Below are positions 1 through 51,782 of a stretch of 51,782 nucleotides of DNA, in pieces. Each line of letters begins with the position of its first letter. The first letter of the stretch is position 1. The notes beneath the pieces were generated by a model, which was given only the letters and a program-made list of their open reading frames with translations, searched no databases and was not told the origin of the DNA. This stretch comes from Dehalococcoidia bacterium (GTDB taxonomy: Bacteria; Chloroflexota; Dehalococcoidia; Lucifugimonadales; Australimonadaceae): positions 1 to 51,782 of the forward strand of contig CAUZHS010000004.1 in assembly GCA_963579845.1 (NCBI GenBank), written 5' to 3'. The position numbers and the translations under genes were made by a program.

Positions 1-2
1 TG

Positions 3-437
3 GAGATTGGCGACGAGTCGAACGCGGAAGCCTACCTAGAGCAACAGCGAGCCAACAATGAGCGCATCATGGGCTTTGGCCACGCTGTCTACAAGGTGGA
101 GGACCCCCGGGCCCGCCACCTTCGCGAGGGGTCAAAACGCCTCGGGGAGAAGATGGGCCAACCGCAGTGGTTCAGGATTCTGAGCAAGGTTGAGGAACTC
201 ATGGCCCCCTATGCGGAACGGGGCATTTGTGTGAACGTGGACTTTTGGGCAGGGTCGGCCTATTTCCTTATGGATATTCCCGAAGACCTGTTTGTGCCTA
301 TTTTCGCTATCGCCCGAGTCCCGGGCTACGTGGTACAGGTCTTGGAGCAGCAGAAGACCAGTAGCATTATTCGTCCGCTACTCCAGTATGTTGGACCTGA
401 GGACTTGGAATACATCCCCATCGAAAAAAGAGGGTAG
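3..437 (+). CDS. Citrate synthase / 2-methylcitrate synthase, C-terminal part (truncated by window edge)
   Basis: GFGHAVYK and NVDF catalytic motifs; frame is open back to the window start. Confidence 0.9.
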   Translation, partial: EIGDESNAEAYLEQQRANNERIMGFGHAVYKVEDPRARHLREGSKRLGEKMGQPQWFRILSKVEELMAPYAERGICVNVDFWAGSAYFLMDIPEDLFVPIFAIARVPGYVVQVLEQQKTSSIIRPLLQYVGPEDLEYIPIEKRG

Positions 438-475
438 GCCGGTCGAAATCTGACGCAAGGAGCGAATAGTAAACG

Positions 476-670
476 ATGCAGAGCGTGGACCTTATCAATG
501 GCGCGAGTTCGGAAAACGACTGCAGTCACTACTGGGTAATTGAAAGTCCCAGCGGCCCGACAAGTGAAGGTTGGTGCAAAGCATGCGGAGAAGTCCGCGA
601 GTTTAAAAATTCCATCCAGATCACCAGTTGGGAATCAGACGGTAACCAGGTGAACCGCACCCAGACCTAA
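476..670 (+). CDS. Small hypothetical protein with putative metal-binding CxH...CxxC motif
   Basis: 64 aa with CSHYWVIE...GWCKACG; AAGGAG upstream; terminator downstream. Confidence 0.65.
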   Translation: MQSVDLINGASSENDCSHYWVIESPSGPTSEGWCKACGEVREFKNSIQITSWESDGNQVNRTQT

Positions 671-711
671 CTCGCGTAGTCAGGTCTTTATAGTCATTCC
701 CGCTGAAGATG

Positions 712-740
712 AACGCCCCGCCTAAGCGCGGGGCGTTTTC
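712..740 (+). terminator. Intrinsic terminator
   Basis: aacgccccgc-ctaagc-gcggggcgtt hairpin followed by T's. Confidence 0.65.
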
Positions 741-787
741 GTGTCCGGTTGCTGACAAGGTGGACGGCTACCCGGTAAGGTAGGCCG

Positions 788-2005
788 ATGATTGCAAATA
801 CCCACGGGCCAGAGCAGGAAGTGCGCCAGCGCATTCTCTCCCAGGGCCCCATTACCTTTGCCGAGTTCCACCGGATTGCCCTTTATTGGCCGCGAGGTGG
901 TTACTACAACGGCGCTGGACCCTTTGGCGCCGCGGGCGACTTTTACACAGCGCCTTTGGCGCATCCTGCTTTCGGTGCGCTTCTCATGGTGCAGCTTCGA
1001 CATATGTGGCAGATATTGGGCGAGCCGAACCCCTTCTGGATTATCGAGCCCGGTGCCGGGGTGGGCCGCATGGCTGAGGATATTTTGCGTGCAGCTGAGG
1101 CCTTCGCACCAGAAATGTACGAAACTCTTCGGTACGTTGCCATCGAACCTCATCCTGCGAGCTGCGCACCCGGTCCTCTCCAGTGGCTGCGGTCTGCCGG
1201 CCTTCCGCTCCGGGGCGTCCGAGGTTGCATTCTGGCAAACGAGTTGCTGGACGCCTTCCCTGTGCACCGCGTGCACATGCGGAACGGTGAACTCAGGGAG
1301 ATTTTCGTCACCCTCGACGAGGCGGGGACACTGGTCGAACTGGATGGAGAGCCGTCCACTCCGGCCTTGGCCGAGCGATTTGAAGCGCTGAATATTACGC
1401 TGCCGAACGACTACCGGACAGAGGTTAATTTGGAATTGCGGCCATGGCTTGAGGCTGCTGCCGCCGCGCTGGGAAGCGGCTATTTGCTCCTTTTTGATTA
1501 TGGCCACGAAGCGCGTGATTTCTACGGTGCGGCGCGGGCTAGTGGGACACTTCGCTGCTATTACCGCCATACGCTGAATGCCAACCCCCTGCGGCATGTC
1601 GGCAAGCAGGATATCAGCGTTCATGTCGAATTTAGCTCCGTACGCAATATTGCGGTCTCTCTGGGCCTCGTGGAGATGGGCTTCGCTTTGCAGGCGGAAT
1701 TCCTGGCCAATCTTGGGTTGGATGACTTTCGCAAAGATATCGAACAGCGAAGGGGTTTGCCGAGTCAGGTGCGGGATGCGAACCTCTGGGCGATGGATAC
1801 CTTGGTTCGCGAAGACGGCATGGGTTCCTTCAAGGTCGCGGCCTTTGGGAAGTCCGTTCCCCAGCATCCTCTCCAAGGGTTTTCCCCAGGGCTGAAATCT
1901 CAAGAGCGCGTCGCTGCGCCCCTGACCACACCTGCGCACATGCCTGCGCCCGATTTTGGCCCAAGCGAAATGGAACTACCATCGTGGGAGGAGCTTCTGC
2001 GCTAG
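788..2005 (+). CDS. SAM-dependent methyltransferase, MidA/NDUFAF7 family
   Basis: GPITFAEF..ALY.P.GGYY, GDFYTAP, IIEPGAG.G, ANELLDAFP, DYG, QDISVHVEF motifs. Confidence 0.9.
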   Translation: MIANTHGPEQEVRQRILSQGPITFAEFHRIALYWPRGGYYNGAGPFGAAGDFYTAPLAHPAFGALLMVQLRHMWQILGEPNPFWIIEPGAGVGRMAEDILRAAEAFAPEMYETLRYVAIEPHPASCAPGPLQWLRSAGLPLRGVRGCILANELLDAFPVHRVHMRNGELREIFVTLDEAGTLVELDGEPSTPALAERFEALNITLPNDYRTEVNLELRPWLEAAAAALGSGYLLLFDYGHEARDFYGAARASGTLRCYYRHTLNANPLRHVGKQDISVHVEFSSVRNIAVSLGLVEMGFALQAEFLANLGLDDFRKDIEQRRGLPSQVRDANLWAMDTLVREDGMGSFKVAAFGKSVPQHPLQGFSPGLKSQERVAAPLTTPAHMPAPDFGPSEMELPSWEELLR

Positions 2006-2059
2006 GGACTATTCAGATCTACCTTCGCCTTGTAAGACACTAAGCGTGGAGCGCAGTTG

Positions 2060-2104
2060 CTATAGAAAAGGGACCGTTCCATTGGAACAGTCCCTTTTCT
2101 ATAG
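2060..2104. terminator. Bidirectional terminator between convergent genes
   Basis: ctatagaaaagggaccgttcc-att-ggaacagtcccttttctatag near-perfect inverted repeat. Confidence 0.8.
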
Positions 2105-2117
2105 GTATCTTTGTTAG

Positions 2118-2579
2118 TTAGCCTTGGAGCTTTTCGAGCTCTCCGAGAATAACGGTGGCATCGGGGAGGGTGCCCGGCTCGTAGATCTCCTTCCAGCGGA
2201 TCGTGCCTTCTTTGTCGATGATGAACACCGAACGCCGTCCAACGCCGGAATCCTCGTTGTAAATGCCGTAGCTCCGGAGGGTGTCCTTGGGATGAAAGTC
2301 GGAGAGCAGGGGATGGGAAACACCGCCCAAGCCAGTGGCGAAGGCCCGGAGTGACGGTGAGCTGTCTGCGCTTAGGCCCAGAACCTGGGCCCCCTTCTCC
2401 TCGTATTGCCGGGTTGCCCGGCTAAATGAGGAGGTTTGGTTCGCTCAGCCGCCGGTGAAGGCGGAGGGAAAAACGTGAAGTACCACCCACTTCTCTCCCT
2501 TGAATTGGCTCAAGCTGATTTCTTCTCGATTGTGGTCCATTAGTTTGAAATCGGGTGCAGATTGGCCTATGTCAACCAT
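2118..2579 (-). CDS. Selenocysteine-containing peroxiredoxin (AhpC/TSA, AhpE-like), 153 aa with U45
   Basis: MVDIGQSAPDFKL...VLHVFPSAFTGG-TGA(2445-2447)-ANQ... continues in frame into the track ORF 2118..2330 (LLSDF, RSVFIIDKEG); TGA falls at the C of PxxxTxxC. Confidence 0.9.
2397..2433 (-). promoter_or_regulatory. Candidate bacterial SECIS hairpin
   Basis: CTCCTC-attta-GCCGGG-caa-CCCGGC-aatac-GAGGAG starting 11 nt after the UGA. Confidence 0.65.
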
Positions 2580-2658
2580 AATAATCCTTTGCGGGGGCGA
2601 GGTTATTCAAGAGCATATGCCACAGCAGGGGTTACGTAAAGAGAAGGCTTGGTGTCGT

Positions 2659-4131
2659 TTAGGAGTGGCGCCAGCGGAGGTTAGGCTGGCGCGCGGCCTT
2701 GGCTTCGTCGAGACGCGCCACCGGCGTGCTGTGGGGTGCGCTCTGGACTAGTTCCGGTTCGTGGGCCGCTTCATCGTTGATACGCTGGAGGGCGTTGATG
2801 AAGGCGTCCAGAGTCTCTTTCGATTCGGTCTCCGTGGGTTCAATCATCAGCGCCTCTGGCACCACCAGGGGAAAGTACATGGTTGGCGCATGAAACCCGA
2901 AGTCCAACAGGCGCTTTGCGATGTCCAAGGCGCGGATGCCCGGATGCTCTCGAAGGGTTGAGAAGATGACTTCGTGCATGCAGATCCGGTCGTATGGAAG
3001 CGCAAAGAGGTGCTGGAGCTTGACCCGTAGGTAGTTGGCGTTCAGGTTGGCGTTGGCGCTGATATCACGCATGCCCTGGGCGCCGAGAAGGGTGATGTAG
3101 GTGAAGGCCCTGACGAGCATCCCGAAGCTGCCGTAAAAGCCACCGATGCGTCCGATGCTTTCACTTGCCCTAGCTAGTTGGTAATCGCCGTCGCTGGTCA
3201 TGCTCACCATAGGGTCAGGCAGGTAGGGCGCCAGCGTTTCATTGGCGCAGACAGGCCCCGCACCCGGACCGCCTCCTCCGTGGGGTGTGCTGAAGGTCTT
3301 GTGCAAGTTGAGATGCACCACGTCGAAGCCAAGCTTGCCCAGTTTCACTCTGCCCAGGAGCGCGTTCATATTCGCTCCGTCACCGTACACCAGCCCGCCC
3401 GCCTCATGGACGATGCGGCACATCTCCACGACGTTGGTATCGAATAGGCCCAGGGTTGTGGGCAGCGTGAACATTATGCCCGCTAAGTCGGCGGTTGCCT
3501 CGCGGCGCAGCACGTCCAAATCAGTGTTGCCGTGCTCGTCGGAAGGGATGGATACCACGTGGTAGCCTCCCATGGCGGCGGAGGCGGGGTTGGTGCCATG
3601 GGCCGTATCGGGAACCAGCATCTTCGTCCGGTGTCCCTGTTTCTTGGATTGGTGGAAGCCCCGGATCATCAGGATGCCGGTCAGCTCTCCGTGAGCTCCG
3701 GCCAGGGGTGCGAGGCTGGCGCTATCCATGCCGGTGATCTCGTTTAGGTAGCCCTGAAGCCGGTACATCAGCTCCAGCGCTCCCTGAATTTGGCTGGTGC
3801 TCTGACGGGGATGGAGCTGGGCGAAGCCAGGGAGCGCCGCCGTTTGCTCGTTCAGCCGGGGATTGTACTTCATGCTGCAGCTTCCCAGCGGGTAGAAATT
3901 GGTATCTATCGAGAAGTTGAGCTGGCTCAGGTTGGAGAAGTAGCGGACAACCTCGCCTTCTGTGACCTCTGGTAGCTCCAAGTCGTCCCTGAGCAGCTCC
4001 TCCGGTGGCATCGCCTGTTCGGGAACATCGGATGAGGGGAGCGAGACGCCGGTTCGGCCGGGAACGCTCCGATCCATCAGCAGGCGGCGCTGGTACTCCT
4101 GGTCGCTAACGGAGAGGGTTGGAGTCCGCAT
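2659..4131 (-). CDS. gcvPB: Glycine dehydrogenase (decarboxylating) subunit 2
   Basis: YPLGSCSMKYNP, AHGTNPASA, HLNLHKTFSTPHGGGGPG (PLP lysine), IEPTETE. Confidence 0.96.
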   Translation of the reverse strand: MRTPTLSVSDQEYQRRLLMDRSVPGRTGVSLPSSDVPEQAMPPEELLRDDLELPEVTEGEVVRYFSNLSQLNFSIDTNFYPLGSCSMKYNPRLNEQTAALPGFAQLHPRQSTSQIQGALELMYRLQGYLNEITGMDSASLAPLAGAHGELTGILMIRGFHQSKKQGHRTKMLVPDTAHGTNPASAAMGGYHVVSIPSDEHGNTDLDVLRREATADLAGIMFTLPTTLGLFDTNVVEMCRIVHEAGGLVYGDGANMNALLGRVKLGKLGFDVVHLNLHKTFSTPHGGGGPGAGPVCANETLAPYLPDPMVSMTSDGDYQLARASESIGRIGGFYGSFGMLVRAFTYITLLGAQGMRDISANANLNANYLRVKLQHLFALPYDRICMHEVIFSTLREHPGIRALDIAKRLLDFGFHAPTMYFPLVVPEALMIEPTETESKETLDAFINALQRINDEAAHEPELVQSAPHSTPVARLDEAKAARQPNLRWRHS

Positions 4132-4133
4132 GG

Positions 4134-5456
4134 CTAGGCCACCTCTCGGAGCGCCGTTACTAGCGCATCGATCTCTTGGCGGCTGTTGAGCTCCGTCACG
4201 CAGAGCAGAAGGCCGTTGGGCACGAGGTCACTGATGTCCAGTCCGCTGATAATGCCCCTTGCCCCAAGCGCTCGGCTTATCTCTTCGGGCGGCCTGGGGC
4301 AACTGACGACGAACTCCTGGAAGAAGATTCCCTGCAAGGGTAGGCCGTAGCCGGAGAGGTGGCCAATTTCCGCGGCAGCGTAGTGGGCCTTCTGGTAACA
4401 GAGCTCGGCGACGTGGCGCAGTCCATGCTTGCCCATGCAGGCGGCGTAGATGGTGGCCATGAGCCCGATGAGGGCGGTACTGGTGCAGATGTTGGAGGTG
4501 GCGCGCTCGCGCCGGATGTGTTGCTCGCGGGTTTGGAGGGTCAACACGTAGCCGGTTCGGCCATCGGAGTCGGAGGTCTTGCCTACGATGCGTCCGGGCA
4601 CTTGGCGTAGGTATTCTTGCTTACAGGCGAACAGGCCTACGTAAGGCCCGCCAAAGCTGGGCGGAATGCCCAGGGCCTGGCCCTCGGCGGTGGCGATGTC
4701 TACCCCGGAGGCGCCCGGAGACGTAAAGAGGGCCATTGCCACCGGATCCACCGATGCGCAGAGCAGTGCGCCCTGTCCGTGGGCGGTCTGAGCCAGGGTA
4801 TCGAGATGTTCCATGTAGCCGTAGAAGTTGGGGTGCTGGACTAATACGCACGCCGTTCCGGGCTGAAGTTCTCGCACGTCCGGCTCTACGGTGTATATTT
4901 CGATACCCTGGGCGGCGGTGTAGGTCTGGACGACTTCGGCGTAGTTGGGCGCCACGGTAGTGAGGATAGCCACGCGTTGGCGCTGGGTTACCCGGCATGC
5001 CATGAGCGCGGCCTCTGCCATGCTGGTGGCGCCGTCGTACATACCAGCGTTGGCTACCTCCATACCCAGGAGTTGGGCCGACATGGTCTGGAACTCATAG
5101 GCAGCTTGTAGCGTACCTTGGGCTACCTCAGCTTGATAGGGCGTGTAGGAGGTCAGAAACTCTCCCCGGCTGGCCAGTGCGTTCACCACGGCTGGAGAGA
5201 AGTGGCGGTAAACTCCCGCGCCCAGAAAGGAGGCGTGCCGGCCTAGGTGAAGATTTTTGTCCGCAAGACGCTCCATTTCCTGCTGCAACTCCATTTCCGA
5301 GAGGGGAGGCGGCAGGCGGAGAACCGGGTCGCGGAATGCTTCAGGAATATCGGTGAAGAGCTCGTCCGTCGATGTTATACCTACCGCTTGGAGCATGGCC
5401 GTGCGGTCTTCTTCGGTATTGGGGATGTACGGAGAACTAAAGGTTTGCTGTGCCAT
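4134..5456 (-). CDS. gcvPA: Glycine dehydrogenase (decarboxylating) subunit 1
   Basis: FLGAGVY, YTPYQAEVAQG, LTLQTREQHIRRERATSNICT; start set at MAQQTF (5456) to avoid overlap with gcvH. Confidence 0.95.
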   Translation of the reverse strand: MAQQTFSSPYIPNTEEDRTAMLQAVGITSTDELFTDIPEAFRDPVLRLPPPLSEMELQQEMERLADKNLHLGRHASFLGAGVYRHFSPAVVNALASRGEFLTSYTPYQAEVAQGTLQAAYEFQTMSAQLLGMEVANAGMYDGATSMAEAALMACRVTQRQRVAILTTVAPNYAEVVQTYTAAQGIEIYTVEPDVRELQPGTACVLVQHPNFYGYMEHLDTLAQTAHGQGALLCASVDPVAMALFTSPGASGVDIATAEGQALGIPPSFGGPYVGLFACKQEYLRQVPGRIVGKTSDSDGRTGYVLTLQTREQHIRRERATSNICTSTALIGLMATIYAACMGKHGLRHVAELCYQKAHYAAAEIGHLSGYGLPLQGIFFQEFVVSCPRPPEEISRALGARGIISGLDISDLVPNGLLLCVTELNSRQEIDALVTALREVA

Positions 5457-5530
5457 ATTCACCACGATGCGCTTAAAGCGCGTTGGATCGATTCCCGGTC
5501 CAGATTTAGGGGCAGGAACGAGTCTTAGGT

Positions 5531-5908
5531 CTAGGTGGAGGCGTCGTATTGAGAGGCGTCCAACAGCGAGTCGAGCTCCGTTGCGTCGGCCAACTTCACG
5601 CGGAGGAGCCATCCTTTGTCGTAGGGGTCGGTGTTCAACAGTTCAGGCTCGCCGCCCACCGCCTCATTGATTTCCACTACCTCGCCGGTCACGGGAGAGA
5701 AGAGATCTGATACCGCCTTGACCGACTCCACCTCGCCCATCTGTTTGTACTGCTCTATCGTGGCCCCTAGCTTCGGCAGCTCCACGTAGACCACGTCGCC
5801 CAACTGGTCTTGGGCAAAATGGCTGATGCCCACCCGGGCTGTGCCGTCAGGCTGGAGTAGCACCCATTCGTGTTCTTTGGAATATTTGCGGTCGTTCGGT
5901 GTTTCCAT
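5531..5908 (-). CDS. gcvH: Glycine cleavage system H protein
   Basis: YSKEHEW, GISHFAQDQLGDVVYV, VESVKAVSD lipoyl lysine, NTDPY..GW. Confidence 0.97.
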   Translation of the reverse strand: METPNDRKYSKEHEWVLLQPDGTARVGISHFAQDQLGDVVYVELPKLGATIEQYKQMGEVESVKAVSDLFSPVTGEVVEINEAVGGEPELLNTDPYDKGWLLRVKLADATELDSLLDASQYDAST

Positions 5909-5910
5909 GG

Positions 5911-7014
5911 TTACCTCGGCCGTGCGTAGAAGGGCAGGGGAACGGTGACCACATTGGTCAGCTTTCCGCGGATGTCCACGCGCAGGCTCGTGCCTGGGGA
6001 AGCGAGCCGCGACGGAACATAGCCGAGGCCAATATTCCTGTCAAGCGTTGGGGAGTAGCCTCCGCTGGTCACCCCTCCCACGGCCTTTCCATCGGCCAGC
6101 AGCGTGGCGTGGGGTCGGGGAATCGGTCCTCTCCCCACTGTCTCGAATCCTGTTAACCGCCGCTCCGTCCCATGCTCTCGTGCTTGACGGATGGGCCCCG
6201 CGCCGCAGAACTCCCGCTCCGTCTTCACGAAGCGCTCTAGCCCTGCTTCGATGGGGCCGGTGGTGAGATCGATGTCGGAGCCGTGAAGGGGGAGGCCCGC
6301 CTCCAGCCGCAGGGTGTCCCGTGCGCCTAGGCCACAGGGTATCGCACCGTGCTCCACGAGCAGATCCCATACGCGCTGGGCAGCTTCTGCCAGCGGCATG
6401 ACCTCGACACCGTCCTCGCCGGTATAGCCGGTGCGGGCCATGAATGCGGATTGACCGTTGTCCGTGAAGGCCGCCTGTGTGGACCGGAATAGCCGCACCG
6501 TCGACGGGTCGAAGTCGGTCAGGTGGGTGATGATGCTCAAGGCCTGGGGCCCCTGGAGGGCGAGCATTGCCGTTTTAGCGGTATCATCCCGAATCAGAGC
6601 ATCGGGGAACCGCTCGGCCCGCCAGCGCTCCAGCCATGCGAGGACCGCGGCTGTATTCCCGGCGTTGGCCACCAGCAGATAGCGTTCCTCCCCCAGCCGG
6701 TAGACGATGCCATCGTCGATGATCCCCCCCTCTTCGTTGCAGAGGAGCCCGTAGCGGGCGCGGTTGACGGGCATCTCAGGGCCAATGTCGGCGGTATGCA
6801 CCCAGTCAACGAGATGTCGAGCCCCGGGCCCCTCGATGACGATGCGGCCCATGTGGGAGACGTCGAAGATTCCTGCGCCGGTGCGAACGGTCCGGACCTC
6901 GGCAAGGATACCCTGATACTGAATGGGCATCTCCCATCCGGCGAAGGGCACGAGGCGGGCGTGTATCCCGACGTGACTCTCGTAAAGAGGCGTATGGCGG
7001 AGTGCGGTGGTCAA
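5911..7014 (-). CDS. gcvT: Glycine cleavage system aminomethyltransferase T
   Basis: TPLY..H, FAGWEMPIQY, FDVSHMG, RTGYTGEDG, GLGARDTLRLEAG; likely TTG start at 7014 with GAGGT upstream. Confidence 0.95.
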   Translation of the reverse strand: MTTALRHTPLYESHVGIHARLVPFAGWEMPIQYQGILAEVRTVRTGAGIFDVSHMGRIVIEGPGARHLVDWVHTADIGPEMPVNRARYGLLCNEEGGIIDDGIVYRLGEERYLLVANAGNTAAVLAWLERWRAERFPDALIRDDTAKTAMLALQGPQALSIITHLTDFDPSTVRLFRSTQAAFTDNGQSAFMARTGYTGEDGVEVMPLAEAAQRVWDLLVEHGAIPCGLGARDTLRLEAGLPLHGSDIDLTTGPIEAGLERFVKTEREFCGAGPIRQAREHGTERRLTGFETVGRGPIPRPHATLLADGKAVGGVTSGGYSPTLDRNIGLGYVPSRLASPGTSLRVDIRGKLTNVVTVPLPFYARPR

Positions 7015-7052
7015 AGGAGGCACCTCATGTGATGACTTATGGGGGATGTGTG

Positions 7053-9338
7053 CTATACCTTGGCCGCCTGGCGCAGCTCCCGAGCCGCCTCCACCATGTG
7101 GGCCAGCGATTCCTCCACCTCCGGCCAGTTCCGCGTCTTCAGGCCGCAGTCGGGGTTCACCCAGAGCTGGTCTGGCGAGAGCACATGCATGGCCTTTGCC
7201 AGCAACCCTTTCATCTCCTGGGTCGCGGCCACCCGAGGCGAGTGGATGTCGTACACGCCGGGGCCGATTTCGTTGGGGTATTTGTACTGGACAAAGGCCT
7301 CGAGAAGTTCCATACGGCTTCGCGAGGACTCGATGGAAATGACATCCGCATCCATCGCTCCGATGGATGCGATCATATCGTTGAACTCGGAGTAGCACAT
7401 GTGGGTGTGAATCTGGGTTGTATCAGTCACGCCGGAGGAGGTTAGCCGGAAGCTTTCCACCGCCCATTTGAGGTAGACGGCCCAGTCCTCTCGTCGCAAA
7501 GGAAGTCCTTCTCGGATGGCCGGCTCGTCGATCTGGATAACCCGGATACCCGCGGCCTCCAGGTCGACCACTTCGTCACGGATGGCTAGGGCAAGCTGGT
7601 AGCAGGTGTCACTCCGGGGCTGGTCATCGCGGACGAACGACCACTGGAGCATTGTCACAGGTCCGGTGAGCATGCCCTTGAGGGGCCGGTCGGTGAGTGA
7701 TTGGGCGTAGGTGGCCCACTCCACCGTCATCGGTGTAGGCCGATTCACGTCACCGAAGATGATGGGCGGCTTCACCGCCCGCGAGCCGTAGCTCTGTACC
7801 CAGCCGTTCTTGGTCGAAACGTACCCCTCCATCTGCTCTCCGAAGTACTCGACCATGTCGTTGCGTTCCGGCTCGCCATGCACCAGCACGTCCAGGCCTA
7901 CCTGCTCCTGGAAGCGAACCACTCGGGCAATCTCTTCTCGGAGGAACTGCTGGTACTGCTCTGGTGTGACCTCCTTGCGCCTGAATGAGGCGCGTGCCTT
8001 GCGGATCTCCGTGGTCTGGGGGAAGGAGCCGATGGTGGTGGTGGGAAATGCGGGGAGATGCAGCGCCTGCTGTTGCAGTTGGCGGCGCGAGTGGAAGGCG
8101 CTCTTGCGGCGCAGCATGGAATCGTCAACCGCTGCGAGCCGTTCCTTGACCTTGGGGTTGTGGATGCGCGGCGAGGTTCGACGGCTCTCCATGGCCTTGG
8201 TGTTCTTGGCGAGCGCCGCCTGCACGCTGGCGCGGCCAGCATTCACGGCGCTGCTGAGGGTCGCGATTTCACTTACCTTCTGACGAGCGAAGGCCATCCA
8301 AGAGCGCATCTCCGCGTCTAGCGTGGTCTCTTCAATAGCTAAATCCACGGGGCTGTGGAGCAGCGAGCAGGACGGGGCGATGAGCACCCGGTCCGTTCCC
8401 AAGGCAGCGATGGCCGTCTCCACGGTGGCCAGCGCACCGTCAAGGTTGGTCTTCCAGATGTTGCGGCCATCCACCACGCCTAGGGAGAGGGCCATGCCGG
8501 AGGATAGCTTGGTCAGCAGCTGCTCCAACTGTCCGGCCCCGCGCACCAGGTCTACGTGCAGCCCTGCCACAGGCAGCGCCAGTGCCGTGTCTCGGTTCTC
8601 GCGCAGGTCGCCGAAGTAGGTCGCCAGGAGCAGCTTGAGCGAGGGCGCTGCTGCCGCAAGTTTGGCGTACGCTGGGCCGAAGACGCGGCGTTCCTCATCG
8701 CTCAGCGTCATCGCCAGCATCGGCTCGTCAATCTGCACCCAATCCGCACCGGCTGCGGCCAATTGCTGGAGAACCTCTTCGTAGACCGGTAGGAGACGCT
8801 CTAAGAGAGGAAGGGTACTGGAATGGCCGTCCGTCGACTTTGCTAGCAGCAGGTAGGTTACCGGGCCGACCAGCACCGGACGAGTGTGGACGCCCAGGGC
8901 CTTGGCCTCAAGGAATTCGTCGATGGGTTTTGTGGAGGAGAGCGCAAAGATCTGGTCCGGTTCCAACTCCGGCACGATATAGTGGTAGTTGGTGTCGAAC
9001 CACTTGGTCATCTCCATTGCAGGGACGCTGGTGTTGCCCCTGGCCATGGCGAAGTAGGTGGCAGAGTTTAGCATGCCACCGGAGTGCTCGTAGCGGGCCG
9101 GTACGGCGCCTACAAGGGCTGTGGTATCCAGTATCTGGTCGTAGAAGGAGAAGTCGTTGGACGGGATGTGCTGGATGCCTGCTGCCTGGGCGAACAGCCA
9201 GTTTTCACGCCGGATTTCTGACGCCGTCTGCTGAAGCGCTGCCTCGTCGAGCTTGCCGGCCCAAAAGGCCTCAACGGCACGCTTCAGTTCGCGGTTGGCA
9301 CCGATTCGAGGGAATCCAAGGTTGGTTGCAATGGCCAT
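7053..9338 (-). CDS. metE: Cobalamin-independent methionine synthase
   Basis: LGFPRIG, MTKWFDTNYHY, PTTTIGSFPQT, HTHMCYSEF, WVNPDCGLKTR. Confidence 0.97.
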   Translation of the reverse strand: MAIATNLGFPRIGANRELKRAVEAFWAGKLDEAALQQTASEIRRENWLFAQAAGIQHIPSNDFSFYDQILDTTALVGAVPARYEHSGGMLNSATYFAMARGNTSVPAMEMTKWFDTNYHYIVPELEPDQIFALSSTKPIDEFLEAKALGVHTRPVLVGPVTYLLLAKSTDGHSSTLPLLERLLPVYEEVLQQLAAAGADWVQIDEPMLAMTLSDEERRVFGPAYAKLAAAAPSLKLLLATYFGDLRENRDTALALPVAGLHVDLVRGAGQLEQLLTKLSSGMALSLGVVDGRNIWKTNLDGALATVETAIAALGTDRVLIAPSCSLLHSPVDLAIEETTLDAEMRSWMAFARQKVSEIATLSSAVNAGRASVQAALAKNTKAMESRRTSPRIHNPKVKERLAAVDDSMLRRKSAFHSRRQLQQQALHLPAFPTTTIGSFPQTTEIRKARASFRRKEVTPEQYQQFLREEIARVVRFQEQVGLDVLVHGEPERNDMVEYFGEQMEGYVSTKNGWVQSYGSRAVKPPIIFGDVNRPTPMTVEWATYAQSLTDRPLKGMLTGPVTMLQWSFVRDDQPRSDTCYQLALAIRDEVVDLEAAGIRVIQIDEPAIREGLPLRREDWAVYLKWAVESFRLTSSGVTDTTQIHTHMCYSEFNDMIASIGAMDADVISIESSRSRMELLEAFVQYKYPNEIGPGVYDIHSPRVAATQEMKGLLAKAMHVLSPDQLWVNPDCGLKTRNWPEVEESLAHMVEAARELRQAAKV

Positions 9339-9360
9339 CTGTACGCTCCCTGTACGCTCC
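9339..9360 (-). repeat. 11-bp tandem duplication of the metE ribosome-binding region
   Basis: ctgtacgctcc x2 (GGAGCGTACAG x2 on minus strand) directly before the ATG. Confidence 0.8.
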
Positions 9361-9439
9361 TGATGATGTAGGCTCTTTATGATACATGCCAGACGGTGCG
9401 CTTCCTACCCTGGTGGTTTGTGATGCTTCAGCCCAGCAC

Positions 9440-10038
9440 GGTTAATCCCTCCGGCAGCGGGCCGCGCTCATGTTTCGGCCATGGCGAGGACGGAGCCTTT
9501 TCCCGACCGTACGGCAAGCTCCACGTCCAGGTGCAGCGTTGCGGCCAGGGTGGAGTGAGGCGGATGGATGTTAGTGCCCGCTGCCTGGGCGATGCCCAAG
9601 TAGGGTATGACTGGTCATCTCAAAGACGTGAGTGCGCAGATAAGCGCTGAGCCGTATAGCACCCCCTGGGTCGGCACGAGGTAGTTGTCCGAGAAAGTCC
9701 CCACCAGTTTCGACACGCGGTCGGCTGTTGCAGCGATTGCCGCTGCGCCTAGGGTTCGGGGCAGTCGTTGGGCGCGAATCCCGCGGTGGCAATCGCTGCA
9801 TGGCCGGTGGGGTTGCTGAGTGCCGCTAGGTAGTATTCGGTGGAGCCTTCGATGTCCACCTGCGTGGCCGGGCTGGCGGTAAACCGCTCCACCGTCCACA
9901 GGGCCCCGCTTGCGTGGGCTCTCAGTTCCCGGATGGTCCGCACGCGTAGGCCAGGGCCCTCCCACTGTTCAACTCCGAGCTGGCCCCCGCCTCCACCAAG
10001 AACGGGGACGCCTCTGCGAAAGCCTCTCGAGTGTCATG
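9440..10038 (-). pseudogene. Probable frameshifted gene remnant, C-terminal part resembling PaaI/hot-dog thioesterases
   Basis: Protein-like fragments spread over several frames (e.g. GVLYGSALICAL and TLHLDVELAVRSGKGSVLAMAE), loosely resembling PaaI G.lhGG and T.el.v.f.rp motifs. Confidence 0.3.
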
Positions 10039-10150
10039 AAGCATGGATGGTTCCTTGGGATAGAGCGATAAAGGGACGGGATTGGATTTTATCCTGGCCC
10101 CCATCTGCTGCAAGGCCAAACATGTAGATGCTAAACTGTTAGGTAGTATC

Positions 10151-10675
10151 ATGCCTAGCACACCACGTAATTACTGGATGGTTGTGGTCAGCCCGGAGTA
10201 CTTCGAAGCCTCTCGCAGCCGCAACTTCGATGTTCTCGGCATGGGCAAGGCGCAAAAGAAGCGAGTTCAGCGAATGGAAGTGGGTGACCGCGTCCTCTTC
10301 TACGTTAGCGTCGAGCGCCTGTTTACCGCCACCGCCACGATAAACTCGACCTATTTCGAGGACCACGAGCCCGTTTGGCCCGCCTCCAATCTGCATGAAG
10401 ACTACCCTTGGCGAGTGAAGCTTAGGCCGAGTGTCGTGCCCAAGGAGAACGAGTACATCGATGCCCGGCTAATTGCGCCACGGATGCAATATGTACGCAA
10501 GTGGACTCCGGAGGACTGGCCCATGGCATTCTTTGATCCGTTACATCTGGTCCCTAAGCTGGACTTCGCGATGCTGGAGGACGAGATGCGGAAGCATCGC
10601 CGTAACCCAGCGATGAAGGTGGAGCTCGACCCGGATAGCAATTGTGCCCTCGATAGACTTCCTGCCGTTCCGTGA
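10151..10675 (+). CDS. EVE domain protein
   Basis: NYWMVVVSPE, RMEVGDRVLFYVS, YFEDHEPVW, YPWRVKL pattern; ATG at 10151. Confidence 0.8.
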   Translation: MPSTPRNYWMVVVSPEYFEASRSRNFDVLGMGKAQKKRVQRMEVGDRVLFYVSVERLFTATATINSTYFEDHEPVWPASNLHEDYPWRVKLRPSVVPKENEYIDARLIAPRMQYVRKWTPEDWPMAFFDPLHLVPKLDFAMLEDEMRKHRRNPAMKVELDPDSNCALDRLPAVP

Positions 10676-10686
10676 GGTTTTCTTAA

Positions 10687-11460
10687 GTGAGCGTTTCCAT
10701 TGATCTCTCTGGTAAAGCCGCCATTGTTTTTGGCGTCGCCAATCACCGCAGCATCGCCTGGGGAATTGCCCAACAGCTGCATGAAGCCGGAGCCCACCTG
10801 ACCCTCACTTATCAGAACGAGCGTTTCCAGAAGCCGGTGCGCGAACTGACGGAAAGGTTGGAGCGCGCCAACGCGGTCGAATGCGACGTCATGGACATGG
10901 TGCAACTGGAATCGGCTTTCGACACCGCAGCCAGTGCGGCACCCCTGGCCATCGTTGTGCATAGCGTCGCCTTTGCCCAGCGGGACGACCTGGAGGGCGA
11001 GTTCTCCAAGACGACCTTGGAGGGGTTTCATACGGCCTTGGGCATCAGTGCGTACTCCTTGGTGCCCATGGTCCGTTTTGCTGCTGAGCGCATGCCCGAC
11101 GGAGGGAGTGTTATCGCCATGAGTTTTCATGCGTCGGAAAAGGTCTACCCGTCCTACAACGTGATGGGCGTGGCCAAGGCGGCCCTGGAGAACGAGGTGA
11201 TGCTGCTGGCGGCTGAGTACGGGCCGAGCAACGTCCGGGTTAACGCTATTTCTTCGGGCCCCATCGGCACCCTGGCTGCCCGGGGCATCCGCGGTTTCAC
11301 CGACATGCAGACCATGGCCGCCGAGCGTGCTCCGCTGAAGCGCAACGTCACACAGGAAGAAGTGGGGAAAGCTGCCCTCTTCCTGTCGAGCAGCCTCGCT
11401 TCTGGTGTTACCGGACAAGTACTGTATGTAGACGCCGGGTACAGCATCATGGGCGCCTAG
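10687..11460 (+). CDS. fabI: Enoyl-ACP reductase
   Basis: GVANHRSIAWGIA, YNVMGVAKAALE, RVNAISSGPI.TLAA, LYVDAG. Confidence 0.95.
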   Translation: MSVSIDLSGKAAIVFGVANHRSIAWGIAQQLHEAGAHLTLTYQNERFQKPVRELTERLERANAVECDVMDMVQLESAFDTAASAAPLAIVVHSVAFAQRDDLEGEFSKTTLEGFHTALGISAYSLVPMVRFAAERMPDGGSVIAMSFHASEKVYPSYNVMGVAKAALENEVMLLAAEYGPSNVRVNAISSGPIGTLAARGIRGFTDMQTMAAERAPLKRNVTQEEVGKAALFLSSSLASGVTGQVLYVDAGYSIMGA

Positions 11461-11487
11461 CAACAAAGCTGGTGAAGGGGCCGAAGC

Positions 11488-12762
11488 GTGACCGAGGTAA
11501 ATCCCAGCGAGCTAGAGGTGGCATCAGGACAGATTGAACCGGCCTCCCGCTGGCGGCGCTCGCTGGCGGCTTTTGCATACCGCGACTACCGGTTCCTCTG
11601 GATGACCTCGCTCTTTTCCAGCGCCGCTCGCACTGTCCAGCAAATTTCCTTGGCTTGGCTGACCTTTGATTTGACGGGCTCGGCTCTGCTCCTAGGCACG
11701 GTGCTCTTCATCTATCAGTTTCCGTCGCTCTTTACAGCACCTGTTATCGGAGTCCTTGTCGATCGCCTGGACAGACGACGCATTCTTATCGCTTCTCAAT
11801 CTGTAATGGCTCTTTTGGCCGTGGCCGTGGCCGTGGACATCCTGCTGGGGTATGTGGAGCCGTGGCATTTGATGGTCTTTGCTTTTGTCAGTGGATTCGA
11901 GAGCACCATCATCCACGTGGTGCGTCAGGCCCTGATTCCTCGGATGGTCCCGCCCCATGTGCTGATGAACGCCATTTCGCTACACACTACGGGATTCACG
12001 GTAACGCGCATCGGTGCACCATTTATAGGCGGCTTGCTCATCGTCACTCTTGGGGTGGGTGGGAATTTTCTCCTTCAGGCGGTGCTTTTGACTGGAGTGG
12101 CGATTGCCGCGTTTCCCATGCGCATCCCGCCTCCCGATGCCGAAACTCTCAGGGCCAATCAGGAGCCATTCATCCGCGCTCTGGCCGAGGGCTTACGGTA
12201 TATCCTTGGGCACAGTACTCTGCGGACATTGTTCGGTGTCCATTTCCTGGTGATGTTCCTCTCCATGCCGATTACCAATTTCCTGCCCGTATGGGCCGCT
12301 GTTGTCTTCGACATGGAGGCCGACGGACTGGGCCTGCTCTACACCACCATGGGTATCGGAGCGCTCATCGGGACGTCTGTGCTGGTTGCGGCAGGCAACG
12401 TCCGCCGGAAGGGTCGACTGCTTTTGGTGATGGCCTTCGGTCTGGGAGTGGGATTGTTGGCCCTGGGAGGGTCAGATTGGTTCCTGGCTGCCATCGTTGC
12501 CCTGGGGTTCATCGGGATGGTGCAAACAGTCTACTTCGCGGTGAATGCGACCCTGGTGCAAAGCCGCATCCCCGACGGGCTTCAGGGAAGGGTGATGAGC
12601 ATCTACAACCTGAGCCACGGTATGATTGCCCTGGGGACTCTGGCCCTGGGCGTTCTGGCTGAGATGTGGGATATCCAGGTTGTGGTGATGGTGATGGGCA
12701 TCGCGGTGATGGGCCTGGTTGCGCTGGCTGTGGTGGTGCTGCCGGGAATCAGGCGGCTCTAG
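11488..12762 (+). CDS. MFS transporter
   Basis: About 12 hydrophobic segments; GVLVDRLDRRR motif A; QGRVMS. Confidence 0.9.
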   Translation: MTEVNPSELEVASGQIEPASRWRRSLAAFAYRDYRFLWMTSLFSSAARTVQQISLAWLTFDLTGSALLLGTVLFIYQFPSLFTAPVIGVLVDRLDRRRILIASQSVMALLAVAVAVDILLGYVEPWHLMVFAFVSGFESTIIHVVRQALIPRMVPPHVLMNAISLHTTGFTVTRIGAPFIGGLLIVTLGVGGNFLLQAVLLTGVAIAAFPMRIPPPDAETLRANQEPFIRALAEGLRYILGHSTLRTLFGVHFLVMFLSMPITNFLPVWAAVVFDMEADGLGLLYTTMGIGALIGTSVLVAAGNVRRKGRLLLVMAFGLGVGLLALGGSDWFLAAIVALGFIGMVQTVYFAVNATLVQSRIPDGLQGRVMSIYNLSHGMIALGTLALGVLAEMWDIQVVVMVMGIAVMGLVALAVVVLPGIRRL

Positions 12763-13760
12763 GTCCGTTGCGGCTGGATGGCCTCTAGTGCGGAGAACTC
12801 CTCGTCGTAGAGGCGGTAGAGTTCGGTGATTTCCTCTCCTGTGAGCGGCGCAGCCTCGGAGCCTGCCACGTATTCGTGGAGCTGTTCCTGGGTTACGATA
12901 TTGGGTAGCACCGCGGCGATGGTGGATTCACTGAGACAGAACTGGATAGCCGCCTGGGCCAGGGTTCGGCCCGTGTCTTGGGCAATAAACTTCACCAGAT
13001 TACGCTTCTGGAAGGCCTGGTCCAGCCATTCCTGCTTGCGGTGGGCCCGGTGGTCTGAGGGGTCAAACTCCACGGTTGCCTGTTTTTCGAACTGGTCGGT
13101 CAGAATCTCCGAGGCGTGGGGGACCCGCGCCAAGAGGCCGGTCCCGTGCTCGTGGGCCCTGGGGAAGAAGTAGCGGGAGGGCTGCTGCTCGACGATGCTG
13201 TAGATGATCTGCATGCTCGGTAACTTGCGCTCCGCCATGGAGGCATCGGCCTCGGCCCGCCAGCCGATATCGGGGCCCAGTGACGCCCCGTAGTAGCGTA
13301 TCTTGCCCTCTTTCACCAGCGCGTCCAGGGTCGCGAAGACCTCGTCGTTGTGGATGGTATCGAGTCGAGGGTTGTGGAGTTGGTAGAGGTCGATATAGTC
13401 GGTGCCAAGCCGCTTAAGGCTAGCCTCGCAGGCTGCGCGGATGAACTCTGGGTCCCAGCGCTGGGGCCGCTCCTTCTGGTGTCCCTCCCGAGGGGCATCG
13501 AGGTCGTAGCCGAATTTGGTTCCGATGATGATCTGCTGCCGCTGATTGCCTAGGGCTTCGCGCAGTATCTCCTCGCCGTAGCCGTTGGCATAGGTGTCCG
13601 CCGTATCGAACAGCGTGATGCCAAGCTCATGGGCATCTTGCAGCAGCCGGATAGCGTCGGGTTTTTCCACCTTGCCCCACCAGCCGGTGCTGACGCTCCA
13701 GACGCCAAAGGCGACTTCGGACACGGATAGGTCAGTGGGGCCAAGTTTTCGGTACTTCAC
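12759..13760 (-). CDS. Aldo/keto reductase
   Basis: FDTADTY, SLKRLGTDYIDLYQLH, GKIRYYGAS. Confidence 0.93.
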   Translation of the reverse strand: MKYRKLGPTDLSVSEVAFGVWSVSTGWWGKVEKPDAIRLLQDAHELGITLFDTADTYANGYGEEILREALGNQRQQIIIGTKFGYDLDAPREGHQKERPQRWDPEFIRAACEASLKRLGTDYIDLYQLHNPRLDTIHNDEVFATLDALVKEGKIRYYGASLGPDIGWRAEADASMAERKLPSMQIIYSIVEQQPSRYFFPRAHEHGTGLLARVPHASEILTDQFEKQATVEFDPSDHRAHRKQEWLDQAFQKRNLVKFIAQDTGRTLAQAAIQFCLSESTIAAVLPNIVTQEQLHEYVAGSEAAPLTGEEITELYRLYDEEFSALEAIQPQRT

Positions 13761-13791
13761 GGTCGCTCCTCGGGTGCGCTCGTTAGGGGTG

Positions 13792-14388
13792 TTACAGAAG
13801 CATGGGGACGCTTGAGGCCATGGCCCGGTCGATGGCGTTTGCTCTTTCGGCGAAGGTCTCCTCGGAAAGCACCGCGTTCATACTGCCCATCTCCATGGCT
13901 TCAGTCAGGTCCAGCCAGGACTTGCAGCCGACGTATTCAGGTCGCATAGGTACGATCACCGGCTTGTTCAGGCGAAACGTTTTGAGCACCATGGCGGTCA
14001 AGGTTTGCTGAGGCTTCCAGCGCAGGCGTGCCTTGGCGTAGTCGTCGGACCAGATGTGATGGGGCGAGAGCGCCTGTAATTCGGTGAGCTCCGAGACTGG
14101 GAACGCTCTGTGGACCTGGGCGAAATGGGTGAAAATCAGCCAGTCGGGGTCGGCGTGCTCCTGAAGCGCGCCTGCCATGCCCTCGGCGTGTTCGGGCTTG
14201 AGCAGGCTCGCCTGCTGGTGTTCGAAGGAGGGAAAGAGAAGGAACTCCTGGTGACGGACCTCGAAGCGGTTGGCATTTTCACGGATGCCTCCCTTGCGGA
14301 TGAGCAAAAGCTGTTGGCCCGTGTCCAGCGCCTTGATGGCGACGGCCCATTCCTTGAAAGCTGCAGCGCACGATGTGGGTAGCGTTAT
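13792..14388 (-). CDS. DUF1802 family protein (apparent ATA start)
   Basis: FKEWAVAIKAL..GQQLLLIRKGGIRE, FLLFPSFEHQ, GCKSW; the conserved N-terminus lies upstream of the track's start at 14307. Confidence 0.8.
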   Translation of the reverse strand: MTLPTSCAAAFKEWAVAIKALDTGQQLLLIRKGGIRENANRFEVRHQEFLLFPSFEHQQASLLKPEHAEGMAGALQEHADPDWLIFTHFAQVHRAFPVSELTELQALSPHHIWSDDYAKARLRWKPQQTLTAMVLKTFRLNKPVIVPMRPEYVGCKSWLDLTEAMEMGSMNAVLSEETFAERANAIDRAMASSVPMLL

Positions 14389-14514
14389 GGTCTTTTCTCC
14401 GTACGCTGTCTGGGAGCCAGCGCATCCTCCTAGAGTAAGGGTGCTGGGTGCACCTTTATATTATAGACGCTGGAGCGGCGGGCTACATGCATGGGTGCCC
14501 CTAGCCGGTACACC

Positions 14515-15354
14515 TTAGGTGCCGGTCGGGAGTGTCAGGCCTTCCAGGCTTATACGGCCCTTGAGCATCCGCAGAGCATTGGAAGTGGTTGCCTGGGCTA
14601 TATGCTCCACCGTGGTGCCCTGGAGCTCAGCGAGCTTGGCGGCCACCTGAGGCAGGTGCCACGGTTCGGTCCAGCGCTCCCGGTATTTCTTGAAGGGCTG
14701 CGGGAAGGAATCGGTCTCCAGCACTATGCGCTCCAGGGGAAGTTGGGCGGCCACGGCTTGAAGTTCCGGCAGCCGGAGCAATGGTTTGGCTAAAGAGATG
14801 TTCAAGCCGATGTCTAGGGCGGCTACGGCCTGCTCCAGCGTACCCTGGAAGTAGTGCCATGCTCCGCCTACCTCCTCGGCGTGCTCCTCGCGCAGCAGCC
14901 GCAGTGTGTCGTCGGTGGACTCCCGGGCGTGGACCACCAGGGGTAGGCTGTGCTGCAGCGCCAGACGAATCTGCGAGCGAAAGGCGTCTTGCTGCATACG
15001 GTGGTCTGGTGAGGAGGGCAGGTAGTCCAATCCCGTCTCGCTCCATACAGCCACCGTGGGATGGCGGGCCATCGCGTCCAGCGCCGAGAACGTGGCGTCG
15101 TCCACGGGGCCATCTAGGTCTGCGGGGTGAAGCCCGACCCCGGCATAGAGTATGGGGTGGGTTTCGCTCATATCCAGGGCCTTTTGCGACGAAGCCAAGG
15201 TGGTGCCCGCCACGACGATTAACGCGACCCCGGCGGTTTGGGCGCGGCTCAGGACATCGCCCAGCTCCTTGTCATCGAACTGGTCCAAATGGGTGTGGCA
15301 GTCCACCAGTGGAGTGGCGGGTGTTATGCGCTGGGTTTTGCCAGATGCGTTCAT
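14515..15354 (-). CDS. tatD: TatD family hydrolase/nuclease
   Basis: DCHTHLD, GLHP, ETGLDY, VVHARE, LETDS motifs; start set at MNASG. Confidence 0.9.
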   Translation of the reverse strand: MNASGKTQRITPATPLVDCHTHLDQFDDKELGDVLSRAQTAGVALIVVAGTTLASSQKALDMSETHPILYAGVGLHPADLDGPVDDATFSALDAMARHPTVAVWSETGLDYLPSSPDHRMQQDAFRSQIRLALQHSLPLVVHARESTDDTLRLLREEHAEEVGGAWHYFQGTLEQAVAALDIGLNISLAKPLLRLPELQAVAAQLPLERIVLETDSFPQPFKKYRERWTEPWHLPQVAAKLAELQGTTVEHIAQATTSNALRMLKGRISLEGLTLPTGT

Positions 15355-15451
15355 GGTCGTTATTGTATCTGAACTGCGGCGTGAGGCAGGTCGTGATGTT
15401 CTGGACTGATGTCGTCTACGGAGGGTAGCGTGAGGGATGCACAATTATCCG

Positions 15452-15481
15452 TTGACGCGGATGCAGTTTCCTCTATAGACT
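15452..15481 (+). promoter_or_regulatory. Putative sigma70 promoter for trxA (possibly trxA-selC)
   Basis: TTGACG-18 nt-TAGACT. Confidence 0.4.
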
Positions 15482-15596
15482 ACGAGGCGTGATGTACCCT
15501 TCCCGAACGGGGCACGCATCTGACCTTGTGAGGAAGCACGAAACGCCTTCTCCAGATATGGTCAAGATGAGGACAAGATTCAGGAGGTAAAGTTTG

Positions 15597-15926
15597 ATGG
15601 CAAAACCATTCACGGTAACTGATGCAGACTTTTCAAACCAGGTGCTGGAGGCTGACAAGCCGGTGCTGGTTGACTTTTGGGCCGACTGGTGCGGGCCCTG
15701 TAAGATGATCGCGCCGATTGTGGAAGAGCTAGCGGAAGAGTATGACGGTCGGGTTGGCTTCGCCAAGCTGGACGTGGATGCGAACCCCACGATTGCCATG
15801 AACTACGGCATTCGCAGCATTCCTACCTTGCTGGTGATGAAGGGTGGAGAGGTGGCCGAGCAGATCGTTGGGGCGGTACCCAAGGCGGTGCTCAAGAAGA
15901 AACTGGACAAGGTGTTGGGCGTCTAA
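15597..15926 (+). CDS. trxA: Thioredoxin
   Basis: [28 protein letters not shown]. Confidence 0.96.
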
Positions 15927-16009
15927 AGTCCCTGGCCTTTGTGGGGTTGAGGGAATCTGAATAAAATAGCGGCGTCCCGGTGGTATCGGGGCGCCGTTTC
16001 GTTGGATGT

Positions 16010-16107
16010 GGGAGTGGATGGATTCCGGTGGGTCTCGCGGTCTTCAAAACCGTTGCGGGGGCGGCTTCCCGTTCCCGGGTGGGTTCGACTCCCACGCACT
16101 CCCGCCA
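16010..16107 (+). tRNA. selC: tRNA-Sec (anticodon TCA)
   Basis: Anticodon loop CTTCAAA (TCA 16044-16046), 6-bp D stem with CGGT loop, 9-bp variable stem, GTGGG-TTCGACT-CCCAC T arm, G discriminator, encoded CCA. Confidence 0.95.
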
Positions 16108-16167
16108 GTCTATAGACTGGTAAACAGCCTCCTCGGTTAATCACCACCTGTTGACCATTATTCTCCG

Positions 16168-16190
16168 GGGACTCCATTAGGGACTCCATT
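16168..16190 (+). repeat. Direct repeat GGGACTCCATT x2 (12-bp period), integrase arm-site-like
   Basis: 16168-16178 and 16180-16190, 60 nt after selC. Confidence 0.55.
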
Positions 16191-16351
16191 TGCCCTGGAC
16201 CCTTCATGATTCCACCGTTTATTACACGTCCCCCGGGAAGCTATTGATGATGATTGCGTCTGCCCCGAGTGCGAACTGCCGCGCCCTGGCTGCAGTAAAA
16301 GTAGTAGTGGTATGGCCTTCAGCTTCATCTCATCCCCGCCATTGACCACGG

Positions 16352-16729
16352 CTAACCCTGCTCCGATTTCACAAATGTCATCGACAGTGAATTCACGCAA
16401 TGTCGAGTGTTTGTTTCTGTAAAGCGCTCGCCAAGAAATACATGACCTAGGTGACCCCCGCAATTGGCACAAGCGAGCTCTGTCCGGTGACCATCAGGAT
16501 CCGGCAACCGGGTTACTGCCTCTGGCACCTCTTTATCGAAGGATGGCCAACCACAATGGGCATTGAACTTGTCAATGGACCTATACAGCTCAGCATCGCA
16601 TCGCCGACAGACATATGTGCCGATCTCGAAAAAACCGTCGTACTCACCTGAGAATGGGGGTTCGGTCCCCTTATTTTCAATTATGAGCTGCTCTTTTGGA
16701 GAAAGCGTATTGTAGTTTGAGTTATCCAT
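16352..16729 (-). CDS. msrB: Peptide methionine-R-sulfoxide reductase (Cys form)
   Basis: GTEPPFSGEY, CRRC, CGWPSF, CANCGGHLGHVF, RHCVNS. Confidence 0.95.
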   Translation of the reverse strand: MDNSNYNTLSPKEQLIIENKGTEPPFSGEYDGFFEIGTYVCRRCDAELYRSIDKFNAHCGWPSFDKEVPEAVTRLPDPDGHRTELACANCGGHLGHVFLGERFTETNTRHCVNSLSMTFVKSEQG

Positions 16730-16903
16730 GTCTAGGTTTCCTTCCTGAAGGATGTATCCCCGTTGTACCTAATCCCCATGAGACTCCTAGGCGTTAGGTT
16801 CTGTTACTGATCGAATATGGCCAATTGTCAACGGCTCGGTATAGTCAACTGTTATTAACCGAATGTTCTGTTCCATACATAGCTGTGCCTAAGGAGTAGT
16901 TCT

Positions 16904-17365
16904 TTAAAGTCGGGATATTAGGGTGTCAATCTGATCCACGCTGTTCATATCCGGCTCCCAAGCTGCAATCCTCCCAGCTTCGTCGATCACCACAGCCGGG
17001 CGGCGTCCTTCAACGTTATTAGCAACATATCGTTCGGTAGATGCATCGGACATACCATAGGCGATTCCTACACTTCGATCTGGGTCTAAGAGCACAACAA
17101 AAGGTAGTTGTTCCTTTTCGATCCATGCCCGGGCGCTTGCTGCATCCTTATCGTTCATCCCATAGACCACTAGATTCTTGGCAGCCATTTTATCTGCATG
17201 CTCACGGTACCCGAGAGCCATGCGGGTTCAGTTGCCGCCACCGGAGCTGGTATAGAAATACAGCAGCACCTTCTTTCCCCGTAGTTCAAGAAGAGAAATG
17301 GTGTTTTCGTAGCAATCGCTAAGGGTAAAATCAGGAGCTAGATCCCCTATTTCCAGATTAGCCAT
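16904..17365 (-). CDS. Selenocysteine-containing peroxiredoxin-like protein (BCP/AhpC fold), 153 aa with U46
   Basis: MANLEIGDLAPDFTL...RGKKVLLYFYTSSGGGN-TGA(17228-17230)-TRMALG... in frame with track ORF 16904..17221 (LPFVVLLDPD, RPAVVIDEAGRI); AAGGAGG RBS. Confidence 0.87.
17196..17223 (-). promoter_or_regulatory. Candidate bacterial SECIS hairpin
   Basis: GCATG-g-CTC-t-CGG-gta-CCG-t-GAG-CATGC; G-initiated loop 18 nt after the UGA. Confidence 0.65.
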
Positions 17366-17455
17366 ACGACCTCCTTATGGTTATGTTGGGATCGGTTGCA
17401 ATCAGGCAGCACGTCCGGTACTAGTCAAAATGAATTAACCATGCTGCCGGTTACC

Positions 17456-17499
17456 TGGTGGAGCTGAGGGGGTTCGAACCCCTGACCCGCTGCTTGCAT
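17456..17499 (-). other. 3' half of tRNA-Ala(TGC), att-site remnant
   Basis: TGCAAGCAGCGGGTCAGGGGTTCGAACCCCCTCAGCTCCACCA with T arm and ACCA end, but no 5' half. Confidence 0.8.
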
Positions 17500-17525
17500 A
17501 GCACAGAATCGACTTTCGTTTAGCT

Positions 17526-18368
17526 TCACATCTCTCGGCTTGTATATCTACGCCAGGCAAATAGTGCAAACAACGGACTCACGACTAAAGCACTGATGAA
17601 CGACTTATATCTGAAGTGCGGATCCAGCTCAGAGGACTGTCCGAAATAAGTAATTGTTCCGGTCCTTATTTCTGACTCGGTCACGCTAAGGAAGGCTTGG
17701 GTATCGGACAGCGCAGCTGGCCACCAAAGCAGCATTCTCGCTACGTAAGAAACTGTTTCCCATTGCGCCGGTGGCGTCTGAATGAGTCCACGCATAAGTA
17801 ACTCAACGGTGATAACAGTGCCTCCTATTAGCGGTATCCCTATAAGTACTGCCAACGTCAATAAAACAGAAGCGACTGAGCCTCTGAAAATCGATGAGGT
17901 AAACAGCATAAGTGCTACATAAAAAAGATTGGAAACCAGGGACAGGAACGTTCCCCACAAGAACCAATTAAGGCTTAGGGTGTCAGATGAATCAAAGATT
18001 AGCAGACCGACGATAAGAGTTAGAAAAAATCCCAGAAAGAAAAAAATTGTAGATAATGGGAAATAGACGAGTACCTTCGTGAGAAGAATTTGTTTCATTG
18101 AGAATCTAGTTCTGAGGAATATCGATGAATCCTTATTACCATCAAAAGCTAGGGAAGAGACAACAATACCAACAAACAGTAGTGTCCCCACAATCGAGGA
18201 TATCAGGTATATCTCAAGCGCCTCGGCCAAGGAAAAATGAACATTAGCTCGCTCAATGAATATACCTATAACAAGCGACAATACGCTTGCTAATATGAAT
18301 GATCCTAATAAGGACCAGCCCCGCCAACTACGGAACAGGTGAATGAGTTCCATTGTCCACAAATTCAT
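17526..18368 (-). CDS. ABC-2 type exporter permease
   Basis: About 6 hydrophobic segments; 4-nt overlap with the upstream ATPase. Confidence 0.8.
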   Translation of the reverse strand: MNLWTMELIHLFRSWRGWSLLGSFILASVLSLVIGIFIERANVHFSLAEALEIYLISSIVGTLLFVGIVVSSLAFDGNKDSSIFLRTRFSMKQILLTKVLVYFPLSTIFFFLGFFLTLIVGLLIFDSSDTLSLNWFLWGTFLSLVSNLFYVALMLFTSSIFRGSVASVLLTLAVLIGIPLIGGTVITVELLMRGLIQTPPAQWETVSYVARMLLWWPAALSDTQAFLSVTESEIRTGTITYFGQSSELDPHFRYKSFISALVVSPLFALFAWRRYTSREM

Positions 18369-19069
18369 TTGGTACTTCTTCCAGGTTGGAGGAGCTCCAG
18401 AACCGCATCTTCAAACGACTGTTTTTTAGATTTCCTAATGCCGCTCACAGTACCCTCATACAGAGTCTTTCCGTGGTCTACCACGGTGACCGACTCACAG
18501 ACAGCTTCAACGTCACTCAAGAGATGGGTTGAAAACAGCACAGTAGATTTGCTTCTTAATCGCAATATGACATCCAATACTTCCCTTCGTCCAATCGGAT
18601 CAAGTGCCGAACAGGGCTCATCTAAGAGGAGCAGTTGAGGTTCTCCAATCAATGTAGTAGCCAACCCAAGACGCTGTTTCATACCCCTGGAAAAACCTCC
18701 AACCCGACGATCGATGGAGTCCCCCAATCCAACTAGCTCAATTACCTGCGTAACTGATTCTTCACTAACTTCTTTTCGGAAGGGATGACGAGCTAAATCC
18801 ACCATTTCCCGAGCAGTTAGTAGCGGGAAAAAATCAGGGGTGTCTGGCATAAGCATAACTTTGTTAGTTGGGACACCGAATGTGATTTCTCCAGAAGTTT
18901 TCCTTCTGAGTCCTGAGATTATTGAAAGAATTGTAGTTTTACCTGAACCATTCGGGCCAACAAGCCCATGTATGATTCCTTCGTTAAGCGTTAAATTAAG
19001 CCCAGCTAAAGCGGTTAACTTGCCGTACCGCTTCGTTAAATCCGAGATTTCGACTACTGCTGTTCCCAT
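18365..19069 (-). CDS. ABC transporter ATP-binding protein
   Basis: GPNGSGKTT, FSRGMKQR, LLLLDEP, STH. Confidence 0.93.
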   Translation of the reverse strand: MGTAVVEISDLTKRYGKLTALAGLNLTLNEGIIHGLVGPNGSGKTTILSIISGLRRKTSGEITFGVPTNKVMLMPDTPDFFPLLTAREMVDLARHPFRKEVSEESVTQVIELVGLGDSIDRRVGGFSRGMKQRLGLATTLIGEPQLLLLDEPCSALDPIGRREVLDVILRLRSKSTVLFSTHLLSDVEAVCESVTVVDHGKTLYEGTVSGIRKSKKQSFEDAVLELLQPGRSTK

Positions 19070-19206
19070 AAAAGTACCTCCAGGTACGCCGCCGCAAGGA
19101 CATGTTACGATTAACTTCTTTGAGGTCGTGGTTCTTCTCCGGTGTCCCGCCTCGTTACAGTCCAGCTACCTTACGTGGAAGAGATATGAGCTTAAGCTTC
19201 ATGAGT

Positions 19207-19230
19207 GAACTCCTGACCCCCTGCTTGCAA
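19207..19230 (-). other. Second, shorter tRNA-Ala-like fragment
   Basis: TTGCAAGCAGGGGGTCAGGAGTTC; 21/23 identical to 17476-17498. Confidence 0.6.
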
Positions 19231-19298
19231 TGTCCCGTTCGTATTGAGGATTCTAGATAGTTACGGGTAGCGTGGCGAATCAGGTAATGGAGTAACCG

Positions 19299-20624
19299 AT
19301 GCAGAGCTTAATGCGAGTCGATAGGAATCTTGTGGTTCTGCTCGGACTGCTGGTGCTGTCCCCATTTGTGATTGCAGCCTGTAGTTTAGCACCGGGGGCA
19401 CCTACACCCGATCTCCTGGCGACTGTGGATGCACGCGCTGCAGAAGAATTACAGTTGCAGGCGGAGGTCGACGCTGCGGTCGCTAAAGCCTTACAGGCTG
19501 CGGTAACACCGACGCCTGTGCCCACCGCCACCGCCACCGCCACCGCCACCGCCACCGCCACCGCCACCGCCACCGCCACCGCAACACCTAGCATCAACTA
19601 TCTGGAACGCGGATGGCAATATTCCGAAACTGAACAGTGGGAGAAAGCAATCGAGGCCTGCACCAAAGCTATGGAATCCCAACTAAGCGATCCAGAATCG
19701 TATGTGTGCCGAGCTATGGCGTATTCGGAACTATATAAATACCAAGATGCTCTAGATGACATGAATATTGCTATAAACCTTCCCCGCATCATCCCCAATA
19801 CACCTATAAGTTCGAATGATCCCGAGTCGGTTGAAATCATCTACCGTAAAGGTATGTTCACCGTCATTAGCTGGCTGTCGTTTGAATTAGGCTTACTTGA
19901 TGATGCAATCCTCAACATTGATCACTATATGGATGTTGAAAAAAATCTAACACCGGTTTCCGAAGTCGCAAGATATTCTGAGACGCAACAATCCATTCAG
20001 TGGCTAATAGAGGGGAATGGGTATTTAGCTTCCGGGCTATATGCAAAAGCCATCGAAAGTTTCACCGCATTTATTGATTGTTCCTGGAATGGACACCCAA
20101 CGGAGTACATTTTGGACCGGATATTCCCTAAAGGGTGTGGTGAGGGCCGCTATCCCCACAATATGTTTCTCAATGTGACGGAAGCCGACCCACAGGGATC
20201 ACACCCGGTTGGTTATTTCCTAAGGGGAATCGCCTTAGGAAGGTCAGGGGAATTTGAGACAGCCATCGCTGATTTCAAACAAGTCATCGAATTGGATCCA
20301 AACAATTCTCTAGGATACTCACGGAAAGCCTACGAACAAAAAGGGATCGCTTACGGTCGTCTAGGCGAGACCGAACGCGCGATCCGGGACTTTGATGAAG
20401 CAATCCATCTCGACCCGGAACACGCGGGTACCTATGCCAACAGGGGGTTCGCGTACTACAAGCTTGCCCAGTATGAGCGAGCTATCCAAGACTATGATGA
20501 GGCCATACGCCTTAACCGGGAGTTCGCCTACGCCTACTATCACAGAGGGGTGGCGTACCAGGCCATAGGGCTCTCTGAGGCAGCAGCCCACGACTTCGCA
20601 AAGGCCGAGGCGCTTCGTAATTGA
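19299..20624 (+). CDS. TPR-repeat lipoprotein with Thr/Ala/Pro linker
   Basis: Signal peptide with IAAC lipobox; TA-repeat linker; multiple TPRs (AIADFKQVIELDP, AIRDFDEAIHLDP, YANRGFAY). Confidence 0.85.
   Translation: MQSLMRVDRNLVVLLGLLVLSPFVIAACSLAPGAPTPDLLATVDARAAEELQLQAEVDAAVAKALQAAVTPTPVPTATATATATATATATATATATPSINYLERGWQYSETEQWEKAIEACTKAMESQLSDPESYVCRAMAYSELYKYQDALDDMNIAINLPRIIPNTPISSNDPESVEIIYRKGMFTVISWLSFELGLLDDAILNIDHYMDVEKNLTPVSEVARYSETQQSIQWLIEGNGYLASGLYAKAIESFTAFIDCSWNGHPTEYILDRIFPKGCGEGRYPHNMFLNVTEADPQGSHPVGYFLRGIALGRSGEFETAIADFKQVIELDPNNSLGYSRKAYEQKGIAYGRLGETERAIRDFDEAIHLDPEHAGTYANRGFAYYKLAQYERAIQDYDEAIRLNREFAYAYYHRGVAYQAIGLSEAAAHDFAKAEALRN
19524..19583 (+). repeat. Hexamer microsatellite (ACCGCC)x9 + ACCGCA
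   Basis: Perfect in-frame tandem repeat encoding (TA)10. Confidence 0.95.
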
Positions 20625-20881
20625 GCCCGCAGGCCAGCAAGGTCACGGTCTCCGACTTCAAGGCATCGCCCAAGTAGCCATCCGCTGTGAGGGTTTGGGT
20701 CTGTGGGCGGATGCTGTCGGATGCCTGGGGCTATAAAGGACCTTTGATTCCTTCCACTATGGCTGCAATTATGCTTCCTTTGGCTTTTTGCTGGTTGATC
20801 AGCAAATAGCCGAATACGCTGTCATACAAGGTGCCTGGGTCTAGAGGCTGTGAGAGCGACTTTCCTTGAGAGCCACTTCTT

Positions 20882-21562
20882 TTACCAGAGACACCCTACT
20901 CGAGACTCCCTGGCCGTCTCCTCAAGCGCCACAAGCTCTTGAAGATGCTGGCCATCGCGTGTCCAGGCAAAGGCTAGCCCTTTTCTGATCAACTCGGCAT
21001 CGATACTGTCGCCGTTCTCGCGATAGAGATAGGCCAGCCGGCGATCGAAATTGTCAATGAGTCGCGGTCCATCCTCGGTCCGCACTCGATCTCCGGCCAG
21101 CCGCCTTAATTCGGCAGTTGCTTCTTCCGAGCAACGTTCTCCTGCTTCGGTAGCATTTATACCGAATAGGCGTACACGCAGACCACCGGAAATAACAAGC
21201 GTATCGCCGTCGATAACACGAGTGACCGCTATTGATGGGCAATCAGGACAGCTGAGGCCACGGGCCAGGAGATTAGGATCCTCGTTGAAGTAGCCGAAAA
21301 GCAAAGACCCGAACGGCACCACTGCCAACGCAGCCAGCACCTTCAAGGCCAAGCCCACGCGATGAGCCGCGCTCCCGAGCGATTCGGCTCGGATGAGCCA
21401 GTTCGCTGCAGCATACCAGGCCCCAAGCAATACCACCGATCCGAGCCCGAACTCAATTAGCAATGGGGTGTCATAGGCCAATCGCAAGTAGCAAATGAAG
21501 AGAGCAGCAATCCCTACAGAGGCGATGACTGCTAAGAGGAACCGAGTCTGGAGCCAGAACAT
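20882..21562 (-). CDS. Membrane-anchored thermonuclease (SNase) family protein
   Basis: N-terminal TM segments; VTRVIDGDT, VRLFGINATE, D.F.RRLAYLY, LIRKGLA, ARESRVGCLW; start uncertain (21562 or 21658). Confidence 0.85.
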   Translation of the reverse strand: MFWLQTRFLLAVIASVGIAALFICYLRLAYDTPLLIEFGLGSVVLLGAWYAAANWLIRAESLGSAAHRVGLALKVLAALAVVPFGSLLFGYFNEDPNLLARGLSCPDCPSIAVTRVIDGDTLVISGGLRVRLFGINATEAGERCSEEATAELRRLAGDRVRTEDGPRLIDNFDRRLAYLYRENGDSIDAELIRKGLAFAWTRDGQHLQELVALEETARESRVGCLW

Positions 21563-22037
21563 GGAGGGAGTGTAGCAGAGCCCAAAATTGTAACGTTGAT
21601 CTAGCAACCTAGTCGGAAGATCGCTACTTTGTTTGTTAAGGGCACCATCTGACGACACTCCGTGCTGATCACCCTCGGAGGAGGCGCTGCGACTACGGTA
21701 GTTCGCTGGCCGGTGGGCCAGTTTGGATGACAGTTACTAGAGATAAGGCCAGTGTGAGGTAGGGATGGGAGATGAGCCCCCCGTCGCGGCTAATCCCCCA
21801 CGGGACTCCTAGCCGGTACAGAGCGCTTGTCTCTGACGGCATCACGAATAGACATTTCTACTCAATGAATACTTTACTAAAGGCAACAGCGAATATTCCG
21901 GCTTCACTGTTTACGGATGGTTGAGTACTGGATCGCCTTTTTAAAGGGGTGTTTTCTGCGCGGCGGAGAGGTAACGCCGTCGGCCTAGCTGTAGCATCTC
22001 CGCAGGACGATGCCAGCCACTATATTCCTCCGCAAGT

Positions 22038-22535
22038 TCAGTGTGCTCCAGATTTTTTTGCGGGAGCAGCTTTTATTGTATCAAGTTTGGCCTGTGCTTC
22101 GGCCTGAGTTAACTTGCCGGATGTGACCATGGAATCGAGTTTAGATTCAATAAGTAGAAACGGAAGGCGCTTGCCATTGTGACCGTGTTTGGTGCGATGC
22201 TTCTTGGGCGGCGAGACCGAGATTGCAGCGAGTTTCGCATCCGCTTCCGCTCGTGTGAGTTCTCCGGTCGCGACAAGGCCATCTAACTTCACCCCGGCAG
22301 CATCCGTTTTCTTCTCGAGTACTGTTTCACGTAGGTCGCGCTTGGCTTGCGTTATAGCTTCGGCAACGACCTCGTGATCTAGGCCAAGGATATCGGCCAC
22401 ACGAGTAGCAAGGGCATTGGGCCCATCCTTACTGTCGGTCGCGTGTGCGGAAATCGTAGAAATTAAAGCAAGGCCGGCGACCAGTACAACGAGCAGAATT
22501 CCCCACTGCTTCTTCATTGGTTCGTTACCTCCCAT
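22038..22535 (-). CDS. Secreted hypothetical protein with repeated GxLTxxEA motif
   Basis: Signal peptide; LDGLVATGELTRAEADAKL and LDSMVTSGKLTQAEAQAKL internal repeat. Confidence 0.7.
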   Translation of the reverse strand: MGGNEPMKKQWGILLVVLVAGLALISTISAHATDSKDGPNALATRVADILGLDHEVVAEAITQAKRDLRETVLEKKTDAAGVKLDGLVATGELTRAEADAKLAAISVSPPKKHRTKHGHNGKRLPFLLIESKLDSMVTSGKLTQAEAQAKLDTIKAAPAKKSGAH

Positions 22536-23023
22536 AACCGATTTTCGAAAATTAGTGTCGCCTTATTGTAACTCTTGCTAGCATACGAACTTCGTCAAGT
22601 CTCCCGGTCGATACGAATTCATGATAGCACCTGCCTGCCAATCAGCCTTACTGAACTGATCCCATTAGAGCGATACCAATAAGACTTTCTAGGGAGTGCT
22701 TCATGAAGGCTTAGGTTCTGGGTCTGGAGCCAACGTTGGTCGTCAGGGCTGAATCCCAGTGCAGGCTGCTGAGGTACTAGCCGTATTTGCCTGCGTTCCA
22801 TCGCTTCCTCCGGTTATTAACCTGCGAATTGGTTCGCATCCACTCAGGGGTAAATTCGCTGAATGCTTGATTCGAAAGGTGTTACCCTTTGGGTTTTGAT
22901 TTCGTTGTAGCAGGGTTTTCCCGTCTTCAACATATCTCGATGCGACAGGGCATAAAAGGTAAGTTGGGAAGCGGTCAAGTGGCTCGCGTTAAGAAAATAA
23001 GGATGGCGAGGTAACTTCCGGTT

Positions 23024-24940
23024 ATGGCTTTCATCAGTATGCAAGGAATATCCCTTTCCTTCACTGGCATCCCACTTTTTGATGGGGTTAACTTAACTAT
23101 TGAGCGAGGAGAGAAGGTTGGCCTGGTAGGCAGGAACGGGTCGGGGAAATCAACGCTGCTGCGGCTGATAGAGGGAAGCACCAAACCAGACTCCGGAGCT
23201 GTAGCCCTCCAAAAGGGCATAATCACCGCCTATCTTTCACAAGAGGTGCCGCAAGAGTTACCCGGAACCGTGTTTGATGTAGTGGCCAGCGGGAGCAGAG
23301 AATACGTTGAACTGGTCAGACGGAATCCACGCGAAGGCGCCAGGTTGCTTGAGGAAGGCACGCCGCCTCTCCACGAAGGATCGGGCCATATCCACCATAA
23401 CTTAGAGACGGAAGATCTGTTGGATAAGAGGGCACAGGTCAACAAAAGCCTTTCGCAACTTGGGTTGGATGCTGGTTGCGCTTTCAGTTCTCTATCCGCC
23501 GGCCTAAAACGGCGAGTGCTCTTGAAGAGGGCACTCGTTGGTGAGCCGGATATCCTCCTCCTTGATGAACCAACTAATCATATGGATATTGATTCAATTA
23601 AGGAATTGGAACAGCTGATAGTTCGGTTTACGGGTGCCTTGATCTTCGTTACCCACGACCGGATGTTCTTGCAGAGAATCGCTACCCGGGTAGTGGAAAT
23701 TGATCGAGGCCGGCTGTTTGATCAGACCTGCGACTATGAGACATTCCTGGAACGGCGAAGCGCCGACCGCGAGGCAGAAGAGACGAGGAATGCTCTGTTC
23801 GATAAGAAGCTGCAACAGGAAGAGCACTGGATTCGGGGAGGGATCAAGGCGAGGCGGACGCGCAACGAGGGCCGCGTGAGGGAACTGGGGAAAATGCGCG
23901 AGGTGCGCAGGTCCAGACGGGACCAGCCCGGGAAAGTGAAGATGGAAGCGCAGGAGGCCGAGCGTTCCGGAACCTTGGTGGCCAAGGCTGACAATATCGG
24001 TTTCAACTATGGGGATACGCAGGTAATCTCAAAATTCTCCACCGCAATTCTGAAGGGCGATAGGATTGGAATTCTAGGCCCCAACGGCAGCGGCAAGACC
24101 ACTCTCTTGCGCCTTCTTCTTGGCATGCTCAGTCCCGTTACTGGAACAATCCGCCTCGGCGCTAACTTGAAAATCAGCTACTCTGACCAACTCCTTGACC
24201 AGTTGGACGAAACCAAGACGTCCATAGAAAACGTTGGCGACGGCAGTGACACAGTTACCGTTGACGGGAAAAACCGCCACATCCTTGGCTATCTTCAAGA
24301 TTTTCTGTTTTCTCCAGATCAAGCTCGCTCCCTTGTTTCTGTTCTTTCCGGGGGAGAGCGCAAGCGCCTAATGCTCGCCCGTCTCTTCACGCTGCCCTCC
24401 AATCTCCTGGTGCTGGATGAACCCACGAACGACCTAGATATCGAGACCCTCGACCTCCTTGAAGACCTTTTGATGAACTACACAGGAACGATTCTCCTCG
24501 TCAGTCACGACAGGACCTTCATTAACAACGTCGTGACGAGCACCATCGTTTTTGAAGGCGGCTCCGTCGTGAAGGAGTATGTGGGCGGCTATGATGACTG
24601 GTTGCGTCAGCGCCCTGAGGTAGCAAAACCGAATAGGGCATTTGCGAGCAGTCAAAGCGCCCCACCGGCTCAGGCACCCAAGACGAGATTGAAATTAAAG
24701 TCCAGCCAGAAAAAGGAACTGGATGCACTTCCCCAGACTATCGAGTGCCTCGAAAGGGAACAGCAGCAGTTGGCCCAGACCACGGGAGATCCTGGACTCT
24801 ATAAAAAAGGCAGGGCTGTTATTGTGGCCACGAACGATAGGCTAGAACAACTGAAAAGGCTTTTGGCTGAGGCCTACACACGGTGGGAACAACTGGAACA
24901 ACTTCGGGTAGATGGTGAAAACAGCAGGCTTGCAAAATAG
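23024..24940 (+). CDS. uup: ABC-F family ATPase (Uup-like)
   Basis: Two ABC cassettes (GRNGSGKST, GPNGSGKTT), WIRGGIKARRTRNEGRVR linker, C-terminal coiled coil ...YTRWEQLE. Confidence 0.88.
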   Translation: MAFISMQGISLSFTGIPLFDGVNLTIERGEKVGLVGRNGSGKSTLLRLIEGSTKPDSGAVALQKGIITAYLSQEVPQELPGTVFDVVASGSREYVELVRRNPREGARLLEEGTPPLHEGSGHIHHNLETEDLLDKRAQVNKSLSQLGLDAGCAFSSLSAGLKRRVLLKRALVGEPDILLLDEPTNHMDIDSIKELEQLIVRFTGALIFVTHDRMFLQRIATRVVEIDRGRLFDQTCDYETFLERRSADREAEETRNALFDKKLQQEEHWIRGGIKARRTRNEGRVRELGKMREVRRSRRDQPGKVKMEAQEAERSGTLVAKADNIGFNYGDTQVISKFSTAILKGDRIGILGPNGSGKTTLLRLLLGMLSPVTGTIRLGANLKISYSDQLLDQLDETKTSIENVGDGSDTVTVDGKNRHILGYLQDFLFSPDQARSLVSVLSGGERKRLMLARLFTLPSNLLVLDEPTNDLDIETLDLLEDLLMNYTGTILLVSHDRTFINNVVTSTIVFEGGSVVKEYVGGYDDWLRQRPEVAKPNRAFASSQSAPPAQAPKTRLKLKSSQKKELDALPQTIECLEREQQQLAQTTGDPGLYKKGRAVIVATNDRLEQLKRLLAEAYTRWEQLEQLRVDGENSRLAK

Positions 24941-25049
24941 AGGGTGCTAACCAGCGTAAAAAACACTAAGGCATACCCCTTGCTCATCACCACCACCTGC
25001 GATTAACAGCTATCACACGTAGACCACGGGTAGGGATCAGGGGCCCAAG

Positions 25050-25154
25050 GTACTCGGCCACTCTTAAATCTCAATCACTGCTGAGTACTACCAGGACATG
25101 GAGCGGGATCAGAAGCGTAAGGCAATGAATTCGCTGGCGGGACTGGGCACCTAA
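25050..25154 (+). pseudogene. C-terminal remnant of a tyrosine integrase
   Basis: VLGHS*ISITAEYYQDMERDQKRKAMNSLAGLGT*, matching the LGH..I..T..Y catalytic tail but with an internal TAA. Confidence 0.65.
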
Positions 25155-25162
25155 GAGGGTGC

Positions 25163-25235
25163 CGAACCGTTGACCTGCGGTTTGCAAATCACCGGAGGGG
25201 ATGTCACCGGTGTTGCTTTCAAATTGGCTTTCAAA
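25163..25235. other. Degenerate tRNA-like fragment plus GCTTTCAAA x2 direct repeat (att/arm-site remnant)
   Basis: Reverse complement GATTTGCAAACCGCAGGTCAACGGTTCG at 25163-25190; GCTTTCAAA at 25215-25223 and 25227-25235. Confidence 0.5.
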
Positions 25236-25376
25236 CTAAAGTCGGTTGGGGTAGGGCGGCCTATATTTAGACAACGGAGGGTGCCCTTGCGATTTTAGGG
25301 AACTGATACGGACGCGATCCAACCAGCACACGGGAACAGTGACCGACGGAACCACCGATAAAGGTGTGACTAATAC

Positions 25377-25865
25377 ATGGGCGACTTCATCAACCACAAC
25401 TCAGCACTGTTCATCGCCGTGGGCGTTTTCGGCATCATGGGCATGTTCGCATGGGAGCGCCGCCGCAGCGCCAAGGCCCTAGTTGTCATTGCGGGCATCA
25501 CGTTGGTACTCGTGGGCGGTTATTGGACGTCAAGAGAGGGGCCGTCCAACGTCGCGACCATCGCCGAGATGGATGGCATCCTGAGCGCTGGAACTCCGGT
25601 GGTGATGGAGTTCTACTCAGATACCTGAATCCTCTGCCTAAGCAGCAAGCGTTCGGTGGACGCCATGGAGGTTGATCTAGATGGCAAGGCCGTCATCATT
25701 CGCCTGAACTTGGGTGAGGATGTCGGGAAGCGGGCCGCACGCAGGCTGGGCGTGAGCATTACTCCGACGTTCATTGTCTTCGCAGCAGATGGCCGCGAGC
25801 ATTACCGAGAGAGCGGCCCACCCGACATAGAACGCCTGAAGCGCGAGGCTCTCTCCCTCGGGTAA
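25377..25865 (+). CDS. Membrane-anchored selenocysteine thioredoxin-like protein (UxxC), 162 aa with U84
   Basis: Two N-terminal TM helices, then PVVMEFYSDT-TGA(25626-25628)-ILC...ITPTFIVF; joins track ORFs 25377..25628 and 25656..25865 in one frame. Confidence 0.9.
25631..25671 (+). promoter_or_regulatory. Candidate bacterial SECIS hairpin
   Basis: Upper stem GCGTTC-ggt-GGACGC (25649-25663), lower stem CCTCT/GGAGG. Confidence 0.55.
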
Positions 25866-26124
25866 GGGCCTCCTACTAGTGTGTAGGGTCACTGAGGTGG
25901 CTCGCGGCCCCCTTTTAGATCCATGGGAGCCCCCTCAGAGACCGCATACAGTACCTTCAGATATCAGCTTTCTGCGAGGGGGGGCCAAACGGAGTGATTC
26001 GTCTCTACTCCGCACGGGTTAGGTGGTTCACCTGTTGGCGATGGTAGGTTTTGCTACCTGGACGGCGATACCTATGGCTGGCGTGGGTTATCCTCCGTGC
26101 ATCTTGGTATGTGGGAGAGGCACA

Positions 26125-27039
26125 ATGAGTGAGGGAGAGGATGTGGCATTGGACGCGGCGATGGAACAGGGCCTGCGGACGACCCCGCCGATGGATGTGG
26201 AAGTTTCGGCGAGGTTGCTGCTGGAGGCGAGGGAAATCTTTGCTGCGCAGGGGGTGACGTTCTTTCTGCGGCAGGGGACATGCCTCGGAGCGATCCGCGA
26301 CCATGCGTTCATCCCGTGGGACGACGACATCGATATCGGAAGCATCGTGGGGCTGCACGGGTTCGATGAGAGCATGATTGAACCGTTGGTGGACGCGTTT
26401 AGGACTCGTGGGTTTCACGTGAAACGGGACCAGTTCTCTGGCGAGACCTGGTTGGGCCTCATGAAGGACAACATCAGGATTGATTGGTTGTGTTTACGTG
26501 TGCGGAAGGGGCATGTCGTGCACTTCCCGGGCGTGCGGTTTCCGATTGGCTTATTCAAGGATCTGCGGGAGATTGATTTCCTGGGCCAAAAATTTTTGGT
26601 GGCGAACCCGCCGGAGGAGTACCTGCGAATCAAGTACGGACCGACCTGGATCACGCCCAACCAGCTGAGCTATGGCAAGGAGGTAATCGAGAACCTCCCC
26701 GCGGGGCCGATGCCGGGACACCCGAGCCGGTTGACCCAACGGGTGTTGATGTGGGTTTTCCCGGGTCGCGTTGTAAAGCTGCGGGTACTTGATCAGCAGG
26801 GAGTGCCGGTGCTCGACGGCGAGGTGTTCGTTGCTGCGTGGGGGACGTACAGGATGGATGGCGGAGGATACGTGAGGCTGTGGGTCCCACAGATTGACGT
26901 TTACGCGCTGGTGGTTCGGGGAGGTGGCAGGGAGGAAGTGCTGTACGAGGAGGAACTTTCCCCCGGTAAGACCTACGAGTATCGACCGGATGAAGCGATG
27001 ACGTCGGGGCGCATTTTCGTGCTGGCTGAGGTCGTCTAG
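26125..27039 (+). CDS. LicD-family nucleotidyltransferase-fold protein with C-terminal beta-rich extension
   Basis: GTCLGAIRD..FIPWDDDIDIG, PPEEYL..KYG..W; start set at MSEGED. Confidence 0.85.
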   Translation: MSEGEDVALDAAMEQGLRTTPPMDVEVSARLLLEAREIFAAQGVTFFLRQGTCLGAIRDHAFIPWDDDIDIGSIVGLHGFDESMIEPLVDAFRTRGFHVKRDQFSGETWLGLMKDNIRIDWLCLRVRKGHVVHFPGVRFPIGLFKDLREIDFLGQKFLVANPPEEYLRIKYGPTWITPNQLSYGKEVIENLPAGPMPGHPSRLTQRVLMWVFPGRVVKLRVLDQQGVPVLDGEVFVAAWGTYRMDGGGYVRLWVPQIDVYALVVRGGGREEVLYEEELSPGKTYEYRPDEAMTSGRIFVLAEVV

Positions 27040-27144
27040 GCCGCGCTCAGGCTGGGTTGCGATGGCTTTGCCGACGGGCTTATACCGATCGCCTGATGCG
27101 CCCGGTATATAATCGCTTCTCAACCGATACGCAAGGAGGAAGGC

Positions 27145-27999
27145 ATGGCGACGAGCACGCAGTATTCCGAGGAATCCACCAAGGGTGTGCAGGATTTGGG
27201 TTGGACCAAGATTGGGTATAACGACGCGGGGACGAACAACCCGCCGGTGATCTTGCTGCATGGCGCTGGCGCTGGCGCGAGCTCATGGAGCAACTTCGTT
27301 CTCAACTTTGGCTATTTCGCAGAGCACTACCGAACCATTGCCATGGACCAGCCAGGCTACGGCAAGTCGGACCCGTGGGTCGCGGATTCGGAGCCACGCA
27401 ACACGGCCAACGCGCGCGCCGTGAGGGACCTGATGGACAAGTTGGGCATTGAAAAGGCGAGCCTCATCGGCAACTCGATGGGAGGAGCCACTGCCCTGGC
27501 CTTTGCGGTTGACTACCCTGACCGGCTCGCCAAGGTCGTGCTCATGGGCAGTGGCGGTGGTGGCCCGACCCTCTTCGCTCAGCAGCCTTCCGAGGGAGGG
27601 AAGGCGCTGCAGGCCTGCTACTTCGAGCAGTCCTTTGAGACCTTCCGCAAATTTTTCGATATCATGCTCTACAACGGTAAAGCGGTGTCGGACGATGTGC
27701 TGCGCGCCCGGGTCAATTCGATTAGCGAAGCGCACTTGGAGGCGTGGCGTCAGTCCCGGGGCGGACCCGTGCGCAACCTGTTCAGTGAGCTGCCGAAGGT
27801 GACCGCGCCCACGTTAATCATTCAAGGGCGCAACGACCGAGTGGTGGCGCCGGAGTCGGCACTCCAGCTTCTTTCGGTGTTACCGAACTCCCAACTACAC
27901 ATGTTCAATCGGTGCGGTCATTGGGTTCAGTACGAGCACGCCGACGAATTCAACGCCATGGTGATAGATTTCCTTAAGAATGACCAGCCGGCGGCATAA
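27145..27999 (+). CDS. Alpha/beta hydrolase, meta-cleavage-product (BphD/MhpC/HsaD-like) C-C hydrolase
   Basis: LLHGAGAGASSWSNF, GNSMGG nucleophile, GRNDRVV, CGHWVQYE. Confidence 0.85.
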   Translation: MATSTQYSEESTKGVQDLGWTKIGYNDAGTNNPPVILLHGAGAGASSWSNFVLNFGYFAEHYRTIAMDQPGYGKSDPWVADSEPRNTANARAVRDLMDKLGIEKASLIGNSMGGATALAFAVDYPDRLAKVVLMGSGGGGPTLFAQQPSEGGKALQACYFEQSFETFRKFFDIMLYNGKAVSDDVLRARVNSISEAHLEAWRQSRGGPVRNLFSELPKVTAPTLIIQGRNDRVVAPESALQLLSVLPNSQLHMFNRCGHWVQYEHADEFNAMVIDFLKNDQPAA

Positions 28000-28152
28000 G
28001 GCCAGCCTTTAGCTCAAAAGGAGGCGGGATAGATCGCTGCAGGTGATACTTTGGGAAAGCCTATAACTCTGGGTTCACGTCGAGGAAAAAGGTGATTCGC
28101 GTGGGCCCAGAGTTATGGGCGAGCGGCACGGGTAGCCTTAGGAGGCGGTGAG

Positions 28153-29397
28153 ATGTTTGGCGTAAGAAATGCGCTGGCGCAGATGGCGGATTTTGGCTCA
28201 GGCAACGGAAAATTCCTGGGAGTGCTGACGGGCGGTCACTCTATAGTCCATTTCTACCGGGGCATCTTTCCGGTGATGTTGCCGACCATCAAGCAGTCGT
28301 TGGGTTTGAACGATGTGCAGGTCGGGGTTCTTGCATCGTCTCAACAGATGGTGGGGCTGACCCTGACGCTACCCACAGGGATAATTGCCGATACTTTGGT
28401 CCGCCGCCGGGCTGCTGTCCTGGCCGCCGCGCTCCTCTTTGGAGGTGTGGCCTACCTCCTGGTGGGGATTGCGCCCAGCTTCATCTGGATGTTGCCGGCC
28501 ACGGGCCTCATTGTTCTCGGCGGTTCGCTGTGGCACCCCACGGCCTTTGCCGCTCTTTCCGGCAGGTTTCCGGAGCGGCGTGCCACGGCGTTGGCCATGC
28601 ACGGTATGGGAGCTACCTTCAGCGACACAATCACTCCCTTGGTGGTAGGTGGGCTGCTGGTCGTTTTCCAGTGGCGTCACGTGCTCCAACTGCAAGTGGT
28701 CGTAGCGTTGCTGCTGGCGCTGGTTATCTGGCGGGCGCTGGCCAACCAGTTCCCTGACGCCCCTTCCCAGGGCGTCTCCCGCTCGCGTCTGCTGGCCGAC
28801 CTCGGCACTGTTGCGAAGAACCCCGTGTTTCTCAGCATTGCCTTGTCCAACGGCCTGCTCATGATGGGACGCATCGTTCTCCTGACCTTCCTCCCCATCT
28901 ATTTACAAGAGGACCTGGGCTACTCCCCGTTTGTGATGGGCTTCCATCTCATGCTGCTGAACGTGATGGGCATCGTATCGCAGCCTATCATCGGTGTGCT
29001 TGCCGACCGCTGGGGCCGCAAGGTGGTGCTGTTTCCGTCCCTGCTGATGATGGGGGGCATGGTTCTGTTACTGGGTGTTGCGAACCCCGGGCTCCAATTG
29101 GGGCTGCTCATCACCGCTATCGGCGTCTTTTACTACACCCTGAGCAACATCACGGCCGTGATTGTTCTGGACGTGGCGGGGCCTAACGTGCAGGGGTCGG
29201 CGACCGGGCTCTATAATCTGGCCACCCAGCTTTTGATTCTGCCCGCGCCCATCGCCGCCGGAGTGCTCATCACCGTCTACGGGATGAACTCAGTCTTCTT
29301 GCTCTCGGGGATTGTGGTGATCCTGTCAGGACTGGTGGTGCTGCCCCTGCGGCTCCATCAAGGCTCCCGCCCCTCGCCTAAATTCCTTCCCGGTTAG
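28153..29397 (+). CDS. MFS transporter (Fsr-like)
   Basis: About 12 TM segments; WHP.A, GVLADRWGRK. Confidence 0.88.
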   Translation: MFGVRNALAQMADFGSGNGKFLGVLTGGHSIVHFYRGIFPVMLPTIKQSLGLNDVQVGVLASSQQMVGLTLTLPTGIIADTLVRRRAAVLAAALLFGGVAYLLVGIAPSFIWMLPATGLIVLGGSLWHPTAFAALSGRFPERRATALAMHGMGATFSDTITPLVVGGLLVVFQWRHVLQLQVVVALLLALVIWRALANQFPDAPSQGVSRSRLLADLGTVAKNPVFLSIALSNGLLMMGRIVLLTFLPIYLQEDLGYSPFVMGFHLMLLNVMGIVSQPIIGVLADRWGRKVVLFPSLLMMGGMVLLLGVANPGLQLGLLITAIGVFYYTLSNITAVIVLDVAGPNVQGSATGLYNLATQLLILPAPIAAGVLITVYGMNSVFLLSGIVVILSGLVVLPLRLHQGSRPSPKFLPG

Positions 29398-29521
29398 GGG
29401 GGGCAACAGACTAACGTGACTGATGGTGCGACTCTTGGGGAGAGGTCGGTACCGTTCATGGAACGCTCGAAACTCCACAAGAGTTGAACGACACCCTTCC
29501 CTGTGACGAAAAGGAAAGACC

Positions 29522-30130
29522 ATGAAGAATTTGGGCATCTTGCTTTTCCCTAATTTTGAGTTGCTAGACGTCTGTGGGCCCGCCGAGATGTTCGGTGTTG
29601 TCCCAGAGCATTTCAAATTGGTCACCGTTGCGCAGCAACGGGGACTTGTAGCAAGCACTCAAGGGATTGAGGTGATGGCTCAGTACAGCACAGAGGACTG
29701 CCCAGCGTTAGATATCTTGATGGTTCCAGGAGGTATGGGAACACGGACCGAAGTGGACAATCGGACGCTTCTTTCCTGGTTGGCCGAACGCTCAGCCCAA
29801 GTGCAACTCATACTTTCGGTGTGTACCGGTGCTCTGCTCTTGGCAAAGGCGGGATTGTTGGACAACCGAAATGCGACATCCAACAAACGCGCGTGGGAGC
29901 TGACGGCCATCCACGGCCCAGACGTTCGGTGGGTGACAGAGGCGCGTTGGGTAGATGATGGCAATTTGGTGACATCATCGGGAGTCTCGGCAGGAATCGA
30001 TATGGCCCTCCATGTCATCGAGCGCTATGCAGGAGAAGCAGTGGCCGAAAAAGTCGCCAATCGAACAGAGTACAAATGGAATCGAGACCCTAATTGGGAC
30101 CCATTCGCCATGATTAATGGACTGACGTGA
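29522..30130 (+). CDS. DJ-1/PfpI family protein (InhA-like)
   Basis: FELLDVCGPAE, VPGGMG, SVCTGA, TSSGVSAGIDMAL. Confidence 0.9.
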   Translation: MKNLGILLFPNFELLDVCGPAEMFGVVPEHFKLVTVAQQRGLVASTQGIEVMAQYSTEDCPALDILMVPGGMGTRTEVDNRTLLSWLAERSAQVQLILSVCTGALLLAKAGLLDNRNATSNKRAWELTAIHGPDVRWVTEARWVDDGNLVTSSGVSAGIDMALHVIERYAGEAVAEKVANRTEYKWNRDPNWDPFAMINGLT

Positions 30131-30139
30131 GCTTTGCTG

Positions 30140-30541
30140 TTCTCGGGAGTTTTGGAAGTTCCGCTAGGGATTGATCAGTGTTCCCTCCCCACTCGAAGTC
30201 TCTGCCTTTGGAAATCACGACTCGTATGGGAACCCTCCTGGGGGAGCGGTCCTTCAGTAGGGTAGAGATGCCTTCATGAAACCTCTAGCTCTGGAAGCCC
30301 ATTGACCAATATGCAGTTATGCATCGTTTGAACAGCCCGCATAAAGGCGGTGTTCCTGCTCAAGATGTCTCATGGATTCGGCGATGATAATGCCGCGATA
30401 ACATTTCCCAAAAGCTGTGCCTACCAATGAAGTGAGCCCAACTTCCTTGAATACTGACTCAGCGGCAGATGCCCGTGCAGGCAGCGCCTCTTCGGGGGTG
30501 TCGTCAAGGTCGAAAATAATGACTGAAATACGTCCGGGCAT
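30140..30541 (-). pseudogene. Frameshifted HAD-family hydrolase remnant
   Basis: IIFDLDDT motif I, early stop at 30317, downstream fragments in other frames (EGISTLLKD, VPIRVVISKG resembling motif II). Confidence 0.55.
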
Positions 30542-30617
30542 GGTACGGGAACGCCTTATTGGTGAGATCGTGATGGAAGCGTACCAATAAGGCTAGGCCG
30601 TCGCCCCGCTGCCTGGC

Positions 30618-30893
30618 TCAGGCGCCGCCCGCGATGGCGGGCAGGAAGTGGACTTCCGTAGCGGAGACCAGCTTGTGGAGCAGCCCCTGGGTGGAGGCAT
30701 CGCCGTCAATTACCGCGGCAAGGCCAGGTATCAGGCGACTCTCGTCCTCATCGTCGATGATGCGTTCCCGCATGCCAGGATAGAGCCGCTCCAGGTTTTC
30801 GATGAGCGCGCTTAGATTGGCGGCCTCAATTTGGACTACGGCCTCCCCGCCGGTCAGCCCGCGCATAGGAGGAGGGATGAAGACCCGTGCCAT
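30618..30893 (-). CDS. MoaD/ThiS family ubiquitin-like sulfur carrier
   Basis: VFIPPPMRGLTGG, LERLYPG, C-terminal PAIAGGA. Confidence 0.85.
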   Translation of the reverse strand: MARVFIPPPMRGLTGGEAVVQIEAANLSALIENLERLYPGMRERIIDDEDESRLIPGLAAVIDGDASTQGLLHKLVSATEVHFLPAIAGGA

Positions 30894-30905
30894 GCAGCGC
30901 CGCCC

Positions 30906-33197
30906 TCAGCCGCTCTTCGTGGTCTGGGATAGGGCGTCCAGCACGCGTGAGGGTTTTATGGGGGTCTTGGGAAAGCGGATTCCCAGCGCATCATGTACGG
31001 CATTGGCGACGGCCGCCAGGGTTGGGACGATGGGCGTCTCACCTACTCCGCGCACACCGAAGGGATGGTTCGGGTTGGGCACCTCGACGATAATCGTCTC
31101 GATCTTGGGCACGTCCAGCGTCGTGGGCATACGGTAATCGAGAAGGGTGGCGTTCTCCATGGCGCCATTTTCGCTCATGTAGTATTCCTCGCTGAGCGCC
31201 CATCCGATACCCTGGACAGCCCCACCTTCCATCTGGCCCTCCACGTAGGCAGGATGGATGGCCTTGCCGGCATCCTGCACGGCGGTGTAGCGGATCACGT
31301 CCACCTTGCCGGTCTCTGCGTCCACCTCCACGTCCACGATGTGCGTGGCCAGCCCGGCGAACCCACCCTGCATGTTCGTGGTGGCGCTGGCGCTGACGGG
31401 TCCACCCGTTCGGGCTAATGCCTTGGCCACATCTTTTATCGAGAGCTTAAGCGAAGGGTCGGAGCTAGAAGAGAAATTGCCCTTTCCGGCGAGCACCTGA
31501 TCTTCGGGGATGTCCCATATCTTCGCGGCACGGACCTTGAACTCATCCAGCACCGTTTGAGCTGCGGCTGCAGCCGCAGCTCCGCTGGCGTAGGTTGTCC
31601 TGCTGCCCGCGGTGCTGTCGTTGTAGCCCACACTCTCGGTGTCCGCCACCACAGGGCGGATCGCCTCCGCGGGGAGGCCGAGGATTTCTGCCGCTTGCAT
31701 GGCGATGGAGGTGCGGGTCCCGCCGATGTCCACCGAGCCCTCGGCCAGCGAGAAGGTGCCGTCGTTATTTGCGTTGATGGTCACCGTAGAGCGGTTGCCG
31801 CCGTTGAACCAGAAGCCCATGGCCACGCCACGGCCACGCAACTTACCGTCGGGGGTCTCCTTCTGGAGCTTGCTTGCGTAGTGGGGTGACGCTTGGGCTG
31901 CCTGCAAGGTCTCGATACCGCCGATGCGGGGTAGCAGGGGGCCGTCGGCCCTGCGGTCGCCTTCCTTCGCTGCGTTGAGTAGGCGGAATTCGATGGGGTC
32001 CATGCCCAGCTTTTCGCACAATTCGTCTACCACCGATTCGGTGGCGAAGGTGGATTGCGGCGCTCCCGGTGCCCGGTAGGCAGCTGTCTTGGGCTTATTG
32101 ACCACTACGTCGTAGGCTTCAATCCGGGTGTTTGGAATGTTGTAGCACGCGAAGAGCGACATGGAACCGCCGCCCACGGAGGAACCGGGGTAGGCTCCCG
32201 CCTCGTAGCGCATGTCCGCGATTCCGGCCTGCAGCCTGCCGTGGGCGTCGCAGCCGAGCTTGACTTTAATCTTTGCGGCAGGGGCCGGTCCCGTGCCCTC
32301 GAACACTGCCTTCCGGTCCAGCGTGATCTTCACAGGCCTGGCGGACTTCTTCGATAGTATTGCGGCGATGGGCTCTAGGTAGACGCTGAGCTTGCCGCCA
32401 AATCCCCCACCGATCTCCAGGGGGACAACCTTGATGAGCGACTCGTCGATGCGGAGCACGCCGGAAGTCTGACTCCTGGCACCGAAGTGGCCCTGCATGC
32501 TAGTCCAGATAGTGATGCGTCCGTCCGGATTCCAAGTGGCCGTGGAACTCTGGGGCTCCAGGTATCCCTGATGCGCCGAGCCGACCTCTATTTCTTTTTC
32601 AACTACAACAGCGCACTGCGCCATCACCGCATCCACCTCACCAAACTCGTGCCGGAAGCTCCGCGCCAGGTTCGTGTTTGGGACTTTCTCCGACATGTGG
32701 TTCCCCACAAGGTCGGGGAGCAGTATTGGCGCTCCGGGCGCGAGGGCTTCGTCCACGTTGAGAACAGGTGTGAGCACCTCGTATTCCACGTTGATGAGCT
32801 TGGCGGCTTCCGCCGCAGTGTTTAGGTCCGTCGCCGCGACCGCCGCGACCGGGTGGCCCTTGTATAGCGCCTTGTCCCTGGCCATAATCTTGTCGCTGGT
32901 GTACAGAATGTTCACAATCTCTTCGCCGATGTCCTCCATCTTGCTCTGGGCGAAGGGCATGTCAGCGCCGGTCATCACCGCAAGCACGCCGGGAAACTTC
33001 TCGGCCTTGGAGGTGTCGATACGCTTAATCAGGGCGTGGGCGTGGGGGCTGCGCAAAACGTAGCCGTGGACGAGCCCCGGCAACTTGAAGTCGGCGCCGT
33101 AGATTGCCCGTCCGATGACCTTGTCAATGCCGTCGTGCCTGATGGGCCGAGTGCCGATCACTGTGTATTCAGCGGTCTTACCCTGTGTATCGACCAT
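30906..33197 (-). CDS. Molybdenum hydroxylase (xanthine dehydrogenase family) molybdopterin-binding large subunit
   Basis: LRSPHAHA, HQGYLEP, GGGFGGK, AYRAPGAPQ, EGQMEGG..QGIG, RGVGE. Confidence 0.93.
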   Translation of the reverse strand: MVDTQGKTAEYTVIGTRPIRHDGIDKVIGRAIYGADFKLPGLVHGYVLRSPHAHALIKRIDTSKAEKFPGVLAVMTGADMPFAQSKMEDIGEEIVNILYTSDKIMARDKALYKGHPVAAVAATDLNTAAEAAKLINVEYEVLTPVLNVDEALAPGAPILLPDLVGNHMSEKVPNTNLARSFRHEFGEVDAVMAQCAVVVEKEIEVGSAHQGYLEPQSSTATWNPDGRITIWTSMQGHFGARSQTSGVLRIDESLIKVVPLEIGGGFGGKLSVYLEPIAAILSKKSARPVKITLDRKAVFEGTGPAPAAKIKVKLGCDAHGRLQAGIADMRYEAGAYPGSSVGGGSMSLFACYNIPNTRIEAYDVVVNKPKTAAYRAPGAPQSTFATESVVDELCEKLGMDPIEFRLLNAAKEGDRRADGPLLPRIGGIETLQAAQASPHYASKLQKETPDGKLRGRGVAMGFWFNGGNRSTVTINANNDGTFSLAEGSVDIGGTRTSIAMQAAEILGLPAEAIRPVVADTESVGYNDSTAGSRTTYASGAAAAAAAQTVLDEFKVRAAKIWDIPEDQVLAGKGNFSSSSDPSLKLSIKDVAKALARTGGPVSASATTNMQGGFAGLATHIVDVEVDAETGKVDVIRYTAVQDAGKAIHPAYVEGQMEGGAVQGIGWALSEEYYMSENGAMENATLLDYRMPTTLDVPKIETIIVEVPNPNHPFGVRGVGETPIVPTLAAVANAVHDALGIRFPKTPIKPSRVLDALSQTTKSG

Positions 33198-33299
33198 GAT
33201 GGTCCCTCCGTGTGTGTGCGTTGGGTGTTCCCAGCGCTAGCCATTATATATCGGCGCACCTGTTAGGAGCAGTGACGCGAGGTACTCTTTGGGTCGCGA

Positions 33300-34361
33300 T
33301 TAGGGTTTGGGGACGAACCGCTGCACGCGCTTGCCCGTCTCCACCTCGCCGGTGTAGATATTCCCATGGGAGTCCACGGCCAGGCTGTGAACCCAGCCGA
33401 AGTATCCCGCCATCCGGCCACCGCGGCCGAAGGCACCCACAACTTCGAGGTTCTCACGTGTGAAGATCCATACCTTCTGATTGGTCCCATCCGGCACGTA
33501 GAGATAGGTCTGGTCCTGATCGGGCGAAAACTCCAAGTCCCAGATGGAGCCCATGGCCAGCGTGTTTGTGGCATTGAACGCCTCTTTCACGAACTTGCCG
33601 CTCTTCTGGAAGACCTGGATACGGTTGTTGACCCGGTCAGCCGTATAGACGAGCTCGTCGTTTCCAATTCGCACAGCGTGCATGGGGCTGCGGAAAGAAC
33701 GAATGGGTGTGCCCTCGGGGTCATAAGGGGGTAGCTCACTATCATCCGGCCGCTCCCCGTAGGCGCCCCAGTGGCGCTTGTAGGCGCCGGTCTTGGAGTC
33801 GAACACGATGATGCGCCGGTTGATGTAGCCGTCGGAGATGTACACCTCATTTGCCGCTGGATCCACGCACACGTCGGTAGGCCGGCCGAGCAGGACGGTG
33901 TCGTTGCTGTCGCCACCCTTACCTAATTGACCCAGTGTCAGCAGCCGCTCACCGCTGGGTGAGCTCTTGAAGACGACGTGGTCATCCGCCCCCATGAACG
34001 TTGTCCAGACATTGCCGTCGGAGTCAACATACATGCCGTGTTCGGTCCCGGGCCACGGTTGGGAATCGGCATGGTCTGGCCCACCCCACGCTTGTACGAC
34101 GTTGCCTTCCGGGTCGAACTCAATCACCGACGGGGCAGGCACGCAGCACTCGGAAAGCGGCGGGTCCTGCACGGCACCGGCTTCTCGTGGGGTGAGGGTA
34201 CGCGGCCGTTGGATGATCCACACATGGTCCCGCGTATCCACCGCGACGCCTGCCACAGCACCGAGAATCCAATTGTTCGGCAGGGGCTTGGGCCAGTAGG
34301 GGTCAATCTGGAAGGCTGGGACCGCGCTACTGACTCGCTCGTTCACCACCTGTTCCGTCAT
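33300..34361 (-). CDS. NHL-repeat beta-propeller protein (peptidylglycine lyase-like)
   Basis: WPKPLPNNW, VYISDGY.NRRI, ADRVNNRIQVF, VHSLAVDSHGNIYTGE. Confidence 0.85.
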   Translation of the reverse strand: MTEQVVNERVSSAVPAFQIDPYWPKPLPNNWILGAVAGVAVDTRDHVWIIQRPRTLTPREAGAVQDPPLSECCVPAPSVIEFDPEGNVVQAWGGPDHADSQPWPGTEHGMYVDSDGNVWTTFMGADDHVVFKSSPSGERLLTLGQLGKGGDSNDTVLLGRPTDVCVDPAANEVYISDGYINRRIIVFDSKTGAYKRHWGAYGERPDDSELPPYDPEGTPIRSFRSPMHAVRIGNDELVYTADRVNNRIQVFQKSGKFVKEAFNATNTLAMGSIWDLEFSPDQDQTYLYVPDGTNQKVWIFTRENLEVVGAFGRGGRMAGYFGWVHSLAVDSHGNIYTGEVETGKRVQRFVPKP

Positions 34362-35260
34362 GACGTCACCTGCTGCTGGGGCTTCTGACCGATGACCGGC
34401 GCTGGTCGGTCCAGGGTTACAATCCGGTTGCGTAACAGGCCAATCTTTTCGATTTCCACCTCTACCACGTCGCCGTGCTGCATCTGTCGGCGGATGCCGG
34501 GGAGAGAAGGCGGCGCGACGGTGCCGGTGTAGATCATGTCGCCGGGGAGCAGGGTGCAGTAATAGCTCAGGTAGTGGACGAGCTCTTTGATGTTGTTGCT
34601 CATGTCTTTGGTGGAGCCTTCAGCGGCCAATTCGCCGTTCAGGCGTATCTCAATGGCCAGGTTTGTGTACTCGTCATACTCCATGCCACAGACAATGTCG
34701 GTTGCCAGGCAGGCCCAGGTATCCATGCTTTTCGAGATCATCCGGTTGGGCTCCTGAAGGTAGCGCTGGCGTGGCCCATCTCCTTCGATTACGTTGCGCT
34801 CACCCATCCAGGTATTTTCGCTCCAGTCGTTGCCCACCGTCAGCCCGAATATGTAGCTGGGCACATCGTCCATGGAGATGAACCGCCCCTGCTTTCCGAT
34901 GATGATGACGAGCTCGCCTTCGAAGTTTAGGTTGTTGGCGCCGGGAGGATGTTCAACGTCGGCGTCATGCGCATTGAGCGACGTGGGGAATTTGTTAAAC
35001 CATCGGGGGTGGCTGATGGTCCGGGGCGCTTCGTCTTGCCGGTTGTAGTTGCCGGGCACGCCGATGACCTTGCCTGGCTTGCTTGGGTCGATGGGCACCA
35101 GCAATTTAACATCCGATACCTGCACAGTGTTTCCTGTGCGGCTGGGGTTCGCGAAGATGTCGCCGCTTAGTTCGTGAATCGTATCGCCTTCGCGAAGGCC
35201 ATAGGCGGTGGTCGAGCCGTTGGCGTAGCGGACGTATCGAGTGATGCTCTGACTGGTCAC
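34358..35260 (-). CDS. Fumarylacetoacetate hydrolase family protein
   Basis: NFEGELVIIIGK, GLTVGNDWS, TLLPGDMIYTGT, GDVVEVEIEKIG.LRN. Confidence 0.9.
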   Translation of the reverse strand: MTSQSITRYVRYANGSTTAYGLREGDTIHELSGDIFANPSRTGNTVQVSDVKLLVPIDPSKPGKVIGVPGNYNRQDEAPRTISHPRWFNKFPTSLNAHDADVEHPPGANNLNFEGELVIIIGKQGRFISMDDVPSYIFGLTVGNDWSENTWMGERNVIEGDGPRQRYLQEPNRMISKSMDTWACLATDIVCGMEYDEYTNLAIEIRLNGELAAEGSTKDMSNNIKELVHYLSYYCTLLPGDMIYTGTVAPPSLPGIRRQMQHGDVVEVEIEKIGLLRNRIVTLDRPAPVIGQKPQQQVTS

Positions 35261-35596
35261 GATGGTGCCCTCCCTTTAACTAACACAACGTGGTGTTTGC
35301 GATGGGTCTCAGTTACGATTATCAATGGGCGTGTCAACAATTAACCGCACTATATCTTTGGCCGTGGTGCAGGGCAAGCCAGATTTACGCGTCACGAGAG
35401 GGTGGCCTAGTTATTTTCATTGATAGCTATGGGGCGGCACGCGGCGGGAGGTGTGCACGTTGACCTTCGAGTAGTCCGCGTGGAGAATTCGCTCGGAACG
35501 GGCCTGGAATAGAGATGCCCAGCGTCTTTGGCTGGAATTTCTGAGGTGCCGCTGAGATGGAGGCCGTATCGATAACAAAGAACGAAGGAGGATCTG

Positions 35597-36532
35597 ATGA
35601 CCAATACGTTGAAAATTAAGCCTGTGTCGGCAAAGCCCCTCAGCGAATGGAAGTCGGTGGCTACGGAGTTGCTGGGCACGCAGACGCGCATGGTCCAGGG
35701 GAAGCGTTTTCGCCACCGCGTCATCGAGTGCGGCACCAAGGGGGAGCCACTCTTACTTATACATGGCATTGGCGGCCATGCGGAAACCTACGCTCGGAAT
35801 TTGCATAACCTGGCTAACCACGGATTTCATGTGTATGCCATCGACGCTCTGTTTCATGGCTTCTCCAGCAAGGAACCGTGGGACGACGAAGGGTGGAGAG
35901 ACATGCAGGTGGAGGGCGTCGCGGACCTCATTGAGGCCCTGGGTTATTCATGGGTCCACGTTGAGGGCGAGTCCATGGGTGGTGAGATCGCCTTCGAGCT
36001 CGGCATGCGGTATCCGCACCTCTGCGGGAAGCTAATCCTCAACACCGGAACCGGTGCGATTGACTTAAAGAAGACGGACTTCAAGGAGAACCCCGGAGGT
36101 GGCAGCGCCCTTCAGGAGCTTTCACAGCGCTCCATCCTAGAGCCCTCCTTTGAGAATATGCGGAAGCGCATGGAATGGCTGGTGGCGGACCCCAGCCGCA
36201 TGACTGATGAGATGGTGGATATCAGGGTGCAGCTCTACGCCTTTCCAGAGGTATACGAATCCATCAAACGGGTATACGGCATTGACCGGGAGCAGGGTGG
36301 TTGGCAGTTCAAGCCAAAGTGGCAGGAGAAAGACCTGCTGGACTTCAAACCGCCTGCGCTGGTGTTCTGGACAGAGGACAATCCTGGCGAAGGCCCAGAT
36401 TTTGGCGAGTACATTTCCAATCTCATTCCAGGTGCGAAGTTCTACAATATGGAGGATGCCGCCCACTGGCCGCAATGGGAGAAGCCAGAGGAACATGACC
36501 AGGTGCTTATAGACTTTATCCAGGGTGGATAA
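35597..36532 (+). CDS. Alpha/beta hydrolase (meta-cleavage hydrolase-like)
   Basis: LIHGIGGHAE, GESMGG, AAHWPQWEKPEE. Confidence 0.85.
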   Translation: MTNTLKIKPVSAKPLSEWKSVATELLGTQTRMVQGKRFRHRVIECGTKGEPLLLIHGIGGHAETYARNLHNLANHGFHVYAIDALFHGFSSKEPWDDEGWRDMQVEGVADLIEALGYSWVHVEGESMGGEIAFELGMRYPHLCGKLILNTGTGAIDLKKTDFKENPGGGSALQELSQRSILEPSFENMRKRMEWLVADPSRMTDEMVDIRVQLYAFPEVYESIKRVYGIDREQGGWQFKPKWQEKDLLDFKPPALVFWTEDNPGEGPDFGEYISNLIPGAKFYNMEDAAHWPQWEKPEEHDQVLIDFIQGG

Positions 36533-36555
36533 GACCCTAGTGCTCGGGTCTTTTG
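36531..36555 (+). terminator. Intrinsic terminator
   Basis: aagaccc-tagtgctc-gggtctt-ttg. Confidence 0.55.
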
Positions 36556-36900
36556 AGCAATGTCTTGTCTATGGAGCACCACGTCCAGATGGTGCCTTCT
36601 TTGTTCTACGGCGAGTGAATGATGGCTGCCAGGATGGCGGCGGGAAGCGAGAGGTCTGGATCGATGAGTTTCAAAGCCTGGCTCCTGAAGGGGCCGAGTA
36701 GCAAACCGTTGACTGAGTTGCGAGAAACCGCGGCAAAAGTACTGTGTTTTGCTATCTAAGTCGAGACTGCTGCTTAGTTAGGCCGCAATCGGAGGCCGCT
36801 TGAATGGTGGCTCGTCGGGTATCACCTGGTGCTCGCGGAGCAGGGTTGGTGGATCCCTGCCACAGGTTGGCTGGTTGGCAATGCTGACGGTGGACGAGCA

Positions 36901-39900
36901 ATGTACATGGGAAGTTTTCAATTCATCCGGTGGTTGAGCGTTCGCCGAGTCCGAAGGTCTTGGCGGCTTATGCTCGCTTCTTGGCTGGGTGTTATGCTCG
37001 CGGTGAGCGTTGTGGCGGCGGCCGTGGTCTATTCGGACGCCATGTCCAACCTGGGCCTGCGCCATGTCTTGAGCGCCACGCCCCCGCAATTTCTCGATGT
37101 GCAATTGGTGGTGAACGACCGGCCCACAGGGCTTGCCGATTTTCAACGGCTCGGAAGCAAGGTGGAGCGGAGCATCGAGGCTCACGTGGGCGCTCTCAAT
37201 GAGGGGACTCACCGGCTGGGCCAGGTCCAACCCCTGCCGTTGAGAGTTTTATCTGACGAGGAGATTCGCGGCCCCCGGAGCGCTTACATCTATTTCCAGG
37301 AGGGGTTCGAAGACCACGTGCGCCTCGTCTCGGGCCGCATGCCGCAGGACGTGAGCGTGCAACCAGACGGTGCGCCACGACCGCTGGAGGCATTGATTGG
37401 AGCCGACCTGTCGGTGCTGATGCGTTGGCGAGAGGGAACGGTGCTTGCATTGGTCCCCTTTGCTGACGACCCGACGGAACAAATCGTCCTCAACGTCGTG
37501 GGCGTGGTGGAGGCGATAGATTCCTCACACCGGTTTTGGGGTGGTGGGTTCCCGCGGCTGGACATAGAAGACTTTCAGAGCGAGGCGGACTTGGCCCCTG
37601 TCTTTGTGCGACAGGAAGACTTTTTCAGCGGCTTGGGTGAGCGCTTCCCCTCGCTGCTCGGCAACTTTTGGTGGTTCGTTCCCTTAGATGTGGAGGCCGT
37701 CACGTTGGAGCGAGCTTTCGAGGTAGAGCAGTCGCTTGTTGAGATGGAAGCAGAGGTAAGCCGTCTTTTTCCTCGTTCGGCGCTTTTTCAGGGGCTTGGC
37801 AGGATATTGAACCGGTATGACGAGGAACTTGCCCTTGCTCGGATACCGGTGTTCCTGTTCAGCTCTTTGGTGGTCGGCGTGGTGTTCTATTACCTGGCTA
37901 TGGTCTCGTGGATGCTTGCTCATAATCGCGGACCGGAGGCTGCGTTGCTCAGGAGCCGCGGGGCCGGCCGCTTGCAGATTAGCGCCTTGCTGGGAGTAGG
38001 GGATGGCCTGGTGCTCACCATCCCCGCCGTGGTGGTGGGACCACTGCTAGCGTTGATGGCCTATCGGCTCATGCCCATCGATACGCCTGGGTTTGCGAAT
38101 GACGCTTCCGGGCTGTCGCTGCGGCTTCTGGTGGCCGTGGGGATAACGGGCTTCGCATCCCTTCTGCTCTTTACCCTGAGCGGGGTTAGTCTGGCGGGAC
38201 GGAGCATTGTCGAATTCCTGGGTGAGAAGGCTCGTCCGTCGGGCAAGGCCGCGTTGTACCGTTACGCCATCGACGTGCTGGTCCTGGGAGGAATTGGCCT
38301 TATTTGGTGGCAGATCCGAGGGCGTGGAGGTTTCCTGTCCAGGGAACTCGGGAGCGACGATCTGGATATCGACCTAACGGTGTTACTGGGTCCGGCGCTG
38401 TTGATGTTGGGCGCGAGCCTGGTACTGTTGCGTGTGCTGCCCTGGGTGCTCCGTTTGGCGGCGTTCGTGGCAAGCTTTTCGAGGTGGGTGTGGCTAAGCC
38501 ATGGGTTGGACCGCGTCGCGCGTGATCCGCTTCCCTCTGGTGCGATGGCCGTCCTGCTGATGCTGGTCACCGGCCTAGGGACCTTCGGCGCTCTTTTCGG
38601 GCCGACGTTGATCAGTGGGCAAGGCGACCAGGTGCGTTACGCCATAGGAGGCGAGGTGGTGGTCTCGTCGCCTGTGAGCTTTCAGGCTGAGCCGGTTGCA
38701 AAGCGCCAACGGGCACTGGAATCGGTGGAGGGAGTGGAAGCCGTGACTCCCATCTACAACGAGGTGGTGCGCGTAACGACTGAGGATGCGGCGCGTTTCA
38801 ACGCGTCGCTCACCGCCGTCGACCCTGGTGCCTTCTCCCAAGCAGCCTGGTTCCGGAAAGACTTTGCGGATGAGGACCTCTCCTCATTGCTCCGTCCGTT
38901 GCAGGTGCCGCTCGAAACCCGGCATGGTGTGCCATTGCCGGAAGGGACTGAGGCGATAGGGCTCTGGCTGAGTCCACAGGGCCTAACGGGCGGAGATATT
39001 CTCTGGGCAAGGTTTCGGGACAGCGCGGGTCTTTACGATAGTCTGCAACTGGGACGAGTAGCCCAGAACGAGTGGACGTATATAGAGGCTACACTGCTGC
39101 AGCGAGCGCACCTCACCCCGCCCCTCAGTCTGGTCTCGGTCTACCTGAGTGCTCAGTCTTTGAGGGGTCCCGGCGGCTGGATAGCCCTGGATGAGGTTAC
39201 TGCTATCGTGGGCCAGGAACGGATATTACTGGAGGGGTTTGAGAGTGGCGGCGGGTGGGAGGTCATCCCTACTGGATCGGGTGCCTCGGATGACTTTATC
39301 CTGAGTGCAAGTGCGGCCCATACGGGGGAGAGCGGGGCGCTTTTCTCATGGCCTCCTGGCTTAGGCGGTACGGGTTCGCGTGGTATGTTCATCTCGCCCA
39401 TCTCCCTGCCGATTCCGGCCCTGGGGAGTGAGGTCTTCTCACCTGGACAGCAGATCAAGGCCAGACTCGACTCCGTGGTCATCCCTTTCGCGATAAAAGA
39501 GGTGGTTAAAGACCTGCCCACTTCCAACCAAGGACTAAGCGCTTTTCTGCTGGTCGATGCGGGTACGCTGATTACCTATGTCAAAACATTGCAGCAGTCG
39601 TCCGGATTGGCCCCCGAGGCCTATTGGCTAGCCTTAGGTGAAGGGGCGGACCGCGAAGTGGTTGTGGATGCGTTGCGGGGGCTCGACGGCTCCACGACCC
39701 AGGTCCAAGATAGGGAAGCGCAGGTGCGGGAGGAGCAGGATAATCCGCTGGCCGGCCAAGCCTGGAGCGGCCTGACCACGCTGTATTTGGGTGCTCTTAC
39801 TGGCGTGGCGGTCTTTGGGTTTGTTCTCTATGCGTCCTTGGCGTTTCGACGTCACCGGCAGGAACTGGGCTTGCTCCGCGTTTTGGGTATGACAGGTCGC

Positions 39901-40182
39901 CAGCTCGGAGTCCTGCTGGGCTTGGAGGGGCTCCTCGTAGCCTTGACTGGAGTGGGAGCAGGGGTGGGTGTCGGAGCATGGTTGGGCAGCTGGACGCTCC
40001 AGTACCTGGATGTCACCGCCGAGGGAAAAACGGTGATACCGTCGCTGGTGCTCGTTTTGGACGACGGGAGGTTGGCAGCCGCCTTCGGTGGAGTCATGGC
40101 TGCGTTGGCAGCCGCTACGGTCCTCACCTTGGCACAGATGGAAAAGATGAGGCTTGCAGAAGTCTTACGGGTCGAAGAGTAA
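36901..40182 (+). CDS. Large FtsX/MacB-type ABC permease A
   Basis: Two FtsX-like TM blocks (EAALLRSRGA, ELGLLRVLG) with large extracytoplasmic domains; start 36901 or 36907. Confidence 0.85.
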   Translation: MYMGSFQFIRWLSVRRVRRSWRLMLASWLGVMLAVSVVAAAVVYSDAMSNLGLRHVLSATPPQFLDVQLVVNDRPTGLADFQRLGSKVERSIEAHVGALNEGTHRLGQVQPLPLRVLSDEEIRGPRSAYIYFQEGFEDHVRLVSGRMPQDVSVQPDGAPRPLEALIGADLSVLMRWREGTVLALVPFADDPTEQIVLNVVGVVEAIDSSHRFWGGGFPRLDIEDFQSEADLAPVFVRQEDFFSGLGERFPSLLGNFWWFVPLDVEAVTLERAFEVEQSLVEMEAEVSRLFPRSALFQGLGRILNRYDEELALARIPVFLFSSLVVGVVFYYLAMVSWMLAHNRGPEAALLRSRGAGRLQISALLGVGDGLVLTIPAVVVGPLLALMAYRLMPIDTPGFANDASGLSLRLLVAVGITGFASLLLFTLSGVSLAGRSIVEFLGEKARPSGKAALYRYAIDVLVLGGIGLIWWQIRGRGGFLSRELGSDDLDIDLTVLLGPALLMLGASLVLLRVLPWVLRLAAFVASFSRWVWLSHGLDRVARDPLPSGAMAVLLMLVTGLGTFGALFGPTLISGQGDQVRYAIGGEVVVSSPVSFQAEPVAKRQRALESVEGVEAVTPIYNEVVRVTTEDAARFNASLTAVDPGAFSQAAWFRKDFADEDLSSLLRPLQVPLETRHGVPLPEGTEAIGLWLSPQGLTGGDILWARFRDSAGLYDSLQLGRVAQNEWTYIEATLLQRAHLTPPLSLVSVYLSAQSLRGPGGWIALDEVTAIVGQERILLEGFESGGGWEVIPTGSGASDDFILSASAAHTGESGALFSWPPGLGGTGSRGMFISPISLPIPALGSEVFSPGQQIKARLDSVVIPFAIKEVVKDLPTSNQGLSAFLLVDAGTLITYVKTLQQSSGLAPEAYWLALGEGADREVVVDALRGLDGSTTQVQDREAQVREEQDNPLAGQAWSGLTTLYLGALTGVAVFGFVLYASLAFRRHRQELGLLRVLGMTGRQLGVLLGLEGLLVALTGVGAGVGVGAWLGSWTLQYLDVTAEGKTVIPSLVLVLDDGRLAAAFGGVMAALAAATVLTLAQMEKMRLAEVLRVEE

Positions 40183-40229
40183 GGCTATTCGATGTGCAAA
40201 CAGTACCAAGCCCAGGATGTTGATAAGGC

Positions 40230-43200
40230 GTGGGGATGCAGTTTTTAAGACTGTTGAGATTCGCAGTCCGGATGGCACTGCGCCGCACTGCTGCGGACTG
40301 GCGGCTTCAGGTGGCAGCTGGATTCGGAGTGCTGTTGGCGGTGGCGCTCATGGCCTCGTCCGTCATCTTCTCCAATGCGCTCCGGGAGACGGCGTTGCAG
40401 CATACTTTGCGTGGCGCTTCGGACCTAGAGCTGGATCTAGCAGTGGGCGTACCGACCGTGGTGAGCCGTGAGGCTCTGGATGAATCGGGCGGGCTGGTGC
40501 AACAGCGGGTTGTTGATCCCCTTCAAGAGTACCTAACGTATGCGCCGGCTTTCGTACAGACTTCGACCTTCTTCCTGAGTGGTCTGCCGCAGTTTGAGCT
40601 GCCTACTCCCCAAAGACCCCGAGGCCCCATTCATGCAGTAACGGGCTTAGACGATCACATCGATCTACTAGAGGGACGCTCTCCCAGAATTGCGCAAGAC
40701 GAACTGGAGGTCATTATCGATGCTCTTGGGGCAGAGGAGTTGCGACTTTCGGTGGGCGAAAGGTTCGAAATCTTCCCGGCGGTGACGATAGATGAGACCG
40801 CACTGCCGTTCCCGGTGAAGGTTGTTGGTATTTTCGAGCCTCGTAACCCGGATGACCAGTTTTGGCAAGTCGGCTTTCCCAAGAGATACACACGAACGGA
40901 CGACAGTTGGGTCACGATACCTATGTACACCTCCGTGGACGCGTTGGCGGTAACGCTCGGGCCTTCCTTCCCGGGTCTGCGTTCCAATAGTTATCGGCTG
41001 TTGTTTTTGGACCGCGAGGGACTTCGCGCAACCGAAGTAGACGCGTTGCGTGTCAAGCTGCGGACCGCCTTTACAGATGTGTTCATTCTGTGGCCATCTT
41101 CAACATGGGAGACGGAACTGGAGTCACTACTGGATGAGTTCGATTCCTTGTTTACGCTTGCGCGTATTCCCTTGCTTTTGTTGGTCTTCATCGCAATCGG
41201 TATGCTGTTGTATTACCTGTTCCTCATTGCGGGGCTGATGGGCCGGGTCCGCGCTCCTGAGATGGCGCTGCTGCGGAGCAGAGGGGCATCCATTCCGCAG
41301 GTCGGGCTGTTGTTGCTCCTGGAGGGTCTGGTACTCTCAGTGCCCGCCGTGATTCTTGGCCCCTTCACGGCCCTGGCCCTGGTTAACGTCACAGGGAGCC
41401 TGTTCCCCGCCGCTGCGGGAGGCATGGGGCTGGAAGCGGTCGACCTCTCCCGAATGGTCTTCCTCATGGGCGCTGGTGGCGCCCTGCTCGCAGTGATGGT
41501 CTTGACCCTGACCACGCTGAGCACTGCACGGCATGGAATGGTGGAGTTCCGGCGAGCGGGGGCACGGCCGGAGCAAATGCCGTTCCTCCACCGGTACTAT
41601 CTCGACTTGGCGGCGCTGGGTTTTATTGCTTTGGCATGGTGGCAGCTCCAGTCCCGGGGCACCTTTCTCGTGCAGTCGTTAACGGGTGACGATTTGGAGA
41701 TTGATACGACGCTGCTCCTGGGTCCGGTGCTCGGGGTCATGGGCATGGGACTGCTGCTCTTCCGGTTCTTCCCGTGGGTGGTGCTGACGATGAGTTGGAT
41801 TTTGGACCCGGTAGCACCCATGTGGATGTCCCACGCGCTCCGAAGGGTGGGTCGCGCTCCGGTGCAGTTGGGTTCGATTCTCCTGCTTCTGGCGTTGGCA
41901 GTCTCTTTGGGTGTACTCGCCTCCACGTTGACGGCCACCCTGGAACGAGGACAGCAAGAGCAGGCACTCTACGCGGCCGGAGCCGATTTGCGGGTGAGTC
42001 ATAACCTGGGCGAATGGCTTGTCCAGGGAGAGAGCGTTGCGGAGTCATTGGAATCAGTCCCTGGCGTGCTGGCCGCCATGGACGTGGTGCGGTCAAACTC
42101 CAGGGTGGTGAAGGATGGTGGTTCCAGTGCTGTCGACGTTCTGGGGGTGCAGCCGATAGCTTTCCCAGACGTTGCATGGACCCGCGGCGATTTCTCCGAT
42201 GGCTCCGTGGCAGAACTGCTGGAATCGATTGTACCGGAGGAAAGGGCTCCGGCTGGCCTGTTGCTGCCCGCAGATGCGGATAGCCTGAGCATATGGGTCG
42301 AGACAGGTCTTCTTTCCCGCAGCGTTGACCTCTTGGCCAGGCTTCGGGATAGTGAAGGTGTCTATTTCGATGTGGGCTTCGGAAGTCTTATAGGTAGAGG
42401 ATGGCGCCGTCTCGAAGCACCTTTGGAGCCGGTCGGCCCCGCCCAGCGAAGGTTTGGAGGGCAGGCTGCTCAGCCGACTGACCCTGGAATTACGCCCGTG
42501 CCGCCGTATACGCTCCACACCCTTTGGGTTCGTTCTGGTTTTCGTGGGGTGGGAACGGGAGCCCTGTTTTTAGACCAGCTTGAAGCGTTGACTCCCAATG
42601 GGCCAGTGGACATCGCCTCTCTGCAGAGATTAGAGGAGTGGCACGTTTTGGAAGATGCGTCCTCTCCCGGACTTTCGTCTCTGGAGGAGAGTGAGGCGGT
42701 AGCGCGTTCCGGTCGTCGCAGCGTCGGGCTGACGTGGAGCGGATCAGGTAGTAGGGCTGGGATTCGTGGTATGCGATACGGGATGCCGGAAACTGCCTTG
42801 CCTGCCATAGTCAGCCCGTCGTTTTTGGAGAAGAATGAGGCTGATGTGGGAGAGGTGTTGACCATCGCTTATAGTGGAGCATCAATTCCAATACAGATTG
42901 TCAGAGTTGCGAAGTTTCTCCCAACGCTCTTCCCCGAAGACAGGCCGTTTTTGGTCATGGACCTGCGCTCCCTTATGGAGTTTACTGCCCTTCGGGTCCA
43001 AACTCCTCTGGAACCTTTGGCAGAGGCGTGGCTGCAGCTAGATGAGGGGGTGGAAGTCCCCTCTGTGCTCGAAGCTCTCTCAGCACAGGGCGGTAGCCCT
43101 ATGGAGACCTTCGTGGCGGCGGACATGGTCGCGGCTCGCGTGGGGGACCCGCTGCTTATCGCCGGCTGGTCTGGGTTGCTTGCTCTTTCCTTTGTGACGG

Positions 43201-43589
43201 TGTTGTTGGCCAGCTCGTCCGGACTCATCCTCTATATGTACATCGACACCCGGGAACGGAGTGAAGAATTTGCGTTATTGCGGACTATCGGTTTCTCTTC
43301 GATGCAAATCAACGGCGTTCTCTGGTTCAATCTCAGCCTGGCCGTGGTGAGTGGCGCTTTGTTGGGCACGGTGGGTGGGAGGTGGCTTAGCAGTTCGCTT
43401 ATTCCCCTTTTGGAAATGGCCGAAGAAGGGGTGCGCGTCACGCCACCGATGGTTTTGGAGACCAATTGGGCGGTTTTAGGGGCAACGTATGGAATGCTTG
43501 CCGTCGCAGCCGTGGCGACGGTGGGGGCCTTGGCATGGGCAGTATCGCATCTGGATGTGCAACGGGTGCTTCGGCATGGTGAAGGATAA
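40230..43589 (+). CDS. Large FtsX/MacB-type ABC permease B (paralogue of A)
   Basis: EMALLRSRGAS, EFALLRTIG; same architecture as the preceding gene. Confidence 0.85.
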   Translation: MGMQFLRLLRFAVRMALRRTAADWRLQVAAGFGVLLAVALMASSVIFSNALRETALQHTLRGASDLELDLAVGVPTVVSREALDESGGLVQQRVVDPLQEYLTYAPAFVQTSTFFLSGLPQFELPTPQRPRGPIHAVTGLDDHIDLLEGRSPRIAQDELEVIIDALGAEELRLSVGERFEIFPAVTIDETALPFPVKVVGIFEPRNPDDQFWQVGFPKRYTRTDDSWVTIPMYTSVDALAVTLGPSFPGLRSNSYRLLFLDREGLRATEVDALRVKLRTAFTDVFILWPSSTWETELESLLDEFDSLFTLARIPLLLLVFIAIGMLLYYLFLIAGLMGRVRAPEMALLRSRGASIPQVGLLLLLEGLVLSVPAVILGPFTALALVNVTGSLFPAAAGGMGLEAVDLSRMVFLMGAGGALLAVMVLTLTTLSTARHGMVEFRRAGARPEQMPFLHRYYLDLAALGFIALAWWQLQSRGTFLVQSLTGDDLEIDTTLLLGPVLGVMGMGLLLFRFFPWVVLTMSWILDPVAPMWMSHALRRVGRAPVQLGSILLLLALAVSLGVLASTLTATLERGQQEQALYAAGADLRVSHNLGEWLVQGESVAESLESVPGVLAAMDVVRSNSRVVKDGGSSAVDVLGVQPIAFPDVAWTRGDFSDGSVAELLESIVPEERAPAGLLLPADADSLSIWVETGLLSRSVDLLARLRDSEGVYFDVGFGSLIGRGWRRLEAPLEPVGPAQRRFGGQAAQPTDPGITPVPPYTLHTLWVRSGFRGVGTGALFLDQLEALTPNGPVDIASLQRLEEWHVLEDASSPGLSSLEESEAVARSGRRSVGLTWSGSGSRAGIRGMRYGMPETALPAIVSPSFLEKNEADVGEVLTIAYSGASIPIQIVRVAKFLPTLFPEDRPFLVMDLRSLMEFTALRVQTPLEPLAEAWLQLDEGVEVPSVLEALSAQGGSPMETFVAADMVAARVGDPLLIAGWSGLLALSFVTVLLASSSGLILYMYIDTRERSEEFALLRTIGFSSMQINGVLWFNLSLAVVSGALLGTVGGRWLSSSLIPLLEMAEEGVRVTPPMVLETNWAVLGATYGMLAVAAVATVGALAWAVSHLDVQRVLRHGEG

Positions 43590-43608
43590 GGGTGGGGTGG
43601 AGAGATAC

Positions 43609-44511
43609 ATGAAGAAAACAACCGCAACGCTGGGGAGGCCTCTACGGCCAGGCGGTGAGTCGTTCATAGAATGTGTAGACCTGTTTAAGATTTACAAGCG
43701 TGAGGAGTTGGAGGTCGTGGGGCTTCGTGGGCTCGACCTGGAGGTACATGCCGGTGAGTTTTTGGCTATCGTGGGGTCCAGTGGGTCAGGGAAGAGCACG
43801 CTGATGAATGTTCTTGCCGGGTTGGACAAACCCTCAGCCGGGCAGGTGCGCGTTGGCAACAGAGACCTGGTCGAGATGTCAGATAAAGACCGTACCGAAT
43901 ATCGTCGGCGAGAGGTGGGTTTCTTGTGGCAGGCGACTGGTCGTAACTTGCTTGGGTACCTCAGCGCTAGGGAGAACGTCGAGTTGCCCCTGGTCATCGC
44001 CGGGGTTCCAGGGGTTGCTCGGACCAAGCGGGCGATGGAACTCCTTAGCGCGGTGGGCATGGCGGAAAAGGCGGACCGCTCTCCGGCCCAACTCTCCGGT
44101 GGAGAGCAACAGCGGGTCGCGATTAGCGTGGCCCTGGCCAATAGCCCGCCTCTGTTGCTTGCGGACGAGCCGACGGGTGAGCTTGATACCGTGTCTGCGA
44201 CGATGGTTTTTCAGGCGCTCAGGAGCATTTGTGAAGCGGAAGGTGTGACGATAGTCGCAGTGAGTCATTATCCCGGTGTGGCCGAGTTCGTCCACCGCGT
44301 TGTGCGTATCAGGGACGGACGCATCGCTTCCGAGGCAGTGATGACTCCTACCTACCGCCGTCCTGGAGAGGTGGTGCAGCAGGAATATGTGGTCATCGAC
44401 GCAGCAGGCCGTTTGCAACTACCCCAAGAATCATTGGCCAGGCTTGGACGCCCCGACCGTGCCCACGTGGAGGATCAAGAGAGTGGCACGCTCATCAAGC
44501 GAGTGGATTAG
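43609..44511 (+). CDS. ABC ATP-binding protein (LolD/MacB-type) with C-terminal extension
   Basis: [29 protein letters not shown]; start at MKKTT. Confidence 0.92.
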
Positions 44512-44586
44512 GCGAGCAGTCCTAGTGCTGGGGGGTATTCACCGGCGGCGTAGACTTGGCGGCCCGACGGATGTTGACTAGAGCTC

Positions 44587-45450
44587 CTATGCGTGGGCGA
44601 TAATGCTCAGCCAGTTTCGTTGGACGTACGGGATGTTGTGCTCGTCACGAGTGCCGTGCTCCTCCAGGGCTGGTGCCACAGCCTTACGCATGGCGTCGGC
44701 AGCGGCCTCGGGGTCATAGCCGTGGAGGGCACCTGCCGCGTATTGGTGGAATCCACTGATGTGCTCCCAAGCAGTCCGGTACATGTGGGATGCCGTCTCC
44801 TTCGCTTCGACGATCTTAAAGCCAACGAGTTGCATGAGTTCTTCGTAGTGGGAGCGAGGGAGGAAGTCGCTTGCCTCGGGTCGAGCGGTCCTCTCCTGGC
44901 GGTGCACGCCGATTGAGCGCAGTTGTTCCACCGCTTTTCTCACTTGGGAGCGGTAGAAAGTGCTCGTTTCCGGTGGCCTCGATTCCTGATAGAAGGCCGA
45001 GTTGAAAACGAACCATCCTTGGGGTTTGACGACGCGCTTAATGGAACGGAGCGCTTCCTCTTGCCCCTGGGCGTTCAGGTAATGTATGCCGTTGCCCCAG
45101 ACTGCAACATCCACACTGTTGTCGGGCATGGACATTTCTTGGACGGTTGAATGGACTAGTTTCAGGTCTGACACCGATGGCCCCAGGCGGATGCGTGTCT
45201 GTTCAAGCGCCTCTTCACTCATGTCGAGACACACCACTGAAGGAGTATCCCAACCTTTGGGCAGGTTGTCCAAAAAGAGAGTGACCATGGTGCCGACGCC
45301 GGTGGCGATGTCGAGTAATCGGTCGATTCCCCGGGCACCGTTGTCCCGCATGACTTCAAGCCATCTCGCTACGATGGCGCTGTTCAGCTTCCGATATTCC
45401 TCGGTCTCAGCGAAGGGCTCGTAGATGTATTCCAGGTGTTGTTCTTTCAT
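44587..45450 (-). CDS. Class I SAM-dependent methyltransferase
   Basis: LLDIATGVG motif I, CLDMSEE, DNSVDVAVWGNGIHYL, RVVKPQG; start 45450 or 45468. Confidence 0.85.
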   Translation of the reverse strand: MKEQHLEYIYEPFAETEEYRKLNSAIVARWLEVMRDNGARGIDRLLDIATGVGTMVTLFLDNLPKGWDTPSVVCLDMSEEALEQTRIRLGPSVSDLKLVHSTVQEMSMPDNSVDVAVWGNGIHYLNAQGQEEALRSIKRVVKPQGWFVFNSAFYQESRPPETSTFYRSQVRKAVEQLRSIGVHRQERTARPEASDFLPRSHYEELMQLVGFKIVEAKETASHMYRTAWEHISGFHQYAAGALHGYDPEAAADAMRKAVAPALEEHGTRDEHNIPYVQRNWLSIIAHA

Positions 45451-45486
45451 GTCCCTGCCTTTGGACACTCCAATCCGTGCTAGCGC

Positions 45487-46734
45487 TTAGTTATTGTACC
45501 TGCGGAAGGCCAAGCAAGAGCTATGGCCTCCGAACCCGAAGGAGTTTGAGATGACCAAGCCCGGGCGCAGTTCTCGGGGCGTACCGGGGATGTAATCAAG
45601 GTCGCACTCCGGATCAGGATTGTCGTAGTTCATGGTGGGTGGTGCCCATCCAGTCTGGATGACCTTTATAGAGATGATTGCTTCCAGTGCGCCCGCTGCA
45701 CCTGCGAGGTGGCCTGTCGTGGACTTGGTGGAACTGACGGGGATGCTTCGAGCTACTTCGCCGAAGACCTTGTGAATGGCGAGGGTTTCCACTTTGTCGT
45801 TCAATTGAGTGGAGGTGCCGTGGGCGTTGATGTAGGCGACCTCCGAGATCCCCACTTCTGCATCTTTTAGCGCGGCGCGCATGGCCTCCGTGGCGCCGCG
45901 TCCGCTGGGTTCTGGAGCGGTGATGTGGTACGCGTCGGCAGCTGCGCCGTAACCAGCGATTTCACCCAAGATGTTGGCGCCTCTGGCCCGAGCGTGTGCT
46001 TCGTCTTCCAGGACCAGCATTGCGGCGCCTTCCGAGAGGACGAACCCGTCCCGATCGCGGTCGAAGGGCCTTGAGGCCTTCTGTGGCTCGTGATTGTGGC
46101 TACTGGTGAGAGCCTGGGCTTGCTCGAACGATGCCACACAGATGGGGATAATCACCGCTTCACTTCCCCCTGCGAGCATAGCCTTCACTCTCCCTTTGCG
46201 TACGGCTTCAAACGCAACACCGATGGCATCTGTTGAGGATGCGCACGCCGACGCGGTGGAGAAGGTTGGCCCCCACAGGCCCAAGTGCATAGAGACGACA
46301 CCGGATGCCGCGTTGGGCATGAGCATCGGAACGGTGAAGGGGCTCACTCGCCGGATGCCTTTGTCCCGGAGGTTGAAACTCTGTTCCACAATGGTGGAAA
46401 TGCCGCCTACGCCGCTTCCGACAATACAGCCTACCCCATAGCGCTGGTCATCGCTGAGCGCTAAGTCTGCCTGGCCCATGGCCTCGACAGCCGCAGCCAG
46501 GGCGAGTTGACTGAACCGATCCATACGTCTGGCTTCCTTCCGGTCCATCCAGCGTTCAGGGTCAAACTCGGTGACCTCTCCGGCTATCTCGGTCTTGAGT
46601 TGATACTCTTTGGGATCGAAGGCTGAGATGCGGTCTATTCCGCTCTTGCCCTCCATAAGACTACTCCAACTCTCCTTGACACTAGAGCCGATGGGATTCA
46701 CCGTGCCCATTCCTGTAACAACAACTTTAGCCAT
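45487..46734 (-). CDS. fabF: Beta-ketoacyl-ACP synthase II
   Basis: VVVTGMG, SACAS catalytic Cys, NAHGTST, STKSTTGHLAGAAG, SNSFGFGG. Confidence 0.93.
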   Translation of the reverse strand: MAKVVVTGMGTVNPIGSSVKESWSSLMEGKSGIDRISAFDPKEYQLKTEIAGEVTEFDPERWMDRKEARRMDRFSQLALAAAVEAMGQADLALSDDQRYGVGCIVGSGVGGISTIVEQSFNLRDKGIRRVSPFTVPMLMPNAASGVVSMHLGLWGPTFSTASACASSTDAIGVAFEAVRKGRVKAMLAGGSEAVIIPICVASFEQAQALTSSHNHEPQKASRPFDRDRDGFVLSEGAAMLVLEDEAHARARGANILGEIAGYGAAADAYHITAPEPSGRGATEAMRAALKDAEVGISEVAYINAHGTSTQLNDKVETLAIHKVFGEVARSIPVSSTKSTTGHLAGAAGALEAIISIKVIQTGWAPPTMNYDNPDPECDLDYIPGTPRELRPGLVISNSFGFGGHSSCLAFRRYNN

Positions 46735-46765
46735 GAGTGTTCTGCTTCATTCTTGAAACGAGCCC

Positions 46766-47521
46766 TTACAACTTTACGAACCCACAGTCCACATTCAGGG
46801 TCTGTCCAGTCATTGCCGAGGCTTCGTCGGAGGCTAGGAAGGTTACCACGTTTGCAACCTCTTTAGCCGTGGGAAACCGCTGGAGTGCAGAGCGCTTCAG
46901 CGCCTCGTCCTTGATTAAGGAGCTGGTGTTCTCTGTCAGGTCTGTTTCCAGAAAGCCAGGGTTTACTGTGTTTACGGTTATCCCGCGCTTCCCATACTCC
47001 TGTGCTAAAGAACGGGTGAGTCCTTCGAGTCCCGCCTTCGCCGCAGTGTAGTTTACCTGACCGGCGAGCCCAATTCGGGAGGCTACGCTTCCCACGTTAA
47101 TAATCCGCCCCCAACCCTGCTCCATCATAACGCGGATTGCTATTTGGGATAGCCGGAAGGGCGCGGTCAAATCAAGGTCAATGACCTCCTCCCATGCGTC
47201 GCCCATACGAATGGCGATACCGTCGCGCTTGGTGCCTGCGTTGTTGACCAGAATCGTTGGACTGCCCAGGGCGTTAGTAGCAGCGGTGAACAATTCTTTC
47301 CTGTCCTGGGGCTTGGTGATATCGGCTCGCATAAAGAAGGGACGGCGGCCTGATGCTGCATGCACTGCACTGGCAACTTCTTCAGCTGCCTGGGAATCAG
47401 ATTGGTAGCAGAAGGCGATGGTGGCCCCTGCTTCGGCTAAGGCCATTACGATAGCTCGGCCGAGGCCTCGACTGCCTCCGGTTACCAATGCGATCTTGCC
47501 GTTGAGAGTGGCTGCGCCCAT
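46766..47521 (-). CDS. fabG: 3-oxoacyl-ACP reductase (SDR)
   Basis: TGGSRGLG, LVNNAG, GQVNYTAAKAG, PGFLETD. Confidence 0.88.
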   Translation of the reverse strand: MGAATLNGKIALVTGGSRGLGRAIVMALAEAGATIAFCYQSDSQAAEEVASAVHAASGRRPFFMRADITKPQDRKELFTAATNALGSPTILVNNAGTKRDGIAIRMGDAWEEVIDLDLTAPFRLSQIAIRVMMEQGWGRIINVGSVASRIGLAGQVNYTAAKAGLEGLTRSLAQEYGKRGITVNTVNPGFLETDLTENTSSLIKDEALKRSALQRFPTAKEVANVVTFLASDEASAMTGQTLNVDCGFVKL

Positions 47522-47560
47522 GGGGTTGATTGTAGTGGCTTAGATGGGTATTGGTAAGGG

Positions 47561-47610
47561 CTTTCGCCTCGCGCCCGTGGATAAATATCCGTTGAGGCGC
47601 GGGGCGAAAG
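47561..47610. terminator. Hairpin after nrdJ, probable terminator
   Basis: ctttcgcctcgcgcc...ggcgcggggcgaaag inverted repeat. Confidence 0.6.
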
Positions 47611-47634
47611 AATTGTGTTTGTGTACGGAGAGGC

Positions 47635-50448
47635 CTAAGAGCAGCCTGAGTTGTTCCCACAGTGGGGGCAGATGTAGCAGGTACCGACGAAGCGCATAGT
47701 ATTGCCACACTCCCCGCAAATTTCTCCCGTCTCCGCACCTGAACCAACCTTGGCTAGCAGTGCGATAGGGAACTGCATTTCCGTTTGCTTCGTACCCATC
47801 TCCTGCACGCGGACGGCTGCGGCTGCTTGGGCCACGGTGGGTACGTTGTCGAAAGTTACGCCGTCCAGAGAGTCCTGCAACGGCTTGGAGCCGTGTATCT
47901 GCTTCTCCCCATCGTAGTGCAACGTCAGGTATTGGGCGAGGTAGTCCACCGGGCTCGTGGCGAAATGGATATCCGGATTGCCTGTGATGCCCTGGGGTGT
48001 GAACGACTGGTGGCGCATCTTCTCTGAAATCTTCTCCAGGGGGACGCCGTACTGGAGCAGCAGGGAGATCATGGTGGCTAAGGAGTCCATCAATCCGTTG
48101 ATGGTTGAGCCTGCCTTAGACATGGTCACGAAGACCTCACCGGGATGTTTGCTCGCAAATTCTCCTACGTGGATGTAGCCTTCGTAGCCGCTGATGGAGA
48201 ACTTGTGACGAGTGGCTGCCGCCGTTTCCGGTAGGCGATGTCGGACGGGCTCGCCTACCGGCGGTGCGAGGCCGTTGGTGGAGGTGACCGCTGCGGGCTT
48301 CGAGAGTTGCTTCTGGTCCTCGTCTACGGTAGTTCGCAGCGGTGCGCTGCCCTTGGAGCCGTTACGGTACATGGCCAGCGATTTGAGGCCCTGCTTCCAT
48401 GCCACCAAGTGCATATCGTAGACCTCATCTACGCTGATTTCGGTGGGTAGGTTTACAGTCTTGGAGATGGCGCCGGAGATAAAGGGTTGGACGGCCGCCA
48501 TCATCTGCACGTGGGCCAGGGGGCTCAAGTAGCGAGTCCCCTCGCCGGAGTTCACGGCGCAATCGAAAATGGAGAGGTCTTGCGCCCTGAACCGAAGGTA
48601 CCCTTCAGGTGTCCCATGCTCGTTGATCCACTCCCAGAGTCCCTCCCGCCACTGACGGAGGGTTTCATTCGTTTCTACCACGCCGACGGAGGGCTGGGGC
48701 TGGATTTGTTCGAGTGCCTGACGGGCGCAGTCGATGGTGAGCTGCTTGATGCTGCCGTCAATGAACTTTTTGAAGGTTTGAAGGGCGAAGGGCGGCTCAA
48801 TGCCGGTGGTGTCGAATCCCATAAGGAAGCTGATGGTTCCGGTGGGAGCGATCACGGTGACCTGGGCATTGCGGACGCCTCTGCCGGAGGCGCAGGCCTC
48901 GACCACCTTCTGCCAGTTTGCGATGTCCGGTCGGTCATCGAAGTCGGCGGGGATGGCCTCGGCTGCTTGAAGGTGCTGGCGCATAACCCGGGTGAAGCTG
49001 CCGGGAGTCTCAGGGAAGCGGGCGAAGGGTCCTACCCGTTCAGCCAACTGCGCTGAGGTCAGATAGGCCTGGGAGCAAATGAGCGAGGAGAGGTAACCGG
49101 CGTATCGTCGGGCCGCAGCGGTGTCGTATCCCAGGCCCAGGGACATGAGTAGCGCACCCATGTTTCCGTAACCCAGCCCCAACGGCCGGAAGTCGTGGGA
49201 ATTCTTCTCGATGAGCTGGTTGGGATAGGAGGCGTTGCTGACCACCGCCTCCATGGCAGTGATGAGCAACGTGGTCACATGCCGTAGAAGCTCCGCGTCC
49301 ACATTGCCATCCTTGTCCCGGAGGCGCATGAAGTTGATGCTGGCCAGGTTGCACGCGGAGTCGTCCACAAACATGTATTCGCTGCAGGGGTTGGAGGCGT
49401 TAATGCGTTGGACGTCTAAGACCGGATTCCAGTGGTTCACTACATCGTCGAACTGGACACCGGGGTCGGCAGAGCGCCAGGCGGCGTTGGCGATTTGGTC
49501 CATGAGCGAGCGTGCTTTGAGGGTCTTGGCAACCTTGCCATCGGTCCTGTTGACCAGATGCCAGTCGTCGTCCTGCTCCACCGCCTGCATGAATGCCGCG
49601 TTGAGGCGGACGGAGTGGTTGGCGTTTTGGAAGGGAGCGTACTCGTAAGCCCCGCCTTTAGCACTGAAGTCGCCGTCAAACCCCGCGGCAATAAGGGCCT
49701 GGGCAACATCCTCCCCTAAGACCTTGGAGTTGATGAACTCCTCAATGTCGGGGTGGTCGCTGTCCAGAATCACCATCTTTGCAGCCCTGCGGGTCTTTCC
49801 TCCACTCTTGATGGATCCGGCCACGGCATCGAACAGCCGCATGAAGGCAACTGGTCCTGAGGAGGTGCCCCCGCTAGAGAGTGGTTCATTGGAGCCGCGT
49901 AGGGTGGAGTAATTGGTGCCGGTGCCGCTTCCCCACTTGTAAAGGAGCCCCTCATTCTTGGCCAACTCCATGATGGATTCCATGGAATCATCGACCGATT
50001 GAATGAAGCAGGCGCTGGCCTGGGGCTTGCGGGTCTTGTGCTCCGGCGTGCCAACGTTATACCAAACGGGGCTGTTAAAAGCGGCCATCTGGTGGAGCAG
50101 CAGGTAGACCAATTCATCGTAGAACACCGAAGATTCGGCCTTGGTGAGCAGATTATCCTTCACGGCCCAGTCCCGCATGCTGGAGGCCACCCGGTCGATA
50201 ACATCACGCAAGGAGGTCTCGCGCTGGGGTGTGCCAAGCTGACCCCAGAAGTACTGGAGGGTGACCACATCCACCGAGGTCTGCGTGAAGTAGTCGGGGA
50301 ACTCCACGCCAAGCTGCTCAAAACTTGTGGAGCCGTCGGGACGTTTGATGACGGCATCGCGCTTCACCCAGGTGACGGTGTCGAATGGATCCTGGCCCTT
50401 TTGCGTGAAGCGGCGCTGGATGAGGGTGCGAGTCTTGGCGGTAGACAT
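47635..50448 (-). CDS. nrdJ: Class II (adenosylcobalamin-dependent) ribonucleotide reductase with C-terminal TSCPD and Zn-ribbon domains
   Basis: FNSPVWYN, QASACFI, GGKTRRAAKM, ASNPCSEY, CNLAS, IAPTGTISF, SGAISKTVN, C-terminal CxxC...CxxCxxC..GCS. Confidence 0.95.
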   Translation of the reverse strand: MSTAKTRTLIQRRFTQKGQDPFDTVTWVKRDAVIKRPDGSTSFEQLGVEFPDYFTQTSVDVVTLQYFWGQLGTPQRETSLRDVIDRVASSMRDWAVKDNLLTKAESSVFYDELVYLLLHQMAAFNSPVWYNVGTPEHKTRKPQASACFIQSVDDSMESIMELAKNEGLLYKWGSGTGTNYSTLRGSNEPLSSGGTSSGPVAFMRLFDAVAGSIKSGGKTRRAAKMVILDSDHPDIEEFINSKVLGEDVAQALIAAGFDGDFSAKGGAYEYAPFQNANHSVRLNAAFMQAVEQDDDWHLVNRTDGKVAKTLKARSLMDQIANAAWRSADPGVQFDDVVNHWNPVLDVQRINASNPCSEYMFVDDSACNLASINFMRLRDKDGNVDAELLRHVTTLLITAMEAVVSNASYPNQLIEKNSHDFRPLGLGYGNMGALLMSLGLGYDTAAARRYAGYLSSLICSQAYLTSAQLAERVGPFARFPETPGSFTRVMRQHLQAAEAIPADFDDRPDIANWQKVVEACASGRGVRNAQVTVIAPTGTISFLMGFDTTGIEPPFALQTFKKFIDGSIKQLTIDCARQALEQIQPQPSVGVVETNETLRQWREGLWEWINEHGTPEGYLRFRAQDLSIFDCAVNSGEGTRYLSPLAHVQMMAAVQPFISGAISKTVNLPTEISVDEVYDMHLVAWKQGLKSLAMYRNGSKGSAPLRTTVDEDQKQLSKPAAVTSTNGLAPPVGEPVRHRLPETAAATRHKFSISGYEGYIHVGEFASKHPGEVFVTMSKAGSTINGLMDSLATMISLLLQYGVPLEKISEKMRHQSFTPQGITGNPDIHFATSPVDYLAQYLTLHYDGEKQIHGSKPLQDSLDGVTFDNVPTVAQAAAAVRVQEMGTKQTEMQFPIALLAKVGSGAETGEICGECGNTMRFVGTCYICPHCGNNSGCS

Positions 50449-50457
50449 GGAATCTCC

Positions 50458-50504
50458 TTACAGAGACTTGTGGAATGGAGTCGCAGAAGCACAAGATATT
50501 GTAG
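50458..50504 (-). promoter_or_regulatory. Tandem NrdR boxes upstream of nrdJ
   Basis: Imperfect palindromes acagagacttgt (50460-50471) and acaagatattgt (50491-50502), 31 bp apart, resembling acaCwAtATaTwGtgt. Confidence 0.7.
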
Positions 50505-50517
50505 ATGGTAGGCCGTC

Positions 50518-50547
50518 AGTTTGAGACTTGGGACTGAGCGGTGTCAA
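50518..50547 (-). promoter_or_regulatory. Putative sigma70 promoter for nrdJ
   Basis: TTGACA-18 nt-CAAACT just upstream of the NrdR boxes. Confidence 0.45.
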
Positions 50548-50627
50548 GAGGAAGATGTTCCAATTCCAGAGGGGATTTTAAGAAGGCCAAGATTGTGTAA
50601 AGGGCCAGCGATGGCTTCGTGGCCTCG

Positions 50628-50657
50628 TTGACAGCTTTGGGAGCGCTTGAGTATCAT
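50628..50657 (+). promoter_or_regulatory. Putative sigma70 promoter for tRNA-Met
   Basis: TTGACA-18 nt-TATCAT. Confidence 0.6.
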
Positions 50658-50704
50658 GGGTAACCGCGGCTCCGGGTTGAGCGGTTGGCTCCCCGGGCTT
50701 GGGT

Positions 50705-50779
50705 GGCAACGTAGCTCAGCGGCAGAGCGGGCGCTTCATAAGCGCTAGGTCACAGGTTCGAATCCCGTCGTTGCCACCA
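50705..50779 (+). tRNA. tRNA-Met (CAT), elongator type
   Basis: GGCAACG/CGTTGCC acceptor, TTCATAA anticodon loop, GGTTCGAATCC, ACCA end; paired 1:72 and no GGG/CCC anticodon stem, so not initiator. Confidence 0.9.
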
Positions 50780-51656
50780 CTTGCAACCTCTTCTTTTCCC
50801 GAATATTTTCCTTCTCTGCGTAGCTTCGGGCAATGGGCTTGCGTCTTGCTTTTCTCTCAGAACCGCGGCCTCGGAGGTTCTACGTTTGTTTTGCGCGAAG
50901 GTAGAATGTAACGAAGGATGAAACACTACGTAGATATACGGAGCCCGACTTCTTTTGAGCACAGGGGTGGAAGGAACTAACCGGGCTCGTTTCTCGCATG
51001 GCAGCTCGGTCTGATGGAGAGGATTCGGTATGGCGGTGCTGCTCAGGCCGCTGTGACATTCTCGCGTGGGACCATGTACAAGGTCACCTTCCTCACGTGA
51101 TGTACCTTGACTTGCCCCTAATACGCGACGCGCGCAAGAGGGGTTCACGGAGAAGAACTCCATTGTGGCCTGCTTTCACGCCCACCTAGCGGATCTGATT
51201 TTGCTGAATGTGCTCATTCCCGTGGGTGTGGCGTTGGTGGCGCAACGGGGACTCCAATTAGAGTTGTTGCTTTCCGGATTCGGGGCGAATCCCTACCCGT
51301 ACCTTGGCCAGGCGCCAGTCTTCGTGCTGTCGTCTCTGTGGGAGGGGCCTGCCCAACGTCCTCATCGAGGCCTTGGCCCTTTGTGAAGCCCAGTGTTCTG
51401 CAGCGATTGTCCCAGCCAGCGCCATGGAAGTCGTCCTGGAGGGGGGCTGAGGCACATGGGTGCCCGAGGGCTATCATGGAGGTAATTGGACTGGGCGATG
51501 CGTCGCGTGCTTAGGGATCATGCTCTGGCCCAAGGTTTTTTCTTGCTGCCCAGAAGGGGGGCTTATACCGGGGTTGCTGACGGGGCTCTTGTGGCAACCG
51601 CTATTAAGGTCGAGGGTTGTGGATTTGCGTGGGGAGAGGGGCTGGTCTTGGAATGA

Positions 51657-51699
51657 AAAAGAAAGAGGGGGAGCGCATTGCGCTCCCCCTCTTTCTTTT
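51657..51699. terminator. Bidirectional terminator
   Basis: Perfect 21-bp inverted repeat aaaagaaagagggggagcgca-t-tgcgctccccctctttctttt. Confidence 0.85.
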
Positions 51700-51720
51700 A
51701 AAGACTTGGGTGCAGGAAGC

Positions 51721-51782
51721 CTAGCGGCAGGAATCCACCATCCAGGCCCGTTCGAAGGCCCAGGCGTGGGAGTTCCACGTCC
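51721..51782 (-). CDS. 3' end of an unidentified gene entering from the right edge
   Basis: ...TWNSHAWAFERAWMVDSCR* ending just before the terminator. Confidence 0.45.
   Translation of the reverse strand, partial: TWNSHAWAFERAWMVDSCR

Follow-up and report, generated by a model that had tools for sequence, protein, structure and literature searches.

Three small redox-enzyme genes near selC very likely encode selenocysteine at conserved UGA codons in a marine SAR202-type Dehalococcoidia genome

In a marine member of the Dehalococcoidia of the SAR202 type, three small redox-enzyme genes near the tRNA-Sec gene (selC) very likely encode selenocysteine (Sec) at conserved UGA codons. They lie in the window, by which we mean the whole stretch of 51,782 nucleotides that was analysed, and we are confident that they are intact redox enzymes whose UGA is translated as Sec by the usual bacterial machinery, with tRNA-Sec, SelB, SelD and a SelA whose absence is probably confined to the assembly. 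The recoding is of a known kind, and the lineage is on record as rich in selenoproteins; the significance of the finding is mainly a matter of annotation, in that a family-wide AhpE-like peroxiredoxin is recorded as fragments. The genes and the region that adjoins selC are these:

2118..2579, minus strand: AhpE-like one-Sec peroxiredoxin of 153 aa (predicted), motif FPSAFTGGU, with U45 at TGA 2445-2447; downstream of gcvP
15597..15926, plus strand: trxA, an ordinary Cys thioredoxin (WCGPC), directly upstream of selC
16010..16107, plus strand: tRNA-Sec (selC), UCA anticodon (ARAGORN), long variable arm, G73, encoded CCA
16108..25376, no strand assigned: variable region that begins at the selC 3' end, GC 51% against 59-60% in the flanks
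16904..17365, minus strand: predicted selenoprotein of BCP/PrxQ fold, atypical active loop FYTSSGGGNU, with U46 at TGA 17228-17230 (the GGGNU gene)
25377..25865, plus strand: predicted thioredoxin-fold selenoprotein, UxxC (SDTUILC), with U84 at TGA 25626-25628 (the UxxC gene)

Each read-through open reading frame contains exactly one TGA. The preliminary description had placed this TGA at the redox Cys with the frame open on both sides, which is borne out by the three read-through frames, by Pfam domains that span the TGA and by alignment of the catalytic Cys column, and orthologues keep either TGA or Cys at all three columns, as it had proposed to check. An open frame past a TGA is weak evidence alone, as at least 78 open codons follow 22 of 236 TGA-ended genes, and the case for Sec in the three genes rests on domain continuity and conservation; judged from sequence, Sec decoding of the three UGAs and the splitting of the genes by gene callers are both well supported. 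All three proteins score below the curated NCBIfam cut-offs.

The AhpE-like protein has no Cys anywhere else, and its AhpC-TSA Pfam domain runs across the TGA with an E-value of 4e-33. Its best solved relative is Mycobacterium tuberculosis AhpE (PDB 1XXU, E 2e-26), with which it has in common its length, a catalytic residue at position 45 and the lack of a resolving Cys, but the predicted Sec takes the place of the mycobacterial Cys45, with which U45 aligns. It carries the Sec-Prx signature PxxxTxxU (P38-T42-U45) and the later Arg (GRR, aligned to NRG of AhpE), and it shares both with the Sec-containing Prx family (PF00578, TxxU) that appears in Table 1 of PMC13188914; 43 TxxU genes had already been counted in Sargasso Sea data (PMC1088965). 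Its nearest subgroup is 1-Cys AhpE, and with the PrxU model it reaches 70.6, far short of 270. TGA stands at the U45 column in all 22 full-length homologous loci, and an internal TGA is present in 52 of 53 AhpE-like matches, drawn from 51 of 61 genomes. The protein may be a one-Sec peroxidase whose selenol would attack hydroperoxides and which would be re-reduced by a thiol system, either TrxA or a small thiol. The M. tuberculosis enzyme is reduced by mycothiol/mycoredoxin-1 (PMC8113037); an MshA-like gene in the present genome scores below cut-off. TrxA is a candidate electron donor, and its gene adjoins selC in 11/11 selC loci of relatives.

The second gene also encodes a protein with an AhpC-TSA domain across the TGA (E 6e-25), and its modelled fold (pLDDT 92) matches BCP/PrxQ structures (PDB 3HJP, 3DRN and 2YWN; TM 0.80-0.84), with U46 on the peroxidatic column, aligned with the peroxidatic Cys of Sulfolobus PrxQ, and with the later, catalytic Arg retained (GRRP). 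The Pro and Thr of the BCP/PrxQ motif PxxxT/SxxC are missing from it, the motif having become TSSGGGNU or TxPGGNNC across the GGGNU subfamily, and it has no resolving Cys in helix 2. Since it reaches 73 bits with PRK09437 against a cut-off of 140, we do not file it as a BCP; its sequence is that of a protein expected to work like a Prx-fold redoxin, perhaps with altered substrate or kinetics. All 7 close orthologues have TGA at this column, and among 21 full-length homologues from databases 16 have Cys there. The three genes had been called unrelated, which needs correction: the AhpE-like and GGGNU proteins both have the AhpC/TSA peroxiredoxin fold, are 28% identical, and are the products of paralogues.

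In the third protein, which has a thioredoxin fold, the active-site helix begins with the UxxC motif, and the Pfam Thioredoxin domain spans the TGA with an E-value of 1e-4, just under its cut-off. Two hydrophobic segments precede the domain at the N terminus, and the basic loop between them suggests that the domain probably faces outward. The protein would act as an outward-facing membrane thiol-disulfide oxidoreductase. Among 19 orthologous loci that cover the column, ten have TGA and nine have Cys (CxxC). A thioredoxin fold that carries UxxC and has orthologues with CxxC is also a property of the thioredoxin and thiol:disulfide interchange selenoproteins (PF00085, PF13098) that are entered in Table 1 of PMC13188914; compared with the families as given in that table, the present protein differs in its two membrane segments, in the absence of WCGPC and in falling below all curated cut-offs. 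Assignment as TrxA proper was rejected on the first two of these points and on a TIGR01068 score of 24 bits against 96.8.

That the TGAs arose by nonsense mutation or sequencing error, or that TGA has been reassigned to Trp or Gly throughout the genome, is a view to which we give almost no credence and which is already largely refuted. It can draw on one real case in this genome, a glyoxalase-family remnant (C2:82610-82780) that lacks its N terminus and has a TGA at a Cys column shared by 0/14 relatives' matches, and on W at the three columns in some database entries, although these are best read as gene calls under a TGA=Trp table. Against it, TGA keeps its column in different genera and families, and for the AhpE-like gene in other phyla as well, it alternates with Cys codons, and it ends 298 of 1224 called genes, an ordinary stop whose use implies that only selected UGAs are recoded. 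Independent sequencing runs reproduce two of the three TGAs: TGA 2445 is unchanged in the contigs that span it, which come from two DNA runs and from two RNA runs, the two RNA runs also covering the AhpE-like ORF end to end with no differences, and TGA 17228 is kept in sequencing-run contigs of a divergent allele with 18 other differences, whereas no contig bridges TGA 25626 among the matches listed.

The claim that a hairpin lies just downstream of each TGA held to different degrees in the three genes, for which the predicted SECIS elements are these:

2397..2434, minus strand: predicted SECIS of the AhpE-like gene, GC-rich apical stem and lower stem, loop about 28 nt past the UGA
17196..17223, minus strand: predicted SECIS in the GGGNU gene, with a GUA loop some 18 nt past the UGA
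25649..25663, plus strand: predicted SECIS in the UxxC gene, weak, with a G in its loop, which lies 27 nt past the UGA

The first is strong (-24.5 kcal/mol, z -3.16, 0/200 shuffles as good) and the second modest (z -1.1 against shuffles, with -9 to -14 kcal/mol in 7/7 close orthologues), but the third is neither the minimum-energy fold nor above shuffles (z +0.5). Within families, the median hairpin is stronger behind TGA than behind Cys, at -8.2 versus -3.7 for the UxxC gene and -10.6 versus -6.3 for the GGGNU gene. By a scoring rule that was written after the sites had been seen, the genome's ten Sec sites score better than a sample of 280 Cys codons (p 5e-5) and better than 236 TGA stops (p 7e-6), and the three window hairpins alone give p 0.03 against the Cys-codon background. 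In each gene SelB would bind the hairpin, 17-28 nt past the UGA, and bring in Sec-tRNA.

That selC with a TCA anticodon lies between the genes was confirmed by ARAGORN and by Rfam RF01852 (73.1 bits, cut-off 47). The tRNA has the traits of bacterial tRNA-Sec, including the anticodon, a length within 90-101 nt, the long variable arm and G73, and a D stem of 6 bp with a 4-nt loop, in which 100% of alignment cells are paired and one pair shows a compensatory change. Its acceptor/T branch consists of 12 pairs plus a G-G mismatch rather than the canonical 13 bp (8/5); the G-G is kept in 14/14 family members read (this tRNA and 13 same-family relatives), and 27/27 SAR202-type tRNAs read have at least one mismatch among the 13 positions. 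A Chloroflexi tRNA-Sec with a 12-bp branch (8/4 plus bulge) is described in PMC5389517. By comparison, the mismatch in this family is a G-G where the acceptor stem ends at its base, whereas most other families have U-U in the T stem.

Elsewhere in the genome, on other contigs, are SelB (337.6 bits, cut-off 242, with the C-terminal winged-helix domain) and SelD (380 bits against 125), the latter with its own UGA in CAGUAAK. SelA was not found in the assembly with TIGR00474, PF03841, tblastn or a custom profile of 21 relatives' SelA, HMMER filters off, nor was a selA fragment, in an assembly rated 96.5% complete, and PF05889 found no SepSecS there. The preliminary description had named the absence of selA, selB and selD from the genome as grounds for rejection, and for selA, though not for selB and selD, that absence formally holds. 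We regard it as probably an assembly gap, because all 32 relatives with at most 40 contigs have SelA and because essential tRNAs are missing too: tRNA-Asn, Pro(TGG), Val(TAC) and Leu(TAA) are lacking, though the matching codons are used. Among 60 relatives, SelA was found in 53, the SelB wing in 57 and a tRNA-Sec match of at least 60 bits in 52, and each of the seven without above-cut-off SelA has at least 50 contigs. Synteny of selA in relatives gave no placement here, the gene order being shuffled.

It is very unlikely that selA has truly been lost and that the UGAs, Sec by ancestry, now belong to recent untranslated relics, even though the genome is among the smallest of its family (1.35 Mb against 1.2-3.3 Mb) and selA, often 8-32 kb from the UxxC-gene orthologue in relatives, is absent here from the 25 kb to each side. 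Besides the contig counts and the missing tRNAs, what speaks against loss is that nine selenoprotein genes, selB, selC and selD are all intact without a second lesion, and that RNA-run contigs cover the whole AhpE-like gene. Synthesis of Sec-tRNA without SelA, by an unrecognised enzyme, would accord with the failed searches for SelA and SepSecS and with the non-canonical tRNA branch, but the same G-G branch occurs in 13/13 same-family relatives read, in a family most of which has ordinary SelA, and a gap fits the fragmentation pattern; we hold this route to be extremely unlikely.

Read-through and motif screens of the 1.35-Mb genome gave nine selenoprotein genes with ten well-supported UGAs. 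The read-through screen reduced 16,174 TGA contexts to 235 and then, after filters, to 64, about 25 of which were scanned against Pfam and NCBIfam, and the motif screen added 52 candidates. Nine is a lower bound, as C-terminal Sec escapes the screen and so do genes that a miscalled ORF overlaps. The screen was noisy, most candidates being true stops between neighbouring genes, such as the TGA at 30906 of the window between a molybdoenzyme subunit and MoaD. The glyoxalase-family remnant was likewise rejected, candidate C27:5042-5221 had no Pfam or NCBIfam family match, and CMD, Rdx/SelW, UGSC, DUF427 and molybdopterin Fe4S4 proteins gave no match or lacked a TGA in this genome. "Selenoprotein-rich", as the organism had been called, is thus true in a modest sense: the list of such organisms in PMC1794560 reaches down to six, but Dehalococcoidia MAGs of the same class have 49 and 46 genes (BSepDB 2026, PMC13326102 Table 2) against about nine here. 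Actinomarina, with small marine genomes, has about 5 selenoproteins per genome (bioRxiv 10.64898/2026.04.03.716425), and its pattern of a Sec-containing SelD and of selC adjoining a variable region recurs here.

The three genes form neither an operon nor a conserved selenium cluster. A selected, co-regulated island with selC is improbable, despite three of nine selenoprotein genes lying within ~14 kb of it (naive binomial p ~7e-4, post hoc), an AhpE-like gene 11-29 kb from selC in 19/19 same-family genomes with both on one contig, and adjoining GGGNU- and UxxC-gene orthologues in one relative (G059). The genes are on different strands, 8-15 kb apart with unrelated genes between; UxxC orthologues are 240-600 kb from selC in three relatives (G004, G016 and G033), AhpE-like genes are more than 140 kb away in six genomes of other families, and the neighbours of the GGGNU and UxxC genes vary between relatives. 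Nearness to selC instead reflects family-level gene order in part (the AhpE-like gene and trxA) and in part the variable region behind selC, where the GGGNU gene lies together with msrB, with ABC, TPR and nuclease genes and with the 3' remnant of a tRNA-Ala. A depth peak at 17455-17487, considered as a regulatory RNA, proved to be the tRNA-Ala remnant, and a promoter/terminator scan gave results at chance level.

Outside the window, contig C23 carries a MerB-like gene in which both catalytic cysteines are coded by UGA. Its modelled fold is that of MerB (Foldseek E 2e-10; PDB 3F0O), with one predicted Sec at the Cys159 equivalent and the second at the Cys96 position, but with Glu in place of Asp99. 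SaoL (NF040728; bioRxiv 10.1101/2022.07.06.499078), the only Sec-containing MerB relative found in the literature, also has Sec at the Cys159 equivalent; identification as SaoL was rejected for lack of a CU motif, a score of 36 bits against 140 and no SAO genes seen nearby. The GGGNU and MerB-like forms are absent from the selenoprotein catalogues compared, though BSepDB or Haft and Tolstoy 2025 may cover either. We suggest only tentatively, as a joint proposal that we think doubtful, that the GGGNU enzyme has a substrate other than ordinary hydroperoxides and that the double-Sec MerB-fold enzyme cleaves organometal bonds, for example in methylmercury. If true, SAR202 would take part in the turnover of mercury in the ocean in a selenium-dependent way. 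Both the GGGNU subfamily and the double-Sec MerB-like protein offer concrete targets that can be tested.

SAR202 bacteria are aerobic. Of the 60 relatives sampled, roughly 90% have the Sec machinery, an indication that this abundant marine lineage uses Sec almost universally, which adds evidence against the statement in section 10 of the review PMC13188914 that aerobes rarely retain selenoproteins. A literature search on SAR202 plus selenocysteine found nothing relevant, yet the selenoproteome is not hidden from specialists, as had been suggested, since BSepDB records selenoprotein-rich Dehalococcoidia and the TxxU and UxxC families are long known. The predicted splitting by gene callers is real: the exact cut pieces stand as separate proteins in public collections (44 and 70 aa for the AhpE-like protein, 45 aa for GGGNU and 83 aa for UxxC), and with the peroxiredoxin stored in fragments, genome and metaproteome studies would miss part of the SAR202 oxidative-stress kit. 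Public contigs of 267 kb carry these genes.

Three thioredoxin-fold genes in the window each carry one in-frame TGA at the position of the redox Cys, and a tRNA-Sec gene with anticodon TCA lies between them, as the preliminary description had proposed.

2118–2579, minus strand: gene 1, AhpE-like peroxiredoxin, read-through frame with one TGA (2445–2447) read as Sec (U45)
16010–16107, plus strand: selC, tRNA-Sec, anticodon TCA, called by both ARAGORN and Rfam
16904–17365, minus strand: gene 2, GGGNU protein, read-through frame with one TGA (17228–17230) read as Sec (U46)
25377–25865, plus strand: gene 3, membrane-anchored UxxC protein, read-through frame with one TGA (25626–25628) read as Sec (U84)

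The frames are open, Pfam domains run across the TGA in all three genes, and the columns match: U45 falls on Cys45 of M. tuberculosis AhpE and U46 on the peroxidatic Cys of PrxQ, and U84 is the U of UxxC. Ribosome-binding sites are clear before genes 1 and 2 and weaker before gene 3. Calling the genes unrelated was too strong, as gene 2 is a paralogue of gene 1 (28% identity); the claim that gene callers split them is borne out by truncated pieces of all three recorded publicly as separate proteins; for gene 2, 99 of the best 120 database matches are fragments of ~105 residues that start three residues past Sec. Genome-wide reassignment of TGA is excluded, with 298 of 1224 gene calls ending in TGA.

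TGA or Cys occupies the UGA column in most homologues of each gene. Gene 1 was found in 51 of 61 genomes, with a TGA inside 52 of 53 matches, and column 45 is TGA in all 22 full-length loci, Burkholderiales and Pseudomonadales records included. Its closest homologues are in records titled Chloroflexota, Dehalococcoidia or SAR202, and window DNA occurs in sequencing runs of seawater or marine metagenomes. Column 46 of gene 2 is TGA in 7/7 matches of ≥54% identity, and among 21 full-length database homologues it is Cys (16), Trp (4) or Arg (1). For gene 3, the 19 loci covering the U84 column divide into TGA (10) and Cys (9). The TGA is reproduced in contigs of independent runs for two of the genes: TGA 2445 is spanned unaltered by contigs from two DNA and two RNA runs (the RNA-run contigs cover 2113–2587 and 2112–2649, and are no proof of transcription), and TGA 17228 is retained in a divergent allele with 18 differences, but for TGA 25626 there was no bridging contig among the pieces listed. 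The AhpE-like Sec gene of Burkholderiales, Proteobacteria and Pseudomonadales records (loci L045, L047, L049, L050, L061 and L062; 52–55% identity) has an unchanged hairpin position, and its presence there is possibly due to transfer. A canonical BCP orthologue also carries TGA in two relatives (G014:C15:10308–10697 and G027:C9:2474–2860, genome:contig), in G014 on the catalytic column, a Cys-to-Sec change in its own right.

A UGA with a 3′ hairpin, the SECIS, is established to recruit SelB-Sec-tRNA (PMC9312934). The proposed hairpin downstream of each TGA is strong for gene 1, modest for gene 2 and, for gene 3, weak and no better than shuffled sequence, with z scores for the 60 nt folded from each UGA of −3.2, −1.1 and +0.5, respectively. 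Under a rule scoring a G-containing loop 16–32 nt downstream of the UGA, which was devised post hoc with the sites already seen, the ten Sec sites of the genome score higher than either background, with p 5e-5 against a sample of 280 Cys codons and p 7e-6 against 236 TGA stops; the three window sites by themselves give p 0.03. Inside families, hairpins are stronger in TGA forms than in Cys forms. The SECIS of gene 3 is the least secure because its stem shifts register between subgroups.

A coding-potential screen combined with family scans, counting a gene where the family domain spans the UGA, found nine selenoprotein genes, a lower bound corresponding to ~0.7% of genes. In addition to genes 1–3 these are (C, contig):

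C7:17694–18422, plus strand: AhpF-N/PDO UxxC protein (TIGR02187, 182 vs 185)
C18:10515–11639, plus strand: SelD, with its own UGA
C23:18230–18883 (locus L066:4231–4884), plus strand: MerB-like protein, two UGAs, one for each catalytic Cys, with a hairpin behind each
C27:242–550, plus strand: CC/Se-motif protein, TGA in 8/8 matches in relatives
C30:6112–6753, plus strand: DsbA-like DxxUP protein, domain spanning the UGA
C37, TGA at 3841, plus strand: Prx-like UxxC redoxin, domain spanning the UGA

In the CC/Se-motif gene another TGA stands two codons ahead of the TAA and may be either a stop or a further Sec. A short TGA read-through candidate on the same contig of the source assembly (G000:C27:5042–5221, minus strand) has coding-like composition without a family match. 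The suggestion of a selenoprotein-rich organism stands modestly in number, since nine exceeds the six to which a table of such organisms reaches down in its available portion (PMC1794560). The trait is already recorded for Dehalococcoidia, as two of the BSepDB top ten are MAGs of this class, one with 49 genes and one with 46 (PMC13326102).

The machinery expected for Sec decoding was recovered in part, with SelB, including its winged-helix end (C2:82784–84628), and SelD present, but SelA and SepSecS without a match in the assembly by four approaches. SelA is over cut-off in 53 of 60 relatives, in 32/32 assemblies of ≤40 contigs and 21/28 of ≥50; the source assembly has 60 contigs (1.35 Mb, rated 96.5% complete). 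It has no tRNA-Asn, Pro(TGG), Val(TAC) or Leu(TAA) either, though it uses their codons thousands of times. An assembly gap is the likeliest explanation of the missing SelA. Abutting the selB start is a glyoxalase/VOC C-terminal remnant with a TGA at a Cys column (G000:C2:82610–82780, minus strand); its TGA is private to this genome, and a Sec reading was rejected in favor of a pseudogene.

Three of the nine genes lie near selC (naive p ~7e-4), an apparent enrichment that dissolves when gene order is compared among relatives. The AhpE-like gene sits behind gcvP, 11–29 kb from selC in 19/19 same-family genomes where a single contig carries the two, and far from it in other families. The neighbors of genes 2 and 3 vary among relatives; in G059, a relative from another family, their orthologues lie side by side on the same strand and each has TGA (C2:27308–28304). 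A lower-GC region (51%) begins at the selC 3′ end, with gene 2 within it and gene 3 on its edge, and shares ~95 nt with sequence behind a tRNA-Ser (window 16104–16200; C1 97641–97760). The shared stretch and a tRNA-Ala(TGC) 3′ half within the region (17456–17503, 94% like the tRNA-Ala gene on C20) are scars of the kind usually left by integration at tRNA genes. An msrB of ordinary form, without in-frame TGA (16352–16729, minus strand), adjoins selC and gene 2. Directly upstream of selC is trxA, which adjoins it in 11/11 selC loci of relatives, and the unit (15597–16107) could be co-transcribed.

The observation is real and its initial reading correct in essence, and the biology is known: the three window genes add members to selenoprotein kinds already described, and the active loop of one, gene 2, is unusual. 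Gene 1, with the full PxxxTxxU plus Arg set, would be a one-Sec peroxidase of AhpE-like action. The gene 2 model folds like BCP/PrxQ (pLDDT 92, TM ~0.8), but it is not filed as BCP because throughout its subfamily, whether the form is Sec or Cys, the Thr of the signature is missing and the Pro nearly always is as well; an altered-specificity peroxidase or thiol oxidoreductase is most likely. In gene 3, a basic loop flanked by two hydrophobic segments suggests an outward-facing disulfide oxidoreductase.

In the MerB-like protein, U90 and U155 coincide with Cys96 and Cys159 of MerB, which its predicted model matches. The gene occurs in 4 of 61 genomes, always with two TGAs. All 18 metagenome loci have TGA at site 155; at site 90, 16 of them have Cys, one has TGA (same species) and one gives no coverage. 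In the second hairpin a C-G pair has become A-U by compensatory changes that are synonymous. The 79 database matches include 56 that stop immediately ahead of residue 155 and 18 full-length ones in which both sites read W; Cys occurs at 155 in none. The protein fails the tests for SaoL, a known MerB-related selenoprotein (NF040728), and the parts examined of a 2026 review table list only SaoL among MerB-related forms (PMC13188914). Nearby genes read as EgtD-like, Prx6-like and iron ABC genes by sequence.

The acceptor/T branch of tRNA-Sec has 12 pairs plus a G-G mismatch in 14/14 family members, and an earlier study already describes twelve-pair branches for Chloroflexi tRNA-Sec (PMC5389517). 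The mismatch position varies by family (loci L174–L212): the G-G lies at the acceptor base in the window tRNA, a U-U in the T stem replaces it in most other families (27 of 32 loci parsed), and one relative (G042) has both.
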